Shown here: one piece after another, positions 1 to 64,000 of the stretch
Layout: every line of letters starts with the position of its first letter
Numbering within the stretch: position 1 is the first letter of the stretch
DNA from: Candidatus Poribacteria bacterium
Lineage (GTDB): Bacteria; Poribacteria; WGA-4E; WGA-3G
NCBI GenBank assembly: GCA_965215265.1
Contig: OZ244048.1
Coordinates: 1,056,001 to 1,120,000 of the forward strand
Direction: 5' to 3'
DNA length: 64,000 nt
Program-made: the position numbers and the translations under genes
Notes under the pieces: generated by a model
What the model was told of the DNA's origin: nothing
Seen by the model: the letters and a program-made list of their open reading frames with translations, nothing else
The model's database searches: none

Positions 1-573
1 ATGAAAAGGGATTTTATATTCAGCCGCCCAGCCATTTTTGTGAAGTTTGGTCTTTACTTCCCAGACACCGTCCCATGTATTGTCCCACCAACCACTCCCA
101 CCAACAGTGCCGTCTGATATAGAGCCCGATGGATAGACAGTAAACCAGAAAGCACTCTGCCGATTGTAATCCGAATCCAGATTAACGGTGATTTTATCCG
201 AGTCAGCATAATCGTCACGTCTCACCAACCGTGAAACAATTTTATCGGGTTCGCTGTCATAGCACATTACAGCAAAATAGATTGCCTCGTCGTCGTAGGC
301 AATTTGAAAGGTGGTGCGCTCGGTTGCCGGTTTGCCTTCATCCGGATCCCGCTGTCGAAAGCCTCCGTGGAGTGGTGCGGTTTTCCAGACTTCATCGTTC
401 AAAACGCCATCCAGCTGCGGTGGTGTCCCGTTAATTCGGACGGCTCTGGCCGTTCGATGAGCAGATTCTACGTTCTTCTGAGCCATTACGTCGCCCGGGA
501 GTTGCCAGACTAAAAACAGGGCAAATATCCCCCAGGCGCTGAGAAGGTCCCAGACAATTTTCATAGGTTTCAT
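1..573 (-). CDS. Secreted CBM9-like/DUF5916-type carbohydrate-binding protein, 5' part only (runs off left edge; absent from ORF track)
   Basis: Manual translation: MKPMKIVWDLLSAWGIFALFLVWQLPGDVMAQ (signal-like)...PPQLDGVLNDEVWK...FRQRDPDEGKPATERT...YDDEAIYFAVMCYDSEP...RRDD...WDGVWEVKT...GWAAEYKIPF; start 573 or 564. Confidence 0.75.
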   Translation of the reverse strand, partial: MKPMKIVWDLLSAWGIFALFLVWQLPGDVMAQKNVESAHRTARAVRINGTPPQLDGVLNDEVWKTAPLHGGFRQRDPDEGKPATERTTFQIAYDDEAIYFAVMCYDSEPDKIVSRLVRRDDYADSDKITVNLDSDYNRQSAFWFTVYPSGSISDGTVGGSGWWDNTWDGVWEVKTKLHKNGWAAEYKIPFH

Positions 574-859
574 CCTCTATCTCTTCAGAATTTTTTATGG
601 ACTGAAACCCAATTTCTACAGAAAAATTCAGTTTTTCCGCGTTTTTGGTAAGGTATATCAGCATGCTGGGAATCAGAATCAACACTACGAATGCCACATG
701 GCATAAATCAAATCAGAATCAACGCTATGAACGCTTTAATAGCATTCAGCGGGTATCAAGTCTTTTATAGTCTTCCTCGGGTATTTTCTTGATGTTCGCT
801 CAAGCCCCGGCTATTCTCTCGCAAATAAGAAGACGTTTGCGCCATGTTTTTTATGACTC

Positions 860-1393
860 TTAGAGTTCTGCACCACACTTCGGACAGATTTCCTTCCATG
901 TTGAACGTCTGCCTTCACCACAAATATCGCACGTTCCTAACGGATATTCATCCTGCTTTGCACGGCTTCCGCCCTTTTTATAGGTAATAATTCTCCATAC
1001 CGTCTCACCATCTTCTTCATAACAGTGCCATATACCCTCCTTTCTTCCATCTGCGGATGAGTCATCATGTTTTCGGTAAGGGCCGCCCCATTTGCGGTTC
1101 CCATTTTCATAATAACTCATGTAAGTGCCTTCGTTTTTTCCATCACGGAAGGTCGCTTCACTCGCCTTGTTTCCATTTTTGTGGTATTGAATCCAAAACC
1201 CATCTTTCTTACCTTCAATGTAATGCCCTTCGCTTCGTTTAAACCCGTTGGCGTAATACGTTACCCAATAGCCGTGCTTTTTGCCACGGTGCATTTCACC
1301 ATCCATAAGTGATTTTGGCATAATTGAATTCGCGTGACACAGGGTAGGCCGTGTCAATGCTGCCTCCTTTTCAGTTATGAAAGCTATATACAT
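860..1393 (-). CDS. MORN-variant (YwqK-like) repeat protein with C-terminal CxxC...CxxC zinc ribbon
   Basis: Repeats of G-x-W-x-x-Y-Y-x-N-G-x-K-x-S-E-G; tail CDIC...CPKC; real start probably TTG 1357 (AAGGAGG upstream). Confidence 0.75.
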   Translation of the reverse strand: MYIAFITEKEAALTRPTLCHANSIMPKSLMDGEMHRGKKHGYWVTYYANGFKRSEGHYIEGKKDGFWIQYHKNGNKASEATFRDGKNEGTYMSYYENGNRKWGGPYRKHDDSSADGRKEGIWHCYEEDGETVWRIITYKKGGSRAKQDEYPLGTCDICGEGRRSTWKEICPKCGAEL

Positions 1394-1400
1394 CCGCTAT

Positions 1401-2516
1401 TTACAACACGGTGTTAAGATACGTCTCAATTTTTTCCAACTTTTTTTTCCCGATGCCGCGGAAACCCTTTAGCTGCCCTTTATCAATTGCCTTGCGGAGT
1501 GAAATGAGACTATCAATGCTGTGCTCTTCATATAACCGCTTAATCGTCTTCGCACCGAGCCCAGGGATCGGTACGAGTTGTGCAACCGTACGCGGTGTGT
1601 CACAAATACACTCTTCTAACTTTGCACTGGTCCCTGTCTTCAAAAATTCACTGATAATTGTTTCAATAGTTTCGCCTACTCCGGGGATTTCTTCCTGCAA
1701 CCGTCCTTGTTCAAAGACATCCTCAATGGATTCAGGAAAGCGAGAGATCGCATGGGCTAACCATGGGTATCGTGATGCATGCTGTTCAGGATAGTCCGAA
1801 ATAATTAGGAAGGTATGGAGTTCCAAAAGCCGGAGGGCGAGTTCATCGTTACAGTGCCACCGGGTGCGTCCTTTTTCATCTATGTACGCACCCTCTTCAA
1901 GTTGAGGTTCTTGAAGGCTGAGCAATTGACAGATGTTTTCAGGGCGTTCATGTTTGATGGCGAAGTCATAAGGTGTCATTCCATCAAAATTAGGCATGGT
2001 TTTGTCCGCTTCCTGCTTAAGCAGCACCTGGATTATTTCAACAGACGCACATACAGCGGCAACGTGTAGCGGTGTTTCGCCGTTGAAGTCGCCGAATCCC
2101 ATGTCTGATGGTCCCGTTTTGGCTCGTCGGTTTACATCCGCGCCATGCTCAATTAGCAGTTTGACAGAGACTTGCTGGTCCGCTTCAGCTGCGTTGTGTA
2201 ACGGAGTTTCTCCACCGCGAGGCATCGCATGATTGACAGCCGCCCCCTTCTCGATTAAGTATTCAGTAAACGCCAAGTCATCATGGCTGGCAGCGAAACC
2301 GAGAAGGACCCCTTCGCTAAAGGTGTCTTTATTCACATCGCCACCATGTTCCAATAGATATTTGACAATGTTTTTATGCCCCTCAAAATATGCCCACAAG
2401 AACGATGGAATGTTACTAAAGTTCGGATCCGCACCTTTTTCAATCAGTACGCGGACCTGTTCAAAATCACCTTGCTTTGATGCTTCAATCAAGGCATTAT
2501 TCAGTGTCTTACTCAC
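1401..2516 (-). CDS. Ankyrin-repeat protein fused to a DNA polymerase X-like N-terminal helix-hairpin-helix region
   Basis: GETPLH ankyrin repeats, then three HhH motifs (IPGVGE, IPGLGAKT, FRGIGKK); GTG 2516 has GGAGG upstream. Confidence 0.8.
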   Translation of the reverse strand: MSKTLNNALIEASKQGDFEQVRVLIEKGADPNFSNIPSFLWAYFEGHKNIVKYLLEHGGDVNKDTFSEGVLLGFAASHDDLAFTEYLIEKGAAVNHAMPRGGETPLHNAAEADQQVSVKLLIEHGADVNRRAKTGPSDMGFGDFNGETPLHVAAVCASVEIIQVLLKQEADKTMPNFDGMTPYDFAIKHERPENICQLLSLQEPQLEEGAYIDEKGRTRWHCNDELALRLLELHTFLIISDYPEQHASRYPWLAHAISRFPESIEDVFEQGRLQEEIPGVGETIETIISEFLKTGTSAKLEECICDTPRTVAQLVPIPGLGAKTIKRLYEEHSIDSLISLRKAIDKGQLKGFRGIGKKKLEKIETYLNTVL

Positions 2517-3717
2517 TGTTTTTCCTCCATTGCAGAATTTGGATTGTCGCATCCCAAAGTGCGACAGCCAAGTACTTGCCGTTAGGTGAAACCGCTAATG
2601 CTTGAATACCGGTGGGATAAGTTTCCCAAATTACCGATTCGTTCTCGCGGATATTCCATACCCGCAAATTACCGGCCTCATCACCTGAAACAAGATACTT
2701 TGTGTCTGTACTGTTTGAATTGGGGACAAAGGCAATAGCACGGGTCCAATACGCCTCAAACCTATCCTTAGCGAAGAGTTGCGCACCGGTGTGGATGTCC
2801 CAGACGCGAATCCCTGATTTGTTGTTATGCTGTGTATCAACGACGAGCATGGTTTCATCCGGTGAGAAGATGAGGTTCCACATCCCCAGAATTTCACCTG
2901 TGTTGAACACCCATCTCGGGTTGTCTCCATGGTCCACATTCCAAACCTCAATCATCGTGCGATGCCCTTCGCCATCACGATAAGTGCCTTCTGCAGCGGC
3001 GATATAACGACCCGAAGGCGAAAGGGTAAGTCCGTTCCGGACCGGAGACGTTGTCCTAAAAGTTTTATGTTTTACCGGGGCACCTCGCAAAACGTTTGAG
3101 TTTTTGTTATCTTCATGGGCTACTTTGTTCACATCTACCCATTGCAAGAGGCTGAGATGCCACAGTTCGACTTTATCATCTCCCCGGGACAGAGCTGCTA
3201 AGCTTACAGCGTCATTAATATCTCCAACTTCATAAGAACCTTTCATCATCGGTTGTTCTGTATTGGTTTCCACGTTCAATCTGACGATTTGATCATTCGT
3301 TTTTGCGATTAAGAGATAATTCCGCTGAGGAGAATAGGCGAACCACCGTTTTCTTTCGATATTTCCCAACGTTCGCTTTTGTTGTGTCTGGATATTCCAT
3401 TTGACAAGAGTCCCGTCCATGCCGTTGGCAATTAACTTTGTGCCATCTACGTTAAAAGCCATTTGGCGGGCGACATCGGGTAGCAACTTATCCAATGTGG
3501 GTTCCTGCCTCACGCCGAGTTGGAAGGCGAGCTCCAGATTCACCGCATCCACCGACAAGCAAAACGAACCGAGCAGAAGGAGCACAAACGGTGTTTTTAT
3601 TAGAATTTCTCTTTTGCCGTGCTGTGGACGCAGGCATCTCGTGGCAAAGGGCAAACATAAGAGCCCCACCTTCATGGCAGAAAGTTTGTGATAGAACTGA
3701 ATCCGACACCTATTCAT
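2509..3717 (-). CDS. WD40/beta-propeller repeat protein
   Basis: Repeats such as LVSGDEAGNLRVWN, LAVSPNGKYLAVALWDATIQI, IRVWD; ATG 3717 has GGAG upstream. Confidence 0.8.
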   Translation of the reverse strand: MNRCRIQFYHKLSAMKVGLLCLPFATRCLRPQHGKREILIKTPFVLLLLGSFCLSVDAVNLELAFQLGVRQEPTLDKLLPDVARQMAFNVDGTKLIANGMDGTLVKWNIQTQQKRTLGNIERKRWFAYSPQRNYLLIAKTNDQIVRLNVETNTEQPMMKGSYEVGDINDAVSLAALSRGDDKVELWHLSLLQWVDVNKVAHEDNKNSNVLRGAPVKHKTFRTTSPVRNGLTLSPSGRYIAAAEGTYRDGEGHRTMIEVWNVDHGDNPRWVFNTGEILGMWNLIFSPDETMLVVDTQHNNKSGIRVWDIHTGAQLFAKDRFEAYWTRAIAFVPNSNSTDTKYLVSGDEAGNLRVWNIRENESVIWETYPTGIQALAVSPNGKYLAVALWDATIQILQWRKNSE

Positions 3718-3887
3718 AAAGTTTCTCCGCGGTTTCACTGTTGGGGTCGTTTCCGGCACTACGACGAATATCCATTGCCCACTGAGCAAGCTCAACTATT
3801 ACTTGATTACGAGCAGGATGTTGCTTACACTTGTGCCATTCTTCAAACACAGTACAAAGTGGACTGAGGAGATTCCACCGGTTATCG

Positions 3888-5177
3888 TCACGGTTTCATC
3901 ATCTTATTTTTTTCTGTCGCACTTAAATTAGAGAGAAACTTCGCAACAGATTTGTTTTTCGCCTTTTCGGCATAGTCGAGCGGTGTTTGTCCATCTGCAT
4001 CGCGGGCATTTCTATTACCACCGTTTTCAATGAGCAGCTGCACTTGGTTTTTCCCGACTCCTTTTTGCGCGATGATGTGCATCGGCGTTCTTCCTTTATC
4101 GTCCACTACGTTCGGGTCTGCTCCATTTTCCAATAAGCAAGCAATACCGGATGTCAATCCGCGCTGCACAAGCCAATGGAGGGGTGCCCACATTCCGCGT
4201 CGATGCTTTTGCCGTGCGTTAATATCCCAGCCGTTGCTAAGAAATAGTTTCACCAATTGATTAAATCTGCGTGGTCCTTGGCCGACAAGCGAGTACCACT
4301 CTCTTAGCTTAATTTGATAACCGGACGCTATGAGCATGTCAATGATTCTGGGCTGCTTGAATCGGAGTGCGACTTCGAGCAGTGGGGTGTTCGGTCCTAC
4401 TGCGTAAGCGTATACATGCCCACCTGGCACCTCGCCGACTCTCTTACAATGTTTGTAGGGCCAATTTAACGGGGCAACGGCATAGCCGTCGGTAAGCTCG
4501 CTTTTTATCCGAAGATCGAGGAGTTCAGGATTTTCTTTTAACGCCGCCTTCGCGCGTTCAACATTTCCTATCGCACAGTACAACACAATGTCGCTCTCTG
4601 CGCCCTGTTCAAGTAGATAGCGGCACACATCAGGCCGATTCGACATCGTCCACTGTGCGGGGGTTCCGTTATGGTCCCGGTCGCGCGCGTTTATGTCTGC
4701 GCCTTGGGCAAGCAGCAGCGCAGCAATTCGGGGTGTTGCAGAAAAATGGAGTGGGGACATGCCATCACACCCTGGGGCATTAACGACATCCGGGTTTTCA
4801 CGAATGAGTGCCTCAAGTCTATCTGGCATATCCAGACCAGCGGCTGCATGCGCATCAATTGTAGCACCCCGCCGAATAAGATGTTGTGCTAACTTACGGT
4901 TGTAGTTTAGCATTGAACCTGTCACGTGGTGTAATGCTGAGGTCCCACCTGCCCACCATTTGCTTTTGATATCAATATCTGCCCCGGCATCAAGCAAAAC
5001 ATCAATAAGCGCGCGGTTTCTAATTGCGGCTGCAAATACAACCGCAGGGGCATCAAAGTCAAACCACGGTTCATCAATACATGAAACGAGCTCTGCATCA
5101 CTTGCCAATAGAGTTTTGACTCTTTCTACTTCGCCGTTTTGTATCGCCTCAATAAATGCAGTCTTATTCGTTTCCAT
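3888..5177 (-). CDS. Ankyrin-repeat protein
   Basis: Multiple SPLH/TPMH/TPLD and GADINARD ankyrin motifs. Confidence 0.88.
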   Translation of the reverse strand: METNKTAFIEAIQNGEVERVKTLLASDAELVSCIDEPWFDFDAPAVVFAAAIRNRALIDVLLDAGADIDIKSKWWAGGTSALHHVTGSMLNYNRKLAQHLIRRGATIDAHAAAGLDMPDRLEALIRENPDVVNAPGCDGMSPLHFSATPRIAALLLAQGADINARDRDHNGTPAQWTMSNRPDVCRYLLEQGAESDIVLYCAIGNVERAKAALKENPELLDLRIKSELTDGYAVAPLNWPYKHCKRVGEVPGGHVYAYAVGPNTPLLEVALRFKQPRIIDMLIASGYQIKLREWYSLVGQGPRRFNQLVKLFLSNGWDINARQKHRRGMWAPLHWLVQRGLTSGIACLLENGADPNVVDDKGRTPMHIIAQKGVGKNQVQLLIENGGNRNARDADGQTPLDYAEKAKNKSVAKFLSNLSATEKNKMMKP

Positions 5178-5332
5178 TATCTATTTCCTTTTTTGTTAAT
5201 GGAAGTGTTCAAGTTTATCTGGTATGGAGATTCTTGTATTCATCTCGTCAGATCTTTGGAATTAAGGTGGAATGCGCTAATCGCATTCCACAGGTGATTT
5301 TCCGTATATGAGATGGTAATCTATTTTAAATT

Positions 5333-5361
5333 ATTATATCATAATAAACGTTAAGTATCAA
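5333..5361 (-). promoter_or_regulatory. Sigma70-type promoter for the ankyrin/WD40 cluster
   Basis: Minus strand TTGATA-17 bp-TATAAT. Confidence 0.6.
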
Positions 5362-5488
5362 GAAAATTTTTCGTACCAGCGGTATAACAGGGCAGAAGCA
5401 GGAACTGATGCTGTTGATACCGGCTGCTCTTGGGCGGATTGGGAAAGGAGAGCAGACTGCAAGTTATGATGATAGTATAAAAGTGCTT

Positions 5489-6820
5489 TTAACCTATCGC
5501 CTTATATACGTACAATGCAAGGAACAAGAAAGCAAAGAGGTGAATAAGTCCGTGTGCCTCTTTCCGACACCCGGTTATGAGTTTGAAAAAAGAATAGGTG
5601 ATAAATCCGAAGGCGATACCATCGGTAATGCTGAAGGCAAGCGGCATCATTACCAAGGTTAGGAACGCGGGTATTACTTCGGTAACATCGTCCCAATCAA
5701 TATTTGCAACGTTTCTGAGCATTAAACTACCTACAACGACTAAGGCAGGTGCAATAATCGGATAGAGCACCATATTTTCAGCGGTAAGATGCCCTGCCCC
5801 AACAAGTTTTACAAGTGGATAAAAAAACAGTGCCAACAACATGAGCAGTCCTGTCACAATAGCAGTCAGCCCAGTGCGGCCGCCTGCGGCGATGCCGGAG
5901 GCGCTTTCAATGTAACTTGTCACGGTGGAGGTCCCGAGGAGTGCACCAGATGCTGAACCGACTGCATCTGCTAGGAGTGCCTGCCGCGCTTTAGGGAGTT
6001 TCCCGCCTTTTAGGATGTTTGCCTGCTGTCCGAGTGCCGTGAACGTGCCAATGCTGTCGAACATGTCCACGAAAAAGAAACCGAGAATAAGAGCCAGAAG
6101 CGTCGGCGCGCTGAAGATGTTCGGAAGCTGTAATTTGAAGAAGGTCGACTCAAGAGATGGCGGTGCGGCAACGATCCCTTCAAATTTAGTAAGCCCAAAG
6201 ATGAGGTTGACCGCGGATGAGACCAGTATCCCTATTAGAAGCGCGCCTGGAACTTTGCGTGCAATAAGGATCAGTGTTAAGGCAATACCGAATAGCGCGA
6301 GAAGCACGCCCGGTGAACTGAAATCGCCTAGCGTGACAAATGTGACAGGATGGGCGATAATGATACCTCCCATCCGCAAGCCGATGAAAGCAATGAAAAA
6401 GCCAATCCCTACAGCAATTGAATGTTGAAGCACCGGTGGAATCGCGTTCATCACGGCTTCTCGGACCCCAATGAATGCAAGCAGGATGAATAATACCCCG
6501 GATATGAAGACCATTCCTAATGCCTCTTGCCACGGAACCCCTGCTGTAATACAGACGGTGAACACAAAATACGCGTTAATGCCCATGCCGGGGGCAAGCG
6601 CAATCGGGTAGTTCGTTAGAAACGCCATCAGGAACATCGCACCTGCAGACGAAATACAGGTGGCAGCCATCACAGCACCACTATCCATACCGGCTTGTGC
6701 AAGGAGAGCCGGGTTCACAAAAATAATATAAGACAAGGTCATGAAGGTGGTACAACCTGCTGCGATTTCTCGCTTGAGTGTTGTGCCTAGTTCTTCACAT
6801 CGAAAGAGTTTTTCTAACAT
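5489..6820 (-). CDS. NCS2/AzgA-family nucleobase (purine) permease
   Basis: TTFMTLSYIIFVNP, PIALAPGMGINAYF, YIESASGIAAGGRTGL motifs; many TM segments. Confidence 0.92.
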   Translation of the reverse strand: MLEKLFRCEELGTTLKREIAAGCTTFMTLSYIIFVNPALLAQAGMDSGAVMAATCISSAGAMFLMAFLTNYPIALAPGMGINAYFVFTVCITAGVPWQEALGMVFISGVLFILLAFIGVREAVMNAIPPVLQHSIAVGIGFFIAFIGLRMGGIIIAHPVTFVTLGDFSSPGVLLALFGIALTLILIARKVPGALLIGILVSSAVNLIFGLTKFEGIVAAPPSLESTFFKLQLPNIFSAPTLLALILGFFFVDMFDSIGTFTALGQQANILKGGKLPKARQALLADAVGSASGALLGTSTVTSYIESASGIAAGGRTGLTAIVTGLLMLLALFFYPLVKLVGAGHLTAENMVLYPIIAPALVVVGSLMLRNVANIDWDDVTEVIPAFLTLVMMPLAFSITDGIAFGFITYSFFKLITGCRKEAHGLIHLFAFLFLALYVYKAIG

Positions 6821-6986
6821 TTTGTCGTTTCCTAAGGGGTGTGTCCAGGAGCTCTGTGTAAAAACTTCGGTTATTCATTAGGCATGGGTTCCCCTATGCG
6901 GTGATTTATCACCCATCACAGAACGAAAATAGATGCTAACACTTGGACACATCTTGACTTTATGATACCAATTGTCGTCAGAATTT

Positions 6987-8231
6987 TTATGCATTCTTTA
7001 AGGTAAACCGGACTGAGTCAAACCGGCGCGCTAACTTCGCAACTTCGAGTTTGACGATATCGGGTTCCTTACCGGAGAGTGCGGAGACAATACATTCGGC
7101 AATTTCTGGCGCGTCTGAGACGGTCATCCCCCACCGAGTCACCTCTTGCACACCGAGACGCAATCCGGATATGCCTACCTCCGGCGGTAACCCAGCGGTA
7201 CCTGCTATGATATGGCATGCTTCTAATTGTGCGGCTAGCTCGCTGCCCTCACCAAATGCATCCATGATTGGTATCAAGGTGTGTGACTCTGTAAAATCGA
7301 GTTCCGCACCAAGCATTGGAACTTCGCGATCGGCCAATGCGTGTCCTAAAGCCTTTGCATTTGCAACAATTGCATCTGCATGTTCTTGCCCGCATGCCAT
7401 CCACTCCAAAAACGTCCCAGCTAATGCTGGTAACCGGCTCAAATGGTGATTGCTCATCAGTAACGGGTAGAGCGTCTGCGCAATCCGTTCGGCAATGTCC
7501 GGATCGTTTGTTAAAATCATGCCGCCTTGTGGTCCCGCCAAGGTTTTGTGCGTACTTGAAATGATGACATCCGCGCCTTCATCAAAAGGTGGTTGGAACC
7601 GCCCTCCGGCGATGAGCCCGATGACATGTGCTGCATCGTAGATGAGATAGGATTCCGGATTCGCCTGGCGCATAGCGGCTTTGAGCTCGGCAACCGGTTG
7701 CGGAAATAGAAACACACCGGAGCCAATGTTCACCAACTTCGGGCGATGTTCCTCAATGAGCGCGACCGTCGCATCGAGATTGATATTAGATCGTGGGCCG
7801 TCCCACGGAATGAGAATTGATGTCAGATTTACCTGCAGCGGTGACGATGCCAACTTGTAGGCATAGCGGTGCCCGTTGTGAACCTCCAATGCTGTATCGC
7901 CCGGTTCACCGAGCGCGAATGTTGTTGCAATCCCTGCGATGTTCCCAGAAAGCGGACGAAAATCGACATGCGCTGCACCAAAGAGCTTCTTTGCCAATTC
8001 GTGCGTGTACGCCTCGATTTCGGCGATGTGACGGTTCCCTTTGTAATGCCGCCGGTAAAGATCTGTGCCGATATAATTCCCATACCGTCGCGCTAGCCGC
8101 TCGTCAAAAAATTCCTCTACCAACGGAGAAGGTGTATTCTCCGAAGCGATAAGATTGAGACAGCTCTTCCGATACTGATGATGCGTATCAAGAAGTGAGG
8201 TCAGTTTTTGCACTTCTATAGCGTAATTCAT
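6987..8231 (-). CDS. Divergent serine hydroxymethyltransferase-family PLP enzyme
   Basis: LNLIASEN, YDAAHVIGLIAGG, STHKTLAGPQGG (PLP lysine), SGLRLG. Confidence 0.85.
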   Translation of the reverse strand: MNYAIEVQKLTSLLDTHHQYRKSCLNLIASENTPSPLVEEFFDERLARRYGNYIGTDLYRRHYKGNRHIAEIEAYTHELAKKLFGAAHVDFRPLSGNIAGIATTFALGEPGDTALEVHNGHRYAYKLASSPLQVNLTSILIPWDGPRSNINLDATVALIEEHRPKLVNIGSGVFLFPQPVAELKAAMRQANPESYLIYDAAHVIGLIAGGRFQPPFDEGADVIISSTHKTLAGPQGGMILTNDPDIAERIAQTLYPLLMSNHHLSRLPALAGTFLEWMACGQEHADAIVANAKALGHALADREVPMLGAELDFTESHTLIPIMDAFGEGSELAAQLEACHIIAGTAGLPPEVGISGLRLGVQEVTRWGMTVSDAPEIAECIVSALSGKEPDIVKLEVAKLARRFDSVRFTLKNA

Positions 8232-8309
8232 TGAAAATTTACCCCCTCTGCGGCTGAACTTGAAACAATGGAATCAGCACTCACTTTAAGAGAACTTTAA
8301 TAAAAAGGC

Positions 8310-8338
8310 TTGACATGCTAAAGAGAGCTCGGTATCAT
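8310..8338 (+). promoter_or_regulatory. Sigma70-type promoter
   Basis: TTGACA-17 bp-TATCAT upstream of CDS at 8376. Confidence 0.65.
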
Positions 8339-8375
8339 GGAACTAACCTTCTAAAAATGAGGAAACTGTACCGTT

Positions 8376-9728
8376 ATGGCAAAAACTACCGATATCCGTA
8401 TCCTTGATGTCCAGTACAACTTTGAAGAGCACCAATACCGCACCCCACTTAAGTTCGGCGGCGTTCCTACCGACCACTGCATTCTTTTTAATGTGTCGGT
8501 ACGAGTACAGACACGTGACGGTAAAGAAGCTGTCGGAAAAGGCTCCATGCCTCTCGGCAACGTGTGGGCTTTTCCACCGCGCTATGCACCGTTTGAACAG
8601 AGTCTCGCAGCGATGAGACAACTCGCCGAATTGGCAGTGTCAGCAACGCAAGCCTGCAATCTCTGCGCACATCCACTTGAGTTTTCCGAGACATTGGAAC
8701 CTGAATTCCTGCGAGTTGCTGAAGAGCTGTCTCACCGCATGCAACTGCCTGCACTAATGCCTAAGCTCTGCACCGTTGTTACGACAAGTCCCATTGATGC
8801 AGCGATTCACGATGGATTTGGAAAGGCAAACGGTATTAACAGTTATAACGGATTAAATGAAGAATTCGTTACCGCGGATCTGTCTGATTTTCTGAATAAC
8901 CGCTTCACCGGAAAATATCTCGATCGGTATACGTTGCGGCAGCCGAAAGCGACCATGCCCCTCTATCATCTTGTCGGTGCTTTGGACGCATTAACAGATG
9001 CTGATATTGAATACCGTCTCAACGACGGATTACCCGAAACGCTTTCTGAATGGATTATAACAGATGGCCTGACACATCTCAAGATTAAACTCAACGGCGA
9101 TGACTTGGAATGGGATGTTGATCGTGTACTGGCAATAGATCGAATTACCGCGGAGACACAAGCAAAACGTGGCGTGCGGACGTGGTATTATTCCGCCGAC
9201 TTCAATGAAACATGTCAAGATGTCGAATATCTATTGGAATTCCTCAATTGCATCCAAGAAGGGGAAGGACATGCCTTTCAACGTCTGGCGTACATTGAAC
9301 AACCCACGGACCGCAACCTGAAAGCAAATCCGGAAAACCGTATGCACAAAGCTGCTGAGATAAAACCGGTGGTGATTGACGAATCCCTGACCGATTTTGA
9401 AACGTTTCTATTGGCACGCGAGCAAGGCTACTCCGGTGTCGCCCTCAAGGCGTGTAAGGGGCAGTCTCAAGCGTTGCTGATGGGTGCCGCGGCCGCGGAG
9501 TACGGCATGTTCCTCGCGGTGCAAGACCTGACGTGTCCAGGTGCATCCTTTCTACATTCTGCAGGACTTGCAGCCAGAATCCCTGGTGTCACGGCTATTG
9601 AAGGGAATGCCCGACAATTCTGCCCCAGCGCAAATGATAATTGGTGCGATAAATTTCCGACAATTTTTAACATTACCGATGGAACCGTGGGCACGCACGT
9701 GCTTACCGCCCCCGGGCTTGGACATTAA
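8376..9728 (+). CDS. Enolase superfamily (mandelate racemase-like) enzyme
   Basis: RTPLKFGG, HLKIKL (KxK), DFNE, IEQP, IDES metal ligands, ALKACKG. Confidence 0.8.
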   Translation: MAKTTDIRILDVQYNFEEHQYRTPLKFGGVPTDHCILFNVSVRVQTRDGKEAVGKGSMPLGNVWAFPPRYAPFEQSLAAMRQLAELAVSATQACNLCAHPLEFSETLEPEFLRVAEELSHRMQLPALMPKLCTVVTTSPIDAAIHDGFGKANGINSYNGLNEEFVTADLSDFLNNRFTGKYLDRYTLRQPKATMPLYHLVGALDALTDADIEYRLNDGLPETLSEWIITDGLTHLKIKLNGDDLEWDVDRVLAIDRITAETQAKRGVRTWYYSADFNETCQDVEYLLEFLNCIQEGEGHAFQRLAYIEQPTDRNLKANPENRMHKAAEIKPVVIDESLTDFETFLLAREQGYSGVALKACKGQSQALLMGAAAAEYGMFLAVQDLTCPGASFLHSAGLAARIPGVTAIEGNARQFCPSANDNWCDKFPTIFNITDGTVGTHVLTAPGLGH

Positions 9729-10074
9729 CACCCACGTCTTGATTTACGTTATTGCCTGTTTCTGGCTCGGCGACTGTAATGTTAGTCACCACGTTACGTT
9801 TTTCCGGGAGCCGAACCGGGAAATCTTTGATAACGTCAGCGATGAGTTGTTTGACTATCGCTTTGACGGAATCAAATGGAATACACTCTAAAATGATTAT
9901 GGAACGATGTTTGGCGGGTGCGATGTCGTAATTCAACCCATATTGTAGTCCTAACTGTATGAGTTCAGGTTCAACGGAGATCGAAATCTGCCGGCGTTCT
10001 TGCGGTGTGATGTAAAAACTATCTACAATAAAGGATGTGTGAATCCACGTTTCTCTCTCTTCAACGATTTTCAT
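9703..10074 (-). CDS. Hypothetical protein
   Basis: 123-aa ORF directly behind a consensus promoter; protein-like composition. Confidence 0.65.
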   Translation of the reverse strand: MKIVEERETWIHTSFIVDSFYITPQERRQISISVEPELIQLGLQYGLNYDIAPAKHRSIIILECIPFDSVKAIVKQLIADVIKDFPVRLPEKRNVVTNITVAEPETGNNVNQDVGVNVQARGR

Positions 10075-10082
10075 AATGGCAC

Positions 10083-10111
10083 ATTATATCATACACAACA
10101 CAGAATGTCAA
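10083..10111 (-). promoter_or_regulatory. Consensus sigma70 promoter, near-leaderless
   Basis: Minus strand TTGACA-17 bp-TATAAT; ATG begins 9 nt past the -10 box. Confidence 0.75.
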
Positions 10112-10226
10112 ACTGTAGTTTTTTTATCTAAGAAGTTTGGAGAATTATATAAAATATACAAAGGGCTATTTCCAAGCACTCTAAAATCGTAGATCATAGA
10201 TTTCAAGTAGAATGGGCAACCGACCT

Positions 10227-11891
10227 TCACTGAGCAATTTTTATTATCGACTGACGGACTTGTAATAAACCTTTTCCTATGCTATCCGCTGCGATACGTT
10301 GGTGGGTACCGTTCGGCCATCGGATGTATAATACCTCAACTTGTGGTGTATGCCCAAGCCCAAAGGAGAGACGCAAGTCATTCCCGGATAGGTAACTCGC
10401 CCCACAGATAACCTCGCGAAGCAATGTCATTCCATTGGTTTGCAGTTTAACTTGCGCGCCGATTGCATCCGTGTTTGGCCCAGTACCGACTAAGTGCACC
10501 GTCACCCATGCATTCTGATTCCCAATCTCGTTGCTGAGGATAACCGCTGGGCGGTTGGATTGACAAATCACCACATCAACATCTCCATCGGTATCTATAT
10601 CGCCAAAGAGCATACCACGCACGACATACTCGGTGTCATTTAAACCGGCTTTTGTCGTAATCTCAGAGAAGATTCCACCGTGATTTCGAAATAATTGGAG
10701 GGGCTGCGCGTAACTGAGTTTCGCGTCAATCAGCTTGACGTTGTCCCAGATATGCCCGTTCCCGACGAGCAGATCTAGCCATCCGTCGTTATCAAAGTCA
10801 ATAAAACGGGTACCAAAGCCGAGGACATAAAACGACGGATCTGCGAGGCCCGTGTCAAACGTCATATCCTCAAAATAGCCGTCCCCATCATTTTGCATCA
10901 GGCAGTTTGCTTCCAACGAGAAGTTTGTCACCCACAGATCGATGTCGCCATCATTATCATAATCGCCTGCGTCTATGCCCATGGAGCCATTTGCGAGTCC
11001 GTCGCCATTATAGGCAGTGCCGCGAAGCACACCTTCTTCCCGAAAGGTCCCGTCTCCTTGATTGATGAAAAGGGTATTAGGATTCATGTCGTTAGCAACG
11101 TAGATATCTATCCAGCCGTCGTTGTTTACGTCAGTAAAGACAACCCCTAAGCCTCGCGTAGTGGATTGGTGTACACCAGCAGCTTCTGTAATATCTGTGA
11201 ACGTACCATCCGCGTTATTCTGATAAAGTACATCGGCAATGCCCTGGTATTCGTTCGGTCCACAGTAGATACGGAGTATGTTTTTGTAGTAGCACGGGAT
11301 ATCTTTTTCAAGGGTGTACTCGACGTAGTTGCAGACGTAGAGGTCCAAATCTCCATCCCGGTCGATGTCTGCGAAAGCCGCACTTGCGCTCAGCAGTGGA
11401 CAACCTACTTTTGCTTGTGTGGTTACATCAGTAAATGTTCCATCGCCGTTGTTGCGGTAAAGGACATTGCGACCTAAGTTCGTAATATATAAGTCGCGAT
11501 GTCCATCTCCATCGTAATCGGCTGCCACAGCCCCAAGTCCGTAACCTGTATCGCCGACGTTCGCAGATTCTGTCACATCTGTGAAGGATCCGTCATCATT
11601 GCGATAGAGGCGATTTTTCGGAGGCGGTTCAGGTGATGTCGAGAGTGCATTGCCCTGAACAAGATAAATATCTAAGTCACCGTCGTTGTCAAAATCAAAA
11701 AGTGCCCCGCCGCTTCCCATTGTCTCAACGAGGCGGCGTTCTGCAGAAAAACCGTTGACATGATGGAAATCAAGCCCCATTTCCGCGGTAACATCCCGAA
11801 AATACGGCTCCTGTGCATGTCCAATCGATATCGCGATGAGGAGGTAACTCAGACCTGTAAAGAAACGAAGCAAATTTTTTGTTTGGAACAT
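10227..11891 (-). CDS. Secreted CRTAC1/ASPIC-UnbV family FG-GAP repeat protein
   Basis: Repeated DxDxDGxxDL motifs; C-terminal SYLSGNDLRLSFGLG...IRWPNG; signal peptide. Confidence 0.9.
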   Translation of the reverse strand: MFQTKNLLRFFTGLSYLLIAISIGHAQEPYFRDVTAEMGLDFHHVNGFSAERRLVETMGSGGALFDFDNDGDLDIYLVQGNALSTSPEPPPKNRLYRNDDGSFTDVTESANVGDTGYGLGAVAADYDGDGHRDLYITNLGRNVLYRNNGDGTFTDVTTQAKVGCPLLSASAAFADIDRDGDLDLYVCNYVEYTLEKDIPCYYKNILRIYCGPNEYQGIADVLYQNNADGTFTDITEAAGVHQSTTRGLGVVFTDVNNDGWIDIYVANDMNPNTLFINQGDGTFREEGVLRGTAYNGDGLANGSMGIDAGDYDNDGDIDLWVTNFSLEANCLMQNDGDGYFEDMTFDTGLADPSFYVLGFGTRFIDFDNDGWLDLLVGNGHIWDNVKLIDAKLSYAQPLQLFRNHGGIFSEITTKAGLNDTEYVVRGMLFGDIDTDGDVDVVICQSNRPAVILSNEIGNQNAWVTVHLVGTGPNTDAIGAQVKLQTNGMTLLREVICGASYLSGNDLRLSFGLGHTPQVEVLYIRWPNGTHQRIAADSIGKGLLQVRQSIIKIAQ

Positions 11892-11941
11892 TGTTGTAGT
11901 TCGGTTCGCACAGCAGAGGCGTTTGTATACTTCAAGGGGTT

Positions 11942-12832
11942 TTAATCTTTTATTTCGGGCCGTGGACGCACAACCCGAAACCCAATGGTATGTGTTGAAT
12001 CGAGCGGATAAAATTTAAACCGTAAAGCGGAGCGTAGAAACGCGCGTCCAACATCCCAGGCCCCGCCACGAATGACTCGAGGACGCAATACATCCCGATA
12101 ACGGAGGTTAAGCGGGTTGTGTGGCATCTCCGTGCTATTTTGCTGATAGAGAGTCGGGTGGTATTCATCAAGGCACCACTCCCATACGTTCCCTGCGAGA
12201 TCTGCGATGCCGTTCGGTGAAGTGCCTTTCGCAAATTGCCCGACTGGCATCGGTTGATTGTAACGGCGCGCAAAATTGGCATGGTGACGCGCTTTCGGGG
12301 GTTGATTTCCCCATGGATAGATTCGTCTTTCTGTTCCTCGCGCCGCTTTTTCCCACTGCGCTTCGGTTGGAAGGCTTCCGCCAATCCATTCCGCAAAGGC
12401 TTGCGCGTCAAACCATGTTACACCTACAACAGGTTGTTCATCACCGTTGAATCTATCATCAGCCCAGGTTTTTTCACCGTTATGTCCACGCGGCGTGGGG
12501 CGGCCGGTTGTTTCTATGAAGACGCGGTATTGGGCATTTGTAATTTCATAGCGTGACATCTCGTATGTAGTAAGATAGACGCGATGTTGTGGCACTTCAG
12601 CGTCAAAGGTATGCCGTTCTAGTAGGGAGCTCCGCAATTTTGCGTCTTGATAGGCGGCATCTGCCTCTTCGCGGGTGGAACCGATGAGAAAAGTCCCGTC
12701 TGGAATTGCAACCCATTCTATGGTGGCAAGTACCTGTTGAACAGCCTCGGTTTGCGCCGCACCCACTGCACTACCAAATGCTAATAAGTAGATAAGGCAG
12801 ATGGCAAAAAAAAGTACATTTTCATTTATCAA
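11942..12832 (-). CDS. Formylglycine-generating enzyme (FGE-sulfatase/SUMF1) domain protein
   Basis: LPTEAQWEKAARG, DLAGNVWEW, RGGAW, IGFRV; signal-like N-terminus. Confidence 0.9.
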   Translation of the reverse strand: MINENVLFFAICLIYLLAFGSAVGAAQTEAVQQVLATIEWVAIPDGTFLIGSTREEADAAYQDAKLRSSLLERHTFDAEVPQHRVYLTTYEMSRYEITNAQYRVFIETTGRPTPRGHNGEKTWADDRFNGDEQPVVGVTWFDAQAFAEWIGGSLPTEAQWEKAARGTERRIYPWGNQPPKARHHANFARRYNQPMPVGQFAKGTSPNGIADLAGNVWEWCLDEYHPTLYQQNSTEMPHNPLNLRYRDVLRPRVIRGGAWDVGRAFLRSALRFKFYPLDSTHTIGFRVVRPRPEIKD

Positions 12833-12887
12833 TTTGAAAATTTGGGGTTCGCCTTAAGAATGTTAGGATGATTAAGTCCATGCCTAA

Positions 12888-13691
12888 TCAGCGCCTCTCA
12901 GGCAGACTGTGTCGACGTTTAAGGTCACCCCAGGCAACCGATAGTTTCGCGCGAGGTGACACATCAAATGGGACAAGTAGATCTTCAAAATACTCAAATT
13001 GCGCGATCTGTTTGCCTTTGCTGTCACAGATACCGACGTAAATGCCAACCTCAAGGGGCTCATCAAACTCTTGTTCGGTTTCACCAATATCGATCCATTT
13101 ATCGTTGGCTTCTCTCTTCCACCACGCAGTGAAAGTGTCTTTTTCTCTCCGGAGCCGCATGTAAAGTGCCATTTCACCGGCCGGCTCTTGAAAACCTGGA
13201 ACCACGCCAACAAGTCCTTCTCCGTTATCAAATTGCCGTTTCTGATATTGAATCACTGCATTATTATCGTTCGCGGGCCCGCGTCCCCAGAGTTTTATCG
13301 TCACCCATTCTCCGTCGCGTCCTTGATGGTCTTTCGTCGTCGGTGAATAAGCAGCAACTCCTGCTACAACACAAGCATCTTCATAGTCCATGTAGAGATG
13401 CGTTTCAATATCAAAATCACCTTCATGTTCCTGGTAGAGGCGATTCGTCGTATCATCAGGCCATAGGTTACGATTGAGTTCACCTGTGACATGCAGCCAC
13501 CCAACTTTTGTTTTGCCCAAATCCCATTCTTCGGGTTCAACGCCTTCCTCTTTCGATGTTTTCCACTTCCAATTTGGATTTTTTAAAGCATTCCCATCAA
13601 ACGGATCCCCGAGTGAATCTGCTGCTGTTGCATCAAATGTCCCAAAAACTATGAGTAATCCAACAAGCCCTAAGATAATCATCTGTTTCAT
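12888..13691 (-). CDS. Secreted ConA-like/DUF1349-type beta-sandwich protein with C-terminal sorting-like motif
   Basis: Signal peptide; DPFDG...W; C-terminus VSPRAKLSVAWGDLK. Confidence 0.7.
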   Translation of the reverse strand: MKQMIILGLVGLLIVFGTFDATAADSLGDPFDGNALKNPNWKWKTSKEEGVEPEEWDLGKTKVGWLHVTGELNRNLWPDDTTNRLYQEHEGDFDIETHLYMDYEDACVVAGVAAYSPTTKDHQGRDGEWVTIKLWGRGPANDNNAVIQYQKRQFDNGEGLVGVVPGFQEPAGEMALYMRLRREKDTFTAWWKREANDKWIDIGETEQEFDEPLEVGIYVGICDSKGKQIAQFEYFEDLLVPFDVSPRAKLSVAWGDLKRRHSLPERR

Positions 13692-13716
13692 AAATTCTCT
13701 CCTTATAATATAGTAA

Positions 13717-13810
13717 ATTTTACAATGACTTATACCTTATGAGCAACACGTCTACCGAGGCAGGGGATATTCCAAGCGTGCGCGGAGACATGTCGCCTAA
13801 TTTTCATAAG
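13717..13810. repeat. Intergenic repeat family F, copy 1
   Basis: Shares ATTTTACAATGAyTTATACCTyATGA, CTACCGAGGCAG and AGCGTG blocks with 14848-14950; flanked by CTTATGA/TCATAAG. Confidence 0.65.
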
Positions 13811-13824
13811 CGACTATGAGTCAG

Positions 13825-13859
13825 GTAACTGGCGGTGTCAGAGCCGCCAGTTACTGAAA
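13825..13859. terminator. Intrinsic terminator hairpin after the 13881 gene
   Basis: GTAACTGGCGG-TGTCAGAG-CCGCCAGTTAC inverted repeat. Confidence 0.65.
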
Positions 13860-13880
13860 AACCGTAGCGTTGACATGAGG

Positions 13881-14651
13881 CTATTGACGTTTAAGAGTGC
13901 CCCAGGTGACGGCGAGCCGGTCGCGCGGATCCACGGGGGTTGCCGGGCTTGACGCTTCACGGAAATAGTCAAACGTGACGGTCATTTTGCCTGCCCCCTC
14001 GCCTTCACAGATACCGACATAGATACCCACTTCTAAGGGTTCCTGAAGTGCGTTGGTAACTTTGCTCACAGAAACCCAATCGCCCTGTGCATCTGGCTTA
14101 AACCAGGATTCATACTCATCGCCATCGCGTTGGATGCGCAGTTCAATAGGGATGACACCTTGCTCTGGATTGTAGTCCGGTTGTGTACCAACATAAGGCG
14201 CAGCGTCGTTTTGCCGGCGTTGATACTGAAGAACGGCATTGTTATTTTGCGCGGCACCGCGACCCCATAACTTTAGTGTCACCCATTCGCCATCACGGCC
14301 TTGACTATCCTGCGTCGTTGCCGAATACACAACGATACCAGCAACCGTGCAAGCGTCTGCATAATCGACAACCATTGATGTTTCAATGTCAAACTGGTCT
14401 TGATCTGTTACTTGATAGAAACGTGTCGTCGTGTCATCAGCCCACAAATTCTGATCGAATCCTGCTTCTGCAACGAGAAGTCCGTCTTTTAGCTCCCAAG
14501 GGCTTTTATCGCTATTTGTGACCTGCCAAAAAGATTGAAGCGTATTGCCGCTCCCATCAAATTCATCGCTCATCAACGTTTGCGCAAAAACACCGTTGAC
14601 AAAACTTACAGACAGCAACGTTGCTATTAAGAGACAAAAAGTCTGTTTCAT
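13881..14651 (-). CDS. Paralogue of 12888-13691 (secreted beta-sandwich protein)
   Basis: Shared GRDGEWVTxKLWGRG, NNAVxQYQ, EPLEVGIYVGIC; C-terminus VDPRDRLAVTWGTLK; start MKQTF at 14651. Confidence 0.75.
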   Translation of the reverse strand: MKQTFCLLIATLLSVSFVNGVFAQTLMSDEFDGSGNTLQSFWQVTNSDKSPWELKDGLLVAEAGFDQNLWADDTTTRFYQVTDQDQFDIETSMVVDYADACTVAGIVVYSATTQDSQGRDGEWVTLKLWGRGAAQNNNAVLQYQRRQNDAAPYVGTQPDYNPEQGVIPIELRIQRDGDEYESWFKPDAQGDWVSVSKVTNALQEPLEVGIYVGICEGEGAGKMTVTFDYFREASSPATPVDPRDRLAVTWGTLKRQ

Positions 14652-14847
14652 TAGGACAATTTCCTTTCTATATTGATAGTTTTTCATAAAATAAAACAAA
14701 ACCGGACTCACCCTCACCTTTGGTATGAAACAAGGTTTATTATACTTGCCAGATATACCTCGCTTCCCAATTGAGCGGACCTGTTTCCGGTTTATATAAC
14801 CGATTAAAGATTTTATCATTTTTGTTAAAAAAAATCAACTTTTTTCG

Positions 14848-14950
14848 ATTTTACAATGATTTATACCTCATGACCCGCGAGGTTGGAAGCCTCACCTACC
14901 GAGGCAGTATTTTCGAGCGTGCCAGCCGAAATATCTACTTATTTTCATTA
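14848..14950. repeat. Intergenic repeat family F, copy 2, containing a GTAG-type REP-like hairpin
   Basis: Minus strand GTAG-GTGAGGC-TTCC-AACCTCGC within blocks shared with 13717-13810. Confidence 0.6.
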
Positions 14951-15137
14951 TTCACTCTAATTATGGTTGAGGCGAATCAGAACGATGGAATTTGGACAAC
15001 TTGCAGGAGATACTTTACTTGCAACAGAACATGTTTAAAATTGGACAATTTAACGATGCACTTTGATGCTGTGCATACGGTATTCAAAGCCGAGATTCAA
15101 GTGCTAAGAGGCAAGAAGGAACTAATGCTAGACGGAA

Positions 15138-15968
15138 TCAAGCGTCAAAAAAATTGAGCCGTTGGCAGATTTTTTTCGCACCGGCAAGGCGTGGACACAA
15201 TTCGAACGCCAATTGTAAAACCTCGCGTGCTTCTTGTAACCTATCGCTTTCAACATAAAACTCAGCAATCTTTTTGTAGACCCAGGCGGTTTCGCGTTTT
15301 GGCAGTTGTAATGCCTGCACCTTCGCCAACGGAATGGGTGTGTCTTGATGACTATTCTCATCACGAAAGAGATAGAGATATATCCATTTTAATCGTTCTT
15401 TAACTTCGGCGGTAAAGTGTCGGAAATACGGACGTTGCAACTCTGCCGACAAGAGCGATTCATAAATCTCCATTGCTTGTTTAAGATAGCGCGATGCTTG
15501 AGTACCTCTCTTACACAATGCAACCTTCTGATATGCCTCGGCAACGAGGAATTCACAATCCCGGCTCTCTTCATAACTCAATACATCGTCAATGCACAAA
15601 CTTCCGTTTTTCTTAAAGTGGCGAAGCAGCTGCTCGTACACAGAAATTCCGGTTTCATAATTTTGATGGAGCAGTGCCTGAAACAGCGATTCTAACTTGG
15701 AATAGGTATAACTTTGATAATTGCCGGATGCTTTCTTCTTGCGTTCAAGGGCCTCAAGTGTTTTATCATAGTCGCGCTTCTGCCTTTCGTCCTGCAAGAT
15801 GGTATACGCGCTACTGACTTGGCGAAACATCTGAGCTGCAAAAGCAACTTGCTCTGGATTTTTATCCGGATGGTATCGTTTCGCAAGTTTCCGGAATGCC
15901 CGTTTAATCTCACGGGCAGTCGCGCTCCGCTCGATTTCTAAAATTTGGTAGTAGTCTGGAATTTGCAT
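15138..15968 (-). CDS. DnaJ-domain protein with helical/TPR-like C-terminus
   Basis: DYYQILEI...IKRAFRKLAKRYHPDKN (HPD motif). Confidence 0.88.
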   Translation of the reverse strand: MQIPDYYQILEIERSATAREIKRAFRKLAKRYHPDKNPEQVAFAAQMFRQVSSAYTILQDERQKRDYDKTLEALERKKKASGNYQSYTYSKLESLFQALLHQNYETGISVYEQLLRHFKKNGSLCIDDVLSYEESRDCEFLVAEAYQKVALCKRGTQASRYLKQAMEIYESLLSAELQRPYFRHFTAEVKERLKWIYLYLFRDENSHQDTPIPLAKVQALQLPKRETAWVYKKIAEFYVESDRLQEAREVLQLAFELCPRLAGAKKICQRLNFFDA

Positions 15969-16389
15969 GTGATTAACAATTTATTGATAATCTGAATTTG
16001 ATAGAAACCCAGCCAGTTTGCCATCAGAAACAGAACATCTTCAGAGTATAATCTGTTGAAAGAAAACAAGACCTAAATCAATTCTCCATTAACATAATAC
16101 CATTTTTTTTTGAACTTGACAACGTTTCTCGCTTACCCCGATTTTTTGTAGAAGGATTGTGATAAAAGGTTTCTTATGGGAAACGTGTCGGAAAGTGTGT
16201 GATATTATTACAAAATACCTCCTTTTTTGGATTTGGGAAATTACTTTTGAACAACCGACCCAAGCACATATTGGCACTTTAGAGTTGCTGGTGTATCTGG
16301 CTTATGTATGAGAAGTACGCGTACCATGGGGTGAAACCGTTCAATGAATAGCGAAAGGGTTATTCGGTGATGCTGATGAAGAAGAGGCG

Positions 16390-16584
16390 ATGGCGGTTAT
16401 CAAGACACTAGGTTCCAAGTCTGTAGAAGTAGCAGTATTGCGTGCGGCGGGTTACACGTTGTCGGAGAGAGGAAAACGGCTCCACATTCCGAAGGACACG
16501 GCGAAGTCGCGCTGGTGGAAGATTCGTGAACGTGTTCATGAACATTTCGGATTGCCGTTTCCACCGAAAGATGAGAAACCCTAA
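16390..16584 (+). pseudogene. HTH (sigma region 4/LuxR-like) fragment, probable remnant
   Basis: LRAAGYTLSERGKRLHIPKDTAKSRWWKIR resembles a C-terminal HTH; no N-terminal domain. Confidence 0.45.
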
Positions 16585-17011
16585 CGCGATTCGGATTGCT
16601 TCAGGTTTATCCCTGTTTTGGATTCAAAAGAGGGGAATAGACGCGAATTGGTAGTTTATTTTAAGAAAATGGCAGTTTTTTGTCTTTACGCTATATAAAA
16701 AAAGCTGCTTTTTTTTAGGCGAAACTCCCGTTCAATTGCCCTCATTCGCGCCCGATTATCGTTGAAATGGGACGCGATGAACTGGAACGCCGATTCCAAA
16801 GGAGATAAAACATGTTCCTTCCAAAATATTGATTACCGCTCTCCGTCTCGTTCGTTCCAAAAGTAAGGAATAAAGTCCATTGCCCGAATCCAATAGCAAG
16901 GTGAGTTATGGAAATAGATTGTGTAGAGGGCCCGTCTCGTGGTGAGAGGCACCTCTAAGCCTGAGAATTGAGTCAGCTGTTTCCATATCCTGTATTCAAT
17001 CTATTTTTAAT

Positions 17012-17040
17012 TTGACAAACACTTCTTCTTGAGGTATAAT
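17012..17040 (+). promoter_or_regulatory. Consensus sigma70 promoter of the LRR gene
   Basis: TTGACA-17 bp-TATAAT. Confidence 0.8.
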
Positions 17041-17310
17041 TAAGTCAAATAAGCTTTTGCGAAGAGAGCAAAAGTGTTCTTTAAAAGTGAAAGAATGAAC
17101 GGACGTGTCCGTTGGCAGTTTGTGAATGCACTTCATTTTTTGGAAAGTGACTCACAAACACGATTTCATTTTCTTGAACACCTATGTGCACGTCTTACGA
17201 ATTGGCAAAAAGTGTTGAAAACGTAGTCTGTTAGGAAACTTAGTCCGAACTATAAAGGAAAGTCAAGTTTATTCCGTCACGGGATAAAGAATAACAAGGA
17301 GTTAGATAAT

Positions 17311-18737
17311 ATGAAGAGAAGAATGTACCCCCCCCTCTCTATGTTAAGTGTTTTAGTTCTATTCTTAATCGCTGCGCTTGTTATGCCGTTTACAAACACC
17401 CCTTAACCTGTTCCATTCTATTTTGCATCACGCTTTCGTTACTCATTGCCCCCCTGGCAGTGAGCCAAAATCCGGTAGTGAACATTCCGGATGCGGCGCT
17501 CCTTGCGGAAATAGAGGAGGAACTCTACATCTCCGCGGGGACGGCTGTCACCCAGGCAGATATGCTCCGCTTGACATACCTCGATCTAAGGGAATCAAAC
17601 GTTAGCGATCTGACAGGACTTGAATACGCCACCAACTTGGAAGAGCTGGAGCTCTATGATACGCAAGTAGAGGATATCTCGCCGCTGTCAACCCTCACCA
17701 ACTTGGTATATCTGGATCTCGACAGTACGCAAGTAGAGGATATCTCGCCGCTGTCAACCCTCACTAACTTGAAAAAGCTGTATCTCAGTGATACGCAAGT
17801 AGAGGATATCTCGCATCTGTCAACCCTCATCAGCTTGACAACGCTGTTTCTCACTAATACGCAAGTAGAGGATATCTCGCATCTGTCAACCCTCATCAAA
17901 TTGGATTGGCTGTGGCTCAGGAATACGCAAGTAGAGGATATCTCAGCACTGTCAGGCCTCACCGAATTGGTAAAGCTGAATCTCAGGGATACGCAAGTGT
18001 TGGATATCTCGCCGCTGTCAGGCCTCACTAACTTGCTAGAGCTGTATCTCAGGGGTACGCAAGTAGAGGATATCTCGCCGCTGTCAGGCCTCATCAACTT
18101 GATAGAGCTGTCTCTCAGTGATACGCAAGTAGAGGATATCTCGCCGCTGTCAACCCTCACCAGCTTGATAGGGCTGGATCTCAGTGATACGCCAGTGTCG
18201 GATATCTCGCCGCTGTCAACCCTCACCAACTTGATATCGCTGAATATCAGGAATGCGCGAGTGTCGGATATCTCGGCACTGTCACACCTCACCAAATTGA
18301 CAGTGGTAGGTTTTACGGATTCGCCAGTGTCGGATATCTCAGCACTGTCAACCCTCCCCAACTTGATAGTGTTAGGTCTGGTGAACATTCCGGATGAGAC
18401 GCTCCTTGCGGCAATCAAGGAGAAACTCGACATCACCGATGATCCGGATGTTTTCCAGAGAGATATACTCCGCTTGACAGAGCTTGATTTAGGTGGCTCA
18501 GACGTTAGCGATCTGACCGGACTTGAATACGCCACCAACTTGGAAGAGTTGGATCTCAGTGATACACAAGTAGAGGATATCTCTGCTCTGTCAAGCCTCA
18601 CGAGTTTGCTAGAGCTGTCTCTCTCGGGAACGCCAATAGAGGATGAGGATATCTCGCATCTGTCAGGCCTTATCAACTTGAAAAAGTTGGATCTCAGTGA
18701 TACGGAAGTGTCGGATATCACGCCGCTGTCACAATAA
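17311..18737 (+). CDS. Internalin-like leucine-rich-repeat surface protein, frameshifted at a C8 tract (17328-17335)
   Basis: 22-aa LRRs (66-bp repeats), two VNIPD N-caps; AAGGAG+ATG 17311 is out of frame with the LRR frame, which is open from 17310 and encodes a signal-like stretch. Confidence 0.8.
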
Positions 18738-18742
18738 TTAAC

Positions 18743-18918
18743 AACGGTGGGCGACGCTTAAGGCACAAGAGTCACCTCAGTGAGATGTAACCTAACCTAA
18801 CCTAACCTAACCTAACCAGGGGCAGCCACCCTCACATGGCTGCCCCTGGTTTTTTTGGTTTCAGAGAAGCACCGAGGCCGCCCTGCGAGGCAAAACGTGA
18901 AGGTTGCCTTGACAAAAT
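18743..18918 (+). repeat. Direct repeat module, copy 1: (TAACC)6 + terminator + -35 box
   Basis: Highly similar to 20383-20549. Confidence 0.9.
18816..18857 (+). terminator. Intrinsic terminator
   Basis: CCAGGGGCAGCCA-8 nt-TGGCTGCCCCTGG followed by T7. Confidence 0.9.
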
Positions 18919-18938
18919 AATAGCGAGGCTGCTATACT
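18909..18938 (+). promoter_or_regulatory. Promoter for the Rpn-like gene
   Basis: TTGACA-18 bp-TATACT with extended -10 TG; AAGGAG RBS before ATG 18972. Confidence 0.7.
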
Positions 18939-18971
18939 TTATTATCAGAAGTGAAGCGTCTAAGGAGATAG

Positions 18972-20333
18972 ATGAGGCAAACTACGGCACCAGAGACATC
19001 TAAACAAACACAAAGCAAACGGAAACTCTGGGACCCTTTCTTCAAAGAGTTCCTCGCGCTGCTATTCTCTGGGCTGGGTGCCTCTATAGAGACAGAGATA
19101 GAAGTGAACCGGTTGCCGCAGCGTATAGATGCACTCGCTCTCCTCGAAAGTGCCGCAGCCCGGGCGAGAGTGCGTGCAAATCCGCTGCTCTCTTACTTAC
19201 GCACGTATAATCTGTTCGAGTTCAAAGGGCAAAACGACCCGTTGAATGGTTCGGAGTATCACCGGATTTCTATGCGTGCGTGCGGCTATCTCGCAGCGCA
19301 TAAGGTGCCAGACACGGAAGTTACCTTGACGATAGTGTCTTCTCGGAAGCCGCGGGCACTGCTTACCCACCCGCCTTTTGGGGTATCCTGGGTGCAGCTC
19401 GCCCCTGGACATTATCGGCACCGGGAAGATCTGCCGGTGCATCTATTGGTTTGTAATGAAGTGGAGTTGGTTGAGCCGAATTATTGGTTGCTGCTGTTTG
19501 CGTCGTCGAGGAAACAGTTTCGTGCGTTCCTGCGGCGTGTGATAACAGAAGAGAATACGTTATATTTTGACTCCGCGTTGTATTTGCAGCCGGAAGTCAC
19601 GGAGGAGGTTTGTGAAATGGAAGGACGTCAAGATTTGTTTCAGAGTCGTCTTCGCGAAGTTGCGACGACTTTAGGTCCGAAGCTGCTGTCAGCACTGACA
19701 TCGGAGGAGCGTGCGGACATGCTGTCCCGCTTGAGCCCTCAAGAGCGGGCGGATCTGCTCGCACGGCTGCCCGCTGAAGCCCGCGCAGACATGTTAGCAA
19801 GGTTATCTGCGGCAGAACGGGCTGATATGTTGGCGAGTTTACCCGCCGCAGAACGCGCCGATATGTTGGCGAGTTTACCCGCCGCAGAACGCGCCGATAT
19901 GTTGGCGAGTTTACCCGCCGCAGAACGCGCCGATATGTTGGCGAGTCTACCCGCCGCAGAACGCGCCGATATGTTGGCGAGTCTACCCGCCGCAGAACGC
20001 GCCGATATGTTGGCGAGTCTACCCGCCGCAGAACGGGCTGATATGTTGGCGAGTTTACCCGCCGCAGAACGGGCTGATATGTTGGCGAGTTTACCCGCCG
20101 CAGAACGGGCTGATATGTTGGCGAGTCTACCCGCCGCAGAACGCGCCGATATGTTGGCACGCCTGAGTCCCGATGAGCGCGTCAAAGGACTCACTCCCGA
20201 TGAGCGGTTAGCCGGACTTCGCCCGGCGGAGATTCGGAACTTATCTGCGGCGATGGTTCGGGAGTTGCCCTCGGAGGTGCGGGCAGAGCTCGTCCGGCAG
20301 TTGGTGGCAGCTGACAACCACACTGACATGTAG
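18972..20333 (+). CDS. Rpn/YadD-like PD-(D/E)xK nuclease-fold protein with tandem-repeat C-terminus
   Basis: WDPFFK...EIEV...RID...LFEFK pattern; tail of 12-aa AERADMLASLPA repeats. Confidence 0.75.
   Translation: MRQTTAPETSKQTQSKRKLWDPFFKEFLALLFSGLGASIETEIEVNRLPQRIDALALLESAAARARVRANPLLSYLRTYNLFEFKGQNDPLNGSEYHRISMRACGYLAAHKVPDTEVTLTIVSSRKPRALLTHPPFGVSWVQLAPGHYRHREDLPVHLLVCNEVELVEPNYWLLLFASSRKQFRAFLRRVITEENTLYFDSALYLQPEVTEEVCEMEGRQDLFQSRLREVATTLGPKLLSALTSEERADMLSRLSPQERADLLARLPAEARADMLARLSAAERADMLASLPAAERADMLASLPAAERADMLASLPAAERADMLASLPAAERADMLASLPAAERADMLASLPAAERADMLASLPAAERADMLASLPAAERADMLASLPAAERADMLARLSPDERVKGLTPDERLAGLRPAEIRNLSAAMVRELPSEVRAELVRQLVAADNHTDM
19812..20159 (+). repeat. 36-bp coding tandem repeat (9 full units + 1 partial; 3 degenerate units upstream)
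   Basis: Unit GCAGAACGsGCyGATATGTTGGCGAGTyTACCCGCC; differences between full units are synonymous. Confidence 0.95.
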
Positions 20334-20382
20334 CAGACAACCCGCTTGAAAGGGCATCTGAGTGCGGACGGTAAACTCACAG

Positions 20383-20549
20383 AACGCTGGGCGACGCTTA
20401 AGGCGCAAGAGTAAACTCAGTGAGATGTAAACTAACCTAACCTAATCAGGGGCAGCCACCCTCACATGGCTGCCCCTGGTTTTTTTTGCTTTCAGAGAAG
20501 CACCGAGGCCGCCTTGAGAAGCGAAATCTGGAGACTGCCTTGACAAAAT
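20383..20549 (+). repeat. Direct repeat module, copy 2, with terminator at 20447-20488
   Basis: Same module with 4 imperfect TAACC units; ends at GCCTTGACAAAAT with no -10 box. Confidence 0.9.
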
Positions 20550-20954
20550 CTGATGGGCGATATCGTATCGGCGCGCGGCTATGCCGATACCGTCTGCTTG
20601 GATATTGATGTCGAAGACTCCGCCGTGTTTACGCTCTGTTTTAAGAGTGGAGCGCATGCAGTGGCGAACATTAACTGGAATGTGGGCTTCTCAGTGGACG
20701 CGATTGAAGTCTACGGCACCGAAGGATGTCTCCGTTGCGAGTCCCTGAATAGGGGCGACTTGACGCATGAGAACTCAGGCACTCAAGCCAGTTTGACAGA
20801 CCTGCACCAACTCCCTCTCCCTCACACGCACACGGGACTTGTGCAAGACTTTGTCCATCACCTTAACACTGGCGAGGCGATCCGTTGCTCAGGCGAGGCG
20901 GGTGTAAAAACAAATGCCATCATTGAACAGATCTACGCAGATTCCCGGCTGTAA
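20550..20954 (+). pseudogene. 5'-truncated Gfo/Idh/MocA oxidoreductase (C-terminal part only)
   Basis: LMGDIVSARG...VEDSA...IEVYGTEG...SGEAG; no Rossmann N-terminus; begins at the repeat end. Confidence 0.7.
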
Positions 20955-20991
20955 AATACTGTGCTATTATCCTTAATTCGGTATTAGTTAC

Positions 20992-21174
20992 TTACGAGGC
21001 GATCCGTTCGGATTCCAACGCCAACCATTCTCCATAACCGCGCGGCATCTCCGCAGGCGGTTCTAATCCGGCTTCTTCGTGCCACCGGAGCAAAGGGTGC
21101 CGCCGGTCTGTTTGTGGTAGTTCGACCTGCCTACCATACGCCGCAGATTCAAAGATACCCATCATCATCTCAAT
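20992..21174 (-). pseudogene. C-terminal tail fragment of a second Gfo/Idh/MocA-like oxidoreductase
   Basis: Manual translation IEMMMGIFESAAYGRQVELPQTDRRHPLLRW...; compare LEIMLAIYES...VTMPM in 55599-56663. Confidence 0.55.
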
Positions 21175-24100
21175 TAGTGGTGACGTGCTGCCGTAGACGA
21201 AAAAAGTTCCCGACGTAGGAATTGTGCCGTATGCGAATCGTGCACGGTTGAAACCTCCTCCGGTGTACCGCTCGCGACAAGGTAACCGCCCCCTTTACTG
21301 CCCTCGGGTCCCAAGTCAAGAATCCAATCTGCCGATTTGATAACGTCCATGTTATGTTCGACGGCAATAATGGTGTTGCCTGCATCAACCAGCCGGTTGA
21401 GCACCTTGAGCAATTTCTGCACGTCGTCAAAATGCAGTCCTGTCGTGGGTTCATCCATGATATAGAGTGTCTCCGCGGCGTGTCTGCGCGAGAGCTCTTT
21501 GGCGAGTTTGATTCGCTGTGCTTCTCCGCACGAGAGCGTGGGTGCGGATTGTCCCAACTGGATATACTCCAAACCAACGTCCGCTAGCGTCTGGAGTGGA
21601 TGCTGAATCTTCTTAATATCTCTGAAGAGATGAAGTGCCTCTTGCACCGTCAATTGGAGAACCTCGGCGATGTTTTTTCCTTTGTAGCGTACGGAGAGCG
21701 TTTCAGCATTGTAACCGGTACTACCGCATGTCTCGCAGGGCACCCACACATCTGGCAAGAAGTGCATCTCAATCCGGAGGTAGCGGTGCCCATCACAGTC
21801 AGGACACTGACCATAGTTCAGATTGAAACTGAACCGACTTATATTAAACCCTCGTACTTTCGCATCCGGTAACGTTGCGAACAATTCGCGAATGTGTGTA
21901 AATACCTCGGTGTAAGTTGCTGGATTTGAGCGCGGGGTCTCGCCAATCGGTTTCCCATCCACGTTGATAAGTCGTCGAATGTTGCTTGCTCCCTTGATGC
22001 GTTGATAATTCGGCTTTTCGTCTATCTCCGTACCATCATCGCGTTTGTTTTGATGGCTCGTGTGTAAATCTCGTCGGAGCCCTTCGATATTTAGATTCAT
22101 TACATCTGATGTAATGTGCTGCGGTATACAAGAAAGTGCTGGGCGAAGCGTGCCATCGACAAGCGAACTTTTCCCAGACCCGGAAACGCCTGTCACGCAA
22201 ATTAACGTGCCAAGCGGCATCTTTACATCAATATCTTTCAGGTTGTTGGTTCGGGCACCTAACAATTCCAACCATTTTCCGTTGCCTTTCCGTCGGACCG
22301 ACGGCACCGGAATCTGCTTCGCATTGGAGAGATAGGCATGTGTTAAAGAGGTTCCTACCTTTTTTGCTCCGTTTTCAACGGTATCTGCTTTTTCGTATAT
22401 GTCAGCCCTATCAACGGTTGATGTTTTTTCGTATATTTCCGTACCATCATCGCTGATGTTTTGATGGCTTGTGTGTAAATCTCGTTCTTTCGTATCTTTC
22501 AGCCCATCAACGTCTGATGTTTTGCTATCCGTTGTACAAATCTCGCCAGAGCCATTCGAGTTTGAATCTAAACATCGGGACCCTCCGACGAGATTTGTAG
22601 TGGGTTGAACACTACAACTGCCTTTGTTGTGCAGCGATATACTAAAAGAGGTTTCTTGACTAAATGCGTGTGGTGTACCTATTGCAACAATTTCGCCGCC
22701 ATGTTCGCCTGCTCCAGGTCCGAAATCAATAATATGGTCTGCGGCTAAGATGGTGTTCCTATCGTGTTCAACAATTAGAACGTTGTTTCCGATGTCACGG
22801 AGGGACTTCATGGCCGAAATAAGCCGCTCCTGGTCTCGTGGATGCAGGCCGATGCTGGGTTCATCAAGGATGTAAGTAACGCCTGTCAACCCACTCCCGA
22901 GTTGGCTGGCGAGCCGGATACGCCGGATTTCACCTCCGGAAAGCGTGGGCGCGGGCCGATCTAACTCCAAATAGCCGAGGCCTATATCCTCAAGAAACTG
23001 GAGCCGCCTCACGGTTTGAGAGAGCAGTTCTGCCTCAAACTCAGGTGACGTGTAGCCGTGGAGGGTTGTATGTGTTGCTCTGGATGTTGCGGGACCCGTT
23101 AGCGGCTGACCTTGTTTTTCGTATATTTCCGTAGCATCACCGCTGAGGTTTTCTCTGTTTAGATTCATATTAATCTGCCTAATACGCCGGGTGAAGAAAG
23201 AAATAATCTCCGTAATTGGTAAGGCCATCAATTCAGCAATGGTTTTGTCAGAGAACATGACAACACTTGGAAAGGGTTGGAGTCGAGTTCCTTCGCAAGC
23301 AGAACAAACCTTGTGGCTACCGGCAATAGGAGAGTGTCCGCGCCCATCGCATTCAGTGCATGCGCCGATTTTGTTGTTAAAAGAGAAGTGCCGAGGCGTG
23401 AGTTGTGGAAAATTTTCACCGCACGATGTACACATCGCGTGCTCACTAAAGAAATATCGCATGGGTGGTTTGCCACGACTTGTAGAACGATTTCTTTCTT
23501 GCACTTTTTGGAAACAGATGAACCCTTCGCTTTGCAGGAGTGCCAATTCGACCGCTTCGGCGAGCCTGCTTTTTTCCTCATCCACAAGTTCCAGCCTGTC
23601 AATAACGAGGAAGATTTCGTGGTGTCTCCGTTTGTCAAGTTTCGGTGCTTCATCTAGGCGATGCATTTTGCCATTAATCAGGGCACGTACGAATCCTGCC
23701 TTTTGCAGCCGCCGGAATGCATCGATGAAATTCTCACTCCCTTTTAAGAGGCGTTCGATACGCGTGCCGCCGGCGAAATGTGTCATCGGAGCAAGCACAT
23801 CAATCCGCTGTTGATGCATGCTTTCAAAGACTGAGGTTGCAATCTGTTCTGCGGTCTGTGGTTGTACCACTTCGAGGCAATTCGGGCAATGTGGTACGCC
23901 CCAGCGTGCGTAAAGGGATCGGAGCCGATCGTGAATGTCGGTGATTGTCGCGACGGTAGAGCGTGGATTTTGGCTGGGGCTATCGTGTGAGATGGCAATA
24001 GCTGGGGAGAGCCCGTCAATGCTTTTAACCTTCGGTTTCTCCATCTGCCCGATGAATTGCCTAGCGTACGTATTGAGGGTTTCAATATAGCGACGTTGCC

Positions 24101-27100
24101 CTTCGGCATACAATGTATCCAACGCAAGCGATGTTTTGCCGGAGCCGCTGACCCCAGTAAAAGCAGTGAGTGTAAGGTGCGGGATGTCAATGTCAATCTG
24201 TTTGAGATTATTTTGTTCGGCCCCGCGTACGGTAATCATATTTTCGTCTTTTTCGTCTATCTCGGTACCGTCAATGTTTATGTTTTGATTCGGTGGACTG
24301 CCCGATTTTTCAAATTCACCACGGAGTGCTTGTCCGGTGTAAGAGTCTGGAACCTGGGCGAGTTGTTCAGGCGTACCAACAGCGACGATGGTTCCGCCGT
24401 TGGCACCTCCTTCGGGTCCCAAGTCTAGAAGATAATCAGCTGAATTAATGACTTCAAGATTGTGTTCAACAACGAGCACCGTATTGCCTGCATCAACGAG
24501 CCGGTGGAGGATGCGCAACAACTTATTGACATCATCAAAGTGCAACCCGGTGGTCGGTTCATCCAGCAGATAGAATGTTTTACCGGTGCTGCGCTTAGAA
24601 AGCTCACGGGCGAGTTTGATGCGTTGGGCTTCACCGCCGGAAAGTGTGGGTGCCGGCTGTCCCAATTTTATGTAATCTAATCCAACATCGTGGAGGAGTT
24701 GTAACGTTCTGGCAATTTTAGGAATATCAGCGAAATGGGCGAGCGCAACATCAACATCCATTTCGAGGACATCGGCGATACTTTTCTGTTTGTATTTTAC
24801 GGTGAGCGTCTCGCTATTGTATCGTCTACCTTCACATACGTCACATGCAACCCAGACATCAGCAAGTACCCCCATGTCAACCTGCTTGGCACCATTGCCT
24901 TTACATACCTCACACCTGCCTCCCGGTACGTTAAAGCTAAACCGCCCTGGTTTGTATCCACGCCATTTAGATTCCGGCAGTCCGGCGTAAAACGAACGGA
25001 TTGCATCAAACACTTTGGTGTAAGTCGCGGGATTTGAGCGGGGTGTCCGCCCGATGGGTGCCATGTCAATATTGATGATTTTGTCAATCACATCTGATAT
25101 CGGAACAGTCTTTCCGTCAATGATACCTTGGATGTCACGGTAGGCCCCCGGCACCGTCTTGGCGCGCATCAGGTCGCGGGCGAGGGCGTTATAGACAATA
25201 TCATGGACCAGCGAACTCTTTCCGGAGCCGCTGACACCTGTCACACAGCAGAATGTCCCAATAGGTATCTTCGGACTGATCGATTTCAGATTGTTTTGAC
25301 AAGCATCTCGGATATGCACCCACCGCGTCCCTGTAGTTCTGCGGGATTCGTTTTTGACAATCTGTTTATCCCCGCGCAGGTATTGTGCTGTGAGCGAATC
25401 ACTCTCTTTAAGGATTTGTGCGGGCGTTCCCATGGCTGTGATTTGTCCGCCTTGAACACCGGCCTTCGGACCGAAATCAACTATCCAATCGGCGATTAAC
25501 ATGGTGGCTTCGTCGTGTTCAACGACAATGACTGTGTTGCCCTGGTCGCGGAGTTTGCTAAGTGTTGTGAGCAGTCCTGCGTGGTCACGTGGGTGTAAAC
25601 CGATGCTAGGTTCATCAAGAACATAGATGACATCGCGTAACCCTGCGCCGACTTGGCTGGCAAGCCGGATACGTTGGGCCTCTCCGCCAGAAAGCGTGGG
25701 TGCGGAACGTGATAAAGTGAGATAGCCTAACCCGACATCCATCAGGAATTTGAGACGCCCACGAATCTCTTTTAGCAATTCGGCTGCGATAAATGCCTCA
25801 CGCTCAGGAAGTTGAAGCGTTTCAAAGAAAGGTGCGGCTTCTTCAATGGACATTTGTAGGACATCCGTAATTGCTTTGCCGTTTAGGGTTATCGTGCTAA
25901 CTCTAGGATTGAGTCTGCTACCGTTACAAGCTCGACACGGCATTTTCGCAAAAAAGTCGGGAAGGGATCCTTCTTGGATCGATGCATATTGTTCCTCATG
26001 CGCTGGGATGACACCTTGAAACCTGCCGCGATACCTTCGCCGTTTATGGCTTCCTTGTGAAGGTCTCGAAAAAGATAAGACAGTGTCACCCGTACCGTAA
26101 AGTATCGCGTGCTGTTGCTCAGGACTGAGTTCTTTCCAAGTGGTATTAATATTAAATTTGAGATGCTTGGCGAGCGTACGAAGGATGGCCAGATGCTGGG
26201 CATCTAATTTTCCCCAGAGCGTTATGGCTCCTTGTGGAATGGAGAGTGTTTCATCGGGGATAATTAAGGCTGGGGAGATGCCCATCAATGTCCCCAATCC
26301 GGTGCATTCAGGGCACATTCCTTGGGGCGTATTGAATGAGAAATGGCGTGGTTCTGGAATTTCATAACTGGCCTGACACTGGGCACAGGCGTATGCTGTA
26401 CTGAATAACTCATCTCTACCTCTTAAGTCGCTTTTTTCGTATATTTCCGTACCATCATCGCTGATGTTTTGCTGATTCGTGTGTAAATCTCGTCGCCCGC
26501 CCACCCAAATCCTCTCTCTGTTTTGATTCACATTTTCGTCTTTAGGGGGCATGATGTGAACAATGAGGTTTCCATCACCTATGTTCAAAGCGGTTTCAAC
26601 GGCTTCAGCGACACGACTCTCAATTGCAGAGGTAGTTTCTCTGTTTGCATGTTTGAGGATAAGCCTATCAACAACGATGTCAATATCGTGCCGTTGATTC
26701 GGGTTCAGGCGAAGTTCAGTTCCAATTTCATGCATCTCGCCGTCAATGCGAGCTCTCACAAATCCTGCTTTTCGAGCATCATCAAGTTCTTTGTTATGGG
26801 TACCGCGGCGTGCGCGAATGATAGGTGCCAAGATGAGGAGCCGGGTCCGGGCAGGAAAGTTGAGGATGTGTGCAGCAATATCTGCGCCGGTTTGTGAGCC
26901 GACAGGCTCACCACATTCCGGGCAGTGGAATTTTCCAACACGCGCAAATAAAACACGCAGGTAATCGTAAATTTCTGTCACGGTGGCAACCGTGGAACGC
27001 GGATTATGTGCTGTTGAACCTTGGTCAATAGCAATGGATGGAGCCAAGCCGATAATTTTGTCAACCTCTGGTTTAGCGAGCTGCCCTAAAAATTGTCGAG

Positions 27101-27380
27101 CATACGCTGATAGCGATTCTATGTACCGGCGCTGTCCTTCGGCATAAATGGTATCAATAGCTAAGGAAGATTTGCCAGAACCGCTAACCCCTGTAAAGAC
27201 AATCAACTTCCCTTTTGGAAGTTCAATATCAATATTTTGTAGATTGTGCTCTCGCGCCCCCTGTATTTTTATATATTTCCGTTTTTCGTATATTTCCGTA
27301 CCATCATCGCTGATGTTTTGATGGCTCGTGTGTAAATCTCGTCGCCCGCCCACCCAAATCCTCTCTCTGTTTTGATTCAT
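21174..27380 (-). CDS. uvrA: Excinuclease ABC subunit A, double-length (two fused UvrA units) with repeat-derived inserts
   Basis: Four GVSGSGK[ST] Walker A motifs, four LS[GC]GE signatures, zinc fingers, RSNPATYT twice. Confidence 0.95.
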   Translation of the reverse strand: MNQNRERIWVGGRRDLHTSHQNISDDGTEIYEKRKYIKIQGAREHNLQNIDIELPKGKLIVFTGVSGSGKSSLAIDTIYAEGQRRYIESLSAYARQFLGQLAKPEVDKIIGLAPSIAIDQGSTAHNPRSTVATVTEIYDYLRVLFARVGKFHCPECGEPVGSQTGADIAAHILNFPARTRLLILAPIIRARRGTHNKELDDARKAGFVRARIDGEMHEIGTELRLNPNQRHDIDIVVDRLILKHANRETTSAIESRVAEAVETALNIGDGNLIVHIMPPKDENVNQNRERIWVGGRRDLHTNQQNISDDGTEIYEKSDLRGRDELFSTAYACAQCQASYEIPEPRHFSFNTPQGMCPECTGLGTLMGISPALIIPDETLSIPQGAITLWGKLDAQHLAILRTLAKHLKFNINTTWKELSPEQQHAILYGTGDTVLSFSRPSQGSHKRRRYRGRFQGVIPAHEEQYASIQEGSLPDFFAKMPCRACNGSRLNPRVSTITLNGKAITDVLQMSIEEAAPFFETLQLPEREAFIAAELLKEIRGRLKFLMDVGLGYLTLSRSAPTLSGGEAQRIRLASQVGAGLRDVIYVLDEPSIGLHPRDHAGLLTTLSKLRDQGNTVIVVEHDEATMLIADWIVDFGPKAGVQGGQITAMGTPAQILKESDSLTAQYLRGDKQIVKNESRRTTGTRWVHIRDACQNNLKSISPKIPIGTFCCVTGVSGSGKSSLVHDIVYNALARDLMRAKTVPGAYRDIQGIIDGKTVPISDVIDKIINIDMAPIGRTPRSNPATYTKVFDAIRSFYAGLPESKWRGYKPGRFSFNVPGGRCEVCKGNGAKQVDMGVLADVWVACDVCEGRRYNSETLTVKYKQKSIADVLEMDVDVALAHFADIPKIARTLQLLHDVGLDYIKLGQPAPTLSGGEAQRIKLARELSKRSTGKTFYLLDEPTTGLHFDDVNKLLRILHRLVDAGNTVLVVEHNLEVINSADYLLDLGPEGGANGGTIVAVGTPEQLAQVPDSYTGQALRGEFEKSGSPPNQNINIDGTEIDEKDENMITVRGAEQNNLKQIDIDIPHLTLTAFTGVSGSGKTSLALDTLYAEGQRRYIETLNTYARQFIGQMEKPKVKSIDGLSPAIAISHDSPSQNPRSTVATITDIHDRLRSLYARWGVPHCPNCLEVVQPQTAEQIATSVFESMHQQRIDVLAPMTHFAGGTRIERLLKGSENFIDAFRRLQKAGFVRALINGKMHRLDEAPKLDKRRHHEIFLVIDRLELVDEEKSRLAEAVELALLQSEGFICFQKVQERNRSTSRGKPPMRYFFSEHAMCTSCGENFPQLTPRHFSFNNKIGACTECDGRGHSPIAGSHKVCSACEGTRLQPFPSVVMFSDKTIAELMALPITEIISFFTRRIRQINMNLNRENLSGDATEIYEKQGQPLTGPATSRATHTTLHGYTSPEFEAELLSQTVRRLQFLEDIGLGYLELDRPAPTLSGGEIRRIRLASQLGSGLTGVTYILDEPSIGLHPRDQERLISAMKSLRDIGNNVLIVEHDRNTILAADHIIDFGPGAGEHGGEIVAIGTPHAFSQETSFSISLHNKGSCSVQPTTNLVGGSRCLDSNSNGSGEICTTDSKTSDVDGLKDTKERDLHTSHQNISDDGTEIYEKTSTVDRADIYEKADTVENGAKKVGTSLTHAYLSNAKQIPVPSVRRKGNGKWLELLGARTNNLKDIDVKMPLGTLICVTGVSGSGKSSLVDGTLRPALSCIPQHITSDVMNLNIEGLRRDLHTSHQNKRDDGTEIDEKPNYQRIKGASNIRRLINVDGKPIGETPRSNPATYTEVFTHIRELFATLPDAKVRGFNISRFSFNLNYGQCPDCDGHRYLRIEMHFLPDVWVPCETCGSTGYNAETLSVRYKGKNIAEVLQLTVQEALHLFRDIKKIQHPLQTLADVGLEYIQLGQSAPTLSCGEAQRIKLAKELSRRHAAETLYIMDEPTTGLHFDDVQKLLKVLNRLVDAGNTIIAVEHNMDVIKSADWILDLGPEGSKGGGYLVASGTPEEVSTVHDSHTAQFLRRELFSSTAARHH

Positions 27381-27381
27381 A

Positions 27382-27602
27382 TTTTTATATATCTCCGTAC
27401 CATCTTTTTGTATATCTTGGTACCATCACCGCTTATGTCTTGTTTCATCGTGTGTAAATCTCGTCGGAGGTTAGCTAGGTAATGTCTTTAAAATCGTAGA
27501 CATAAACGGCTCCGACGAGATTTTCACAGGTTTTTATATAGCAGCAGCCTTTATTGGGCTCCTGTAGACAAAAGACCTTTATTGGGCTCCTGTATATGAA
27601 AA
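27382..27602. repeat. Family A palindromic doublet element (full unit ~27405-27574) with duplicated ends
   Basis: Outer TTTTTGTATA...TAGACAAAA; inner inverted repeat AAATCTCGTCGGAG/CTCCGACGAGATTT. Confidence 0.85.
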
Positions 27603-28511
27603 ATCTTTGAGTTTACGCGGATCTTTTCGCCAATCGGCTTTGACAGTGACATAAAGTTGCAAAAAAACATGGGTATCCAAAAATTTTTCAATATCGGACC
27701 GGGCGAGTTCCCCGACACGTTTAATCACCCTGCCGGCTTTTCCGATGATAATTTGCTTTTGCGTCTGTCGTTCGACATAGACAATAGCCCGGATATACAC
27801 AGTTGCATTCTCGCGCCTGGTGCATTGCTCAACAACAACAGCTGTCGCGTATGGAACTTCTCGCTGCGTGAGCAGCATAATTTTTTCTCGTACGGTCTCA
27901 GCGATGAAAAAACGTTCTGGTAAATCGCTGAGGTGTTCTTCTGGAAAATAGCGTGGCCCCGGCGGTAGTTGAATATGTACGTGCTCAAGGAGGCGAGGGA
28001 TACCGTCACCCGTACGCGCGGAAATGGGTATCATTTCCTTGAATGCAAATTTCTTGGCGTAACTTGCTATGATCGGGAGCAACGTCTCTTTTGAAATTAA
28101 ATCGACTTTGTTCATGGCCAAAATTGCAGGGTGCTTCGCGCTGCGTAGACGTGCTAACATCTGCTCTTCATCGGCAGCTTCTGGTCGGGCAACATCAATT
28201 ACGCAAAGGACTACATCGGCACCTGCTAAAGCACTATAAGCGGTTTTTACCATTTCACTTTGCAACCGGTAAGTTGGATGCATCAGCCCGGGGGTATCAA
28301 CAAAAATGATTTGGTAGGATTCTGTTGTAACAATTCCGCGTATCTGGTTCCGAGTTGTCTGCGGTTTTGGGGTGACAATCGCCAGTTTCTGCCCTAATAG
28401 CGCATTGAGGAGTGTTGATTTACCGACATTAGGTGCCCCGATGATGCTGACATAGCCGGATCTGAATTCTTTCGTATATTTAAGCACGTTACCACCTGAT
28501 GTTTTTAGCAT
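27579..28511 (-). CDS. era: GTPase Era
   Basis: GAPNVGKSTL, KPQTTR, DTPG, NKVD, KH domain IIIGKAG. Confidence 0.96.
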   Translation of the reverse strand: MLKTSGGNVLKYTKEFRSGYVSIIGAPNVGKSTLLNALLGQKLAIVTPKPQTTRNQIRGIVTTESYQIIFVDTPGLMHPTYRLQSEMVKTAYSALAGADVVLCVIDVARPEAADEEQMLARLRSAKHPAILAMNKVDLISKETLLPIIASYAKKFAFKEMIPISARTGDGIPRLLEHVHIQLPPGPRYFPEEHLSDLPERFFIAETVREKIMLLTQREVPYATAVVVEQCTRRENATVYIRAIVYVERQTQKQIIIGKAGRVIKRVGELARSDIEKFLDTHVFLQLYVTVKADWRKDPRKLKDFSYTGAQ

Positions 28512-28810
28512 TGCATTAATCGCCGCTTTATGCTGCGCTATGCCTAAGATATCTCCGACGATCTATAGATTGGCAGGATAAGGTAATCTTTGTCTCTCCT
28601 TTCAGGAGAGACAAGAATACCGAACCTGCCAAGATTTACACATGAGCCCTCAAAAGCATAGACGTGGACGGTACGGAGATATATAAAAAATTGTTGGGCT
28701 CCTGTAAGTGATTGAAGAATCATAACCTAGAACGGCTCAGACGAGATTTACACACGAGCTATCATTACATAGACGTTGATGGTACGGAGATATACGAAAA
28801 GACGAAAAAA
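28470..28810. repeat. Composite of family A arms with a family B hairpin inserted at 28562-28632
   Basis: Removing B restores CTCCGACGA|GATTT; 28734-28800 nearly identical to 59113-59179. Confidence 0.85.
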
Positions 28811-28812
28811 CA

Positions 28813-30765
28813 TTAGGGCCAAAATTGGTAAACCGTCGTATTTGCCAAAACGCTGCAAATGCTCCATAAACTTCCGAAGATGTAGTCTCCAAGCGCGAGG
28901 CCCAAAAATAAGGGGACTGCGCGTCTATAGGCTTTGAGCCCACCATGGTGTAAGACCAATGCTTTGGCTACCCAGGCGACAAAGAGGCAGCTCCAGAGAT
29001 TGTACATACCCCAACTGTTCGCCATGGCGTACCCGAGGGGATGCAGTGGCCACCATAAAAACCGGGTGCGTAGCAACATAAGTCCCATTGCAAATGCACT
29101 GCCTCCGCCGATAAATGTAAGGGCCGGAATATCGGTCCCTTGTGGATAATTCAGCCAATTTTCAAGTTGACGGTAGACACCTCTGCCAAAGCCGAGTGCC
29201 CACGGGCCGTAGTAACCTGTCTCGGCACCGTGGCGGTAGTAATTCTCTAACAACAGCCAGAAGACAACAAGCGCACCAATTCCGGTAGCGATGAGAATTG
29301 CTACGGCTATGTGCCCTGGATGTATCTGTCTCCGTTCTGCGATTTTGAATGCCTCTAATTCTTGCGGCATCGGGTGTGCACGGTAGGCACGGTTAAAGAA
29401 CATGTACAGCGAAAATACTCCCTTGGTACTCGTGTTGAACCGCTGCGTTCCAAATGCCGTCACCAATAAACTGTGCGGGTCTACGCGATGTAAATCGTGA
29501 ACTAAGAACCCTAGTTCGGCACGGAGCCGCGCAATCATGATTGCAAGCAGGAAGTAAATTCCGAAAAAGAGCGGCACCACCCACAGTGCCATGCCTGCTT
29601 TGTAAGAGAAAGCTGTCAAAAAGAGGCTCCCGCCCACGATGCCAAGGCACGCAAAATGATACGGCATCGGTTCACGTCTATCTCCGTTTTTTCTTCTAAA
29701 TCTGTCTCGGATACCCGCAATTACGTAGTTGAAATGTGCTCTGCCTATCCACGCCGCACTCCCCAGCAGGGCAAGGTACGCGCCGAAGCTCTGTGCATCT
29801 GCATAAGGAAAACCGGGCAGCTGCCGCACCCCCAAGACACTACCTGCCATGAGTTCAAACTTATATAACCAATAGAATACCCAACATGAAAAAAGCAGAT
29901 CTAGAGGTATCAGGAAACTAATCCCAATTGCAAATGGGTAAAATGAGAGGCGGACACCACCCATGGCGTTCCAAGGCCGTCCCGTAAAAAATTGATGTAT
30001 ATTTTGTCGTTTAACCGGCACATACGGCACCGCAGGATATATTGAATTGAGTAGATTCATCACGCTAATACCAGCTGCAATACCAAAACCTACCCACATC
30101 AATTTATTTTTGAAAAAACTCGCCCCCGTATCTGTCATCGCCAGCGGCAATTGGATAATTGGGTATGTCAGCCGCTCACGCTCTGTCCACTGGATTCTGA
30201 GTAAGGTGTTGATGCATAACATGACAAACATCAACACGAAGATGAAAACTGTCCACCAAACGATAGGTGTTGCCCATGCAATCAGATGGTCCCTGCGGTA
30301 AAAACTGGACTGCCCCTCATAATACCCAGATAAGACTCGGGTATCTTGGACGGTGAGCCATGTAGGTAATTCTTTCCAAAATAGTTGCTGCCATTCGTTC
30401 TCCGGTGTGGCAAACTGAAACGGATGCCCTAAGAGTGTGACGAGAATTTCCATCATATCGTGCGAACAGAGAGAAGAGACAATGCACAACATGACATAGA
30501 TAGTGAGTAACTCGGCACCGGATAGCCACAACTTTTTTGATAATTTGCCGAGTACCGCCCGTAGTACGAGCAACCAAAACAAGATAAAAATAACGTTAGA
30601 GAGCGGATGAATTAGCGTCGGATGTGTATATCGCACTACCTCCAACTGAATTATCCAGTAAACGTTAACAGGCATCAGGAGGAGTGCGATGAAAAGTGCC
30701 TTCGGTGTTAAGCCTGATTCATAAGTGCTCCTATTTTGGGTGGATCCATCCGCGTTCCTTTTCAA
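28813..30765 (-). CDS. Polytopic membrane protein, DUF6785/DUF6784-like putative peptide transporter
   Basis: ELLTIY, QWTERERLTYPIIQLP, WWPLHPLGY, KAYRRAVPLFLGLALGD. Confidence 0.7.
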   Translation of the reverse strand: MKRNADGSTQNRSTYESGLTPKALFIALLLMPVNVYWIIQLEVVRYTHPTLIHPLSNVIFILFWLLVLRAVLGKLSKKLWLSGAELLTIYVMLCIVSSLCSHDMMEILVTLLGHPFQFATPENEWQQLFWKELPTWLTVQDTRVLSGYYEGQSSFYRRDHLIAWATPIVWWTVFIFVLMFVMLCINTLLRIQWTERERLTYPIIQLPLAMTDTGASFFKNKLMWVGFGIAAGISVMNLLNSIYPAVPYVPVKRQNIHQFFTGRPWNAMGGVRLSFYPFAIGISFLIPLDLLFSCWVFYWLYKFELMAGSVLGVRQLPGFPYADAQSFGAYLALLGSAAWIGRAHFNYVIAGIRDRFRRKNGDRREPMPYHFACLGIVGGSLFLTAFSYKAGMALWVVPLFFGIYFLLAIMIARLRAELGFLVHDLHRVDPHSLLVTAFGTQRFNTSTKGVFSLYMFFNRAYRAHPMPQELEAFKIAERRQIHPGHIAVAILIATGIGALVVFWLLLENYYRHGAETGYYGPWALGFGRGVYRQLENWLNYPQGTDIPALTFIGGGSAFAMGLMLLRTRFLWWPLHPLGYAMANSWGMYNLWSCLFVAWVAKALVLHHGGLKAYRRAVPLFLGLALGDYIFGSLWSICSVLANTTVYQFWP

Positions 30766-32293
30766 TCAAAACCTCCGTTTTGAAAGGTGCACACCGCTGT
30801 TGATAATCCCGTAATGTTTCGATCGCTGTTTCTCCATGAAGCAGACTGGGTTGGTACTTTTTCTGGGGTGTTTCTGTTAAAATTGGAATCAATTCAATGA
30901 ATCTCAGCTGCCGATTAGCATAAGTAGCTTTGGGTATAACGATTTGAGCGTACTGTTTAGAATACGTATCATATATAAAATCAGCGAGACTGTAGATAAT
31001 CGGTTTGCCCTGATAAAGTTCGATGCCACCGAAGTGATGAAGTTGTTGACAGACAACCATATCGGCACCTGTATCAATGAGGGCGTGCGCAAATAGCTGC
31101 TGACGGCGAATCGCCTGTTCTCTGGCCTGATTTCTAAAGTCGCTTTTCTCAACTAGAGCGTCAGCGTGTTGTGCTTGTTGGTGCCGTTGCCGTTCTGGCG
31201 GATTCACTTGACGCCCCGTCCCACCCCAGTGTAGCAACACGATGACAAGTTTCGCTTTGTCCCGTACGTCCGTGACGGCTTCCATCATTTCGCTATAAAC
31301 CGCATCCGCAAGTAGTTCTGCCTTGTGCTGCGAGAATTCGTTTTGTCGATAATAGGCGAGTACGGCAACTTTTTGTATACTGGAACCCATCAACGCCTGA
31401 TGTGTTTCGTCTATCTCGGTACCATCATCGCGTTTGTTTTGATGACTCGTGTGTCCAGCTCGTCGGAGGTTTCTGATGTTTTGATTCATACTCCGGCGCA
31501 CCGTTTCAATATTGGATGGCACGCGTGGGACCGGTATCCATGCGGGCATCCGTGCCTCTGTGGTAGTTGTACCGGCACCAACCGGCTTGACATTATACCT
31601 TTTAAGTTCTGTGAGTGTATCTGCTAACGCTTCAAAACCGAAGTCCATACTGTGCGGGGTAGCTAAGGAGACGGCATCAAAACCTGCGTTTGCGAGTGCC
31701 CTTGCGAGTCCCAATGATGCGCGGAAGGTGTGTTCATGTCCGTACCGTGGCTCTCCTCGTTCTGAAATGCTTGTGTTGAGAAAGGCAACGGCGATATCTG
31801 CAGACTGAATCGACTCAGCGGTGCCTTTAAAAAAGATACCTGCTCCATTTATTTCTATCAGTGGTGTGAGACGGTTCCCGACAGTAATATCGCCAACAGC
31901 GAGGACGGTGAGTGTCTCAGCACCGGTGGTGCTTTGAGGCTGAAGTGCAACGTACGGCTGCTTTGGTTTCGCGTTCAAACCATCTAAGGAACCAGAGATA
32001 TCTTGGCTTGAGACGTTCAGGATGATGCACAGGCATGCGCAAATTTGGAACGCGACGAAAAATACGTTTTTGTATCTCTCCGTACCATCAACGCTTATGT
32101 CGTGAGTACTCGTGTGTAAATCTCGTCGGAGGTTATCGATGCTATGAATCATAGCATCGGAAGGCTCTGGCGAGATTTGTGCTTCGTTGTTCATTACATC
32201 TGTTGTGTTGTGCTCCTGTAGACGAAAAAACGAGATTTGTGCTTCGTTGTTCATTACATCAATCTGTGTTGTGCTCCTGTAGACGAAAATCAT
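30731..32293 (-). CDS. CapA-family (PGA_cap) metallophosphatase-fold protein; start uncertain because the N-terminus is repeat-derived
   Basis: LAVGDI, AGFDAVSLA, MDFG, LHWG, GIELYQGKPIIYSL; several metal-binding motifs degenerate. Confidence 0.75.
   Translation of the reverse strand: MIFVYRSTTQIDVMNNEAQISFFRLQEHNTTDVMNNEAQISPEPSDAMIHSIDNLRRDLHTSTHDISVDGTERYKNVFFVAFQICACLCIILNVSSQDISGSLDGLNAKPKQPYVALQPQSTTGAETLTVLAVGDITVGNRLTPLIEINGAGIFFKGTAESIQSADIAVAFLNTSISERGEPRYGHEHTFRASLGLARALANAGFDAVSLATPHSMDFGFEALADTLTELKRYNVKPVGAGTTTTEARMPAWIPVPRVPSNIETVRRSMNQNIRNLRRAGHTSHQNKRDDGTEIDETHQALMGSSIQKVAVLAYYRQNEFSQHKAELLADAVYSEMMEAVTDVRDKAKLVIVLLHWGGTGRQVNPPERQRHQQAQHADALVEKSDFRNQAREQAIRRQQLFAHALIDTGADMVVCQQLHHFGGIELYQGKPIIYSLADFIYDTYSKQYAQIVIPKATYANRQLRFIELIPILTETPQKKYQPSLLHGETAIETLRDYQQRCAPFKTEVLIEKERGWIHPK
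32067..32289. repeat. Family A element with tandemly duplicated right arm, overlapping the CapA 5' end
   Basis: AGATTTGTGCTTCGTTGTTCATTACATC...CTCCTGTAGACGAAAA occurs twice. Confidence 0.85.
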
Positions 32294-32296
32294 CGC

Positions 32297-32908
32297 TTAT
32301 TCCTGATTGTTCAAAATATCATCCAGGTTCACGTCCACGGCATCGTCGAATTCAGGGAACGGCTTCTCTTCTTTGAGGGTTGTTCCGAGAGCAATCAGTG
32401 CATCCGCAAGGACGAGTCTATCAACTTTAGCAATGTCAAGCGTCTCATTTTCAGATGTCAAATCCGCACGCAGGGTCTGATGGTTGCGATGCGTTTGGTC
32501 TTTCAGCTGCTGAATTTCCTGCCTAAGTTCCTCAATTTGCCTTTGGAATTCGCGCGCGGACTCATTAATAAGCGTTGACATTTTCTGCAAGTCTTCCTCG
32601 CCTGAACCTAACATACCGTTAAGACGCTCATCAATTCGTTCATCAATTCGCGCGTTGATGTCGTGAGGAACCTGCCCAATTTCCGCCTTGAGTGCATTAA
32701 TGTCCTCAGGGTACTGCTTCTCAAGAGCTATCAATTTCTGCTCCATGCGGTACTGCCAGTCTTCGGTGTCCCGACTGAGCGTGCGTAACCGTTTGTTGAA
32801 GTTACGGATGTAACTTCCGAGGATACTCTCGCGAAGATAGTCTTCATGCGGCTGTGACTTCGATGCTTCCGGTTCGGCGTTAACCGTATTTTCCATCGTT
32901 TTTTTCAT
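32297..32908 (-). CDS. Coiled-coil hypothetical protein
   Basis: LRESILG...heptad-rich...AKVDRLVLADAL. Confidence 0.65.
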   Translation of the reverse strand: MKKTMENTVNAEPEASKSQPHEDYLRESILGSYIRNFNKRLRTLSRDTEDWQYRMEQKLIALEKQYPEDINALKAEIGQVPHDINARIDERIDERLNGMLGSGEEDLQKMSTLINESAREFQRQIEELRQEIQQLKDQTHRNHQTLRADLTSENETLDIAKVDRLVLADALIALGTTLKEEKPFPEFDDAVDVNLDDILNNQE

Positions 32909-33134
32909 TTTTCGTATATCTCCGTACCATCAACATTTATGTGTTGATGATTGGTTTGTAAACCTCGTGGCAGGTTCGGTATTCTTTGTCTGTCCATGAG
33001 ACAAGATAACCTTATACCTGCCATCTATAGATCGGAGGTTATCTATGTTTAGAGTCTATACATAAACGGCTCTGACGAAATTTGTAAAGGACTTAACATT
33101 ACAACCGCCTCTGTTGTGCTGCAGTAGACGAAAA
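32909..33134. repeat. Family A element with family B inserted at 32968-33031
   Basis: Removing B restores AAACCTCG|TCGGAGG. Confidence 0.85.
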
Positions 33135-33160
33135 GATTTGCATGACATTAATTACATGAC

Positions 33161-34099
33161 TTATGGATAATTATAGAGATTTTCGGTATTGTCTGGTGAT
33201 GCAGGTTCCGTTTCCATTTTGCGAGGGTGTGGTTCGCTGTTCGCCCGGAATTCGCGCAGGATACACCTGATAATTTCCTCAGAGTAGGCGTGCGCCTCTA
33301 ACTTTCCTTGATGCGCCTCCCACGCCATTCTGGCAGCGGCTTCAAAGTACTCAGCATGTTTGTAAGCATCCAATACATCGTTACCACGGGAAAAGGTACC
33401 ATGCCCGACCCAATAGAGGATATGCCGGGGTGCATCTGGCGCGTTCTCAAATAGCCGCAGGCTTTCGTAAGACAATTCCGGAATACCGGGGGCGCGCTCT
33501 TGCACGAATCCGATTCCGCCAGAATCGTCATAGATGATAGGCGTTTCCGGTTCATAGCCCCTAAGAAAACTATAGAAGCGGTCAGGGTGCCCGTATTCCG
33601 TTCGGGAAATGAGATTTAAAAACTTTGGCTGCAGGTGGACAAGCGCGGTGAAACCTTGCACTGCTAATCGTTCAAAAATGAGCAGGTAGTGAAACATCTC
33701 ACTCGTCGGTTTAGGCGCAGGTATCTTGTTTTTATTTTCTTGCAACTGCAACGTGGATGCCGCCGGGCTACCGAAGCGGATGCGATAAAACGTCCCGTCC
33801 GATTCCACCTCAATGATGGCAAGATTCAATGCTGGATGTTCACACGCAATCATATCTAGACGTGCACCGGACTTCGTCAGTAGGATATGTCTTCCGGCTA
33901 ACCCCTTTACCATAATCTGAGATGGAAGTGGATAGCGCGGTGAAGCATCATAAGGAAGGAGAGAGCCTTCATCGACGCGCTCTGCCAGCAGGACACCCAT
34001 ATTGCCTGCTGTTGCCCACAGATAGTCGTGCACGTGCGCGTGCACGCCTACCCAACCCATCTGTCCGATAAGCATACCACATTCGCCATCCGGCGACAA
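33161..34099 (-). CDS. Class II aldolase, rhamnulose-1-phosphate aldolase-like
   Basis: AGNMG, PTSE..H, LVHLQP, WVGHGTF; start uncertain. Confidence 0.7.
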   Translation of the reverse strand: MSPDGECGMLIGQMGWVGVHAHVHDYLWATAGNMGVLLAERVDEGSLLPYDASPRYPLPSQIMVKGLAGRHILLTKSGARLDMIACEHPALNLAIIEVESDGTFYRIRFGSPAASTLQLQENKNKIPAPKPTSEMFHYLLIFERLAVQGFTALVHLQPKFLNLISRTEYGHPDRFYSFLRGYEPETPIIYDDSGGIGFVQERAPGIPELSYESLRLFENAPDAPRHILYWVGHGTFSRGNDVLDAYKHAEYFEAAARMAWEAHQGKLEAHAYSEEIIRCILREFRANSEPHPRKMETEPASPDNTENLYNYP

Positions 34100-34252
34100 C
34101 GGACGTAGCCCTGAGTGATAACCTCGCAGACACCATCGTTCGTAACGATAACTCTGCGGAGACGGTATTGTCCCGGCATTGGTTAAATACGGATTGGTTA
34201 GTATTTTTCTCCCCCTCCTCCACTTTGCTATAACTGTGCAGATTAACAGTTT

Positions 34253-34477
34253 TTTGTTTACTGCAGCACAACAAATGCCGCTGCTTTTTCGTATATTTCA
34301 GCCCGATAACGCTCTATGTTGTGTCAATGACTGTGTAAATCTTGTCGGAGATTTTCTAGGTTTTGACGGTTTAGACTAAAAGCTTCAAATGAGTTACCAG
34401 AAGATAAAGCGGTTCTGGCGAAATTTGTATAAGCGTTATCAAAGCAGCAGCCTTCATGGTACTTCAATGGACAAAAA
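34253..34477. repeat. Diverged family A element
   Basis: TTTTCGTATATTTCAGCCC...TGTGTAAATCTTGTCGGAG...GCAGCAGCCTT...GGACAAAAA. Confidence 0.7.
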
Positions 34478-34674
34478 GTTGAACCGTCTAGAAATTTCTG
34501 GTGCAACTTAACGCTACATTAACTATACCATGTTTGAAAAAAAATAGCAAATTTTAAATGTGTTGTTTCATCGACTCGTCTTGAAATATTGCGATGTATA
34601 TGATAAACTTTTTCTTATGAAAAGTAGAATCTCGCTCGTAACTCTTCAATGAGAAAGGTATCACTAACTACGTT

Positions 34675-36090
34675 ATGAAAAACATGAGAACCGAAACAGA
34701 TAGTATGGGAATGCTCTCTGTCCCAGCTGACCGGTATTGGGGGGCGCAAACACAGCGTGCCCTTCAGAATTTTAACATTGGCTCTGAGCGGCTGCCTCGT
34801 CCAGCACTCTGGGCACTTGGAATCATCAAGCAAGCCGTCGCTCACGTGAATGCCGAATTAGGGCTGCTTGAACCACAGCTCGCAGACAAAATTAGCAAAG
34901 CCGCACAGGAAGTCATTGATGGCAAGTTGGATGAGCATTTTCCGCTGCCTGTCTGGCAAACAGGCAGCGGCACGCAGTCAAATATGAATGTCAATGAGGT
35001 CATCGCCAATCGCGCCATTGAATTGCTCGGTGGGAAGTTAGGAAGTAAACACCCTATTCACCCAAACGACCATGTCAATAAGTCACAATCAACCAACGAT
35101 GTATTTCCGACAGCAATCCATCTAGCAATCTTGCGTGAGATTCAGGAGCATCTCATCCCGCGGCTACAGCAGCTACGAGAGGCGTTTGCAGAAAAGGCAA
35201 CAGCGTTCGCTGACATTGTCAAAATTGGACGAACGCATCTGATGGATGCCACGCCCTTGACGCTCGGACAAGAATTTAGTGGATATGCACACCAACTCAC
35301 TGCTGCAGAGGAGCGGCTTGTTGGGACACTTCCACATCTCTATGAGCTTCCTATTGGAGGAACGGCTGTCGGGACAGGGTTAAACACGCATCTGGATTAT
35401 ACGGTGAACGTTGTGGAAAGATTGGCAAAGACAACCGGATATCCACTCAAACGTGCGCGTAATTCGTTTGAGGCACTCGGGGGGAGAGATGCAGTGATGA
35501 ATGCGAGCGCTGTTTTGAAAACAGTCGCTACAGCACTCTTTAAGCTCGCAAATGACATCCGGTGGCTTGCCTCAGGGCCGCGGTGTGGACTCGGAGAATT
35601 GGAACTTCCTCCGAATGAGCCGGGGAGCTCCATTATGCCTGGGAAGGTGAATCCGACACAGTGTGAGGCACTGACGATGGTTTGTGCGAAAGTCATCGGG
35701 AACGATACAACGATGACTCTGGCGAATGCTAGCGGTGCGTTACAGCTCAACGTCTTCATGCCGCTCATGGCCTATACGGCTTTGCAATCCATTCAACTGT
35801 TAGGCGACGCGTGTGAGTCTTTCCGTAAAAACTGTGTCGTTGGCATTGTTCCTAACCGAGAACGGATTGCAGAACACCTGGCACAGTCACTCATGCTAGT
35901 CACCGCACTTACACCGCATATTGGCTACGATCGTGCAGCCAAAGTGGCACAGACCGCGCACGAACGGGGTTGTACCCTCCGCGAAGCCGCTGTCTCTTTA
36001 GGCGTGTTAACGGAGGTGGAATTCGACCAACGTGTAGTTCCTGTAGAGATGACGCAGCCCAATATCGGCCGGACAGAACCACCGGGTTGA
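34675..36090 (+). CDS. fumC: Fumarate hydratase class II
   Basis: YWGAQT, WQTGSGTQSNMN, GRTHLMDATP, GSSIMPGKVNP. Confidence 0.96.
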   Translation: MKNMRTETDSMGMLSVPADRYWGAQTQRALQNFNIGSERLPRPALWALGIIKQAVAHVNAELGLLEPQLADKISKAAQEVIDGKLDEHFPLPVWQTGSGTQSNMNVNEVIANRAIELLGGKLGSKHPIHPNDHVNKSQSTNDVFPTAIHLAILREIQEHLIPRLQQLREAFAEKATAFADIVKIGRTHLMDATPLTLGQEFSGYAHQLTAAEERLVGTLPHLYELPIGGTAVGTGLNTHLDYTVNVVERLAKTTGYPLKRARNSFEALGGRDAVMNASAVLKTVATALFKLANDIRWLASGPRCGLGELELPPNEPGSSIMPGKVNPTQCEALTMVCAKVIGNDTTMTLANASGALQLNVFMPLMAYTALQSIQLLGDACESFRKNCVVGIVPNRERIAEHLAQSLMLVTALTPHIGYDRAAKVAQTAHERGCTLREAAVSLGVLTEVEFDQRVVPVEMTQPNIGRTEPPG

Positions 36091-36113
36091 TGGATAGGTA
36101 GCGAAGTCTGCCA

Positions 36114-36385
36114 TACCGAACCTGCCATTCTCCTTTCAGGAGAGACAAGAATACCTTTTACCTGCCACCCACTGGGATAAGATTACCTTTTACCTGCCAC
36201 CTATAGGTTCTTTGTCTGTCCTTCAGGACAGACAAGATTATCTATAGATTGGCAGGATAAGGTTGAGAGATAGGTAGTTCACGAAAAAGAGAGGTTTCGT
36301 AAACTTACCTTTTACTCGCAACCCACTGGGTGTTGATGGTACGGAGAGATATAAAAATTTGATTTTAAAAGACTATACCTAAGGA
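36114..36385. repeat. Nested cluster of B-type hairpins and A fragments between convergent fumC and rpoC
   Basis: Multiple CCTGCCA ends followed by CCCACTGGG or CCTATAGG; TCTATAGATTGGCAGG; GTTGATGGTACGGAGAGATATAAAAA. Confidence 0.8.
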
Positions 36386-39300
36386 GTCTCCTCAGTGTCT
36401 GTAGATTCCAATTCTGATTGGCGTGGGGCGACATGCAGGTTCTGAAATTCGGAGAAGCCGCTGCCTGCGGGGATGAGTCTGCCGAGGATGACGTTTTCTT
36501 TCAATCCGAAGAGCGGGTCAGTTTGTCCGCTGACGGCTGCGTCGGTTAATACTTTTGTGGTTTGTTGGAATGAGGCGGCGGAGATGAAGCTTTCAGTGCT
36601 TAAGGCGGCTTTGCTGATACCTTGTAGGATGGGCTCGCCGGTTGCGGGTGTGCCGTTGTTTGCAGTGATGTCGGCGTTGACGCGATGGAATCGGTTGCGC
36701 TGGATCTCGTCATTGGTATGGAAAGGGGTGTCGCCGGGTTCAGTGATGCGTATTTTTGTGAGCATCTGCCTGACGATTGTTTCGATGTGTTTGTCATTGA
36801 TAATGCCTGCGCCATATACCTTTTGTACCTCATCGACGAGGTATGCTGAGACGGCTTCTTCTCCTTCAAGGGGTATGCCTTGGATGAGGGTTCGCCCGAT
36901 TTTAAGGATGTCGTGTGGGTTTCGGTATCCGTCTGTGAGCGGTTGCCCCGCGTTAACCCAGTCGCCTTCTGCAACGCGCCGTTTTTCGTCAGGGATTGGA
37001 TATGTGCGGCTTTCGTACCCGTCGTGGACGATGCGGTAGAGAGGAATGCCGGCTTTTGTTCCGACGGATTGGATGTATCCTTCAATTTCTGCGATGTCGG
37101 CAGCATCTTCGCGTTTTGGCCGGCGTGCTTCAAAGAGATCGGTAACGCGGGGGATTCCTGCAACGATGTCTCGGTTGACTGTTTTTTCATGGCGTTGTGC
37201 GATGGTGCTGCCTTCACGGATGGTGTCGCCTTCTTTGACGGAGAAGGAGTATCCTGCAGGTATGAGGTGTGGTTCGCGATGTCCGGTTGTGGTTTCGACT
37301 TCAATATGCATGCGTGCTGCGAGTTCGTCTGTATCGAATCCTGCATATTGTGCGATGGCATCTTGGTATGCGTCTTCCGACAATTCTGTGCCGACTTTGT
37401 GCGGGAAGCTGGGGTGGTGGACGCGGGTGACGGTGTAGTTCATTTGCTGAATCTGCTTTTGAATGGCGCGATACGCTTTTTCCTCTATTTCCTCTAAGAA
37501 GTTCTCCCCGCCCTGCGGGGTGAATTCCTTAACATCAGCGCTGCTGCTTTGATTCGATTCGCCCGCCCACCCAAATCCTTCCTCTGGAGTACGGGTGTCG
37601 GAAACGATGCGGTAGACGTTCTCGACATCAAAGGCTTTGTATTGGCGTTGAAGCTTCCGATATTCGTTTTCGGAGAGTTCGGTATCAACCGCAAGGTTGA
37701 GCTGGGGGTGCTGTACGCTGAGAACGCGGTATCGGGATGCTTTTATCTTCTGCTTGAGTTCTGGGTCGTTTTTTCGCTGTGCCTTATATTCGGCCTCTGT
37801 GAGTGCGTCGCCGTCTTCCATCTGATAGGTGCGTTGGACATCAAAGGCTTTGTATTGTCTGCGATAGGCGTTTGTTTCTTTTGGTGTCAATAACTCACCG
37901 GGTTGCAGGGGGAAGTCGGGGTGATGGACGGCTATGATGCGTGAGAAGCGTTCGGTTTCGATGGTACCGGTGTTGAGTTGCTTCTCTGTGGCTTCAAAGG
38001 CGGGGTATTGACGTCGTGCGTCACGGAATTCTCCGTCGCTGAGTAGGGTTCCGGGTTCGAGTGGACAGTCGGGATGATAGACGTAGGTGATGCGGTGGCG
38101 TAATTTGGGTGCATCAACTCCGGGGTATCGTCTGTGTGCGGATTTGAGTTCAGCTGGGGTTAAGATGTCGCCGACGTTGAGGGGGCAATCTGGATGATGC
38201 ACCTGGGTGACTTCGTGGAGGACGGTGTCGTTTTTCTTAACTTGAAAGGGCTGATGAGTCAGCCGTGCTGTCTCGTATTGTGCTTCGGTGAGGGTTTCGC
38301 CGGGGTGTAGTGGGGCATCTACGTTGACGACGTAGCTGGGCCTGGTATCCAGGTCAAAAGGGGTGAGCCAGGTGCGGATGTCTTCTTCTTCTACGTTGTG
38401 GTTAACGGCGAAGGGGAAGTTTTGCTGATGGCGGGCTGTGATGCGGTATAGCCGCTTAAAATTCCTATTTTTTTCGTATATTTCCCCACCATCAACGTCT
38501 CTGTTTTGCTGGCTTCGGAACCCTTCGATGTTTTCGTCGCCCGCCCACCCAAATCCTTCCTCTGGGGTGAGCTGTTGGGGGGTTAGGAGTTGGCCTGTTT
38601 GATTATCAAGGTAGCGCCATTCGCCTTCAAAGTGGGCATGGATGTTGGCTTTTATTTGTTCGGCCTCGGTTTGTGTCAAGAAGTCACCAACGGCGACGGG
38701 GATATCTGGATGTCGGACGGCTGTTACTTTGTATTGCTGGGTGACATAGATATTAAAGCCGTATTGGCTGCGTGCTGTGTCATACTGTGCTTGCGAAAGC
38801 CGGTCACCGGGACGAAGTGGACAGGTTGGGTCGTTGACGGTGGCGACTTCGTATTGCCAAGTGTTTGTCTCAAAGCCTTTATACCGTTCTACGTTTTCGG
38901 AGAACTGTTTTTCGCTGAGGAGTTCTTGGGGCTGGAGTTGGCAATCTGGATGGTTGACGTGTTTGACTTTGTATGCGGGTCCGTCGAGGTCAGCGCGGTT
39001 TTCGAGTGCGACCCAGAGTTCTCCTTCTTGTCGGACGGTGCTGCCGGGCAAGAAGTCTCGGAAATGAATGGTTCCGTTGACTTTTGCGTGAATTTGGCGT
39101 TGGGGTGCGTCGGATGCTTGTTCGACGGCACCGCCGGTGTGGAAAGTGCGCATGGTGAGCTGGGTGCCGGGTTCGCCAATGGATTGTGCGGCAATGATGC
39201 CGATGGCTTCTCCGACATCTGCGAGTTGTCCTGTGGTTAAGTCCGTGCCGTAGCATTTTGCACAGACACCCCGTTCGGTTTGGCAGGTAAGGACGGACCG

Positions 39301-42105
39301 GACTTTGACGACTTGTATGCCGGCCTGCTCGATTTTTGTGGCAGCGGTGGCGGAGATAAGGGTATCTGCGGGGACTAAGATGTCGCCTGTATGGGGGTGG
39401 ACAATGTCTTCGGCTGCGGTGCGTCCCTGAATTTTGAATGCGAGGGTTCCGCCGTCGGTTTTAAATTTATGGATGGATGCGAGCGTCTTGCAATCTTCGG
39501 CGCGAATGCGAACATCTTGGGCGACATCAACGAGTTTACGTGTGAGGTAGCCGGATGCAGCGGTTTTCATGGCGGTATCTACTAATCCTTTCCGGGAGCC
39601 GTAGGTTGAGTTGAAATAGTCGAGTACATCTAATCCTTCGCGGTAGGAACTTTTAATCGGTTCACTGAGGATTTCGCCGCTTTGGCGGGCTTTCAATCCG
39701 ACCAGGGCACTAATTTGCATGAAGGGGTTTTTGCGTGCACGTGCACCGCTGTCTGCCATGACATAGACTGGAGAAAATCCTTTGACGGCTTCTTGTCGTT
39801 CGATGAGATAGGTTTCGAGGTCAGGGAGCGTCTCAAAAAGGGTTGCTTCAAGTTTCTCAATGGCTTCAAACCATAGGCGAATTCGCTCGTTTTCCAGGTG
39901 CTCGGTGTTGGCAGTAGGTGCGGTGTTTATGAGGGTGTCGACTGCGGCTTGTGCTTCGTTGACCAGGGTGTCGCGGTTGGGCGGTAGGATGTAATCCTTG
40001 ATTGCGGGTGAGATTCCGCTGAGTGTAGCGTACTCAAAGGCGAGTTTCTGGAGGTTGCTGAGCACTTCGGTTGTCGACTGCGTTCCCAATTCGTGGAAAC
40101 AGCGATGTATGAGTGTCGATAATTCGCGTCCGCCTGCTTCCGCATTGAAGAATGGGATGCGTTGTCCGGAATGCGGGTCGGTCCATTCCAGTTCATCTGG
40201 GATGACTTGGTTCAAAATGACTCTGCCGACGGTAGTGAGAATCGGCTTTTCGTATAGTTCAGTACCGTCAGTGCTTCGGTTGTGGGTGAAGAAGAGTTGT
40301 ATGCTATCGTGAAGTTTCAATTGTCCAGCTGTGTATGCGGCGATGACCTCGTCTGGATGGGTGTAGCGGCGATAGTACCAGGGCCGGTTGCTGAGTTCGT
40401 CAAACGTGCTGAGTTTTTCTCTATTTAGATAGGCAGCATGGAGCTGTCCTGCGTCGCCATCATGGGATGGCAAGGCTTTGGTGAGAAAACTGGGGCCGAG
40501 GACCATGTCGAGTTCAGGTACTGCGATGGGTTCTCCGTGAGAGGGCTTTAAGATGTTATGAGAACTGAGCATGAGCAATTTGGCTTCTGCTTGTGCTTCG
40601 GCAGTGAGGGGTACGTGAACGGCCATCTGGTCTCCATCAAAATCGGCGTTAAAGGCTTTGCAGACGAGGGGGGGGATGCGTATAGATTTCCCTTCTACTA
40701 ATACAGGCATAAATGCCTGGATGCCGAGCCGATGTAAGGTCGGTGGACGATTGAGTAAGACAGGATGCTCTGCGATAACTTCTTCAAGTACATCCCAGAC
40801 GGGGCTTTCGGAATGTATATGTTCGGTCAAGAATTTGGCACGTTTCATGGTGCCGGTGTAGCCGTATGCTTGTAGGCGCTCGATAATAAACGGTTTGAAG
40901 AGTTCGACGGCCATGCGTTTTGGGAGTCCACACTGGTGGAGTGCGAGTTCTGGTCCGACGACGATAACACTCCGCCCGGAGTAGTCAACGCGTTTGCCGA
41001 GGAGGTTCTGACGGAAACGTCCGACTTTTCCTTTTAGAATGTCTGATATGGATTTGAGGGGGCGGCTGCCGGGTCCGGTGACGTATCTACCGTGTCGTCC
41101 ATTGTCAAGATATGCGTCGACGGCTTCTTGTAGCATGCGTTTCTCATTGCGTAAGATGACCTTTGGTGACCGGATGAGTATTAATTTGCGTAGCCGGTTA
41201 TTGCGGTTGATGAGTCGGCGGTATAAATCGTTTAAGTCGCTGGTGGCGAATCTGCCGCCATCTAATGTGACAAGTGGGCGCAGGTCTGGTGGGATGACGG
41301 GGAGTACGTCCAAGATCATCCACTCTGGGCGCTGGTTAGATTCGATAAAGCCTGCAAGCTGCTTGAGTTGTTTAGAGAGTTTCAAGCCTTTTTGATGGCT
41401 GGTGGTTTCTTCTAAAGCTTTGCGAATTTTTTTCTGCTCTTCTTCCAAATCGATGTCTGAAAGGAGCTTCTTTATCACTTCTCCCCCGGCTTCGGCTTTG
41501 AAACGCCCAGGGTATTGCTGTTTTGCTTGTTCGTATTGTGCCTCGTTTAAGACTTGATGGGGTTCAAGTATGCCTTGCTGTGCTAGTTCGTCGTCGACTT
41601 CTGTGACGATGAAGGCCTCGAAGTAGATAACGCGTTCAACTTCCTTTGAAGAGAGTTGACAGAAGGTTCCGATACGTGAGGGGATGCCTTTGAAAAACCA
41701 GATGTGGGAAACGGGGGATGCGAGCTGGATATAACCCATCCGTTCGCGTCGGACATGCTGTTTTGTGACTTCAACGCCGCATCGATCGCAAATAACGCCT
41801 TTGTGCTTAATGCGTTTATACTTTCCGCAGTTACATTCCCAATCTTTATGGGGCCCAAAAATGGCTTCGCAAAAGAGCCCTTCTGGCTCGGGTCGGAAGC
41901 TACGGTAGTTAATGGTTTCTGCTTTTTTGACTTCGCCGCAGCTGCAGGTGTGCATTTCTGGGCAGGACCAGGTTTGCGGGTCCGGCGGTTCGTTTTGCTG
42001 ATGGGCACCTGTTTGCAAGGTGCTCCGACGTTTGCAACAGGTGCGTTTCACGAGTCTTTTTATTTCGTCTGCGGAAGAGAGTCTAATCGAAATCTTATCA
42101 AACAT
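36379..42105 (-). CDS. rpoC: RNA polymerase beta-prime subunit with ~650-aa trigger-loop insertion
   Basis: GLFCEAIFGP, NADFDGDQMAV, GEPGTQLTMRTFH, GLKENVILGRLIPAG; likely start MFDKI at 42105. Confidence 0.97.
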   Translation of the reverse strand: MFDKISIRLSSADEIKRLVKRTCCKRRSTLQTGAHQQNEPPDPQTWSCPEMHTCSCGEVKKAETINYRSFRPEPEGLFCEAIFGPHKDWECNCGKYKRIKHKGVICDRCGVEVTKQHVRRERMGYIQLASPVSHIWFFKGIPSRIGTFCQLSSKEVERVIYFEAFIVTEVDDELAQQGILEPHQVLNEAQYEQAKQQYPGRFKAEAGGEVIKKLLSDIDLEEEQKKIRKALEETTSHQKGLKLSKQLKQLAGFIESNQRPEWMILDVLPVIPPDLRPLVTLDGGRFATSDLNDLYRRLINRNNRLRKLILIRSPKVILRNEKRMLQEAVDAYLDNGRHGRYVTGPGSRPLKSISDILKGKVGRFRQNLLGKRVDYSGRSVIVVGPELALHQCGLPKRMAVELFKPFIIERLQAYGYTGTMKRAKFLTEHIHSESPVWDVLEEVIAEHPVLLNRPPTLHRLGIQAFMPVLVEGKSIRIPPLVCKAFNADFDGDQMAVHVPLTAEAQAEAKLLMLSSHNILKPSHGEPIAVPELDMVLGPSFLTKALPSHDGDAGQLHAAYLNREKLSTFDELSNRPWYYRRYTHPDEVIAAYTAGQLKLHDSIQLFFTHNRSTDGTELYEKPILTTVGRVILNQVIPDELEWTDPHSGQRIPFFNAEAGGRELSTLIHRCFHELGTQSTTEVLSNLQKLAFEYATLSGISPAIKDYILPPNRDTLVNEAQAAVDTLINTAPTANTEHLENERIRLWFEAIEKLEATLFETLPDLETYLIERQEAVKGFSPVYVMADSGARARKNPFMQISALVGLKARQSGEILSEPIKSSYREGLDVLDYFNSTYGSRKGLVDTAMKTAASGYLTRKLVDVAQDVRIRAEDCKTLASIHKFKTDGGTLAFKIQGRTAAEDIVHPHTGDILVPADTLISATAATKIEQAGIQVVKVRSVLTCQTERGVCAKCYGTDLTTGQLADVGEAIGIIAAQSIGEPGTQLTMRTFHTGGAVEQASDAPQRQIHAKVNGTIHFRDFLPGSTVRQEGELWVALENRADLDGPAYKVKHVNHPDCQLQPQELLSEKQFSENVERYKGFETNTWQYEVATVNDPTCPLRPGDRLSQAQYDTARSQYGFNIYVTQQYKVTAVRHPDIPVAVGDFLTQTEAEQIKANIHAHFEGEWRYLDNQTGQLLTPQQLTPEEGFGWAGDENIEGFRSQQNRDVDGGEIYEKNRNFKRLYRITARHQQNFPFAVNHNVEEEDIRTWLTPFDLDTRPSYVVNVDAPLHPGETLTEAQYETARLTHQPFQVKKNDTVLHEVTQVHHPDCPLNVGDILTPAELKSAHRRYPGVDAPKLRHRITYVYHPDCPLEPGTLLSDGEFRDARRQYPAFEATEKQLNTGTIETERFSRIIAVHHPDFPLQPGELLTPKETNAYRRQYKAFDVQRTYQMEDGDALTEAEYKAQRKNDPELKQKIKASRYRVLSVQHPQLNLAVDTELSENEYRKLQRQYKAFDVENVYRIVSDTRTPEEGFGWAGESNQSSSADVKEFTPQGGENFLEEIEEKAYRAIQKQIQQMNYTVTRVHHPSFPHKVGTELSEDAYQDAIAQYAGFDTDELAARMHIEVETTTGHREPHLIPAGYSFSVKEGDTIREGSTIAQRHEKTVNRDIVAGIPRVTDLFEARRPKREDAADIAEIEGYIQSVGTKAGIPLYRIVHDGYESRTYPIPDEKRRVAEGDWVNAGQPLTDGYRNPHDILKIGRTLIQGIPLEGEEAVSAYLVDEVQKVYGAGIINDKHIETIVRQMLTKIRITEPGDTPFHTNDEIQRNRFHRVNADITANNGTPATGEPILQGISKAALSTESFISAASFQQTTKVLTDAAVSGQTDPLFGLKENVILGRLIPAGSGFSEFQNLHVAPRQSELESTDTEETP

Positions 42106-42655
42106 TTTTATATATCTCCGTACCATCAAAGGTTATGTTGTGTGAAATCCGATGTAGATCTCGTCGGAGCCACTCTAGGTATAGCCTTTAAAATCATAAC
42201 ATCAAACGGCTCAGACGAGATTTGTAAAGTTATTAATATAGCAGCAGCCTTGTTACGGGCTCCTGTAGACAAAAGATCTCCGTACCATCAAAGGTTATGT
42301 TGTGTGAAATCCGATGTAAATCTCGTCGGAGCCACTCTAGGTATAGCCTTTAAAATCATAACATCAAACGGCTCAGATGAGATTTGTAAAGTTATTAATA
42401 TAGCAGTGGCAGGATAGGTATTCTTTTTCACTCCTGCAAGGAGTGAAAAAGAATACCTATCCCTCAACCTTTTACTCGCCACCCATTGGGATAACCTTAT
42501 ACCTGCCATCTATAGATCGGAGGTTAACTAGGTATAGTCTTTAAAATCTAAACATAAACGGCTCAGACGAGATTTTCACAGGTTTTTATATAGCAGCAGC
42601 TTTTATTGGGCTCCTGTAGACAAAAGACCTTTATTGGGCTGAAATATACGAAAAA
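42105..42655. repeat. Tandem family A copies plus a B-type insert filling the rpoB-rpoC spacer
   Basis: ~42115-42245 repeated almost exactly at ~42276-42406; B-type block 42407-42516; partial third A. Confidence 0.9.
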
Positions 42656-45600
42656 TCGTCTTCAGTAGACGAATTAAGGACGACGTTGAGGCCGAGTCCT
42701 TGAAGTTCTCGGACAAGGACGTTAAAGGATTCGGGGGTTCCGGCGGGCTCGGGATTGAGTCCTTTAACAATGGCTTCATACATTTTGGCTCTGCCAAAAA
42801 GGTCGTCGGATTTGAGGGTGAGCATTTCTTGTAGGGTATAGGCTGCGCCGTATGCCTCTAATGCCCAGACCTCCATTTCACCTAAGCGCTGCCCCCCATG
42901 CTGGGCTTTGCCGCCTAACGGTTGTTGGGTGACTAGGGAGTAAGGTCCTGTTGCTCGGGCGTGCATTTTATCTGCGACGAGGTGATTGAGTTTTAAGAAG
43001 TAGACGTAGCCGACTGTGACTTCTTGTGCGAAGGGTTCACCGCTCCTTCCGTCGTAAAGGATGCTTTTGCCGGTGCGTTTGCTCCGTTCTGGTAAGTCGG
43101 TTTTGTGAAGGAGCTGAAAGATTTCATTTTCGGTGGCACCGTCAAAGACGGGTGACTCTGCGTAGATGCCGAGTTCGTGGCAAGCCCAGCCGAGATGAAT
43201 CTCCAAAATTTGTCCTACATTCATACGGGATGGCACGCCGAGTGGATTGAGGACGATGTCGACGGGGGTTCCATCGGGGAGGTAGGGCATATCCTCGACG
43301 GGCAATATGTTGGCCACAACGCCTTTGTTCCCATATCTGCCGGACATTTTATCGCCGACGGAAATCGGACGTTTGCTTGCGACATAGACTTTGACGAGTT
43401 TTACGACTCCTGGTTTGAGTTCGTCGCCTAATTCTAATTGATTAAGTGCACGTTCCCTATCTGCCTGGTAGGCGGCGATGCGTTCACTGGCGACTTCGGA
43501 GACGCGTTGGATGTATGCCATGGCGGCTGAATCTGTGACATAGATTTCTAAGGGGTTGATGCCGGGGGTGTTGAGGAGTTCTTCGGTTACCGTATCACCG
43601 GTGTCTCCAAGGGGTGCATGTTCTTCTTCAAAGTTTTCGTCTATTTCGTCTATCTCTATATCGTCAATTCCGGGGAAGACGGGCAATGCTAATGTGCAGC
43701 CGAGGAGGGCACGTCGGATTTCTTCATCTTTACGCCGTTGAACGGCTAATCTCTGCTCGCGAAATGTCTCTTCGATCTGCTTGAGTTTGGACTGGTATCT
43801 TAATTCGTCCACATCGACGGGTGCGCTGGCAACGGCATCGTCGGGGCTGACTGATGAGGGCACGGTGGTGCGTCTTTTGATGTTCTCCATTTTACGTGAG
43901 AAGACTTTGACATCGATGACGACACCTTCAAGTCCTGTTTTGATGGTGGTGGAGGTGTCGCGTACTTCGCGGTTGGCTTTTTCGCCGAAGATCACGTGCA
44001 GCAGTTTCTCTTCCGGCCCGTATTGGCTTTCTCCTTTTGGGGTGATTTTGCCGACGAGAATACTGCCGGGTCCGACAACGCTGCCGACACGGACGATGCC
44101 TTCTTCATCTAGCTGGGCGAGTCGCTGTTTTTTGACATCCGGGATATCGCGTGTTATTTCTTCGGGGCCCATTTTTGTGTCACGGGCCTCGACGATAAAT
44201 TCTTCAATATGGATCGAGGTGAAGGTGTCTTTGCGAATTAAGCTTTCGCTAATGAGAATGGAGTCTTCGTAGTTGTGTCCGCCCCAGGGCATGTAGGCAC
44301 ACAAGATGTTCCGTCCTAGTGCAAGCTCGCCGTGGTGTGTCGAGGGTCCGTCGGCAAGGATGTCGCCGGTGGAGACCCGGTCTCCGACAGAGACGACGGG
44401 ATGTTGATGGAAACACGTGCCGCTGTTACTCCGTTTGAATTTGTGGAGCTTGTAGACATCGTATCCCATTTCGCTTTTCTGTGTTTCTCCGATGTCTGCA
44501 TGGAGTGCTTCGCCTGTACGGATAATGATGTCATCGGCGGAGACGCTGACGACCGTGCCTTCTCGCTTTGCGATGCAGAGCGCACCGGAGTCACGTGCAG
44601 CGTGGATTTCCATGCCGGTGCCGACGAGGGGTGCCTCTGGACATAGCAGGGGTACCGCTTGGCGTTGATGGTTTGCGCCCATCAATGCGCGGTTGGCATC
44701 TTCATGTTCTAGGAATGGAACGAGTGCTGCGGAGACACCGACTATCTGTTCGGGGGCGATGCCGATATAATCAATCTCTGGGAGTGGGAGGTTGAAGACA
44801 TCTTCGCCTTTGCGCACCGGCAGCTTTTCGTCTTTTTCGTCTATGTCCGTAATTTGGTTGCCCTTGGTGCCCCGGGGTGCGATTTTTGCTGCGATTTTCA
44901 TGGTGGCTTCTTTGCCCGCGGTGAGGTATTCGATCGTGGGATGCGGTTTGCCATTAACAACTTTCCGATAAGGGGTTTCTAAGAAGCCGTATGGGTTGAC
45001 TCTCGCATAGCAGGCCAGTGAGGCGATAAGTCCTATTGAGGGTCCTTCTGGGGTTTCTAATGGGCACACGCGTCCGTAATGGGTATGATGTACGTCTCGA
45101 ACAGCGGCGGTTGCGCGGTCGCGTTGTAATCCACCGGGGCCGATCGCGGAGATACGTCGCTTGTGCGTCAATTCGTCAAGAGGGTTTATCTGTTGCATAA
45201 ACTGCGAGAGTTGGTTTGAGCCGAAGAATTCGCGTAGGGCTATCATCAGTGGCTTCGGGTTTATCAGTGCTGTCGGCACACAGGTGCGCATATCCACGGT
45301 GTTCAGTCGCTCCCGTGTGGCGCGTCGTATCTGTAAGAGTCCGATGCGGAATTGGTTTTCGAGAAGTTCGCCGATGACCCGGACGCGTCTATTGCCCAGA
45401 TGATCCAAGTCGTCTTTCGGTGCCTCTTCATTCTGGACATCTATCAAGTAATGGAGTGTTGCAGCGATGTCCTCTGGGCGGAGTGTGCGTTCATTTTCGC
45501 CGGGCTGTCCGTATATCGGGATGTGTGAGAGTTTTTCGTTGAGTTTATAGCGGCCGACCTGTCCTAAGTCATACCGATGAGGGTCGAAGAGGTGCCATTG

Positions 45601-47280
45601 TAGTTGCTTGTGTGCCTGCTCTACGTTTGGCGGGTCGCCTGGCCGGAGGACGGACTGGATTTCAAGCAATGCCGTTTCTTGCCTGCTCCGATTCGGTGGA
45701 TAGTCGGCGGCTTTGTCCCGTTCCAGGGTGTTGCGCAAGTAGCGGAGTTGTTTGGCCTTTTGTGGGTTGAGCACGGTTATCGCTTCAATGCCGGCACTTC
45801 GCAGGCGTTCGAGTTCTGTCTCAGTGAGGAGAGTGTTGGCTGTGAGCAGGGTTTCCCCCGTTTCAGGGTGTTTTATGGGTGCTGCACAGACGCTTCCGAC
45901 GATTTGGCTATTTTCGTCTATCTTGGTACCGTCAACGCTGAGGTTTTCTCTGTTTTGGATACCAGGCTGCGCGAGTTTTTCTGCAGAAAAGCTGCTGGGG
46001 TACTGGGCGTTCATGTGGGCGTATTCTGTGTCGGTGAGGAGCTGGCCGGGTTTTAACGGGCATCCGCTGTTGATGATTGCGAGGACGCGGTGTAAAGGTT
46101 GACTGGTCCAGTGTTTCGACTTTCTGCGGAACTTGGTGCGTTCTGCGGGGGTGAGTATTTGTCCAACCTTCAATGGTATGTCGTCGTCGACGGTTGTGAC
46201 TTGATAGCAGGACTCTGTTTGAATGCCGGGGTAGCAGTTGCGCAGCTGCCGGTAGTCCTTATTTGGTATGAAATCCCCGGTGGCGTGGGGGAAGTCGGGA
46301 TGAAATACGGCTGTAACCTGCCGGATGTGTTCGAAGGTCGTCCCTTTCCATTTCCGACGATGTGCGGCTTGTTGACGTGGGGTGAGTATGTCGCCTGGCT
46401 TTACGGGTGTATCAGCCGCGCTGACATCTACTACTTTGTATAGGACATCGGTGGTAAAGCCGGGGTAATCATTTTTAGCGTTTTTATGTTCGGATTTTGA
46501 GAGGAGTTGTCCGGGGCTGTATGGGCATGGTGCGGCGGTGATGTGTGTGACGCGCCAGCCGGATAAGACGGCTTGCTCGGGTTGTGCGAAGAGTTGTAGT
46601 ATATCTGCATCGGTTTCCCATCCGAGCGCGCGAAGTAGGACAGTTGCAGGCATTTTTCTGCGTTTGTTGAGTCGGACATATACCTGGTCTTTTGCGTCTG
46701 ACTCAAATTCAACCCAGGCACCGCGGTAGGGGATAATCTGCGCGGTCGGGGTATTCTGTCCTGAAGTCATGGCTTTTTCAAGAAAAATTACGCCGGGTGA
46801 CCGGTGAAGTTGGTTGACGATAACGCGTTCACTGCCATTGATAATAAAGGTCGCGGTTTCTGTCATCAATGGGACATCGCCAAAATAGACATCCGATTCT
46901 CGGATATCCACGATGTGGGGTTCATCGCTGTCGGCATCCTTCTCACAAACGAACAACCGGAGACGGGCAGTGAGGGAGACCTGGTAATTGACACCGCGTG
47001 CAACACAATCCTCTAAAGCATATTTCGGCTGCCCAAGACGGTACGAGACAAATTCAAGCCGACTGATGTTATGATAGTCCAAAATCGGAAAGATTTCCTG
47101 AAAAACGGCTTGAAGTCCAATAGCATCTCGTACTTCAGGCGCGATATCGCGCTGTAAGAAGTCGGTGTAAGAACTTTGTTGCGTCTCTATCAAATTCGGA
47201 AGGGGGGGCCGCTCCTCTGTTTTGGCAAAAGAGAGTCTTTTTCGTCTGTTCACTTGTGTTGTGCTCCCGTTGCGGTGCAA
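42631..47280 (-). CDS. rpoB: RNA polymerase beta subunit with repeat-module insertion
   Basis: FIINGSERV, GRVCPLETPEG, GDKMSGRYGNKG, GQRLGEMEVWAL. Confidence 0.97.
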   Translation of the reverse strand: MHRNGSTTQVNRRKRLSFAKTEERPPLPNLIETQQSSYTDFLQRDIAPEVRDAIGLQAVFQEIFPILDYHNISRLEFVSYRLGQPKYALEDCVARGVNYQVSLTARLRLFVCEKDADSDEPHIVDIRESDVYFGDVPLMTETATFIINGSERVIVNQLHRSPGVIFLEKAMTSGQNTPTAQIIPYRGAWVEFESDAKDQVYVRLNKRRKMPATVLLRALGWETDADILQLFAQPEQAVLSGWRVTHITAAPCPYSPGQLLSKSEHKNAKNDYPGFTTDVLYKVVDVSAADTPVKPGDILTPRQQAAHRRKWKGTTFEHIRQVTAVFHPDFPHATGDFIPNKDYRQLRNCYPGIQTESCYQVTTVDDDIPLKVGQILTPAERTKFRRKSKHWTSQPLHRVLAIINSGCPLKPGQLLTDTEYAHMNAQYPSSFSAEKLAQPGIQNRENLSVDGTKIDENSQIVGSVCAAPIKHPETGETLLTANTLLTETELERLRSAGIEAITVLNPQKAKQLRYLRNTLERDKAADYPPNRSRQETALLEIQSVLRPGDPPNVEQAHKQLQWHLFDPHRYDLGQVGRYKLNEKLSHIPIYGQPGENERTLRPEDIAATLHYLIDVQNEEAPKDDLDHLGNRRVRVIGELLENQFRIGLLQIRRATRERLNTVDMRTCVPTALINPKPLMIALREFFGSNQLSQFMQQINPLDELTHKRRISAIGPGGLQRDRATAAVRDVHHTHYGRVCPLETPEGPSIGLIASLACYARVNPYGFLETPYRKVVNGKPHPTIEYLTAGKEATMKIAAKIAPRGTKGNQITDIDEKDEKLPVRKGEDVFNLPLPEIDYIGIAPEQIVGVSAALVPFLEHEDANRALMGANHQRQAVPLLCPEAPLVGTGMEIHAARDSGALCIAKREGTVVSVSADDIIIRTGEALHADIGETQKSEMGYDVYKLHKFKRSNSGTCFHQHPVVSVGDRVSTGDILADGPSTHHGELALGRNILCAYMPWGGHNYEDSILISESLIRKDTFTSIHIEEFIVEARDTKMGPEEITRDIPDVKKQRLAQLDEEGIVRVGSVVGPGSILVGKITPKGESQYGPEEKLLHVIFGEKANREVRDTSTTIKTGLEGVVIDVKVFSRKMENIKRRTTVPSSVSPDDAVASAPVDVDELRYQSKLKQIEETFREQRLAVQRRKDEEIRRALLGCTLALPVFPGIDDIEIDEIDENFEEEHAPLGDTGDTVTEELLNTPGINPLEIYVTDSAAMAYIQRVSEVASERIAAYQADRERALNQLELGDELKPGVVKLVKVYVASKRPISVGDKMSGRYGNKGVVANILPVEDMPYLPDGTPVDIVLNPLGVPSRMNVGQILEIHLGWACHELGIYAESPVFDGATENEIFQLLHKTDLPERSKRTGKSILYDGRSGEPFAQEVTVGYVYFLKLNHLVADKMHARATGPYSLVTQQPLGGKAQHGGQRLGEMEVWALEAYGAAYTLQEMLTLKSDDLFGRAKMYEAIVKGLNPEPAGTPESFNVLVRELQGLGLNVVLNSSTEDDFSYISAQ

Positions 47281-47288
47281 CGATTTGT

Positions 47289-47734
47289 CTTTCGTCTACT
47301 GCAGCCCGTTAAAGGCTGTCTATAGATTGGCAGGATAAGGTAATCTTATCTCTCCTTGCAGGAGAGATAAAGAATACCGAACCTGCCAACTGCAATGTTA
47401 AATCCTTTACAAATCTCGTCAGAGGTTTTCTATGCTATGCTTCTAAACAGAGATAACCTCCGATCTATAGATGGCAGATAAAAGATAGTAAAGCGTGTCC
47501 TGAAGGATACGACTTTCTACCTATCCTGCCACTGTCCTAGAGGAGAGATAAAGAGTCCGAAGTTGAGGGTAAAAGGTAAGTTTACGAAACCTTGCAGGTG
47601 GGGAAGTTCTCCCTGCAAGCGGGGATGAATCCCCATCGCAAACTACCTATCCCTCAACCTATCCTGCCACTGGCGCGATTTGTAGCGATTTTAGAAAAAC
47701 ATAAGGCGTTGATGTGCTGAAATATACGAAAAAA
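47289..47734. repeat. Family A element carrying several nested B-type and C inserts, in the rpoB leader
   Basis: B at 47319-47389 splits AAGGCTG|CTGCAATG (intact at 62539-62553); second insert after CTCCGA at 47464. Confidence 0.85.
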
Positions 47735-47800
47735 CGAGAATATGGAAATTTTCAATGTAACTTTAGCAATTATCACTTTACAATGACTGCATAACATAAT

Positions 47801-47829
47801 ATTATACAACATAATCAGTATAATGTCAA
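47801..47829 (-). promoter_or_regulatory. Consensus sigma70 promoter for rpoBC
   Basis: Minus strand TTGACA-17 bp-TATAAT. Confidence 0.8.
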
Positions 47830-47896
47830 GAAAAAAAGCTTTTTTTTTTTAGAATTGCCAAAATATTTGTCGTTTTGATGAAAATTTGAAAAAAGA

Positions 47897-47925
47897 TTGA
47901 CATTCCACACAATCTTGGGTATAAT
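47897..47925 (+). promoter_or_regulatory. Divergent consensus sigma70 promoter
   Basis: TTGACA-17 bp-TATAAT. Confidence 0.8.
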
Positions 47926-48014
47926 TCCGGTAATTAATCAACTGAAATAGATTTTCAACAACGGCATATCCGGGTAGATGCAATTAAGCATACCGGTAGG
48001 ATGGACAAATCCCA

Positions 48015-48554
48015 ATGGGGACATGCATATCACCGTTACCTGTCAAACCCATCGTCGGAGTGCTAACCGCGGAACCGAGCCTGCTGCCAACCGTCTATGA
48101 GGAATTAGCAGATCTATACGGACGGATTGATTTCACCAGTGTGCTTTTGCAATTCACCAGCACGAACTATTATCAAGTTGAGATGGGTACAGGACTCCAA
48201 CGACAGTTTATTAGTTTTGAAAACCTGATGGATGCAGGGGCATTAGCATCTATGAAACAGTTCACAAATCAGGTCGAGCAAGCGTTTGCACAAAAAGAGA
48301 CAAAAAAACGGCGTGTTAATTTAGATGCCGGTTATGTGTGCCAAGCGAAGTTAGTACTTGCCTCAACGAAGGACCACGCACATCGTATTTATCTACGCAA
48401 TGGCATCTATGCCGAAATTACGCTCCGTTTCCATCGCAAAACGTTTCAACCCTGGGAATGGAGTTATCCAGATTACCGTTTACCGGAATACATCGCTATT
48501 TTTAACCATATTCGCACAATTTATAGAGCACAATTGGCGGAATCCATATTTTAA
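48015..48554 (+). CDS. DUF4416-family protein
   Basis: YYQVEMG, RRVNLDAGY, LVLASTKDHAHRIYL, WSYPDY. Confidence 0.8.
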   Translation: MGTCISPLPVKPIVGVLTAEPSLLPTVYEELADLYGRIDFTSVLLQFTSTNYYQVEMGTGLQRQFISFENLMDAGALASMKQFTNQVEQAFAQKETKKRRVNLDAGYVCQAKLVLASTKDHAHRIYLRNGIYAEITLRFHRKTFQPWEWSYPDYRLPEYIAIFNHIRTIYRAQLAESIF

Positions 48555-48700
48555 CCGGTGGACAGCTAAAGAATTACTACTATTTTTATCTCGCACCTTA
48601 AAATATAGACAAATCAACCGCCTCCGTGCGTGAAAAACCACCCAGAATTGTAACCCATCAGGGTAGATTGGTATGACCTGATTTACAGGAGATCCCTTCA

Positions 48701-49888
48701 ATGAAGACGTACGCTAGCTCGTCAAGATGCCAGCAAATTTTGTTTGTATGCAGTATTCTTTTCATCTTTTCCGACGCAGATGTCTTAAAAAAACAAGCAG
48801 CCCCTGGATTGCCTATGGCTTTTGCAGACACACGCTCAGAGAAACGTGCACGCGCACGCGAGCTTGGCATCCAGATCGGGCACATCCCAACGGGAGAATA
48901 CAACGCAATCACTGATGTACCAGGTGTCAAGGTAGGACAAGTCACTCTCATCCAAGGAGAATCGATTCGCACGGGTGTCACTGCAATCGTACCGCACGAC
49001 GATATTTGGCAGGCAAATCTATTCGGTGCAGCACACGTCATACACGGCAACGGTGAAGCGACCGGCATTTCAAGAATCAATCAAGCCGGATGGATTGAAT
49101 CTCCAATTTTATTGACAAATACGCTGAGCGTCGGTGCTGTCCACGACGGTGTTGTTCGATACATTGTGAAACGCTATCCTAATAATAATATTGTCCTGCC
49201 GATTGTGGCAGAATGCTACGATGGCGGTTTAAACGATATTAGCGGGCTACATGTCACCGCGTCACACACGATTCAAGCAATAGAATCGGCAGCCTCCGGT
49301 GCCGTAGAAGAAGGCTGTGTCGGTGGTGGTACTGGCATGCGGTGCTATGGGTTCAAAGCAGGAGTAGGCACCGCCTCGCGGGTCTTATCTGAAGAGCAAG
49401 GGGGTTGGAAGGTTGGTGTCTTGGTAAACTCAAACGGTGGTAGACGCCAACAACTACGAATCAACGGTGTTCCGGTCGGACAAGAAATGTCGGATACGCA
49501 ACCGAAGTCTGGGCGAGACGGTTCGTTTATCATTGTGATTGCAACAGATGCTCCGCTAACGCATCGTCAATTAAAACAACTCGCTATACGTGCAACACAC
49601 GGGTTGGCCCGGACTGGCACCCCCAGCACAGATGGAAGTGGCGAATTTGTCATCGCTTTTTCGACTGCAAACCCTATTCCGCGAGGCACCGAAGATGGAA
49701 CTTTTCAGATTCGTGTCCTCGCCAATTGGCGGTTGAGCATGCTGTTTGCAGCTGTCATTGAAGCAACTGAGGAAGCTATCATCAATTCAATGACAATGGC
49801 GACAACGACCACCGGCCGCAACGGAAGAACAATCTACGCGATTCCGTTGGAGCGATTGCAGCAAGTGATGAAACAGTACGGACGTTAA
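48701..49888 (+). CDS. DmpA-like P1/S58 aminopeptidase
   Basis: NAITDVPGVKVG, GGGTGM, G-S cleavage site in RDGSFIIVIATDAPL, EATEEAI. Confidence 0.9.
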   Translation: MKTYASSSRCQQILFVCSILFIFSDADVLKKQAAPGLPMAFADTRSEKRARARELGIQIGHIPTGEYNAITDVPGVKVGQVTLIQGESIRTGVTAIVPHDDIWQANLFGAAHVIHGNGEATGISRINQAGWIESPILLTNTLSVGAVHDGVVRYIVKRYPNNNIVLPIVAECYDGGLNDISGLHVTASHTIQAIESAASGAVEEGCVGGGTGMRCYGFKAGVGTASRVLSEEQGGWKVGVLVNSNGGRRQQLRINGVPVGQEMSDTQPKSGRDGSFIIVIATDAPLTHRQLKQLAIRATHGLARTGTPSTDGSGEFVIAFSTANPIPRGTEDGTFQIRVLANWRLSMLFAAVIEATEEAIINSMTMATTTTGRNGRTIYAIPLERLQQVMKQYGR

Positions 49889-49892
49889 ATTG

Positions 49893-51974
49893 TTATCTTG
49901 CCCCCGGAACGAGCCGGCGAGGAACAATATCGTAGTGCGAAAATTCTAATGTAAAGCTGCCATGCCCCTGCGTCATTGAGCGAAGGCACGTTGTGTACTG
50001 GAAGGTTTCTGATAATGGAATGAGTGCTTTAATAAAGTTAACTGCATCTCGCACACCGCTCTCGCTAATCTGAGCACGTCGCGCATTCAGATCTCCAATC
50101 ACCTTGCCTACGTGCTCATCTGGTACCGTGACATGTATCTGCATAATTGGTTCAAGGAGAACCGGCTTCGCCTTCCTGAGTGCATTTTCAAAGGCGAGTA
50201 CTGCTGCTGCTTCAAACGCTATCTCCGAGGAGTCGGTTGGATGCGTAGAGCCCCCTGTTAGTATCACTTTAATATCTTGCGAGGGGTACCCCATTAGCAC
50301 GCCCAAGTCCATAGCACGCTTGAGCGCGTTCTCAATAGACTGGATATATCGGCGTGGAATCTGGGTTTCATCGGTGCTGTTCTCAAACTGAAACCCTTCG
50401 CCGCGTTCTAACGGCATCACGGTGAGTAACACATCCCCGTAAAGCCCGACTTCCTTGTCCTCTGTTTTATTCGCTGCGTGGATATGTGTCCCGCGCGCCT
50501 CCGCGGAGGTAGTGATAGTTTCTCTATACGCAACTTGGAGTTTGCTAACACGGGCATTTACACTAAATTCACGCAGCATCCTATCTGTCAGGATTTCTAA
50601 GTGGAGTTCCCCCATACCTGAGATAATCCGCTGTCCGGTTTCTTTATCAATTCCCACCGTGAACGTCGGATCTTCTACCATCAGTTTTTCCAATGTTTCC
50701 TCTAAATCGTCGGCATCGCTCGCGCGGGTGGGTTCAATCGCGATAGAGATAACAGGCTCGGGAAATGCAATGGATTCCAATAAAATTGGATGTTTGACAT
50801 CTGTTAAGGTGTCACCTGTTTTAGTCTGCTTAAGACCAACAAGTGCAACGATGTCTCCGGCGTAAGCTGCATCGCAGACTGCTTCTTTGTTAGCATGCAT
50901 CTGCAAAATACGGTGAGCGCGCTCTTGCTTCCCTACCCCGACGTTATAAATGATATCCCCGCGCTTGAGCGTGCCAGAGTAGACACGGCAGTAAACCAAT
51001 TTATCGACAGTCGGGTGAGTTGCCACCTTAAACGCTAAGGCTGAAAACGGAGCGGTGTCCTCTGCTGGACGAATCACCGTGGCTGTATCTTTCGCAGGGC
51101 TTGTCCCTTCGACAGGCGGAATGTCAATCGGAGATGGTAGAAAATCAATCACTGCATCCAGTAGCGGTTGAACACCTTGATTCTTTAATGAACTCCCGCA
51201 AAGCACTGGTAGCAACATACCTGTCAGGGTTCCCATCCGAATAGCTTCCAGTAACTCCGCTATGCTAATATCTTTTCCATCCAAGTATTTTTCAAGCAAC
51301 GCGTCATCTGCCATAGCAACGTTCTCAAGGAGCACTTCCCGTGCAAGTTTGACCTCAGCCTCAAACTGAGGTGGAATTTCAGATTGTTGATAAGTCTGTC
51401 CAAGGGATTCAGTATCCCAATGCAGTAACTTCTGTGTAATGAGGTCAATGACCCCGGTGAATTCACTGCCGAGGCCTATTGGAAGTTGGAGCGGCACTGG
51501 TGTTGCGCCAAGTCGTTCCTTCATCATCTCAATCGCGCGTTCAAAATTCGCGCCGACCCTATCCATCTTATTGACGAAGGCGATTCGTGGGATACCGTAA
51601 CGTTCTGCCTGATGCCACACGGTTTCTGACTGCGGCTCTACGCCTCCGACAGCACAGAAAAGCGCGACTGCACCGTCTAACACACGTAGCGAACGTTCAA
51701 CCTCAACGGTGAAATCGACATGGCCAGGCGTATCAATAAGATGAATGGCGTGCTCTCGCCAGAAACACGTAGTTGCAGCGGCCGTAATCGTTACGCCGCG
51801 CTCCCGTTCCTGTACCATCCAATCCATTTCTGCTGTACCATCATCGACTGCGCCGAGTTTATGTTTTTTGCCTGTATAAAACAGAATGCGTTCCGTTGTC
51901 GTTGTTTTGCCGGCATCAATATGTGCAGCAATACCAATATTCCGGACGTTTTCAATTGGATATTCGCGTGCCAT
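49893..51974 (-). CDS. fusA: Elongation factor G (stand-alone, possibly a paralogue)
   Basis: [42 protein letters not shown]. Confidence 0.9.
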
Positions 51975-51976
51975 GA

Positions 51977-52972
51977 TCAATTACTCCATTCGAGGACGAC
52001 ACCCAGGAGCCTCGAATCCCATTCCATAAGCAACTGATATGCCTTCGGCGCGTCACTCCCAGGCACACGATGCGTTATTAGCGGAGCAACCGTGAACCGT
52101 TTTTGCGCAATCAGCGATAGCATCAAAACGCTATCATCTGCAAGTGTCCAGAAATGTGGAGAAGACTCACCACGGGGACGAATTGAATTGTGCGCACCGT
52201 AGAGAATCAGCCCTTTTTTATGGACATCCCGATAGAAATTAACATTTGGTGTTTCGCCTCGCGTACTGGCAAGGATGACAACGCGCGCACCCGAACCTGC
52301 GACATCCAGCGCAGTACTCACTGCTGCAGGATGGCCTGTTGCTTCAACCACAACTGCCGGACCTTCACCATCTGTTGCATCGGCTAATTCCTCAGCAAAG
52401 TCTGGAGTTTCCGGATTGAGCATGTAGTCGGCTCCAACTTTTTTAGAGATGTCGAGACGGCTATCAGTCAAGTCTACAGCAATTAAGGGTAACGCGCCGC
52501 TCAACTTAGCGAGTTGTAACGCAAGCAGCCCGATAAGTCCTTGACCTAAGACTAACGTAGCGTCTCCCAATTCAATTCTCGCCTTCCGAACACCTTGCAA
52601 TGCAATTGCACCGAGGTTAAAGAAAACCGCTTCTTCCGCTTGTGTAGACGAACACGCCACTTTCAGCAATGAATCCGCGTGTGCAACAAAGTGACTCGTA
52701 TGCCCGCGTGTTGATGCGACACGTTCGCCTACCTTATAGGCGGTTACAGACTTTCCTGCTCCTATGATTTTGCCGATATTGCTATAACCGGGTCTTGATG
52801 GGTAACCCCCGCGGGTATTCGGGAGCCCTAATAAAAACGCACGTTCTGTGCCGGGGCTAATAAGTGTGCACGCTGTCTCGACGAGAACCTCGTCGTCCTT
52901 CAGACCAGGTACCTCAAATTCCTCAATATCCACTTTGGCCCGTTCCGGCCAAACAACCCGTTGTCCTTTCAT
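51977..52972 (-). CDS. MDR-family (zinc-binding alcohol dehydrogenase-like) oxidoreductase
   Basis: LISPGTE, PGYSNIG, GQGLIG. Confidence 0.85.
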
Positions 52973-53075
52973 CGAAAATTTAAACCTCCACTTAGGCACA
53001 TTTTAGGCAAACTTTAGCATGCCAATACTATCACTGTATCATAATCCGTTTTATTATGCAAGCATCGAAAAAAAT

Positions 53076-53125
53076 AAAGGATAGCCATTTTTGAGGTATA
53101 TCGCAAAAACGACTATCCTTTTTTA
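53076..53125. terminator. Imperfect hairpin with A/T tails, possible terminator downstream of degP
   Basis: AAGGATAG...TTTTG / CAAAA...CTATCCTT. Confidence 0.45.
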
Positions 53126-53301
53126 TTGAAGGATTCTTTGGTCTGAATCGGGTTATGTTCATGTCGTCATAGACACCGTGGCAGGAGGAACCTACAATTG
53201 GCAAATTTCCGATGTGAATTTTCCATAAGGTTTCACACTGGGCGGTTTTTGACTAATTCCGAACAGCTGGCCTTTCAGACATCAATGAACTTTGCCAAAA
53301 A

Positions 53302-54888
53302 CTAGCGGTCATCAGAATTTATATTCAAACTAATGTAACGCGCGCGCCGCCGGTTTGGGGATTTCACATAGAGGAGAACGCGTTTTTCATTCTTCTCTCG
53401 AAGTTGGTTAACAACATCTGAGTAATCCTCAAGATTTCTAATACGGATGTACTCCATTTCTTGAATGAGATCTCCAGATCTAATTCCCTTCCTCGCGGCG
53501 TGACTACGCTCAGAAACACGGGTAACAATAACGCCTGTCTCATCTGGTGAGTGCCCGTGACGTTCAGCAAGCGCGCGGGTTAACTCTCGAACGTGAAGTC
53601 CTGCAAAGACTTTCTCTGGTACTACAGTTCCCGATTCCTGTTCCTCGTTGAATCTAGCTAGAACTTCTTCAGTTCGTTCGCCCAATTTAACAGTTAACCG
53701 TTCTTCTTTGCCTTTGCCTCCCCGGCGTAGGACTATCACGTCAACAGACTTCCCTACTTCAGTCAGGGCGACAGTATGCATCAGATGAGTGATATCCCGG
53801 ATTTCTACACCGTCAAACGCAATAACAACATCTCCTCTTTGGATTCCGGCATCGTGCGCTGGGCTTTCGGGCATAACACTAGATACCAATGCACCACGAG
53901 GCTTGTCAAGTTGTAGTTTTTCGGCTAAGTCATGGTTAACTTCTTGCATACGAATGCCGAGCCAGCCACGGATCACCTTTCCGTTTTCAATGAGTTGCGT
54001 AAGGTTTTGCTGTACGATGTTACTGGGAACAGCGAAACCGATGCCAATATTGCCACCGCTAAATCCACGTGTCGCAATTAGGGTATTAATACCGACTAAT
54101 TCGCCACGGATGTTAATCAATGCACCGCCGCTGTTTCCTTGGTTTATCGGTGCATCGGTCTGTATGAAATTACCGTACCTAATTAAATTACTGTAGCGTC
54201 CCTTCGCACTAACAATGCCGCGGGTGACTGTCTGAGAGAGGTTCAAGGGAGCACCGATCGCGATAACCCACTCGCCAACCTCAAGCGCGTCCGAATCCCC
54301 GAACGGTATTACCGGAAGTCCTTCAGCATCAATTTTGAGTACGGCCAAATCTGTTCCGCTGGTTCTAATTCCGGCAGCATCCCGTCCGATTAACTCTGCT
54401 GGATATTCCCTGCGATCTGCGAGAATGACAGTCATCTCATCAACACCCTCAATCACATGGTTGTTAGTCAAAATATAACCGTCGTCACTGATAATCACGC
54501 CGGAACCTATTCCTATACTAGGTTCTTCATCCTGCTGAGGTGCCCGGTCTTCAAAGTCTCGAAAGAACCGATCTAAATCAAAAAATTGCCTGAATTGCTC
54601 TTGTGAAGATTGTCTCGTTCGTTGTGTTTTTGTGTTAATTTCCACAATCGACGGGCGTACCCGATTAACTAATTTGATGAAAGCGCGATTTGCTCTTTCT
54701 AAATATTGGAAATCCTCTAAATCCTGGCCTTTAAGAGTTTGGAGCGTTTCGTTAGTTTGGCCAACTGCGTTCTGCAGTGTAAATTCATCTCCACCACGTT
54801 CAATGAAGAGCCCAAAACCAACGATGAATCCAGCTAAAACCAAGAGTAAAACGACGTGTTTATGTAAACTACCGCTGAATTTAAACAT
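53302..54888 (-). CDS. degP: HtrA/DegP (Do) serine protease with two PDZ domains
   Basis: GSGVII, LTNNHV, DLAVLK, IQTDAPINQGNSGG. Confidence 0.92.
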   Translation of the reverse strand: MFKFSGSLHKHVVLLLVLAGFIVGFGLFIERGGDEFTLQNAVGQTNETLQTLKGQDLEDFQYLERANRAFIKLVNRVRPSIVEINTKTQRTRQSSQEQFRQFFDLDRFFRDFEDRAPQQDEEPSIGIGSGVIISDDGYILTNNHVIEGVDEMTVILADRREYPAELIGRDAAGIRTSGTDLAVLKIDAEGLPVIPFGDSDALEVGEWVIAIGAPLNLSQTVTRGIVSAKGRYSNLIRYGNFIQTDAPINQGNSGGALINIRGELVGINTLIATRGFSGGNIGIGFAVPSNIVQQNLTQLIENGKVIRGWLGIRMQEVNHDLAEKLQLDKPRGALVSSVMPESPAHDAGIQRGDVVIAFDGVEIRDITHLMHTVALTEVGKSVDVIVLRRGGKGKEERLTVKLGERTEEVLARFNEEQESGTVVPEKVFAGLHVRELTRALAERHGHSPDETGVIVTRVSERSHAARKGIRSGDLIQEMEYIRIRNLEDYSDVVNQLREKNEKRVLLYVKSPNRRRARYISLNINSDDR

Positions 54889-55075
54889 GAGTTATTACCC
54901 CCAATTGTAAAATTTAGTTCCTTCTAAATGGATACTTCATTTTTCTTCTAAAGATTTAGCCTCTTTAGTGGCTGCTTTATTTTATTTTTTAATTCACGCC
55001 TTAGAAACACACCCATGGGTGCATAAAGTTGCAAATTTTTTTATTGAAAGATGGACGGGTAGCACCAATAATTCT

Positions 55076-55423
55076 TTAATGACCGCGCGAAATTCGCTCA
55101 ACGTGCTCCCGCACAATAGGTTCTGGACAAAGCCGGATGAACAACCATGCCCCCGGAACCAGTATCACAAGCGCGCCTACCGCAAGGTCGTCAAGGCGCC
55201 CAAGAATGGGCAGAAAATCAAGATCTAACGGATTCACAAAGTATGCAATTGCGAACGCCACCGCCAACAATTCTGCAGCCACTAAAATTGCTTTCCGGTA
55301 GATAGGCACGCGCTTGTCACTAAACAGCCGCCACGTTAACCGCACGAAATTCGGAAAATGAAGTAGAATACGAAAAAAACGCAAACGTCCAGCGTTTTTC
55401 CCAGCAAAGAAAAAAGGGTTCAT
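55076..55423 (-). CDS. DUF1232 (YkvA) membrane protein
   Basis: DKRVP...AYFVNPLD..FLPILGRLDD. Confidence 0.8.
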   Translation of the reverse strand: MNPFFFAGKNAGRLRFFRILLHFPNFVRLTWRLFSDKRVPIYRKAILVAAELLAVAFAIAYFVNPLDLDFLPILGRLDDLAVGALVILVPGAWLFIRLCPEPIVREHVERISRGH

Positions 55424-55522
55424 AATTGATTAATTTAGCATAAATTCTTTCTATATGCAAGTCAATTTTTGACTTATGAAGCTTAATGGACAGGTAATTA
55501 GGAGGAATTGAAAAATAAAAAA

Positions 55523-55551
55523 TTGACATGATAATGGCAATCTGGTACAAT
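55523..55551 (+). promoter_or_regulatory. Sigma70-type promoter
   Basis: TTGACA-17 bp-TACAAT. Confidence 0.65.
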
Positions 55552-55598
55552 TGAGAACAATTGGTACACGAAACTTATGTATGAAGGAGACATAACAG

Positions 55599-56663
55599 AT
55601 GGCAGCTCAGACGTACCGCATTGGAATCATCGGCTGTGGTGGCATGGGACGTTCTCATTCGAGAGCATGGACAAAACATCCGCGTGCAGAACTTGCCGCC
55701 GCAATGGACATCTACGAGGAGTCAGCTAAACGGGTAGCCGCTGAGTACGACATTCCGGCCGTTTATACCAACGTTGAGGAGATGCTTGCAAAAGAAGATT
55801 TGGACATTGTGAGTATCACCACTTGGCAGGGACCTCGGGCGGAGGCAACAGTTGCAGCGGCAAACGCCGGCGTGAAAGGAATTATCGGTGAAAAACCGAT
55901 GGCAGCATCTCTTGGGCAAGCGGATGATATGCTTGCAGCTTGCAAACAGAACAGTGTCAAGCTCATCATCGGGCACCAAGGAAGATACGCTCCTGCGAAT
56001 ATTGAGGCGCGGCGGCTTGTCGCAGCAGGAGCAATCGGACAACCGACAACACTTCACCACCGTGCGAAAGCTCACGCGGGTCTTCTGAACACCGGCACGC
56101 ACGCGATAGATGGCTGGCGGTTTATGTTGTCTGACCCCGAGACGCTGTGGGTTATCGGGCAAACTTCTCGGACAACAGACCGGTGGGAAAGGCGCACAAT
56201 TTGTGAAGATCTTTGCATGGGCCTAGTTTGCTTTGAAGGCGGTGCACGCGGTATCTACGAAGGTGACTTGCCAGAACCCCCGGTTCCGATGCCCAGAATT
56301 GCTGGAACAGACGGAATAATTCGCAGCGGGCCTGATGGGAGCTTGCTGCTCCAAAATGGTGATGCGAAGGGGTGGCAAACGATTACGCCGCCGCCTGAAC
56401 CGAAGAATCAGTTTCAAGAACTCATTGAGTGGATAGAAGGAGGTATTCCTGAACATCGCGGCAGTGGGGTGCAAGCGAGATACACGCTTGAGATTATGTT
56501 GGCGATTTATGAGTCGTTGCGCATCAAAAATGTCGTGACGATGCCCATGCAGACGAAGGAACTGCCCTTGGAACTGATGGTTAAAGATGGAACACTACCG
56601 GTTTTAGAAGAGGGCAGATACGATCTGCGTACTCCGTTTGAAGGGCAAATTCGGAAACGGTGA
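55599..56663 (+). CDS. Gfo/Idh/MocA oxidoreductase
   Basis: IGIIGCGGMG, EKPMA, GTHAID. Confidence 0.9.
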   Translation: MAAQTYRIGIIGCGGMGRSHSRAWTKHPRAELAAAMDIYEESAKRVAAEYDIPAVYTNVEEMLAKEDLDIVSITTWQGPRAEATVAAANAGVKGIIGEKPMAASLGQADDMLAACKQNSVKLIIGHQGRYAPANIEARRLVAAGAIGQPTTLHHRAKAHAGLLNTGTHAIDGWRFMLSDPETLWVIGQTSRTTDRWERRTICEDLCMGLVCFEGGARGIYEGDLPEPPVPMPRIAGTDGIIRSGPDGSLLLQNGDAKGWQTITPPPEPKNQFQELIEWIEGGIPEHRGSGVQARYTLEIMLAIYESLRIKNVVTMPMQTKELPLELMVKDGTLPVLEEGRYDLRTPFEGQIRKR

Positions 56664-56668
56664 TTTTG

Positions 56669-56739
56669 TTGGCAGGTTCGGTATTCTTTGTCTCTCCTAC
56701 AAGGAGAGACAAGATTCCCTTATCCTGCCAATCTATAGA
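56669..56739. repeat. Stand-alone family B hairpin element
   Basis: TTGGCAGG...TTGTCTCTCCT-ACA-AGGAGAGACAA...CCTGCCAA-TCTATAGA. Confidence 0.85.
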
Positions 56740-56829
56740 TCGGTGGGGAATGCACGCATGGCATTCCATCAGCATGACTGTATCTATCTCACCTGAGACA
56801 CTGGAATATGATGCTTAGGAGATATAGGG

Positions 56830-57312
56830 ATGAAAGAATCAGAAAGTGAACAAGTGAATCGCCGCTCGTTTTTACAAATCGCGACTGCGTTCATCAGTGG
56901 GGTTGTTGGGCTCGCTGCCGGGATACCGCTCATCGGATTCGCAATCTCGCCGGCTTTTAAAAAAGGCGAGTCAAAATGGGTTGATTTGGGATTGGTCTCC
57001 TTGCTGAGCGGGAGTCGGTTTAAGAAGGTAGATTATACGTTCACAGCAAAAGATGGCTGGGTCAAATCAACGAAGAAACGTTCTGTCTACGTAACAGATG
57101 CAGGTTCAGGGAAGTGGGACGTGTTTTCTCGGACCTGTTCTCACTTAGGATGCCTGGTCCGGTGGGATGAAAAGCGTGACGAATTTCTATGTCCCTGTCA
57201 CGGTGCAGTGTTTGATAAGAATGGTACGGTTATCGCAGGACCGCCGCCACGTCCTTTGCAGAAACTTGAGGTTAAAGTGGAAGCTGGCGTTTTGTACGTA
57301 AAGGAGACGTAG
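56830..57312 (+). CDS. Rieske 2Fe-2S subunit (Tat-exported) of a cytochrome bc-type complex
   Basis: NRRSFL Tat motif; CSHLGC and CPCHG. Confidence 0.93.
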   Translation: MKESESEQVNRRSFLQIATAFISGVVGLAAGIPLIGFAISPAFKKGESKWVDLGLVSLLSGSRFKKVDYTFTAKDGWVKSTKKRSVYVTDAGSGKWDVFSRTCSHLGCLVRWDEKRDEFLCPCHGAVFDKNGTVIAGPPPRPLQKLEVKVEAGVLYVKET

Positions 57313-57313
57313 G

Positions 57314-58819
57314 ATGAGGCAGTTTCTAAAAGAGCGTCTACCGTTAGCAGAAATAGATAACCATTTACGTAAACCTTTACCGAAGCAGATCAACCTGCTG
57401 TTCTCGTTGGGGAGTTTAGCGATGTTTCTGCTGTTGCTTCAAGCTGCTACGGGCGCGTTTCTGGCGTTATACTATTCGCCGTCGCCGGAGCATGCACATA
57501 ACGCTGTGAAATATATTAGTGAAGAGGTGCCGTTTGGGGCGTTTGTGCGGGGCTTACACCATTGGGGTGCAAGTGCGACGGTTATCATCATTTTCTTGCA
57601 TCTGTTGCGCGTGGTGCTTTATAGTTCATACAAGGCACCACGTGAACTGACGTGGATCTTTGGTGTCCTTCTACTTTTGGTGATACTCGGCTTCGGTTTT
57701 ACGGGTTACCTACTGCCCTGGGATGAGAAGGCGTATTGGGCCACCGTCGTTGGCGTGGAGATAGCAGGGACCGTGCCAGTGCTTGGAGAATTTGTTGAGA
57801 AAGTGCTACGCGGCGGCACTGAAATCGGGGCGGTAACGTTGTCAAGATTTTACGCACTCCACACGATTTGGCTACCGTGGTTCGCTTTCGGATTAGTGGC
57901 GGCGCATCTTTTTTTCGTCCGGTATTACGGTTCATCCGGAGCACCACAAAATACAGCGGAAGAGATGCAAACGGGTAAGCCGTTCTATCCAGATCAAGTA
58001 TTTGAAGACGTTGTGGGCATACTCGTTCTGTTTCTGATACTCGTTTCGGTGACGTTGTTCGTTCCGGTGCCATTGGAAGATGTTGCAGATGTGACAAATG
58101 CAAATTATGATCCGAGGCCAGAGTGGTATTTCCTCTTTCTCTTTCAACTACTCAAATACTTCCAGGGCCCTTTTGAAATTATCGGCACGTTCGTGATACC
58201 GACGGTTGGTATCTTGCTATTGCTGTTTCTGCCGTTCTTGGATCGAAGCGGACGTGAGGTTCTCTGGAAACGTCCCGTCGCACTTACAGTCACCAGCATT
58301 TGTGTTGTAGGGATTGTCGGCTTAACAATTCTAGGGGCAAGTTCTCCGAAACTTAAAATAGCAGAAGCAAATGGCGAAACTGCACCTCCGAGTACAGAGC
58401 AGAGGGCAATTCCACCTATTGACGAAACTAATATGGATGAGCCGGATGCAGCGGAAGAACAACCGCCTGAAGTCGAAGATTTAAAGGCACTGATGGCACT
58501 GATGATAGATTCCTATTATGATGTTGTTGACTATTTTGATACAGGTCAGGACAAAGCGAAGGCTGTTGCTGCCGCAAAGGAGCTCGCCAACTATGGAAAA
58601 ATCATCTCAAATTTTGAACCGCCAAAGAACTCGGATAAAGCCGAGGAGTACGCCCTGCTTCAAAACCGCTTCAATGAGATGCTGACACAATTTGCTCACG
58701 CACTTGAGAAGCAAGGAATTTCTGAGGAGACGCAGGCGCTGTGGGATGCCATCGTTTCGCTTGTTAATCAAGCACATCTAAGGTTTAGCCAGGAAGAGAT
58801 TGATCTGGATGCGTATTAA
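57314..58819 (+). CDS. Cytochrome b (b6 and subunit IV fused) with a C-terminal helical domain
   Basis: RGLHHWGAS, FLHLLR, GYLLPWD, RFYALH, PEWYFLF. Confidence 0.92.
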   Translation: MRQFLKERLPLAEIDNHLRKPLPKQINLLFSLGSLAMFLLLLQAATGAFLALYYSPSPEHAHNAVKYISEEVPFGAFVRGLHHWGASATVIIIFLHLLRVVLYSSYKAPRELTWIFGVLLLLVILGFGFTGYLLPWDEKAYWATVVGVEIAGTVPVLGEFVEKVLRGGTEIGAVTLSRFYALHTIWLPWFAFGLVAAHLFFVRYYGSSGAPQNTAEEMQTGKPFYPDQVFEDVVGILVLFLILVSVTLFVPVPLEDVADVTNANYDPRPEWYFLFLFQLLKYFQGPFEIIGTFVIPTVGILLLLFLPFLDRSGREVLWKRPVALTVTSICVVGIVGLTILGASSPKLKIAEANGETAPPSTEQRAIPPIDETNMDEPDAAEEQPPEVEDLKALMALMIDSYYDVVDYFDTGQDKAKAVAAAKELANYGKIISNFEPPKNSDKAEEYALLQNRFNEMLTQFAHALEKQGISEETQALWDAIVSLVNQAHLRFSQEEIDLDAY

Positions 58820-58822
58820 CGC

Positions 58823-59179
58823 TTTTTCGTCAACGGTATACAATATGTGCTTTATACGAAAAAAAAAAGACTATACCTAAGTAATCTCCGATCTATAGAT
58901 AAAAGGTAATCTTGTCTCTCCTGAAGGACAGACAAAGAAGGATTCGGGTGGGCGGGAGCCATACAGAACCTGCCAAGATTTTCACAGTAATTGACACAAC
59001 ATAAGGCGTTATCGGGCTAAAATATACGAAAAAATATGAATCTCGCCTGACCTTACCGGAGATGGGTACAGAATGTTTAAGGAGGGTTATATTTAGAGTC
59101 AATACATCGAAGGGCTCAGACGAGATTTACACACGAGCTATCATTACATAGACGTTGATGGTACGGAGATATACAAAAA
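58823..59179. repeat. Composite A elements with B and the D motif (GGATTCGGGTGGGCGGG) nested
   Basis: CTCCGA-TCTATAGAT...CCTGCCAA-GATTTTCACAG; arms ending ATATACGAAAA and ATATACAAAAA. Confidence 0.8.
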
Positions 59180-59200
59180 CACGTTTCCACCGACTAAACC

Positions 59201-60157
59201 TTATCGTTTTCCAGACGAAATCATCTGCTTTGCAGCGTTGAACTGTTCTTCAAGGTTCGGCAGCCCTTTGGCACGTTCGAGGAAAATATCTAGATAGCGG
59301 TACATCATAAGCGTATCACCGGTTTTCTGATAGACGAGCGCGAGCCGATAATATGCTTCTACCTCCGTTTTGTCGAGTGAGAGTCCTTTTTCGTATGCTT
59401 GGATAGTACGGACAAATTTTTGTGATACTTCGTGTGTCATGCCTATTGTGGCTGGTTTGGTGAGTTGGGCTGCTGCGCTCTCTTCATAAGCGAGACCAAG
59501 GTTAAAATAGCTAGTCGCATCCGTGTCATCCAGCCCGATGGCTTGTTCGTAGTACTGAATTGCTTCGTTATAGAATTCTCGGTTGAGGTATGCAGCAGCA
59601 AGGTTGTTGTAAGCATCGACGAAGGTGGTATCTGCCTCAATTGCGCTACGATAAGCGGATAGCGCCTCGTCAAACTGGTCTACCATGTCGTATGCATAGC
59701 CGAGGTTGTTATAGAAGGCGGAGTTTCCGGGCATAATTTCAAGGGCAGTATGAAACATATCAATAGCCTGTGTGTACAAGCGGAGATCGAGGTAAACCAG
59801 GCCCAGATTGTTATAGGCATGCTGATGCCTTGCGTCCAACGTGATGGCATTTTGAAAAGATTCTATTGCATTCTCATATTCACCCAGTTGATGATAAATT
59901 TTTCCTAGCTGTAAATGTCCCTCCGAATCTATCGGGTTGAGGGCTCGCCCCATTCTGAGTTGGATAGCATCACGTTGCAGTTCCCGCCGTCGCTGTTGCG
60001 TGCTATCGGGTGAATTGCATGCGACGAGAAGAATTATAATGGAAGAGGCCAGAAAGTCTCTTACGAAATGGGTAGCAGGACGTTTGGGCCTCCTCCATCT
60101 AATGGGTGCTATTAACGAAAAAAGGAGAGAAAGATGATTATTGATACACATACGCAT
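59201..60157 (-). CDS. TPR-repeat (lipo)protein; start probably downstream of 60157
   Basis: AYNNLG/YNNLA/YFNLG TPRs; LVAC lipobox. Confidence 0.85.
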   Translation of the reverse strand: MRMCINNHLSLLFSLIAPIRWRRPKRPATHFVRDFLASSIIILLVACNSPDSTQQRRRELQRDAIQLRMGRALNPIDSEGHLQLGKIYHQLGEYENAIESFQNAITLDARHQHAYNNLGLVYLDLRLYTQAIDMFHTALEIMPGNSAFYNNLGYAYDMVDQFDEALSAYRSAIEADTTFVDAYNNLAAAYLNREFYNEAIQYYEQAIGLDDTDATSYFNLGLAYEESAAAQLTKPATIGMTHEVSQKFVRTIQAYEKGLSLDKTEVEAYYRLALVYQKTGDTLMMYRYLDIFLERAKGLPNLEEQFNAAKQMISSGKR

Positions 60158-60973
60158 TTTTATAACCCTTTGCGGCCAGAAGGAGTGCCGTGGCCGCCGA
60201 AAAATGATAAACTGCTTTATAGGCGTGTGATGCCAGACGATTATAAAAAACTAGCAGTACCAGAGGGGGTAACAGGGACTGTCGTTGTTGAAGCCAGCAG
60301 ATGGATTGAAGATAACCAGTGGATTCTAGAATTGGCGGCAGAAGAACCTTTCATTGTAGGGTTCGTGGGCAACTTAGATGCGAGAGATGCGAATTTTATC
60401 CAACACTTGGACCGGTTTTCTGCGAACGCGCTTTTTCGCGGGATACGCATCGGCAGTGGACACCTTCAAGCTATCGGCGAAAAAGTGTTTTTAGGTAACA
60501 TTGAGAAACTTGCAGAGAAAGAACTGGCACTCGATCTGCTTATTAACGTAGAAGCCTTACTCAGTCTACCTGCTCTGATTGAACACACGCCTGCAATGCG
60601 GATAGTCATTAACCACATTGCTGGTGTGCCGATTGACGGGCACGCACCGGACTCAGCGTGGGTTGATGCCATTCACGAGGTGGCGCGCTATCCTAATGTC
60701 TACTGCAAGGTTTCAGGCTTGGCAGAGCATACAGGGAAAACCCCGGCACCTTCGGATATTGACTATTACGCACCAACGATAGATGTATTATGGGAAGCGT
60801 TTACGGAAGACCGGCTCATCTACGGTAGTAACTGGCCGGTCTCAGAACGTTTCGCATCATACCAGGCGGTGCAGCAGATAGTGAATGACTACTTCAGCGC
60901 GAAGGGAGAAGTGGTCAAGGCGAAGTTCTTCTGGCAAAACGCAAAGACAGCGTATCAATTGTCAATTGGATAA
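60134..60973 (+). CDS. Amidohydrolase_2 family (sugar-lactonase-like) protein
   Basis: IIDTHTH, VINH, CKVSG, YGSNWP. Confidence 0.88.
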   Translation: MIIDTHTHFYNPLRPEGVPWPPKNDKLLYRRVMPDDYKKLAVPEGVTGTVVVEASRWIEDNQWILELAAEEPFIVGFVGNLDARDANFIQHLDRFSANALFRGIRIGSGHLQAIGEKVFLGNIEKLAEKELALDLLINVEALLSLPALIEHTPAMRIVINHIAGVPIDGHAPDSAWVDAIHEVARYPNVYCKVSGLAEHTGKTPAPSDIDYYAPTIDVLWEAFTEDRLIYGSNWPVSERFASYQAVQQIVNDYFSAKGEVVKAKFFWQNAKTAYQLSIG

Positions 60974-61018
60974 TTGCTATAGGCGGCCCCATGGTACTTT
61001 GGCACTTTCCTATACACG

Positions 61019-61588
61019 CTAGGCTACCCAACGGATAAATTCGCCTGCAGGCTTCCGTTTCGGTTTCCCAATTTCAGCCGGGTACCCGGTATAGAAAAAT
61101 CCGATGATGTATTCTTGTGCTGAATCAATATTGAGAAGCTGATAGGTCTGTTCCTCCATTGTGATTCTGCCGGTGCTCCATTGCATCCCGACACCTGCAT
61201 CCCATGCGGCGAGTTGTATGTTTTGCATGGCGCAACAAGCGGCGGCGTAATCTTCACGTTGCCGCTGTCCGTCTCCTTGTTGTAGGCAAGAAACGGCAAT
61301 AATCGTGGGCTTGGACATGAATTTCTCGAACGCCAATTCGCCGATCTTTGCAAGATTGTCGGCATCAACGTGTTCTGGCGTATCCTCTATTTTAATCTCA
61401 CGATACCTTTCGGCGAGCGTCACCTTCGTTTCTGGTCCTATGACAGTAAACCGCCAAGGCTCTGTAATATGATGATTCGGCGCCCAAATACCGTAGCTGA
61501 ACACCTGTTCAATAACATCGTTAGGCACCGGTTCAGGTTTGAACTTAAAAATCGTGCGTCTTGAAAGAATCGCGTCTTTAACATCCAT
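61019..61588 (-). CDS. Nitroreductase family protein
   Basis: SRRTIFKF, WAPNHHITEPWRF, QNIQLAAW..GVG.QWSTG. Confidence 0.9.
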   Translation of the reverse strand: MDVKDAILSRRTIFKFKPEPVPNDVIEQVFSYGIWAPNHHITEPWRFTVIGPETKVTLAERYREIKIEDTPEHVDADNLAKIGELAFEKFMSKPTIIAVSCLQQGDGQRQREDYAAACCAMQNIQLAAWDAGVGMQWSTGRITMEEQTYQLLNIDSAQEYIIGFFYTGYPAEIGKPKRKPAGEFIRWVA

Positions 61589-61719
61589 GGTTAAAAACCT
61601 CCAAATTGTTTTCATTGAGGGTATACCGTCTTTTTTCTCGTGTGAATTTTGTGGTATACCTCGTATCTACTTAGCGTAAACAGAAACTTGACTCTTAACT
61701 AGCGGGAAACTTCATCACT

Positions 61720-62511
61720 TCAGTAGCCAACAAATTGCAAATATCTCTGCCAGAGCGTATCTCCCCATAAAAAGACAATGACTGCGGCACATGCAAGAAA
61801 GGGTCCATAAGGAATAGGACTTTGGCGGTTCTTTCGTCCGAAAATAATAAGACTTGTTCCAACGAGGGCCCCTCCTATTGCAGAGAGGGCGATAACCATC
61901 GGAAGCTCGGGCCATGCACCGAGAAATAAGCCGTTAAGTCCCATTAACTTAATATCACCGCCGCCCATTGCCTTCTTGCGTAAAATCGCGCTGCCAATTA
62001 TCGCAATTAACCACATTACCACACTGCCTGCCACGGCTCCTATGAGCCGGACTAACATGTACCCTATATCGCCACGTTGATACGCAATGAGCGCAACGAT
62101 GACAAGCCCAATTCCCATGCCAAAGGCAATGAGAATATCCGGGATAATATAGTGTTGTGCATCAATAACCGCAATCGGCAGTAGTAAGGCGACAAAAAAG
62201 GCCCCGTGTAAAAAATTAAACGTCAGTCCGTTAAAATGATAGAACAGACCGAGAAATAGCAGGGCTGTTGCCAGTTCGACTGCCGGGTACATCACTGAAA
62301 TGTTCGCTTTGCAATTACGACATTTTCCACGCAATAGCAAGTAACTCAGAAAAGGGATGTTGTCAATAACGTTTATAGGTTGACGACATTTAGGACAAAA
62401 GGAGCTACGCGGCGAATGTATTGACAAGTCGGCATGCGGAATACGATAGATACAGACATTGAGAAAACTCCCAATTATTAGACCTAAGATAAAAATAAAG
62501 AGTTGTATCAC
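61720..62511 (-). CDS. pilD: Prepilin peptidase/N-methyltransferase (A24)
   Basis: GSFLNVCIYRIP, CPKC/CRNC, ID...IIPD, MGGGDIKL, IPYGPFL. Confidence 0.93.
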   Translation of the reverse strand: MIQLFIFILGLIIGSFLNVCIYRIPHADLSIHSPRSSFCPKCRQPINVIDNIPFLSYLLLRGKCRNCKANISVMYPAVELATALLFLGLFYHFNGLTFNFLHGAFFVALLLPIAVIDAQHYIIPDILIAFGMGIGLVIVALIAYQRGDIGYMLVRLIGAVAGSVVMWLIAIIGSAILRKKAMGGGDIKLMGLNGLFLGAWPELPMVIALSAIGGALVGTSLIIFGRKNRQSPIPYGPFLACAAVIVFLWGDTLWQRYLQFVGY

Positions 62512-62514
62512 GAT

Positions 62515-62794
62515 CTTTCGTCTACAGGCACCCGTAACAAGGCTGCTGCAATGTTAAAACCTGTGAAAATCTCGTCTGAGCCGTCTGGTGCTTTGATTTT
62601 TAAAGACATTACCTAAGTAGTCTCCGACGAGATTTATCTATAGATTGGCAGGTAAAAGGGAAGGGAAGTTCTCTCCGCTCACGGGGAGGAATCCCCTTTC
62701 TTGTCTCTCCTTGCAGGAGAGACAAAGAATACCTATCCTGCCAACACACGAGTATTCATGACATAAGCGTTGACGGTACGGAGATATACAAAAA
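62515..62794. repeat. Family A element containing B (62637-62744), which contains C (~62663-62696)
   Basis: Removing B restores GAGATTTA|CACACGAG. Confidence 0.88.
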
Positions 62795-62798
62795 CAGG

Positions 62799-63440
62799 TT
62801 ACCACCAATATTTCTCGCCGATGCGCGCGTCCACGTGATAGACTCTACTAATTTCAGAGATACCGCCTAATCGATACTTTGGTGGAACCCGCGGATGGTC
62901 TTTCGGGATGCCGACTTTATAGGCATTTGTCTGAAGAACGTAGGTGCCCCCCCAAGGTGTTTGAGGTATAGATTCCAAATAATTTCCACGCCAGCCATCT
63001 ACGCCCGAATTAGTTATAAGTTCATCAAACGTTATGGGGTACCGCTGAGTGTGTTTATAGTACTTCTTAATAGCGATGGCGATGTTCTCTACATCAGTAT
63101 CTGCTTGGCTTACTCTTTGATATTCACGCCAAGGCGGGAAAGAGAGCGCAAAAACAACAATCAGTATTGCCGCCAAGATGAGCAGTTGAATCAACGTCAT
63201 ACCGCTATTTCGGACGGTGTTTGGATTATGCAAAGTACCTTGGTATCCGTTGTTAGTCACTGTTCGGCTAAATAAAAAATGTAGAACGAAATTCTGAAAA
63301 GAATTGCATATTTTTTTTAGCGTCTCAGTTGTCCTGAATCTGGCAATTGCACTCCACACGGGTAAGAGTGTAGATTTTATATATAATGCCCGTATGGCAG
63401 CGGACAAGGTGTCGGCTGTGCGTCTGACAAATGGGCTCAC
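62799..63440 (-). CDS. GspG-like pseudopilin/pilin; true start likely downstream
   Basis: SG|MTLIQLL hydrophobic helix; GWRGNYL..IPQTPWG. Confidence 0.75.
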   Translation of the reverse strand: MSPFVRRTADTLSAAIRALYIKSTLLPVWSAIARFRTTETLKKICNSFQNFVLHFLFSRTVTNNGYQGTLHNPNTVRNSGMTLIQLLILAAILIVVFALSFPPWREYQRVSQADTDVENIAIAIKKYYKHTQRYPITFDELITNSGVDGWRGNYLESIPQTPWGGTYVLQTNAYKVGIPKDHPRVPPKYRLGGISEISRVYHVDARIGEKYWW

Positions 63441-64000
63441 TTTTTTTCCTTAATCAGCGAATCTGGCCGTTCAATATTATATTTTCTCATTTTTTTATAT
63501 AAATTGCTCCGTTCAACTTCCAAAGCTTCGGCTGTCTGTCGTATATTCCAACCGTTTTTCTCTAAGGCTGTCTGAATGCACTGTGCTTCTGCAGCATCTA
63601 CCATGCCACTCAGAGAGGTATTGGGTTGATAGACAGGATTGTGCATTGAAAGTTGCGCGTAATCGTCTTTAGTTGGTGGCATAGTTTGTATCTGTGAGAG
63701 GGACAAAACTTCAGTCACGTCGGTTGGCATCACAATGTCTCTATTTACCATGATCATGAGACGTTCAACGATGTTTTTGAGTTCTCGGATGTTGCCGGGC
63801 CATGGGTAAGATTGTAGTACACGATAAGCCCCGGGGTCAATGACTTTTGCGGCAGATGCCATATTCATCTGTAATCGTGAGGCAAAGTATTTGACGAGTA
63901 AGGGGATATCCTCTAGCCTTTCTCTCAACGGTGGCACCTTAATGGGTACAACGTTGAGCCGAAAGTAGAGATCGGGGCGAAAACGTTGCTCCTCAATTTC
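63437..64000 (-). CDS. Sigma54-dependent (NtrC-family) regulator, C-terminal part
   Basis: FRPDLYFRLNV, PPLRER, WPGNIREL, Fis-type HTH. Confidence 0.92.
   Translation of the reverse strand, partial: EIEEQRFRPDLYFRLNVVPIKVPPLRERLEDIPLLVKYFASRLQMNMASAAKVIDPGAYRVLQSYPWPGNIRELKNIVERLMIMVNRDIVMPTDVTEVLSLSQIQTMPPTKDDYAQLSMHNPVYQPNTSLSGMVDAAEAQCIQTALEKNGWNIRQTAEALEVERSNLYKKMRKYNIERPDSLIKEKK

What the first reader, a model, noticed from the sequence alone, without database searches (positions are those of the whole stretch)
22015..27380. UvrA carries at least six in-frame repeat-derived peptide inserts
Seen: the family A arm is translated as RRDLHTSHQNISDDGTEIYEK-like peptides at 27282-27380 (N-terminus), 26433-26531, 24249-24290, 23115-23168, 22389-22640 (composite, ~85 aa) and 22015-22100. 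The first two are near-identical 33-aa copies. The frame stays open over 2068 aa, the inserts avoid the ABC motifs, and nearly all use the same frame and orientation. Known: Rickettsia palindromic elements insert in frame into protein surface loops. Inference: an independent and very dense case of selfish DNA generating new protein sequence.
Basis: partly seen in the sequence, partly recalled or inferred. Interest (0 to 1): 0.85.

Follow-up and report, generated by a model that had tools for sequence, protein, structure and literature searches.

The report
Repeat DNA translated inside a double UvrA
A DNA-repair gene of a sponge-associated bacterium has taken up copies of a small genome-wide repeat at six places without breaking its reading frame, so about a tenth of the predicted protein, including its start, is made of repeat sequence; this kind of event is known from Rickettsia, but rarely this dense in one gene.

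Summary
Observation confirmed. Window 21174-27380 (-) is one open 2068-codon gene for a tandem-fused double UvrA. It holds nine units or fragments of an ~81-nt repeat at the six sites named.

- **Repeat family:** 773 hits in this 4.83-Mb genome, 695 of them intergenic. No match in 30 relatives searched, including the same-genus genome.
- **True insertions:** the same-genus ortholog lacks all six. Net changes are +108, +21, 0, +237 and +39 nt, plus a replaced 5' end where the repeat supplies the only in-frame ATG.
- **Position:** they sit in variable linkers, away from every ATPase and zinc motif, and are modelled as disordered.
- **Selection:** dN/dS is 0.14 against the same-genus ortholog. 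Against a second strain that carries the same repeat junctions, changes are 22 synonymous to 11 non-synonymous.
- **Assembly:** contigs from four studies carry the flank-repeat junctions.
- **Recurrence:** two unrelated repeat families sit in frame in linkers of this gene in two other genera.

This works like Rickettsia palindromic elements and is a new member of a known kind. This scan has reported similar cases in other genomes. Translation and the mobility mechanism are inferred, not shown.

The parts
21174..27380 (-). Tandem-fused double UvrA gene (2068 codons plus stop). The first half is a complete class-I-like UvrA. The second half lacks an alignable insertion domain.
   Evidence: UvrA_inter 2 stretches, UvrA_DNA-bind 1 stretch. 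NF001503 scores 2373.9 bits against a cut-off of 1147. for the PDB alignments.
27282..27380 (-). Site 1: a full repeat unit forming residues 1-33. It supplies the only in-frame ATG (27380). An in-frame GTG at codon 10 also lies in the repeat. The native M-V-E-T-S start seen in the same-genus ortholog is gone.
   Evidence: 27286-27377, E 1.1e-15.
26433..26544 (-). Site 2: a full unit, a clean +108 nt (36 codons) relative to the same-genus ortholog. It lies in the loop between the UvrB-binding domain and the zinc module of half 1 (residues about 281-317).
   Evidence: 2.9e-15. In one search the insert falls between residues 257 and 259 of 2r6f.
24249..24290 (-). Site 3: a partial unit (profile positions 45-81), net +21 nt, in the linker joining the two UvrA halves (NQNINIDGTEIDEK).
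   Evidence: E 3.7e-5 in 6.7 kb; family D2 (72%). A single contig bridges it in all 4 runs laid.
23115..23171 (-). Site 4: an internally deleted unit (5' end plus profile positions 48-81). It replaces a stretch of equal length (net 0 nt) where half 2 lacks the insertion domain (NMNLNRENLSGDATEIYEK).
   Evidence: E 2.4e-4; 2 mismatches in 29 nt; family D12. A single contig bridges it in 3 of the 4 runs laid.
22389..22644 (-). Site 5: a composite of four units (one inverted, one in a second frame, two in the usual frame), net +237 nt (79 codons). It lies in the linker between the third and fourth ATPase domains. The mRNA can form a 17-bp hairpin here.
   Evidence: In one search it falls between residues 555 and 554 of 3pih.: -72.7 kcal/mol, z -3.7; pLDDT 22-26.
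22015..22100 (-). Site 6: a full unit, net +39 nt, in the loop about 20 residues after the fourth Walker A motif.
   Evidence: E 1.8e-18. In one search it falls in the 637-649 loop of 3pih; model residues 733-769 have pLDDT below 50.
27381..27578 (-). Spacer between the upstream ORF 27579-28511 (-), read as era, and uvrA, filled with repeats. An inverted pair of units (27410-27486 and 27500-27570) forms a long hairpin. A unit end (GGAG followed by 12 A/T-rich nt) abuts the ATG.
   Evidence: pair I4; -35.4 kcal/mol, z -4.0. 'era' is read from the P-loop sequence and was not tested.

Best explanation
A non-coding repeat family of about 81 nt has expanded in this one species. It sits mostly between genes, in arrays and sometimes as inverted pairs.

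Copies that land inside genes are normally lost. A copy survives only if three things hold: it lands in a stretch that tolerates extra residues, it adds a multiple of three bases, and it is read in a stop-free frame. The consensus is stop-free in only two of six frames. The frame most used gives a hydrophilic peptide, NQN..RRDLHTSHQNISDDGTEIYEK.

The tandem double UvrA offers unusually many permissive places: its N-terminus, the loop after the UvrB-binding domain, the linker between the two halves, the degenerate insertion-domain region of half 2, the linker between ATPase domains, and a loop after the fourth Walker A. It is also backed up by a canonical UvrA and evolves about twice as fast. 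It has therefore accumulated six insertion sites, about 215 repeat-derived residues and a net gain of about 171 aa over the same-genus ortholog. One site overwrote the native start and now provides the ATG and a GGAG-containing leader.

Shown here: the repeat origin of the inserts, their absence from orthologs, their position in linkers, the intact motifs, purifying selection, and support for the assembly. Inferred: that the inserts are translated and remain in the mature protein as disordered surface loops, that the element is or was mobile, and that tolerance rather than targeting explains the density.
For: - **Family size and placement:** 773 hits, of which 695 are intergenic. Density per kb is 0.28 in divergent spacers, 0.91 in convergent and 1.03 in co-directional ones.
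- **Species-specific:** no match in 30 relatives, including a complete same-genus genome.
- **Absent from orthologs:** 0 hits in 11 orthologous loci at E<=1.
- **Insertions in frame:** protein and DNA alignments show insertions in multiples of three at variable linkers.
- **Open frames:** the consensus is open in 2 of 6 frames. 198 of 466 full-length copies are open in the used frame, against 62-65 in the other two same-strand frames.
- **Structure mapping:** PDB alignments place sites 2, 5 and 6 between aligned blocks. In the half-2 model (mean pLDDT 60.5, which matches UvrA structures) every insert region falls in a segment below pLDDT 50.
- **Motifs:** all 4 Walker A, 4 signature and 4 Walker B motifs found, the 2 H-loops that the pattern matched, and 4 zinc modules are intact. 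G000 has 26 singleton deviations at otherwise invariant columns, inside the range of 2-43 among the 12 orthologs.
- **Selection:** dN/dS is 0.138 against 0.068 for the canonical UvrA. A strain about 0.5% diverged carries the same flank-repeat junctions, with 22 synonymous and 11 non-synonymous changes among the 33 listed.
- **Enrichment:** 5 of 16 deep genic hits lie in this gene, against 0.022 expected.
- **Other hosts:** other proteins also carry units in linkers, namely GcvP, GlyQS, a PGA_cap protein, a sulfotransferase and a subtilase.
Against: - No RNA or protein evidence; no RNA run was listed as holding the stretch.
- No single short-read contig spans the four larger inserts. They are covered by contigs that end inside the repeat.
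- No transposase, terminal inverted repeat or target-site duplication was found. PF01797 is absent, 17 of 18 candidate internal segments are single-copy, and the two insertion sites inspected for a duplication showed no clean one. Mobility is therefore unproven.
- The composite insert forms a 17-bp mRNA hairpin that could affect expression of the last ~430 codons.
- The first-half structure model failed (mean pLDDT 41.7). Surface placement of sites 1 and 2 rests on sequence alignment only.
- Gene calls used for the census are crude.
- Nine further strain differences were not shown by the tool and are not in the 22:11 count.
- G000 alone has Ser where 11 orthologs have Cys in the fourth Walker A.
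Confidence: 0.75

Rival explanations
1. The double UvrA of this species is a redundant paralog on its way to decay. The inserts are tolerated because the protein no longer matters, and the frame is open only because the events are recent.
For: A canonical UvrA is present. dN/dS is twice that of the canonical copy (0.138 against 0.068). G000 has a unique Cys-to-Ser change in the fourth Walker A. The native start codon is lost.
Against: A 2068-codon frame is intact through nine repeat pieces whose consensus is closed in 4 of 6 frames. dN/dS of 0.14 is far below 1. The 22:11 ratio of synonymous to non-synonymous changes is against a strain that carries the same flank-repeat junctions, so most of that divergence probably followed the insertions. 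All catalytic motifs found are intact and singleton deviations are within the orthologs' range. The double gene is open in all 30 relatives.
Confidence: 0.08
2. The density reflects targeting or selection rather than tolerance. Either the elements integrate preferentially in this gene, or longer flexible linkers built from repeats are favoured in a single-chain UvrA dimer.
For: Three unrelated genus-level repeat families sit in frame in linkers of the same gene. G000's family is one. A 33-nt-periodic family lies in loop A of the G002 ortholog, with 55, 59 and 44 matches in three genomes of that genus and 0 in G000. A third family lies in the inter-half linker of the G012 and G018 orthologs, with 48 and 34 matches, and 0 in G016 and G000. 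Enrichment in G000 is over 200-fold. Copies 1 and 2 are each other's closest relatives at 96%.
Against: The sites used are exactly the linkers that vary in length and sequence in all 19 orthologs compared, as tolerance predicts. The insertion points share no evident target motif. Other multi-domain proteins also carry units in their linkers. The window as a whole is about three times richer in repeats than the genome average (29 hits against 10.2 expected), so local spread is enough. No control set of other long linker-rich genes was surveyed in the relatives.
Confidence: 0.12
3. The inserts are an assembly artefact: repeat copies wrongly threaded into the gene.
For: Short-read contigs break inside every large repeat, and none spans sites 1, 2, 5 or 6 in one piece.
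Against: Contigs from four studies join unique flanks to repeat sequence, with 0 mismatches in X1. The same break pattern appears in an independent 2019 study, X5. Sites 3 and 4 are bridged by single contigs, in 4 and 3 of the 4 runs. The genome is one 4.83-Mb contig. Artefacts would not keep the frame open at six sites.
Confidence: 0.02
4. The repeat segments are in the DNA but not in the working protein. Translation may start downstream at a non-canonical codon, or the mRNA may be cleaved at the hairpin so that separate polypeptides are made.
For: The GGAG lies 12 nt from the ATG, which is long for a Shine-Dalgarno spacing. There is a strong 17-bp hairpin in the composite insert.
Against: There is no ATG, GTG or TTG between codon 10 and the conserved IQGAREHNL block. 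The internal inserts have no stop and no obvious restart signal. Bacteria are not known to splice mRNA of this kind (general knowledge).
Confidence: 0.03

Closest known systems
Rickettsia palindromic elements (RPEs; Ogata et al. 2000, 2002, as summarised in passages of the review PMC10969869)
   Same: A small dispersed non-coding repeat is found in frame inside unrelated genes. It is read as a conserved hydrophilic peptide at positions compatible with the fold. The family is lineage-specific.
   Different: Units here are about 81 nt, against about 150 bp for RPEs, and are not palindromic on their own (z -0.4). Only 16 of 773 hits lie deep in crude genes, whereas nearly half of the RPE copies first reported lie in ORFs. 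One gene carries six sites, and one copy donates the start codon. The phylum is different. No sequence comparison with RPEs was made.
REP / BIME clusters of enterobacteria and pseudomonads
   Same: The repeats lie in intergenic arrays, are commoner where a gene ends than in divergent spacers, and form mosaics of direct and inverted units with hairpins.
   Different: No RAYT or Y1 transposase gene was found in the genome (PF01797 gives 0 hits while the control genomes ring). The units are longer and A/T-rich rather than short G+C-rich palindromes.
Bacterial MITEs that make in-frame fusions: intragenic ERIC/RU elements (PMC2759123, listing and abstract only) and Coxiella QMITE1/2 (PMC5896051, passages)
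   Same: Small repeats overlap ORFs and add residues in the middle or at the ends of proteins. QMITE2, for example, gives EnhC a 33-aa C-terminal extension.
   Different: No terminal inverted repeats, target-site duplication or parent insertion sequence could be shown here.
Tandem-fused double UvrA proteins of about 1650-1834 aa, annotated as UvrA in Chlamydiota, Armatimonadia, Latescibacteria, Pirellulales and others; NCBIfam NF001885/PRK00635 (1809 positions)
   Same: The architecture is the same: two UvrA units in one chain. It is present as an open frame of 1836-2034 aa in all 30 relatives searched.
   Different: The protein scores 1296.7 bits against a cut-off of 3054 for NF001885, so it is not that equivalog. 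With 2068 aa it is longer than the 30 relatives' open frames because of the repeat inserts.

Membership tests
UvrA (excinuclease ABC subunit A) | Score above the curated cut-off of the equivalog models | tested here: met
   NF001503 scores 2373.9 bits (cut-off 1147) and TIGR00630 scores 2298.1 (cut-off 729.8). Both halves are matched.
UvrA (excinuclease ABC subunit A) | Two ABC ATPase modules per UvrA unit with Walker A, signature and Walker B motifs, plus zinc modules | tested here: met
   4 Walker A, 4 signature, 4 Walker B and 4 Cys4 modules are present. The last signature reads LSCGE, as in the same-genus ortholog.
Fused double UvrA, NCBIfam NF001885 (PRK00635) | Score above the curated cut-off of 3054 bits | tested here: not met
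   1296.7 bits. The architecture is shared but this is not a member of that equivalog.
RPE-like in-frame repeat insertion (behaviour, not sequence family) | Member of a dispersed multi-copy repeat family that is mainly non-coding | tested here: met
   773 hits, 695 of them intergenic.
RPE-like in-frame repeat insertion (behaviour, not sequence family) | Copy lies inside a conserved gene, the frame stays open, and the copy is absent from orthologs | tested here: met
   (0 hits in 11 orthologous loci).
RPE-like in-frame repeat insertion (behaviour, not sequence family) | Insert lies at a surface loop or linker compatible with the fold | tested here: met
   Gaps in the alignments to 2r6f and 3pih. 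Low-confidence coil in the half-2 model. The half-1 model was unusable.
RPE-like in-frame repeat insertion (behaviour, not sequence family) | Palindromic (hairpin-forming) element | tested here: inconclusive
   Single units have z -0.36 and -0.47. The composite has z -3.7 and the inverted pair z -4.0.
RPE-like in-frame repeat insertion (behaviour, not sequence family) | Insert retained in the mRNA and the protein | not testable with these tools
   No RNA holder was listed and there are no proteomic data.
Rickettsia palindromic element sequence families | Sequence similarity to an RPE family | not tested
   No RPE sequence was at hand. Rfam was not searched.
MITE | Terminal inverted repeats and a target-site duplication | tested here: inconclusive
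   No clean duplication at the two insertion sites inspected for one, uvrA site 2 and the glyQS linker. Only about 31 of 202 inverted arms have a partner 30-70 nt away.
MITE | A parent insertion sequence with the same ends | tested here: not met
   Of 18 segments of 600-3000 nt lying between inverted arms, 17 are single-copy. The one multi-hit case has arms repeating every 122 nt, consistent with a tandem array.
REP/BIME | Associated RAYT (Y1 transposase, PF01797) | tested here: not met
   0 matches in G000, while 6 of the 14 control genomes ring.

The most novel reading that the evidence does not exclude
The tandem double UvrA of Poribacteria may be a recurrent, gene-specific sink for small repeats that tolerance alone does not explain. 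Three unrelated genus-level repeat families have been built in frame into the same few linkers in three genera. In this species one family even re-headed the gene with a new start. On this reading the repeats are either drawn to this gene or kept because longer flexible linkers help a single-chain UvrA dimer.
Probability: 0.15. Interest if true: 0.7.

Novelty: new member of a known kind. Interest (0 to 1): 0.5.

Why it matters
In-frame capture of small repeats is one of the few ways bacteria add wholly new residues to old proteins. It is best documented in Rickettsia. This case has four useful features:
- It lies in a free-standing phylum of sponge symbionts.
- It puts six sites and about 10% of the residues into one well-understood enzyme with many solved structures.
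- It comes with a natural insert-free control, the same-genus ortholog.
- It has parallel events in two other genera.

That makes two open questions directly testable. One is how much disordered insertion a molecular machine tolerates. The other is whether such inserts are neutral passengers or useful linkers.

It also has a practical side for annotation. Start codons and protein lengths in these genomes can be set by repeats, so homology-based length checks will flag sound genes as odd.

Tried and rejected
- **RNA evidence:** no RNA holder was listed for the stretch, so expression could not be examined.
- **Half-1 structure model:** mean pLDDT 41.7 and pTM 0.28 with a 12-row alignment. It was not used.
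- **Batch fold:** It was repeated as a single fold and a shorter batch.
- **Target-site duplication:** none that is clean at uvrA site 2 or in the glyQS linker.
- **Parent mobile element:** PF01797 absent. No multi-copy segment between inverted arms apart from one site where arms repeat every 122 nt, consistent with a tandem array.
- **Did the repeat create the glyQ-glyS fusion?** Rejected, because relatives have the fusion without the repeat.
- **Second insertion of the G012 family in that ortholog's linker D:** there is only a peptide-level likeness (ARNEVEG). The DNA search did not list that place, so it is not claimed.
- **Is the 21-aa LTKKQSRGTG... insert of genus g2 the same repeat as in loop A?** blastn found no match.
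- **Literature on UvrA classes:** the search returned mostly UVRAG papers. Only a passage on class II UvrA was read (PMC5128194). I found nothing in print on fused double UvrA in that search.
- **Literature on Poribacteria repeats:** a search for Poribacteria with 'palindromic' and 'repeat' listed 10 of 31 papers. None of the 10 titles or abstract openings concerns such repeats. The other 21 were not seen.
- **Supplementary files** of the papers were not consulted.
- **Empty-site alleles:** none of the 15 joints shown corresponds to a precise absence of an insert. A further 36 joints were not shown.

Full report
**What is there**

Window 21174-27380 on the minus strand is a single open frame of 2068 codons. 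It encodes two complete UvrA units in tandem.
- NCBIfam's UvrA equivalog NF001503 scores 2373.9 bits against a cut-off of 1147, with stretches in both halves.
- Pfam finds the UvrB-interaction domain twice and the UvrA DNA-binding (insertion) domain once.
- Half 1 aligns to Geobacillus UvrA 2r6f over residues 24-257 and 259-958.
- Half 2 aligns to Thermotoga UvrA 3pih over 2-284, 432-555, 554-637 and 649-914. It therefore lacks an alignable insertion domain.

The window lies in a 4.83-Mb single-contig genome. All 30 relatives searched, up to order level, have an open frame of 1836-2034 aa matching this double UvrA. Matches to a second, canonical-length UvrA are listed for most of them, and G000's own lies at C1:2541647-2544583.

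Fused double UvrAs of 1650-1834 aa are common in public data under names from Chlamydiota, Armatimonadia, Latescibacteria, Pirellulales and others. Two close hits are named Candidatus Poribacteria. That fits the organism name given in earlier notes of this scan.

**The repeat**

- An 87-nt unit taken from a tandem array, iterated three times with nhmmer, gives 773 hits in the genome. The consensus unit is 81 nt.
- With a crude gene set of 3665 ORFs covering 83% of the genome, 695 hits are intergenic and 78 genic.
- Density per kb is 0.28 in divergent spacers, 0.91 in convergent ones and 1.03 in co-directional ones. The units therefore favour places where a gene ends.
- They form tandem arrays and sometimes inverted pairs with 17-20-bp stems. 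Single units do not fold better than shuffles.
- The family gave no match in any of the 30 relatives, including the complete same-genus genome.
- No Y1/RAYT transposase is present. No multi-copy segment lies between inverted arms, apart from one site where the arms repeat every 122 nt. No clean target duplication was seen at the two insertion sites inspected for one. How the family spreads is therefore unknown.

**The inserts**

- Seven are strong, with E between 5.6e-13 and 1.8e-18.
- The pieces at 24253-24289, 23119-23152 and 22393-22426 are partial units with E of 3.7e-5, 2.4e-4 and 7.7e-5 in 6.7 kb.
- None of 11 orthologous loci has a hit at E<=1.

Against the same-genus ortholog the net changes are +108, +21, 0, +237 and +39 nt. 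All are multiples of three.

At the 5' end the native M-V-E-T-S start is replaced by repeat sequence. The only in-frame ATG (27380) and a GTG at codon 10 both lie in the repeat. The ATG is preceded by another unit's end, GGAG followed by 12 A/T-rich bases.

Many other units in the genome end just before a start codon. Of the 418 copies that point at a co-oriented downstream gene, 76 end 0-19 nt before its first ATG. This is an upper bound, because my crude caller takes the first ATG.

By my count from the coordinates, about 215 residues are repeat-derived. The protein is about 171 aa longer than the same-genus one.

**Frames**

- The consensus unit is stop-free in 2 of 6 frames.
- 198 of 466 full-length copies are open in the frame that gives NQN..RRDLH..DGTEIYEK, against 62-65 in the other two frames of that strand.
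- Seven of the nine pieces in UvrA use that frame. The composite also has one inverted unit and one unit in a second frame from which the consensus stops are absent.
- The bias in frame and orientation is therefore what selection against stops would give. About two open frames in six is also what chance gives for 27 codons (my estimate).

**Where they sit**

- Site 2 falls between residues 257 and 259 of 2r6f.
- Site 5 falls between residues 555 and 554 of 3pih, and site 6 in its 637-649 loop.
- Site 3 is in the linker between the two halves.
- Site 4 is where half 2 lacks the insertion domain.
- In 19 orthologs these same five regions vary widely in length: 11-65, 19-52, 28-41, 17-104 and 26-47 residues.
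- All Walker A, signature and Walker B motifs and the zinc modules are intact.
- The AlphaFold model of half 2 has mean pLDDT 60.5 and pTM 0.55. It matches UvrA structures with a query TM-score of 0.59-0.62. It puts every insert region in coil below pLDDT 50; the composite scores 22-26.
- The half-1 model was too poor to use.

**Is the gene alive?**

- dN/dS against the same-genus ortholog is 0.138. The canonical UvrA gives 0.068.
- Contigs of an independent study (X5) carry the same flank-repeat junctions in a strain about 0.5% diverged. Of the 33 differences listed, 22 are synonymous and 11 are not. Nine more were not shown.
- Singleton changes at otherwise invariant columns number 26 in G000, within the range of 2-43.
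- One oddity: G000 alone has Ser for Cys in the fourth Walker A.

**Is the assembly right?**

- 17 run rows from 11 studies hold the stretch or part of it. Four runs from four studies were laid.
- Short-read contigs end inside the large repeats, as expected. Even so, they join every unique flank to repeat sequence, with 0 mismatches in X1 and the same pattern in X5.
- A single contig bridges site 3 in 4 of the 4 runs and site 4 in 3 of the 4.
- None of the 15 joints shown is a precise empty site; 36 joints were not shown.

**How unusual is it?**

- Only 16 hits lie at least 150 nt inside crude genes, in 9 genes. UvrA has 5 of them, against 0.022 expected from the rest of the coding genome.
- The peptide pattern DG[TA]EI[YD][EK][KN] occurs 194 times in six frames. 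Sixteen of these are in frame within 11 crude genes, and 5 are in UvrA.
- Other hosts also carry the units in linkers: GcvP between its halves, GlyQS between its alpha and beta parts (a fusion also present in relatives), a PGA_cap protein in this window, a sulfotransferase and a subtilase.

**Recurrence**

- The G002 ortholog carries, in loop A, 165 nt of a 33-nt-periodic repeat. It has 55, 59 and 44 matches in three genomes of that genus and none in G000. Copies also lie just upstream of the gene there.
- The G012 and G018 orthologs carry a third family in the inter-half linker, with 48 and 34 matches and none in G016 or G000.
- Four of 19 orthologs, in three of six genera, thus have repeat-derived linker sequence from three unrelated families.
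- I did not survey other long genes of those genomes. Whether UvrA is special there is open.

**Comparison and verdict**

The behaviour is that of Rickettsia palindromic elements and of MITEs that make in-frame fusions. I read passages of the review PMC10969869 and of the Coxiella paper PMC5896051. For Delihas 2007, 2008 and 2011 I saw only the search listing and abstracts.

It is not shown to be a member of any of those sequence families, and the defining MITE and REP features were not met.

This scan has reported similar in-frame repeats in several other phyla, so the kind is not new. Three things stand out here: the density in one well-known enzyme, the donated start, and the parallel events in other genera.

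Translation and retention in the protein remain inferred.

Noticed in passing
window 30734-32296 (-): A PGA_cap family ORF of 521 aa carries repeat units in frame: one inside the Pfam domain at about residue 269-300, and one or two near the N-terminus that may lie upstream of the true start.
   Followed up: partly
G000:C1:4244340-4247528 (L021): The fused glycyl-tRNA synthetase (alpha plus beta, 1062 aa) has about 1.5 repeat units in the linker between the two parts. Relatives have the fusion without the repeat.
   Followed up: yes
G000:C1:243879-246896 (L013); C1:1637641-1638849 (L016); C1:1822018-1826265 (L017): Glycine dehydrogenase GcvP has a partial unit between its two halves. A sulfotransferase has three units inside its domain hit. 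A subtilase/FG-GAP protein has two units read in a different frame.
   Followed up: partly
genome-wide, e.g. G000:C1:4232272, 4237846, 3269018, 3565752: Many units end directly before a start codon (...GGAGATATACAAAA-ATG, read as ...TEIYKNM or EIYEKM if translated). The repeat end may therefore serve as leader and ribosome-binding site for dozens of genes. The count is an upper bound from crude gene calls.
   Followed up: partly
L003:2257-2421 (G002 ortholog) and L003:1400-1470: A 33-nt-periodic repeat with a GAGACC...GGTCTC palindrome, abundant in genus g2, is read in frame in loop A of the double UvrA. It also lies just upstream of that gene.
   Followed up: yes
L028:3218-3355 (G012) and L027:3107-3244 (G018): A third repeat family, with 48 and 34 genome matches, is read in frame in the inter-half linker of the double UvrA. 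A similar peptide (ARNEVEG) in linker D of G012 was not confirmed at the DNA level.
   Followed up: partly
window 22180-22210 (P0001 residue 1735): The fourth Walker A reads GVSGSGKSS in G000 but GVSGCGKSS in all 11 other orthologs compared. The last signature motif reads LSCGE in both genomes of this genus and LSGGE elsewhere.
   Followed up: no
G000:C1:4413183-4413641 and C1:1578978-1579466: Long tandem arrays of the unit with periods of about 87 nt and 122 nt. The first array is itself an open frame of 152 codons made only of repeats.
   Followed up: no
window 27548-27594: A second, unrelated 19-nt direct repeat (CCTTTATTGGGCTCCTGTA, two exact copies 28 nt apart) lies at the 3' end of the upstream ORF I read as era.
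   Followed up: no

Follow-up and report, generated by a model that had tools for sequence, protein, structure and literature searches.

Enterobacterial BIMEs, or REP clusters, are mosaic intergenic arrays of few motif types in alternating orientation, which are likely folded in the mRNA, and their REPs accompany RAYT genes. BOX elements have a boxA-boxB(n)-boxC structure, and mycobacterial MIRUs are simple tandem units without a foldback that lie in operons without breaking them. CGTC-tagged REPs are stem-loops of 20-40 nt whose stem has CGTC at its foot (Di Nocera, De Gregorio and Rocco 2013, PMC3733652). Rickettsia palindromic elements (RPEs) are read through as protein, and the Chunjie element has the terminal inverted repeats (TIRs) and direct repeats typical of MITEs (PMC10969869). 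Here, we analyse a repeat family in the 4.83-Mb genome of a poribacterial sponge symbiont (G000), in particular in a 64,000-nt stretch of it, hereafter the window. With a probability of about 0.6, the repeats are selfish, REP-like and non-autonomous and make up a lineage-restricted poribacterial family, the closest kind being the CGTC-tagged REPs, including the RPEs. An earlier note on the window had recognised no described family. This holds for the family, which is new: Rfam at gathering thresholds gave 0 matches within the 64,000-nt window, plasmid and phage collections contained no match to the repeats, and no publication linking Poribacteria with 'miniature inverted-repeat' was found. It does not hold for the kind, which has already been described (CGTC-tagged REPs, RPEs, BOX, BIMEs).

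The arms of family A are ~60 nt long (60-65 nt) and self-complementary in part only, with an outer end TTTTYGT.. and an inner end ..AATCTCGT(CGGAG). Profile searches located 916 arm loci in the genome after merging (A1, 396; A2, 311; A3, 209), the A1 profile alone giving 648 matches before merging, together with 210 loci of the small palindrome B and 39 of C. The three families occupy 72,459 bases, or 1.5% of the genome. The 12-mer ATCTCGTCNGAG occurs 363 times, against 0 for its reversed control, and the abundance of arms is far beyond chance. The earlier note had described the repeats as non-coding, hairpin-forming and high-copy, which is supported, and had quoted the arm ends (TTTTYGTMTA ... 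AAATCTCGTCKGAG, around a centre of ~40 nt) correctly. All nine places that it listed carry arms in the profile search (27405, 28470, 32067, 32909, 34285, 42105 in tandem, 47289, 58823/59115 and 62515), and it had rightly seen none in 1-21 kb, since no profile match precedes window position 22015. However, there are three arm types and not two, and the list was too short, lacking copies in uvrA (22.0-27.4 kb), a PGA_cap-family gene (31.4 kb), rpoC (37.56 and 38.47 kb) and rpoB (45.9 kb) and a solo B (56.67 kb).

Between the innermost arms lies a core hairpin, CGGAG-loop-CTCCG, whose stem CGTCGGAG..CTCCGACG fits the definition of a REP as a short imperfect palindrome with a tetranucleotide tag; inverted dimers predominate, but the 60-65-nt arms, with their partial self-complementarity, depart from that definition. 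A2 arms, like those of the sister species of the same genus (G001) and of G004, also start TTT-CGTC. The foldbacks are strong, with fold z-scores of -5.6 to -7.6. Convergent pairs have a modal length of 160-170 bp, and the outer ends TTTTYGTMTA are inverted in all 201 of them. Arms had been thought to combine variously, and several pair types do occur, but pairing is not free: 184 of the 201 pairs consist of a left arm (A1 or A3) and a right arm (A2) or are otherwise heterotypic (A1/A2, 118; A2/A3, 44; A1/A3, 22), and 17 are homotypic.

The two-arm foldback had been taken as the unit, and this view has to be replaced by one of stacks of independently assorting 60-nt arms. Stacks contain 2-4 arms, in unequal numbers on the two sides of the core, which is present in the innermost pair only, and solo arms are common alongside them. 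Same-orientation neighbours ('++', 151; '--', 145) follow each other at tandem periods of 61, 60 and 62 nt, which are multiples of 3 in just 54 of 172 cases, and abut at the junction ..AAATCTCGT/TTTTTCGT... Across 76 elements, left-arm and right-arm identities are uncorrelated (Mantel r -0.009, reached in 538 of 1000 permutations), the ungapped identities used blurring such correlations. In G001, a single arm with its tail (93 nt) sits within four of the five copies of an IS605-like element, and the fifth shows exactly the empty site, free of any duplication. Because left and right arms assort independently and the G001-type single arm has inserted alone, the unit of spread is the ~60-nt arm and not the 165-bp foldback. 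Truncated arms retain the outer boundary in 94 cases and have lost it in 28. No target-site duplication was detected, the flank repeats of 59 non-nested full elements matching those of shuffled flanks. The median identity between nearest-neighbour arms is 93%, again ungapped and to that extent blurred, and 560 pairs of arms are ≥95% identical while >1 kb apart. The closest relative of an arm is >50 kb distant in 466 of 585 cases; among adjacent arms, 14 of 81 pairs are ≥95% identical, compared with 7 of 776 random pairs, and the remaining ones are mostly no more similar than random pairs. Judged from these near-identical dispersed copies, the spread could be recent, and gene conversion could give the same similarity.

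The three-level nesting reported for two places is real. At 62516..62794, A2 and a core are followed by an A1 that is interrupted by B (62636-62744), itself interrupted by C (62658-62698). At 47290..47733, A2 is split by B (47318-47389) and is followed by a core, a second B-type palindrome (47461-47554), C (47597-47636) and A3 on the minus strand (47670-47733). Further associations occur at 28559..28800, where B (28559-28632) is inserted in a minus-strand A1 (28627-28689) that precedes a second one (28736-28800, minus); at 32909..33133, with A1, B (32967-33034), core and A2, the ATG of a 203-aa ORF adjoining the A1 end; and at 58866..59179, with a core piece, B (58889-58976), A3 (58970-59033, minus), core and A1 (59115-59179, minus). 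A cluster of B-type palindromes at 36129..36391, between fumC and the rpoC end, includes a partial A1 (36330-36357, minus) and a core-like piece, and a solo B palindrome on the minus strand (56669..56742) immediately follows a gene end. Family A also forms stacks on its own, as at 34252..34476 (partial A2, A3, core, A2). The idea that each family tends to land in another is borne out in so far as 105 of the 210 B loci lie within 120 nt of an A arm, where 15.8% of non-coding bases are so placed, but B and C show an identical junction at eight loci and thus spread as one composite unit. One of 13 candidate paralogous empty sites, at 3925599, proved to be a clean B insertion, perhaps accompanied by a 3-nt ACC repeat; none was clean for A. 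A CRISPR origin of module C was ruled out, the 39 copies being dispersed and lacking array spacing.

The repeats had been described as fillers of intergenic space. Many are intergenic, but they also occur in a fixed register at gene starts and stops and in frame within essential genes. At 31 of 377 arms, the A1 end is followed by an ATG at precisely +1, and 62 arms have one at -2 to +3; gene starts lying ≤3 nt from an arm end likewise number 62. This +1 register is sharper than selection alone would give, which counts against our preferred explanation. Among the long frames entering an arm, 58 of 81 stop within it. A1 and A3 point their outer ends at gene starts in 209 cases and at gene ends in 99, versus 68 and 97 for A2, a difference in polarity relative to genes that is highly significant (chi-square 30.3, p 3.6e-8). 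The GGAG of the arm falls at -16, that is 3-6 nt further upstream than the native GGAG peak (-13 to -10), and is a candidate ribosome-binding site. In the 27.2-34.6 kb region, neither promoter-like sites (6, against 11.3 expected) nor terminator-like sites (10, against 7.0 expected) are in excess in the elements.

Several loci illustrate these arrangements. A full element with an additional partial A2 (27405..27602) comprises A1 (27405-27470), core (27466-27512) and A2 (27511-27573), the partial A2 giving the last codons and the stop of era; at the other end of that gene, a partial A3 on the plus strand (28468..28505) encodes the first ~14 codons, including the ATG. At 32067..32288, A1, core and A2 are accompanied by an extra solo A2, and the A1 reaches into the N-terminal part of the PGA_cap ORF. 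The whole rpoB-rpoC spacer (42105..42655) is made up of A1, core, A2, truncated A1, core, B, core, A2 and partial A3, in this order; the rpoB stop lies within the A3 arm and the rpoC ATG adjoins the A1 end. This spacer measures 501 nt in G000 and 99 nt in G001, and the orthologous sites of the sister species are empty both there and in uvrA.

In-frame arms were found within uvrA, rpoC, rpoB, glyQS and gcvP, the gene calls being open frames with no curated annotation behind them. Open frames of ≥200 codons contain 52 of the 648 A1 arms (~8%), compared with 1414 of 2000 random 65-mers, and one orientation and phase is used by 34 of the 52. From these open frames, the in-gene arms are predicted to be read as protein inside essential genes; a look for RNA runs containing 38000-47300 gave no match. 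In uvrA, an A1 arm (22015..22079, plus strand) reads ..LRRDLHTSHQNKRDDGTEIDEK.. on the minus strand. An array of partial A3, A1, A3, core and A2 (22389..22646) corresponds to a ~75-aa insertion, and A1 with module E (26434..26522, plus) to a 36-aa in-frame insertion with a clean empty site in G001; both insertions are absent from G001, G002, G003 and G005. A partial A1 (model positions 1-37; 23116..23152, plus) replaces a linker of equal length, another (24250..24289, plus) lies in the linker joining the two UvrA halves, and A1, module E and a partial A1 at the uvrA start (27283..27404, plus) encode a 33-aa N-terminal extension whose ATG is within module E. In rpoC, module E (37559..37587, plus; ..EEGFGWAGE..) adds 13 aa in G000 only, and a partial A1 with module E (38471..38564, plus) lies in frame, with an identical sequence in contigs of four other studies. 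A partial A3 and A1 are in frame in the PGA_cap-family gene (31370..31469, plus), as is a candidate partial A1 in rpoB (45911..45947, plus; E 4.8e-4), and the GlyQS linker is ~20 aa longer in G000 than in G001.

The 12-mer occurs 231 times in G004, 46 times in G001 and 0-9 times in 38 other relatives, and a regular expression for the G004 arm found three arms in 46 kb. G000, G001 and G004 have only the arm termini in common, the middles differing between genomes, which points to the termini as the part that a mobilising activity would have to read. In four other studies, contigs are either broken at the elements or have the same in-gene copies as G000; they thus provide no presence/absence polymorphism and no insertion caught in progress. 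A 67-nt 'skip' at 36237-36305 was considered as a polymorphism and rejected: its sides are short (25 nt) and it most likely comes from another genomic copy.

No mobilising enzyme is encoded in the window, as the earlier note stated, and the families tested are also absent or decayed genome-wide. In G000, there are 0 matches to Y1_Tnp (RAYT/IS200), IS110, TnpB, rve and DDE_Tnp_4, four fragments of DDE_3 (IS630), all decayed, and weak fragments of DDE_Tnp_1. No cognate transposase of the arms was found in G000 among the named families searched, and no IS-length peak was seen between inverted arms. An integron-like reading was discarded, the sole tyrosine recombinase (integrase) in the genome being broken, and so was a reverse transcriptase, the only one belonging to an ordinary DGR (Avd + RT) unrelated to the arms. 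An IS-like 2.4-kb multi-copy family is present at 817 kb, whose ORFs we take, from their N-terminal motif, to be DNA methyltransferase cassette-like.

The repeats could be classical MITEs, that is deletion derivatives of a DDE IS such as IS630, moved as whole 165-bp units by a parent since lost. Their small size and inverted conserved ends, the four decayed DDE_3 fragments of G000 and the placement of 34 of 93 full elements at the dyad of another A element agree with such an origin. However, target duplications are absent at the 59 elements, the independent assortment of left and right arms leaves the two ends without a common history, and solo arms and unequal stacks are frequent. IS630 itself is abundant where the family is absent (66 matches in G015 and 41 in G037) and has 0 matches in G001 and G004; its inverted ends in four relatives are unlike the arm ends, no parent IS with the same ends was found among the families searched, and no IS630 fragment of G000 adjoins an arm, one being ~1 kb away. 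We therefore rejected IS630 as the mobiliser and hold the MITE origin to be very unlikely. A Y1 (HUH) transposase of the RAYT or IS200-IS605 type, acting on single-stranded hairpins, present in the sister species and lost from G000, would fit the lack of target duplication, the hairpin-rich elements and the CGTC and GTAG tetranucleotides of the arm ends. G001 indeed has 34 Y1_Tnp matches, the most of 41 genomes, and G004 has three. Nevertheless, the genome richest in arms has none, and many relatives with Y1 genes lack the repeat family. The arm motif does lie 154 nt from five Y1 genes of G001, but this lead was dropped, as it reflects an arm inserted into tnpB. Neither the left nor the right end of the IS605-like element resembles the arms, although the ends of an IS200/IS605-derived PATE should match those of its IS, so the motif does not mark an IS end, and no arm motif occurs within ~700 nt of the three Y1 loci of G004. 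A Y1 origin consequently seems quite improbable to us.

Host recombination and replication could also have spread the arms with no dedicated enzyme, by hairpin template switching, microhomology-mediated templated insertion, gene conversion or slippage. This would agree with the lack of both a transposase and a target duplication, with the excess of near-identical adjacent pairs and with one junction, at uvrA site 4, where arm end and native G001 sequence share a microhomology. It would also explain why native linkers of RpoC and of UvrA sites 2, 3 and 5 are replaced at the same length, with none added; these replacements count against our preferred explanation, since simple insertion predicts added length. 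An Rpn-like recombination-promoting nuclease with ~24 full-length paralogues in G000 (39 matches) points in the same direction, but these PD-(D/E)XK paralogues were rejected as mobiliser, since no copy in G000 has arms on its flanks, G001 has no such gene and repeat-free genomes often do. Moreover, the nearest relatives of arms are mostly >50 kb away, most adjacent arms are as unlike as random pairs and truncated copies keep a precise outer boundary, and we judge this route unlikely. Finally, the elements may be intercistronic cassettes selected by the host, which end one gene, fold the mRNA and give the next gene a leader and a ribosome-binding site. The polarity of the arms relative to genes, the ATG at +1, the stop codons supplied by arms and the strong folds are in line with this. 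A species of the same genus nonetheless has ordinary spacers and no arms at orthologous sites, copies lie within coding regions, arm number differs from stack to stack, GGAG is upstream of its native optimum, no promoter- or terminator-like excess is seen and arm middles turn over fast between genomes. A selected host function thus appears quite improbable.

Arms, singly or in head-to-tail series, flank the core hairpin on both sides and so form the ~165-bp foldbacks, which contain B, C and other smaller palindromes. If the repeats are non-autonomous selfish elements, as we favour, a trans-acting activity, either unrecognised or already gone from G000, would insert arms without duplication, recognising the conserved termini or the hairpins, and selection would retain only harmless copies. 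One arm frame appears open and the inward reading would yield stop codons, and the end of a left arm, GGAG with an A-rich leader, may be usable by the next gene. Selection for harmless copies would account for the pile-up at gene borders and in variable protein linkers. A bolder version, to which we give little credence, is that the 60-nt arm, itself not a palindrome, remains active as a mobile unit in a genome without a detectable transposase, and that the unrecognised activity moving it reads nothing but two short conserved termini. Such an arm would insert without duplication, preferring the inner end of resident arms and the position exactly 1 base before start codons, and the family would act as an intercistronic cassette that spreads itself, combines stop codon, hairpin and ribosome-binding leader, and has rewired the translation starts of at least 62 genes, including rpoC.

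With hundreds of fresh copies, exact filled and empty sites and a chromosome lacking the usual transposases, the family is a tractable case for how RAYT-less REP-like repeats, such as the CGTC-tagged group and the Rickettsia RPEs, spread. It also indicates the extent to which such repeats can penetrate core genes (uvrA, rpoB, rpoC, glyQS, gcvP) and take over the start and stop signals next to them. In practical terms, assemblies of this organism from short reads are interrupted at each element, and automatic gene callers are expected to misplace starts and may lengthen or join ORFs by way of the open arm frame.

The arms form a foldback, unlike mycobacterial MIRUs, and to our knowledge neither MIRUs nor Chunjie have been reported in frame within essential genes at such a scale. 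Chunjie of Geobacter uraniireducens likewise lies in operons without breaking them, compatible with flanking stop and start signals, but has TIRs and direct repeats of MITE type (PMC10969869). The repeats resemble BIMEs in forming intergenic mosaics in which a few motif types alternate in orientation and which probably fold in the mRNA, but RAYT genes are absent from G000, the Y1 genes of G001 and G004 are not flanked by arms, and the arms are longer and also occur within genes. The repeats share with the BOX of Streptococcus pneumoniae variable tandem sub-units between partly complementary ends, and with BOX/RUP/SPRITE clusters the insertion of different small families into each other (PMC10969869). 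We found no sequence relation to BOX, and here the arm itself is the tandem module, on both sides of the core, with a gene-border register and in-frame copies. CGTC-tagged REPs differ in unit size (60-65 nt here), in lacking the second conserved end TTTTYGT.. and in not being stacked in tandem, and their survey does not list Poribacteria among the hosts, CGTC-1 to CGTC-4 being compared by description only (PMC3733652). The length of the arms counts against the REP class, as REPs are defined by 20-40-nt stem-loops. Nevertheless, both are high-copy stem-loops with CGTC at the foot of the stem (here ATCT-CGTC-GGAG..CTCC-GACG), form head-to-head pairs and mosaic clusters, enter genes including repair genes, donate stop codons and, here among the named families searched, have no known dedicated transposase (PMC3733652). 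RPEs, compared by description (RPE-1 to -10), belong to another phylum, have another sequence and lack modular arms, and the present copies are mostly intergenic (~8% in long frames); like them, however, these are palindromes of ~100-150 bp lying in frame in unrelated housekeeping genes, with one frame strongly preferred (PMC10969869). As in RPEs, conserved genes carry in-frame copies at sites that are empty in G001, namely the 36-aa and ~75-aa insertions of UvrA, the GlyQS linker and module E of RpoC.

In the studied Candidatus Poribacteria genome, G000 (a single contig of 4,833,177 bp), iterated nhmmer searches with the A1 profile gave 481 and then 648 matches, and merging the profiles of the three arm types led to 916 arm loci (396 A1, 311 A2 and 209 A3), 714 of them at least 55 nt long. 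The genome also contains 210 B palindromes, 39 C palindromes, 31 E modules and 106 core hairpins. All these profiled modules together cover 72,459 bases (1.5% of the genome), and further modules without a profile exist. In the window, direct reading of the sequence and a repeat finder bore out every A-family place named in the earlier note, the arm ends that it quoted and its two three-level nests (62516-62794 and 47290-47733). Its remark that no copy was noticed in 1-21 kb also holds, the first profile match being at 22015, and the Rfam search that it proposed, run at gathering thresholds, returned 0 matches. Its list of copies was right for the places given and overlooked those within long minus-strand reading frames: uvrA (22.0-27.4 kb), the PGA_cap gene (31.4 kb), rpoC (37.56 and 38.47 kb) and rpoB (45.9 kb).

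Convergent arm pairs within 600 bp (n = 201) are mainly A1/A2 (118), followed by A2/A3 (44) and A1/A3 (22), with just 17 homotypic pairs and a modal element length of 160-170 bp. This heterotypic pairing indicates that the element consists of a left arm (A1 or A3) and a right arm (A2). Neighbours in the same orientation are nearly as frequent ('++' 151, '--' 145). They form head-to-tail stacks in which ..AAATCTCGT is joined to TTTTTCGT.., with tandem periods of 61 nt (n = 41), 60 nt (n = 23) and 62 nt (n = 13); just 54 of 172 periods are multiples of three. The core CGGAG-hairpin-CTCCG follows the innermost arm pair only, and the numbers of arms on its two sides are often unequal (e.g. 3+2, 3+2, 2+4). 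Moreover, the similarities of left and right arms are uncorrelated across 76 heterotypic elements (Mantel r -0.009, a value reached by 538 of 1000 permutations); the top left-arm partner was within the best five right-arm partners in 11 of the 76 (chance ∼5), ungapped identities having added noise to this comparison. Identity between adjacent arms reaches 95% or more in 14 of 81 pairs (random pairs of the same type: 7 of 776), and this excess implies that local duplication built some stacks, not most. Truncated copies kept the outer end in 94 cases and lost it in 28. Taken together, the unit that behaves as such is the arm, not the foldback. Against shuffled controls, the single elements and the 563-nt rpoB-rpoC mosaic have much more stable predicted folds (z -5.6, -7.6 and -5.8).

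The families are also nested in one another. At 105 of 210 loci, B is no more than 120 nt away from an A arm, a distance within which 15.8% of the bases outside long open frames fall, and arms in the window are interrupted by B at three distinct positions. Of the 39 C loci, 13 are in or adjoin B, and the junction is identical in eight of these, so the B+C composite spreads as one piece. Judging from arm motifs in the flanking sequence, 34 of 93 full A elements sit inside a second A element, between its arms.

The position of the arms relative to genes is polar and in exact register. For 31 of 377 arms, a frame of 100 codons or more has its ATG exactly 1 nt past the A1 outer end; an ATG is present at -2 to +3 of 62 A1/A3 arms, and the genes concerned, rpoC included, have quite unlike N-termini. 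The arm end ..GGTACGGAGATATACAAAAA places GGAG at -16 from the ATG, and the native GGAG peak is at -13 to -10 (1637 genes without arms). Outermost A1/A3 ends point toward gene starts in 209 cases and toward gene ends in 99, against 68 and 97, respectively, for A2 (chi-square 30.3, p 3.6e-8). A stop codon inside the arm ends 58 of the 81 long frames that run into an arm from outside, for example era (..FSYTGAQ*) and rpoB (..DFSYISAQ*). The rpoB-rpoC spacer has 99 nt and an ordinary Shine-Dalgarno sequence in G001, a relative of the same genus, and 501 nt, all repeats, in G000, where rpoC is without three N-terminal codons found in G001 and in another relative, G005. Promoter- and terminator-like sites were not found to be enriched in the elements.

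An open frame of 200 codons or more completely encloses only 52 of 648 A1 matches, compared with 1414 of 2000 random 65-mers. A single orientation and phase, reading ..LRRDLHTS..DGTEIYEK, accounts for 34 of the 52, and many of the 52 are false N-terminal extensions. True in-frame copies exist, as alignment of the predicted UvrA, RpoC and GlyQS with relatives confirms. Double-length UvrA is conserved (1901-2001 aa in relatives), and G000 alone has a 36-aa insertion (module E + A1), an insertion of ∼75 aa (A2, core, A3, A1, A3') and an N-terminal extension of 33 aa; G001 has clean empty sites for the insertions. RpoC has a 13-aa module E insertion unique to G000, and the arm-carrying GlyQS linker is ∼20 aa longer than that of G001. 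Other arm-like patches, in RpoC (38.47 kb) and at UvrA sites 2, 3 and 5, take the place of a linker of equal length and add no residues. In the G000 sequence, an arm also occurs in an S8 peptidase gene and in the predicted interdomain linker of GcvP, and a putative in-frame copy in rpoB (45.9 kb). In the same UvrA loop, the relative G002 (locus L034) has a different, unrelated in-frame repeat made of LHRDREVSPT.. units, and G001 era (L019, ∼7350-7430) has its own 25-aa in-frame insertion, unrelated to the G000 repeats. Since these sites are comparable, the invasion of genes by in-frame repeats seems to be a general trait of this group.

Other repeats were observed in coding sequences. In the very long rpoC (36379-42129, 1916 aa) and rpoB (42631-47280, 1549 aa), a ∼65-aa module common to relatives (..VHHPDCPL..G..LT..EY...R..YP.F..) recurs many times, and strong GC and AT skew runs across this region. 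Tandem repeats at 17478-18977 and 19670-20549, with 66-nt (22-aa) leucine-rich-repeat-like units and 36-nt units within ORF 18972-20333, encode protein and are unrelated to the palindromic families. At G000:C1:4413272-4413510, an arm and an extra module form an 87-nt unit that occurs three times in tandem and makes up most of a 152-codon frame reading (KRLNLNIRSLRRDL.TSHQSRS..GTEIYKR) three times; this ORF, built of repeats, is probably spurious.

A 561-nt mosaic used as BLAST query had no match in 29 of 30 relatives. Counts of the inner 12-mer ATCTCGTCNGAG are 363 in G000, 231 in G004 (a different genus), 46 in G001 and 0-9 in each of 38 other relatives (0-5 for reversed controls). Arms in G004 and G001 follow the same plan, running from TTTTYGT.. 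to ..ATCTCGTCGGAG, and stack in tandem through the same junction as in G000, and their middles are unrelated to the G000 middles. Thus, the termini alone are conserved, as a trans-acting recognition system would require. Among 185,579 species genomes, the strict two-end pattern was found in one Poribacteria record (three matches, L085-L087) and in one further match, which is likely due to chance.

The flanks of 59 non-nested full elements showed no target-site duplication beyond chance. Arms share a median of 93% identity with their nearest neighbour; 560 of the 620 pairs that are at least 95% identical lie >1 kb apart, and 466 of 585 arms have their nearest relative >50 kb away. Judging from these identities, either the arms have spread recently and across the whole genome or the copies undergo homogenization. 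Across the window segment 38000-47300, at least 84% of sampled words are present in nine DNA runs from five studies, with no RNA runs among those listed. Contigs from four of the five studies break at elements, and those spanning in-gene arms (rpoC 38471-38564; uvrA 23116 and 24250) show no difference from the window; no presence/absence polymorphism was seen in the contigs, which cannot prove its absence.

Several candidate mobilizing enzymes were considered. The transposase search of G000 gave 0 matches for Y1_Tnp, DEDD_Tnp_IS110, TnpB zinc ribbon, rve and DDE_Tnp_4, four weak DDE_Tnp_1 fragments and four decayed DDE_3 fragments; the one tyrosine recombinase is interrupted by a stop codon. 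IS630 is abundant in other Poribacteria, yet neither G001 nor G004 has a match to it, and the IS630 ends are unlike the arm ends. The Y1 transposase of G001 seemed a candidate, since the arm motif lies 154 nt from five of 34 Y1 matches. These genes belong to an IS605-like element (Y1 tnpA + tnpB) in at least five copies (L094-L098, L102-L105), whose ends do not resemble arms, and the motif is part of a 93-nt arm-plus-tail inserted in tnpB; no arm motif was found at three G004 Y1 loci. Four tnpB copies are filled, the arm bringing in a stop codon, and one is exactly empty, without duplication. This filled/empty pair is the cleanest evidence for the single arm as insertion unit.

The only abundant transposase-like genes in G000 are ∼24 full-length Rpn-like PD-(D/E)XK paralogues of 357-413 aa ('recombination-promoting nuclease / putative transposase'), present genome-wide (e.g. 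L044 1420-2577) in two subfamilies with ∼97% and ∼60% identity to the query. We rejected them because no arms flank them and their distribution in relatives (49 matches in G004, 0 in G001) does not track the repeats. The sole reverse transcriptase was set aside as it belongs to a diversity-generating retroelement (DGR), located outside the window at G000:C1:1419462-1420944 (L043 867-2349), which combines an Avd gene (NF033474, 120 bits) with a reverse transcriptase of 354 aa and adjoins a gene with a formylglycine-generating-enzyme/GldK-like C-terminus, with multi-copy Rpn-like genes all around. A two-ORF cassette of ∼2.4 kb was also noted in ∼10 copies with 90-95% identity (G000:C1:817424-819838 and ∼9 further loci); we presume from its N-terminal motif that it encodes a DNA methyltransferase.

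The arm family is real, very abundant and of a known kind; we found no published description of it, and a literature search returned no publication linking Poribacteria with 'miniature inverted-repeat'. Its points of interest are the arm as unit, the polarity and exact register at gene borders, the arms within core genes and the lack of a recognizable mobilizing enzyme. A review records RPEs as in-frame MITE-like elements, BOX, RUP and SPRITE elements as inserting into each other and Chunjie as lying in an operon (PMC10969869). GTAG- and CGTC-tagged REPs were defined by Di Nocera et al. 2013, who describe RPEs as ending in CGTC and the tagged REPs as lying within replication and repair genes, giving stop codons and occurring inside longer palindromes (PMC3733652). 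Unit length aside, the Poribacteria arm family agrees with this description in all features compared.

Follow-up and report, generated by a model that had tools for sequence, protein, structure and literature searches.

Copies of Family B in the Window

The window analyzed here is a stretch of 64,000 nt from the genome of a sponge-symbiont Candidatus Poribacteria bacterium. This genome is closed, 4.83 Mb in length and 48% in GC content. The window contains copies and remnants of a short hairpin repeat family, designated B, and units of another repeat family, designated A. They are listed below; a vertical bar marks the point of insertion.

28562..28632, plus strand: B1 copy; tag TCTATAGA, T, imperfect hairpin TGGCAGG..CCTGCCA, A
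28728..28802, plus strand: empty A unit, core GACGAGATTTACACACGAG ... GGTACGGAGATATACGAAAA; the repeat type that B favours as host
32968..33031, minus strand: B2 copy of 64 nt, without the extra T/A pair; in the A core, CTCCGA|CGAGGTTT on the minus strand
36241..36330, plus strand: B1 5' end, tag plus TTGGCAGGATAAGG, within a rearranged nest
42407..42516, minus strand: B2 copy with a C-family hairpin nested inside (tag CCCAATGGG, stem TGGCGAG)
47319..47389, plus strand: B1 copy in another module of the A superfamily, at AAGGCTG|CTGCAATG
47464..47531, plus strand: B2 copy; stem mutated (TGGCAGA), apical module of a different type; site CTCCGA|
56669..56739, minus strand: B1 copy in unique DNA; target A|CA
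58892..58976, plus strand: degenerate B; tag followed by TAAAAGG, 3' end ..CCTGCCAA retained
62637..62744, plus strand: B1 copy, 108 nt, whose 5' arm contains an additional GC-rich module; A core, GAGATTTA|CACACGAG

The window holds 10 occurrences of the octamer TCTATAGA, far more than the 0.41 expected by chance. Nine of the ten belong to B copies or their remnants (28562, 33024, 36241, 42509, 47319, 47464, 56732, 58892 and 62637). The 16-mer composed of the tag and the stem is observed six times, against 0.36 expected.

Four of these copies (28562..28632, 32968..33031, 47319..47389 and 62637..62744) had been reported in the initial annotation, with the claim that their excision restores the A host. 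Their positions, their anatomy and the restoration of the host were all confirmed. The B1 copy at 28562..28632 lies in the A core, directly after CTCCGACGA, and the restored junction is CTCCGACGA|GATTT. Its empty paralog, at genome position 3589537, is 94.8% identical over 97 nt without any gap. The joined flanks of the B2 copy at 32968..33031 read AAACCTCG|TCGGAGG. When folded as single strands, the four copies show z scores from -4.5 to -9.1 (-9.1 for 28562..28632, -4.5 for 32968..33031, -7.9 for 47319..47389 and -6.0 for 62637..62744), and the tag is unpaired. Rfam returned no match in the window at the gathering thresholds.

The nest around 36241..36330 also holds two reverse-oriented copies, one of family C and the other (36140-36208) with a palindromic tag variant, CCTATAGG. 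The junction of 42407..42516 is chimeric, because its two flanks derive from different A half-sites. The B1 copy at 56669..56739 lies a few bases past the stop codon of the ORF 55599-56663, ahead of a small hairpin. In the degenerate copy at 58892..58976, the tag abuts TAAAAGG because the 5' stem was lost.

Gene order upstream of era was examined for an orthologous empty site of the copy at 28562, but the probable congener does not share it. The Era proteins nearest to that of this genome come exclusively from Candidatus Poribacteria assemblies, with 64-73% identity.

Architecture of Family B and Its Sister Family C

The B unit consists of the 8-nt palindromic tag TCTATAGA directly 5' of a 55-63-nt imperfect hairpin, 64-71 nt in total. 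Conservation extends to the outer stem, (T)TGGCAGG/CCTGCCA(A), and to an internal loop that is asymmetric and rich in A; the tip is modular. The tag is constantly on the side of the arm with the A-rich internal loop (ATAAGG or TAAAAGG); the opposite arm has CCGAACC or CCTATCC. As the tag is one-sided and the internal loop lies on one arm, the unit is asymmetric in two independent ways, in agreement with the asymmetric ends first described from the window copies. Two subtypes are distinguished by a single T-A pair added at the stem base, which is present in B1 and absent from B2.

Another, larger family, designated C, has the same hairpin with a different palindromic 5' tag, CCCA(G/A)TGGG (CCCAGTGGG). 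The tags of both families are 5' of the hairpin. The two arms of the outer stem covary. The stem variants are compensatory: TGGCAGG/CCTGCCA is observed 92 times, TGGCGAG/CTCGCCA 17 times, TGGCAAG/CTTGCCA five times and TGGCGGG/CCCGCCA twice. The rare tag variant seen in the window nest also keeps its palindrome, with both outer letters of the B tag altered.

Genome-wide, there are 150 octamers TCTATAGA, 60 of which abut a TGGC stem. The copies of B that could be parsed end to end, from the tag to the matching stem, number 35. For family C, about 110 5' ends were counted, and 65 copies could be parsed. The divergence between B copies is about 7-10%, so the activity of B may be old.

No long autonomous element with B ends, which the initial annotation had suggested looking for, was found. 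The 58 unmatched tag-plus-stem starts are mutated, truncated or rearranged, and none of them encloses a gene. An inverted pair of C copies 812 nt apart was considered as a carrier of the enzyme and rejected; its interior contains the ribosomal protein genes S14 and L5.

Empty Sites and the Absence of Target Duplication

For the empty-site analysis, flanks of 15 + 15 nt were joined with boundary shifts, corresponding to net offsets from -4 to +11, and searched against the genome with BLAST. Paralogous empty sites were found for 25 of the 35 B copies. In 24 of these 25 testable copies, the join is exact, with an ambiguity of at most 1 nt, and there is no target duplication. Both claims, originally based on the four window copies, hold across the genome to this extent. 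The net offsets are 0 (10 copies, B2), +1 (15 copies, B1) and +9 (one copy). The offset +1 in B1 corresponds to the trailing A, which pairs with the extra T. The exception is the B copy at genome position 1632894, with the offset +9 and a direct duplication of 8-9 nt in its flanks. For family C, empty paralogs are available for 20 of the 65 copies, and 19 of these 20 show the offset 0 and no duplication. With longer flanks of 60 + 60 nt, the best pairs of filled and empty sites are ungapped over 93-119 nt, with 94.1-99.1% identity. B and C are mobile units, and their edges are exact.

Two observations are independent of repeat paralogs. One is a serine-recombinase gene split by an 89-nt nest of C and B. 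Excision of the nest at the boundaries given by the insertion rules restores a frame of 212 aa, including the helix-turn-helix tail, and excision at four neighbouring offsets leads to an early stop each time. The other is the spacer between L24 and L5 in a ribosomal protein operon. It is 146 nt long with a 71-nt C copy in this genome, versus 80 nt without the element in a congener, G001.

Public sequence data were also inspected around the window copies. Short-read contigs (X5, X6, X8 and X9; window positions 28000-47999) end at almost every repeat. The best contig spanning a B copy, the X9 contig at 46113-47419, extends only 30 letters past the copy at 47319-47389, and none reaches 31 letters on both sides. 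The listed contig joints have short sides or extra letters and resemble paralogous repeats, as checked at 42225/42585. With the contigs broken at the repeats in this way, neither circle junctions nor polymorphisms within a population were seen. In a search of sequencing runs, 20 holders from 11 studies were found among the matches listed, none of them RNA, which suggests that several studies contain strains of this species.

Target Choice and Nesting

B and C each prefer a dinucleotide target, and the two targets differ. Among 32 distinct flanks of B, the position -1 is A in 29 and the position +1 is C in 26, which corresponds to insertion at A|C. Among 63 distinct flanks of C, the position +1 is C in 54 and the position +2 is T in 54; that is, C is inserted just before CT. 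Because the first C of the C tag creates an ambiguity of 1 nt, the cut for C is possibly C|T. No boundary shift of B moves its cut to C|T or C|A. The preferences for A|C (B) and |CT (C) hold outside family A, too.

Family A is strongly favoured by B as a host. With the A core searched as GACGAGATTT allowing at most one mismatch, 20 of the 35 restored B sites are within 25 nt of a core, whereas only 4.1% of the DNA outside ORFs, and 0.9% of the genome as a whole, is that close. The enrichment is about 14-fold. The initial annotation had proposed such an enrichment, and had held that consistent target duplications or a lack of enrichment in A would speak against its view; neither was observed. 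The orientation is the same in 19 of the 20 core-associated copies. Relative to the core, B is located at +11 (nine copies), +2 (six), +5 (three) and -2 (one). Three of these positions fall within a 12-nt stretch and are bound to the subtype: B2 is at +2, and B1 is at +5 and +11. Six of the 65 C copies are near the A core, too, five of them at the offset -2. In a looser grouping based on 24 nt, eight C copies share the site class ..CCCT|CTGGCGAGATTT. As both families cluster at the 5' edge of the A core, a short stretch there is a hot spot for B and C.

The proposal that the target of B is the structure of A DNA, and not a single fixed sequence, was not borne out. One 75-nt A unit was tested and folds like its shuffles (z = +0.14); since it does not fold significantly, the targeting of structured DNA is unsupported. 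B has the A|C preference, uses three positions in the core and is also found in other hosts. The preference of B for A looks like one for sequence context rather than structure.

The hosts of B include other hairpins and unique DNA in addition to A, and B and C are nested in each other. A C copy is inserted in B at ..AAT|CTTGTCTC, and its removal from the copy at genome position 1124039 leaves exactly the 71-nt B of 4125649. A B copy with the TGGCGGGG stem is inserted in a C arm at ..TTTA|CCTGCCA, and the empty paralog is 99.1% identical over 115 nt. These nested insertions obey the same target rules as the other copies. Both families are found in each other and in A repeats, and also in the spacers between genes and, on occasion, within genes. 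ORFs, crudely defined, occupy 87% of the genome, and 30 of the 35 B copies and 42 of the 65 C copies are wholly outside them. Three ribosomal protein operon spacers are occupied by C copies. Cumulative GC skew and gene-strand skew indicated no clear origin or terminus of replication.

Insertion or Gene Conversion

It is conceivable that B entered the A core only a few times and was then multiplied by gene conversion or by duplication of A and B together among the roughly 200-400 A paralogs, most copies at the same site having arisen without transposition. Under such a process, exact edges, fixed orientation and an apparent enrichment in A would come automatically. Three pairs of B copies with near-identical flanks (1251782/4379209, 1386243/4251784 and 2980658/2982266) are consistent with it, as is the use of only three core positions, each bound to one subtype. 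The arms and tips also appear shuffled between B and C, suggesting frequent exchange between hairpins.

Several observations point the other way. The 35 B copies are distributed in 21 site classes, including unique DNA and other hairpins, and the 65 C copies in 51. Most C copies (45 of 65) are in unique contexts without a paralogous site. Over 120 nt, the closest paralog is an empty site, not a filled one, for 25 of the 30 B sites. The target rules, A|C and |CT, are valid outside A. Gene conversion as the source of most same-site copies is therefore considered unlikely. Composite copying does exist, but with 21 B and 51 C site classes it is not the main mode of spread. Gene conversion or duplication of the A+B composite may account for part of the copies that share one position of the A core.

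Distribution across Genomes

B and C are restricted to one species. Pattern matches in this genome number 218 for A, 34 for B and 120 for C, and each of 40 relatives, including the congener, has 0-2 matches, which is the chance level. By BLAST, the 71-nt B is present in one of 176 genomes of the phylum; otherwise, there is one 31-nt match with an E-value of 7e-4. The B 16-mer yielded only single chance-level matches in genomes of other species. A gapped pattern of B did not match any metagenome contig. For the C 23-mer, the viral contigs, the other genomes and the metagenome contigs were all without a match. A photosystem reaction-centre gene was searched for and is not present in this genome.

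Search for the Enzyme

No intact candidate for the enzyme that moves B and C was found. The initial annotation had suggested HUH or IS110-type systems, and no gene of the Y1/HUH, IS110 or TnpB type was detected in this genome. PF01797 gave no match, and an HMM built from ten Poribacteria Y1 proteins, searched against the six-frame translation with --max, gave a best E-value of 1. The search for an IS91-type Y2 gene gave no match either, but the control was likewise silent. Y1 genes are present in 32 of the 40 relatives. In the congener, Y1 matches number 34, and there are 70 copies of a classical REP in which GTAG precedes a 16-nt palindrome by two bases. Five aligned IS605 copies of the congener differ in whether they carry this REP, and no flanking duplication is evident in the alignment.

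Only one nuclease family is expanded in this genome. Transposase_31 (Rpn/YhgA-like PD-(D/E)XK) has 24 matches, the highest number among 41 genomes, versus none in the congener, which also lacks A, B and C, and 0-10 in the other relatives. These genes are multi-copy, with about 90% identity. B and C could then be moved by an encoded enzyme of a non-classical kind, either these nucleases, with the tag read as a restriction-like site, or an uncharacterised protein, and this agrees with the outcome of the searches for Y1, IS110, TnpB and serine/tyrosine recombinases, which gave nothing or broken genes. The Rpn proteins studied in E. coli, by contrast, are described in PMC10400941 as toxic defence endonucleases. 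Transposase_31 is present without A, B or C in 22 of the 40 relatives, and the association comes from one genome. The repeat unit around the one Transposase_31 gene that was inspected has no B or C ends. On this evidence, movement by such an encoded enzyme is improbable.

All three recombinase genes found in this genome are broken. The sole integrase match has an internal stop. Of the two resolvase matches, one is the gene split by the C+B nest, and two stops interrupt the other. Conservative insertion of a circular hairpin by a serine or tyrosine recombinase, of the IS607 or the integron/attC kind, is very improbable. Such systems do not generate classical duplications, attC is also an imperfect hairpin, and a resolvase gene adjoins a nest of B and C; but that gene is interrupted by the nest rather than served by it, and the identity between element and target is at most 1 nt, below the shared crossover core of 2 nt or more that such an enzyme needs.

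An RNA route, in which the hairpin is transcribed, reverse-transcribed and integrated, would fit the C copies in transcribed operon spacers and the presence of a reverse transcriptase gene, but it can hardly be credited, given that this single gene is part of a diversity-generating retroelement and adjoins an Avd gene, that the orientation relative to flanking genes is unbiased (13:11 for B and 24:14 for C), and that there is no poly-A tail or other scar of retro-insertion.

Comparison with Known Systems

REP, BIME and REPIN elements, with their RAYT (TnpA-REP, Y1 HUH) enzymes, are among the closest known counterparts of B: a short conserved motif immediately precedes, on the 5' side, an imperfect palindrome whose stem has an irregularity that is conserved as well. 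REP/BIME elements share with B and C a high copy number, an intergenic location, species specificity, nested or mosaic clusters and the lack of target duplication. According to PMC8266576 and PMC3333891, TnpA-REP requires a conserved 5' tetranucleotide and a stem bulge on the folded single-stranded REP. In the same reports, the enzyme cuts at C|T (or CA) on one or the other side of the REP, and the 5' motif helps to select the cut. The C|T cut may be comparable to the C-containing junction dinucleotide here, CT after family C, whereas the cut for B is A|C, unlike that of TnpA-REP.

Other differences from REP are clear. The REP motif is GTAG, whereas the tags here are palindromes of 8-9 nt, TCTATAGA in B and CCCA(G/A)TGGG in C. 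The four tag bases nearest the stem are ATAG, followed by A, in B and GTGG, followed by G, in C; each is one letter off GTAG, a resemblance only. The REP unit is about 20-40 nt in contrast to 64-71 nt here, and REPs form doublets, whereas single tagged hairpins are observed here. REP/RAYT systems have a cognate RAYT (Y1) gene, and none was found in this genome. B and C are not assigned to REP/RAYT, as the GTAG motif and a RAYT gene are both missing.

SDR1-8 of Nostoc and relatives, reportedly described by Elhai et al. in 2008 (Genome Res 18:1484), are said to be tiny gene-less repeats that nest at fixed positions. They are also said to be associated with an octamer palindrome, to be 21-27 nt in length and to be confined to Nostocaceae, the heterocyst-forming cyanobacteria. 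No mover is known for them. The nesting of very small gene-less repeats is common to the SDRs and to B and C. They differ in size and host, 21-27 nt in Nostocaceae versus 64-71 nt in Poribacteria. The HIP1 octamer is described as an insertion site for SDR5 in PMC5861425. The octamer is thus the target in SDRs, whereas it travels with the hairpin in B.

Classical MITEs, such as Correia/NEMIS, are moved by DDE transposases; both of their ends carry terminal inverted repeats, and they generate a target duplication of fixed length. B is likewise small, gene-less, hairpin-forming and intergenic, but its tag is one-sided, and the duplication is absent in 24 of 25 B copies (19 of 20 for C). Integron attC sites are imperfect hairpins with extrahelical bases. 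B differs from attC and IS607-like systems in that no intact recombinase was found and that the identity shared by element and target does not exceed 1 nt. IS200/IS605 elements and their gene-less derivatives, PATEs, have two different subterminal hairpins and a target word of 4-5 nt. In contrast to the two hairpins and the longer word of PATEs, B has one hairpin with a tag and a 2-nt preference. PATEs need TnpA, and neither a TnpA nor a TnpB gene was found in this genome. Intact IS605 copies are abundant in the congener, and the ends of the IS elements there are unlike those of B. Insertion of IS200/IS605, as reported in PMC3333891, is single-stranded, guided by hairpins and polar, beside a short target word, and leaves no duplication.

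A narrow literature search on palindromic repeats in Poribacteria returned no description of such elements, which is no proof of novelty. Nested hairpins that insert without duplication are already known from REP/BIME systems and the SDRs of Nostoc. The new features are the one-sided palindromic tag of 8-9 nt, the clean contrast of targets between two families, the hot spot in the A core, and the finding of no Y1 gene in this genome although Y1 is common in the phylum.

Possible Mechanism of Movement

The tagged and bulged palindrome, the polar insertion, the lack of duplication and the C-containing junction match what is reported for REP and TnpA-REP, and B would therefore work like REP. B is probably a REP-type DNA hairpin that is mobile but non-autonomous. 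Both families insert with one polarity, at exact edges and without duplicating the target, B between the bases A and C and family C directly before CT. TnpA-REP (RAYT, a Y1/HUH enzyme) reads GTAG and the bulged REP and cuts at C|T. By analogy, B may move via folded single-stranded DNA, with a nuclease/ligase that acts in trans and recognises the bulged stem together with the tag on its 5' side, much as RAYT does; this part of the reading is held more tentatively than the REP-like nature of B itself.

Because no Y1 enzyme is encoded in this genome, the mover either was lost, leaving orphaned copies, or is a different enzyme that was not recognised. Orphaning after the loss of the mover would fit the divergence of 7-10% between copies. 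There is a small chance that the reader of the palindromic tag of 8-9 nt and the bulged hairpin is an unrecognised enzyme of no known transposase class, with the tag setting the dinucleotide (TCTATAGA for A|C and CCCAGTGGG for |CT). Any of the 24 Rpn-like PD-(D/E)XK nucleases, or else a protein not yet characterised, would be a candidate.

Returning to the REP-like hairpin, one hairpin with two tags and two dinucleotides fits a guide-like role of the tag, as seen in only two families. The simple complementarity scheme reported for TnpA-REP does not predict the observed pairs of tag and target.

Implications

The spread of REP-like hairpins is only partly understood, and the link to RAYT is based on a few model systems. 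The pair of B and C, with a shared hairpin and differing tags and dinucleotides, is a natural experiment on whether a 5' motif chooses the insertion site. Their abundance in a genome with no detectable Y1 gene indicates either that orphan populations of REP-like hairpins persist after the loss of their mover, or that another enzyme moves them. If an unrecognised enzyme is responsible, there would be a RAYT-independent route for the proliferation of REP-like DNA. For the host genome, B and C split genes, such as the resolvase gene here, fill spacers in the ribosomal protein operon and break short-read assemblies at each copy.

Insertions of C and B Hairpins in a Gene and in Operon Spacers

In G000, the genome holding the window, a serine-recombinase (resolvase) gene is split by an 89-nt nest of two hairpin elements: B, the family of 64-71-nt mobile hairpins with a one-sided 5' palindromic tag, and C, its sister family with the same imperfect hairpin and another tag. 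The insert separates the catalytic part from the helix-turn-helix part. In silico removal of the nest regains a 212-aa frame. This gene is the sole otherwise intact serine-recombinase gene of G000.

L196 1495-2190 (G000:C1:3344472-3345167): resolvase gene, with the 89-nt insert at L196 1981-2069

Three near-identical C copies lie in the ribosomal protein operon, one each in the S8/S14, L5/L24, and S19/L2 spacers. The L24-L5 spacer of the probable congener G001 is without the C element.

L156 2950-3020, 3832-3902, and 7459-7529 (G000:C1:3085949-3090528): C copies in ribosomal protein operon spacers

Unusual B Copies

Two copies of B are notable for their flanks.

Window 42407-42516: copy of subtype B2 (without the extra T-A pair at the stem base) with a nested C, flanked by two different half-sites of A, the repeat preferred by B as host
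G000:C1:1632826-1632894: copy of B flanked by a direct duplication, CGAGATGT(A), 8-9 nt

The B2 copy is flanked by ..ATATAGCAG on one side and TCGGAGG.. on the other. Because it joins different A half-sites, it suggests that two B copies were rearranged with each other. The second copy is the only one with a flanking direct duplication; apart from the duplication, its hairpin is nearly identical to that of the 1813158 copy.

Y1 Genes and REP Sequences in Relatives

No Y1 (IS200/IS605/RAYT) gene was found in the whole G000 genome. At least one is present in 32 of the 40 relatives (G001-G040), and G001 has 34 Y1 matches. A classical GTAG-type REP of ~24 nt is found in 70 copies genome-wide in G001. 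At two places within otherwise near-identical IS605 copies of G001 (L177-L181), some copies hold this REP and others lack it; their alignment shows no evident duplication of the flanks. A compensatory stem variant is observed among the REP copies.

Other Features and Multi-Copy Genes of G000

Window 21174-27380, reverse strand: 2068-aa ORF, UvrA-like
L168 867-2349 (G000:C1:1419462-1420944): diversity-generating retroelement (Avd and reverse transcriptase)
L157 582-3815 and L158 1455-2822: N6/N4 DNA methyltransferase units, with further copies elsewhere in G000

The 2068-aa ORF encodes a UvrA-like protein of unusual length, in which UvrA interaction and UvrA DNA-binding domains occur together with ABC ATPase domains; it also matches STAND-type NTPases weakly. 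The 30-nt word GTTTCGATTCCAAATTGGTGCGATTAAAAG occurs ~177 times genome-wide and looks like the repeat unit of a large CRISPR array. The retroelement is adjoined by a gene of the FGE-sulfatase type, and G000 carries multiple copies of FGE-sulfatase genes.

Transposase_31 (Rpn/YhgA-like PD-(D/E)XK) has 24 matches genome-wide, the highest count among all 41 genomes compared, and most are intact genes of 360-410 aa with ~90% identity. The N6/N4 DNA methyltransferase genes (~9-17 copies at ≥85% identity) form pairs with an ORF of 158 aa that belongs to no known family, and cores of A lie near the ends of these units.

Follow-up and report, generated by a model that had tools for sequence, protein, structure and literature searches.

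Do essential enzymes accept peptides specified by a dispersed DNA repeat? The question arises from a 64,000-nucleotide stretch of a Candidatus Poribacteria genome (the window), in which the genes for both large RNA polymerase subunits contain segments resembling a repeat found elsewhere in the same genome. A first-pass annotation of the window had interpreted these segments as repeat-derived insertions and proposed that even essential enzymes accept them.

The repeat family and its distribution

By its sequence, the family is built of three modules: the A arm (~77 nt), the D motif, which is G-rich, and a mini-hairpin rich in GC. A profile search (E ≤ 0.01) of the 4.83-Mb host genome (48% GC; assembly 95% complete) identified 579 arm copies, and a 14-nt arm core has 183 exact genomic copies. 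Arms form inverted pairs with gaps of less than 60 nt (49 pairs), which build units of ~170-200 nt; solo and tandem arms exist as well, with 104 same-strand neighbours at under 60 nt. A folding energy of -36 kcal/mol (z -3.3) was computed for the intergenic dimer at 42105-42250. Palindromic structure is present in the family, whereas rpoB and rpoC contain, apart from the mini-hairpin, lone arms or truncated ones. The 19-nt D motif has 24 strict copies genome-wide, two of them inside rpoC.

Arm DNA was found in one of the 31 genomes searched, the host's own, and in none of the 30 relatives, among them a complete genome of the same genus (G001). A parent insertion sequence with matching ends was not found among 11 outward-facing arm pairs with 0.6-3.5 kb between them; the ORFs inside resemble housekeeping genes, judging by inspection of their first 60 residues. 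The Y1 (IS200/RAYT-type) transposase domain PF01797 gave no match in the host genome, with controls matched in 6 of 14 genomes. By eye, CCAAA lies on either side of the rpoB insert, and the other sites show no consistent duplication.

Repeat copies in rpoB and rpoC

Both genes are uninterrupted ORFs, present in one copy each in the host genome (Table 1), and to judge from this intact, single-copy state they are still functional. The true start of rpoC is likely the ATG at 42103-42105, which heads a 1908-aa ORF; the equivalent Met opens rpoC orthologues. The β′ subunit carries a large insertion of ~635 aa, bounded by TFHTGGA and IVAGIPRVTDLFEAR, and the β lobe a non-conserved block of ~230 aa; we take these to be the lineage-specific insertions SI3, in the trigger loop, and SI1/β-i4, respectively. 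The repeat-derived peptides sit inside such non-conserved blocks. The large insertions are ancient and occur throughout the family (f1), whereas the repeat peptides are recent and found in the host's own genome only.

Table 1. Genes and repeat-related features in the window (positions counted from its first nucleotide)
Feature	Position	Strand	Description
Double UvrA (comparison gene)	21174-27380	-	2068 aa; clean 36-aa and 79-aa repeat-derived insertions, three smaller
rpoC (β′ subunit) ORF	36379-42129	-	1916 codons from TTG at 42129; Pfam Rpb1 domains 1-5
RpoC site 2b	37489-37532	-	GC-rich mini-hairpin (37495-37532); encodes (KEF)TPQGGENFLEE
RpoC site 2a	37552-37590	-	39-nt insertion vs G001; D motif 37560-37578; encodes TPEEGFGWAGES
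RpoC site 1	38455-38568	-	D motif (38538-38556), loop piece, and 3' part of A arm with internal deletion
RpoC site 3	40229-40285	-	3' part of A arm; encodes (N)RSTDGTELYEK; 5 codons (+15 nt) over G001
Full A arm	42105-42179	-	60.6 bits; 3' end GGAGATATATAAAA adjoins rpoC ATG
Antisense arm at rpoB 3' end	42631-42669	+	supplies last ~7 codons (FSYISAQ) and stop; 15.7 bits, E 7.1e-5
rpoB (β subunit) ORF	42631-47280	-	~1549 aa; Pfam Rpb2 domains
Possible RpoB arm remnant	43634-43668	-	IDDIEIDEIDEN; 2 codons over G001; 3.5 bits (3'-end profile)
Possible RpoB arm-tail remnant	44825-44852	-	ITDIDEKDEK; 1 codon over G001; 2.2 bits (3'-end profile)
RpoB insertion	45904-45951	-	48 nt (16 codons), short-form A arm; encodes (N)RENLSVDGTKIDENSQ

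Two profiles were searched against the 10.4 kb of the host's own rpoBC coding sequence: one of the 77-nt arm, derived from 183 seeds located elsewhere in the genome, and one of the arm's 3' end, derived from 406 copies that all lie outside rpoBC. The rpoBC loci of 20 relatives (259 kb) were the control for both. The arm profile gave 23.0 bits at 38471-38515 (E 2.4e-7), 17.2 bits at 45911-45947 (E 1.6e-5), and 13.7 bits at 40247-40285 (E 1.9e-4), against a top control score of 5.3 bits. With the 3'-end profile, RpoC site 1 scored 27.8 bits, the RpoB insertion 25.3, and RpoC site 3 22.5 (E 5.5e-7), against at most 6.0 bits in the control. Homology between these sites and the repeat is thus established at the DNA level, and on profile evidence the similarity is no chance match. 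The peptides quoted in the first-pass annotation are all found in the translations.

In RpoC, site 1 encodes TPEEGFGWAGDENIEGFRSQQNRDVDGGEIYEK (38470-38568, minus strand), and the earlier description of 38468-38570 as a D motif with an A arm is confirmed for the D motif and the 3' part of the arm. The segment stands in place of a linker of ~33 aa, which in G001 is unique, single-copy sequence; on this comparison, an ancestral linker of similar length was replaced, with no net insertion. Site 2 encodes TPEEGFGWAGESNQSSSADVKEFTPQGGENF (~37497-37590, minus strand) and had been described as a D motif with a C hairpin. The D motif holds; the hairpin does not belong to the family seen around 28582-28621 (D16) but to a separate mini-hairpin family, with ~34 nt identical to three intergenic copies. 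Intergenic copies share the D motif, too. This hairpin folds at -19.1 kcal/mol and explains a 33-nt insertion in the codon alignment with G001. Sites 1 and 2a share an identical 29-nt stretch that occurs nowhere else in the genome. Site 3 encodes NRSTDGTELYEK (40246-40281, minus strand). In RpoB, NRENLSVDGTKIDEN is encoded at 45910-45954 (minus strand), and at the other end of the gene, where an antisense arm supplies the C-terminus, the tails of orthologues differ.

Orthologue alignment and structure prediction, both suggested as checks in the first-pass annotation, agree with this picture. The inserts are missing from all 20 related genomes whose orthologues were aligned, including the 16-codon RpoB insertion, and none of these orthologues carries the peptides, whose conservation in distant bacteria lacking the repeat the annotation had named as contrary to its reading. 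Relative to G001, the codon alignment gives +48 nt in rpoB and +39, +33, and +15 nt in rpoC. Net length grows little or not at all at RpoC site 1 and the two RpoB remnants; a simple insertion leaves these sites unexplained, and they need an insertion plus a deletion, or patch-wise copying. In AlphaFold models, the inserts are low-confidence coils (pLDDT <50, at fragment residues 206-237 for RpoC site 1, residues 533-560 for site 2b, and fragment residues 230-239 for the RpoB insertion) between folded domains with pLDDT 85-93, and they are therefore predicted to sit in flexible interdomain loops.

Probable passenger peptides and the alternatives

Very probably, the family is a lineage-specific, modular, palindromic non-coding repeat, a few coding copies of which are tolerated as translated passenger peptides. 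It would have multiplied in the host genome after the split from the sister species, with most copies remaining intergenic and few landing in, or being copied into, coding DNA. The latter would have to pass a filter: a length that is a multiple of three; no stop codon in the strand and frame used, i.e. the hydrophilic frame ..RRDLHTSxQNISVDGTEIYEK; and a flexible, non-conserved loop as target. In β′, the tolerated positions would be linkers between the repeated domains of the family-specific trigger-loop insertion and one variable loop; in β, the junction of the family-specific lobe insertion. If only copies that pass this filter persist, the inserts would be translated passengers with no required function. 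The peptides are presumably retained in the mature enzyme and neutral, and the DNA may have arrived by transposition or by templated copying. Because the repeat sits in-frame in both large RNA polymerase subunits, even essential enzymes appear to tolerate selfish DNA. The corresponding claim of the first-pass annotation is borne out by the intact single-copy genes, by independent contigs, and by further in-frame insertions in UvrA, GlyQS (a fused glycyl-tRNA synthetase), and GcvP (glycine dehydrogenase). Relatives are without these insertions; for GlyQS and GcvP, none was found in the five relatives compared for each gene.

The recurrence of the hydrophilic peptide ..DGTEIYEK in RpoB, RpoC, UvrA, GlyQS, and GcvP is what would be expected of a functional protein motif, such as a binding tag, with the intergenic copies as decayed gene fragments. 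This alternative is close to refuted: 544 of the 579 arm copies fall outside long ORFs, and the D motif yields GFGWAG at both RpoC positions, IWVGG in UvrA, and antisense PAHPNP in a fourth ORF, which makes two sense frames and one antisense. Antisense arm frames are also used at the rpoB C-terminus and in one UvrA copy. Moreover, out of 1.84 billion representatives, a profile of the encoded peptide matched just 9, all proteins of 40-249 aa with no RNA polymerase subunit or UvrA among them, and the inserts are predicted to be disordered. These data support the earlier view, drawn from the GFGWAG and IWVGG readings, that the shared unit is DNA and not a protein motif. It is improbable, too, that the intragenic copies are kept for a role of the DNA or RNA in place, as a signal for internal ribosome binding or pausing, a structure in the mRNA, or a G-rich, quadruplex-prone motif tuning rpoBC expression, with the peptide as a by-product. 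Such a role would fit the complementarity of the arm's GGAG to the 16S 3' end, the arms found directly 5' of start codons (60 of 468; mirror control, 3 of 468), the 29-nt variant private to the two rpoC D motifs, and the sense-strand orientation of all profile-supported rpoBC arm copies. However, the three profile-supported copies lack the GGAG and are followed by no start codon, and for the single arms within genes, folding is no more stable than that of shuffled sequences (z -1.1 to -1.8). Four of the six frames of the arm consensus contain stop codons and only two are open, which explains the sense-strand bias; most arm copies within ORFs use the same sense frame. The loss of GGAG from all three copies could nevertheless reflect selection rather than pure neutrality.

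For the weaker sites (RpoC 40246-40281, RpoB 44825-44852 and 43634-43668), chance likeness in acidic, A-rich variable loops is doubtful, though it deserves serious weight. The two RpoB remnants score 2.2 and 3.5 bits where the control reaches 6.0, and differ from G001 by only one or two codons; the loop of a solved β′ of another bacterium that aligns with RpoC site 3 contains VDGVEK, so that protein-level resemblance there is weak evidence and the site rests on its DNA score. That score (22.5 bits) argues against chance, as do its four ungapped genome matches at up to 8 mismatches, every one an arm copy (shuffles, 0 of 10). The segment at 43634-43668 shares 31 of 35 bases with the UvrA arm copy at 24241-24275, its sole genome match at up to 8 mismatches (shuffles, 0 of 10), and the same junction copy contains 44825-44844 as an exact 20-mer (TAGACGAAAAAGACGAAAA occurs three times in the genome). 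The remnants that the first-pass annotation had placed at ~44826-44850 and ~43634-43660 thus find pairwise support but do not rise above the control in the profile search, and their origin is uncertain. An origin of the inserts in assembly error, or pseudogene status of the two genes, is extremely improbable. Short-read contigs do end at repeats, but contigs from three other studies bridge every site with 0 gaps, which refutes this reading unless all the public assemblies share one data set: X7 spans 37300-42127 and 42795-46100, X9 spans 42628-46100 and 38099-38630, and X5 spans 38407-42127 and 45170-46100. The ORFs are open over 1549 and 1916 codons, and there is no second copy of either gene.

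Known repeat families and arms at start codons

By analogy, the case appears to be a close parallel, in another lineage, to the Rickettsia palindromic elements (RPE), a subset of which is described in reviews as lying in-frame within unrelated housekeeping genes, where it adds a conserved peptide, in insertions judged compatible with fold and function (Ogata et al. 2000, via PMC10969869, PMC3184786). The likeness, drawn from review descriptions of architecture and not from sequence, is to a short palindromic family of ~100-150 bp with many copies and in-frame members in unrelated housekeeping genes. The present family likewise combines dispersed copies, palindromy, in-frame copies in five genes whose orthologues lack them, and predicted loop placement. 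It differs in its host, a 4.8-Mb genome of 48% GC with the repeat in none of the 30 relatives searched, and in that what lies inside genes is a lone arm, a truncated one, or a separate module, not a whole palindrome; some sites are linker replacements, and the same arm also lies directly 5' of start codons. The term "RNA polymerase" does not occur in the text of PMC10969869 or PMC3184786.

Bacterial MITEs with open frames (ERIC, BOX, Coxiella QMITE, and Anabaena MITEs) are described in parts of PMC10969869 and PMC5896051 and resemble the present family in being small and non-autonomous, with terminal inverted repeats (here, the 49 inverted pairs) and occasional in-frame fusions to host ORFs. 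Here, by contrast, a target-site duplication could not be defined, the search for a parent insertion sequence among the arm pairs found none, and arms are also solo or in tandem. REP/BIME elements with RAYT differ in that the host genome scan yielded no Y1 transposase. Neisseria REP2 and Borrelia IR-A/IR-B lie immediately 5' of ORFs with a ribosome-binding site, according to passages of PMC3184786, which give REP2 23-26 copies and report no intragenic ones. The present arm similarly adjoins ORF starts and carries a Shine-Dalgarno-like GGAG as a putative ribosome-binding site; unlike REP2, it numbers in the hundreds, forms palindromic pairs, and includes copies read in-frame within coding sequence.

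As a separate observation, 60 of 468 arms end -2 to +4 nt from an ATG with which an ORF of 100 aa or more begins, rpoC being among these genes; 35 real arms lie at exactly +1, and the mirror control gave 3 of 468. The GGAG is complementary to CCTCC at the 16S 3' end. A speculative and rather unlikely proposal is that one repeat family does two jobs, as a portable translation-initiation leader and as a linker cassette copied into essential enzymes. As a leader, the GGAG and an A-rich spacer ending at ATG would have taken the place of native 5' ends in dozens of genes, including rpoC; as a linker, the one hydrophilic open frame of the arm would have been copied into interdomain linkers of RNA polymerase, UvrA, GlyQS, and GcvP. 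Spread may have occurred by templated patch-copying instead of classical transposition; patch-copying would explain a linker replaced at unchanged length. In G001, rpoC has a different native ribosome-binding site and three additional codons.

Repeat DNA in the two large RNA polymerase subunits

The genome is a single contig of 4,833,177 bp (48% GC; the window is G000:C1:1056001-1120000), in which tblastn with conserved cores found rpoB and rpoC each in single copy. A repeat search showed the window to be dense in short repeats, including families D4 and D6, which have copies in these genes. The arm (~77 nt), the D motif and the mini-hairpin discussed below are modules of one lineage-specific repeat family. 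We ran an arm profile, trained without the rpoBC copies, on the 10.4 kb rpoBC coding sequence, together with a 3'-end profile built from 406 copies outside rpoBC; the rpoBC loci of 20 relatives (259 kb) served as the control. Both profiles recognized RpoC sites 1 and 3 and the RpoB insert. The proposal of the first-pass annotation that peptides within RpoC and RpoB stem from a DNA repeat was borne out, with 3'-end scores of 22.5-27.8 bits at the three sites against a control best of 6.0. Repeat-derived inserts in rpoB and rpoC are confirmed, and the earlier interpretation of them is supported.

Coordinates of genes, repeat copies, inserts, modeled fragments and spanning contigs. Positions are in the window unless prefixed G000:C1 (the organism's own contig); X5, X7 and X9 are public contig sets from other studies.
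Feature	Coordinates	Strand	Details
rpoC	36379-42129	-	Pfam Rpb1 domains 1-5
rpoB	42631-47280	-	Pfam Rpb2 domains 1, 2, 3, 45, 6, 7
Large lineage-specific insertion, rpoC	37100-39180
Large lineage-specific insertion, rpoB	45950-46650
RpoC site 1	38471-38515	coding	arm profile 23.0 bits (E 2.4e-7); 3'-end profile 27.8 bits
RpoB insert	45911-45947	coding	arm profile 17.2 bits (E 1.6e-5); 3'-end profile 25.3 bits
RpoC site 3	40247-40285	coding	arm profile 13.7 bits (E 1.9e-4); 3'-end profile 22.5 bits
Control best (rpoBC of 20 relatives, 259 kb)			arm profile 5.3 bits; 3'-end profile 6.0 bits
Example predicted peptides across insert junctions			GIQNRENLSVDGTK, GFGWAGDENIEGFR
Repeat family D4	38469-38515, 40245-40291, 42103-42149, 45909-45955		among its 18 copies
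Repeat family D6	43634-43668, 44825-44859		included among its copies
Nested mini-hairpins, examples	G000:C1:1213459, 4522358, 1038064
RpoB model fragment	45616-46650		mean pLDDT 85.5; insert residues 233-247; pLDDT<50 at 230-239
RpoC model fragment	37108-39177		mean pLDDT 78.7; insert residues 204-236; pLDDT<50 at 206-237
RpoC model fragment	37108-39177		mean pLDDT 78.7; insert residues 530-560; pLDDT<50 at 533-560
X7 contigs	37300-42127, 42795-46100		22 and 10 substitutions, respectively
X9 contigs	42628-46100, 38099-38630
X5 contigs	38407-42127, 45170-46100
Double UvrA	21174-27380		2068 aa; two UvrA units in one ORF (also in G001)
Fused glycyl-tRNA synthetase (alpha-beta), GlyQS	G000:C1:4244340-4247525		L137
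Fused glycine dehydrogenase, GcvP	G000:C1:243879-246893		L133

The D motif is present in both RpoC site 1 and site 2 (~37489-37590). These sites have in common a 29-nt stretch found nowhere else in the genome, so one of the two D-motif copies probably descends from the other. Three intergenic copies match the site 2 mini-hairpin without a difference over ~34 nt. Translation of the D motif gives GFGWAG in RpoC but IWVGG in UvrA, and a fourth ORF reads it antisense, in agreement with the earlier view that the shared unit is DNA rather than a protein motif.

Two further stretches of rpoB had been described as decayed remnants of the repeat. The stretch at 43634-43668 equals an arm copy at the UvrA junction (24241-24275) at 31 of 35 bases; that copy is its sole genome match within 8 mismatches, while shuffled queries gave 0/10. 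Positions 44825-44844 form an exact 20-mer of the same copy. The 3'-end profile, however, scored 43634-43668 and 44825-44852 at only 3.5 and 2.2 bits, below the control best. We rate a repeat origin for the two remnants as probable but unproven.

Orthologues, independent assemblies and age

RpoC is present in 31 of 31 related genomes, and rpoBC was aligned for 18 same-family genomes and two outgroups, providing the orthologue comparison proposed in the first-pass annotation. In RpoB, the peptide stands out as a clean insertion of 16 residues that 20/20 aligned orthologues lack. At RpoC site 2, PEEGFGWAGES and TPQGGENFLE are missing in G001, the complete genome of a same-genus sister species, and in 16 other short-linker genomes; three genomes of another genus, g2, have their own, longer insertion, which is unrelated. 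The variable loop at site 3 exceeds that of G001 by five codons. Site 1 is a hypervariable linker at which G001 has an unrelated 34-residue sequence encoded by DNA that is single-copy there, so the repeat replaced the linker in the present RpoC. In the codon alignment with G001, rpoB gains 48 nt, and rpoC gains 39 and 33 nt at site 2 and 15 nt at site 3. Arm DNA occurs in 1 of the 31 genomes searched, the organism's own. The expansion of the family therefore postdates the divergence from G001 (RpoC identity 78%).

Among 1.84 billion representative proteins, a profile of the encoded peptide gave only nine matches at E<=0.001, all of 40-249 aa; they comprise small ORFs that overlie repeats and over-extended N-termini, with no polymerase subunit among them. 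For dN/dS on the inserts, a second species with orthologous inserts is absent. Between this genome and the X7 strain, one of the 22 substitutions over 4828 nt of rpoC, at 40284, falls inside an insert, and this single change is uninformative.

Public contigs from three other studies bridge the insert sites with 0 gaps. This excludes an artefact of the present assembly and shows the inserts to be fixed across the strains sampled; no presence/absence polymorphism was seen among strains at ~99.5% identity. Contig joints were considered as candidate insert deletions, a reading we rejected. They lie in the repeat-rich rpoB-rpoC spacer or between repeats, with short sides of 18-40 letters, and we read them as cross-matches between repeat copies. 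With rpoB and rpoC intact and single-copy, and the inserts carried by the contigs of three other studies, the suggestion that even essential enzymes accept such insertions is supported.

The replacement-type sites (RpoC site 1 and the remnants) suggest one of two routes, an insertion with a subsequent deletion or the patch-wise transfer of sequence from other copies. A search for a Y1 transposase in the genome gave no match, no transposase-like gene was found by inspection between outward-facing arm pairs, and no consistent target duplication was seen.

Short-read contigs (X5, X9 and a further public set, X10; window 37300-46100) break at intragenic repeats, for example near 37503-37524 and 38259-38407. 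The repeats therefore fragment assemblies of this organism, even within rpoC.

Position of the inserts in the polymerase

RpoC is 1868-2287 aa long in family f1, to which the organism belongs, versus 1411-1691 aa in the order's other families. The extra mass is a ~635-residue block from TFHTGGA to IVAGIPRVTDLFEAR, in the trigger loop, where SI3 lies in other bacteria. The block is built from repeated units of ~45-50 aa, and similar units form a ~230-residue block in the RpoB lobe. The units follow a strand-helix pattern (..V..V.HPD.PL..G..LT..EY....YPGF..), and those of beta' and beta match each other.

RpoC sites 1 and 2 are linkers between such units, and in RpoB the insert sits at the lobe block's C-terminal junction; the segment directly after it corresponds, in an alignment with the solved RNA polymerase 6j9e_C, to beta residues 296-388. 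RpoC site 3 aligns to a loop at beta' residues 537-639 of 8i23_D. AlphaFold models of fragments, built on 21-sequence alignments as the structural check suggested earlier, place predicted low-confidence coils at the inserts. In the RpoC fragment, the blocks beside the inserts reach pLDDT 84-93, and the other two low-confidence segments are the cut ends of the trigger loop. When the 690-residue RpoC fragment was compared with PDB structures by Foldseek, no match reached E<=0.001; cyanobacterial SI3 entries were present only as weak rows.

The inserts provide a natural map of positions where RNA polymerase accepts 10-33 extra residues: linkers within the trigger-loop block, the junction of the lobe block and a single loop of beta'.

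The repeat family, other host genes and start codons

A 14-nt arm core occurs 183 times genome-wide, and alignment of these copies gave a consensus of ~77 nt ending ..CGTTGATGGTACGGAGATATACAAAAAA. With nhmmer, the arm profile found 579 matches in the genome at E<=0.01; arms stand as inverted neighbours <60 nt apart (49), as same-strand, tandem neighbours <60 nt apart (104), or solo. The G-rich D motif is GGATTTGGGTGGGCGGGCG, with 24 strict copies, and the GC-rich mini-hairpin spans ~38 nt, its word GGGGAGAACTT being found 20 times. Some mini-hairpin copies are nested in arms and share one insertion point there, behind the GGT of GATGGTACGG; the mini-hairpin therefore behaves as a separate small insertion element. 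An intergenic arm dimer folds as a long hairpin (-36 kcal/mol, z -3.3). Rfam at its gathering threshold gave no match within the window.

The arm consensus is stop-free in only 2/6 frames, and its sense open frame encodes the hydrophilic LRRDLHTSYQNISVDGTEIYKK. Stop-to-stop ORFs with a minimum length of 150 aa, and a minimum of 30 aa on either side of the arm, contain 35 of the 579 arm matches, mostly in the sense open frame. Many of these are 5' leaders read through from upstream, so true internal insertions are fewer than 35. Because ORFs extend into 5' arms in this way, such repeats inflate gene calls, and they also break short-read assemblies.

Other host proteins carry the repeat as well. 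Relative to G001, UvrA has clean repeat-derived insertions of 36 and 79 aa and three smaller ones. GlyQS and GcvP each have ~24-30 arm-derived residues in an interdomain linker, missing in 5/5 relatives in each case. One arm lies at the junction of the two UvrA units, 10 nt before an in-frame ATG. Two arm copies lie in a PGA_cap ORF of 520 aa (L138, window 30731-32293), the first close to its N-terminus and the second between the two matched PGA_cap stretches.

Arms also adjoin gene starts. Among 468 arms with an intact 3' end, 60 stop -2 to +4 nt from the ATG of an ORF of 100 aa or more, 35 of them exactly at +1; the mirror control gave 3/468. The 3' end of 16S is the canonical CCTCC, with which the arm GGAG is predicted to pair. 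At rpoC, G001 has AAGAGGAATTAGCATG and three more codons, and here the arm takes the place of the G001 ribosome-binding site. Since an arm stands directly before many start codons, the data suggest that one element may shape both protein linkers and gene starts.

Selfish palindromic repeats that colonise protein genes in frame have their best-known example in Rickettsia. The present case extends the phenomenon to a different bacterium with a mid-sized genome and to the most constrained enzymes, including both catalytic RNA polymerase subunits, an aminoacyl-tRNA synthetase and UvrA. It is also datable: since the sister species lacks the repeat family, one can trace here how non-coding DNA gave rise to new protein segments. 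In the reviews PMC10969869 and PMC3184786, Rickettsia palindromic elements lie in frame within dozens of unrelated genes, other MITEs make in-frame fusions, and the words 'RNA polymerase' are absent. Judged by description, the event type is alike, whereas the lineage is another, the modular family is distinct, and the hosts include both catalytic polymerase subunits. The arms adjoining start codons resemble the Neisseria REP2 repeats as presented in PMC3184786. Our literature searches, in which RPEs were covered through these reviews, found no paper on repeats of this kind in rpoB or rpoC; for repeats next to start codons, REP2 and IR-A were the only precedents found.

Several features of the surrounding DNA were also observed. 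The 3' end of an arm adjoins the rpoC ATG, GGAGATATATAAAAATG (window 42103-42179). The rpoB-rpoC spacer (window 42106-42630) consists of 525 nt of repeats, compared with 99 nt in G001, and holds at least four repeat modules; a 131-nt duplication, nearly perfect, and a long hairpin are among them. The rpoB stop codon and last ~7 codons (FSYISAQ) fall in an antisense-read arm (window 42631-42669), and orthologues have different C-terminal tails. Long tandem arrays occupy window 17541-18731 and 19670-20245; their periods are 66 nt, in coding repeats of leucine-rich-repeat-like type, and 36 nt. Elsewhere, the genome contains ~10 copies of a ~1.9-kb unit (e.g. G000:C1:548309, 817745, 1195280 and 4828951), each with a DNA-methyltransferase-like ORF (..DLIYIDPPF..) at its start, which ends after 118-123 aa, and with a variable middle.
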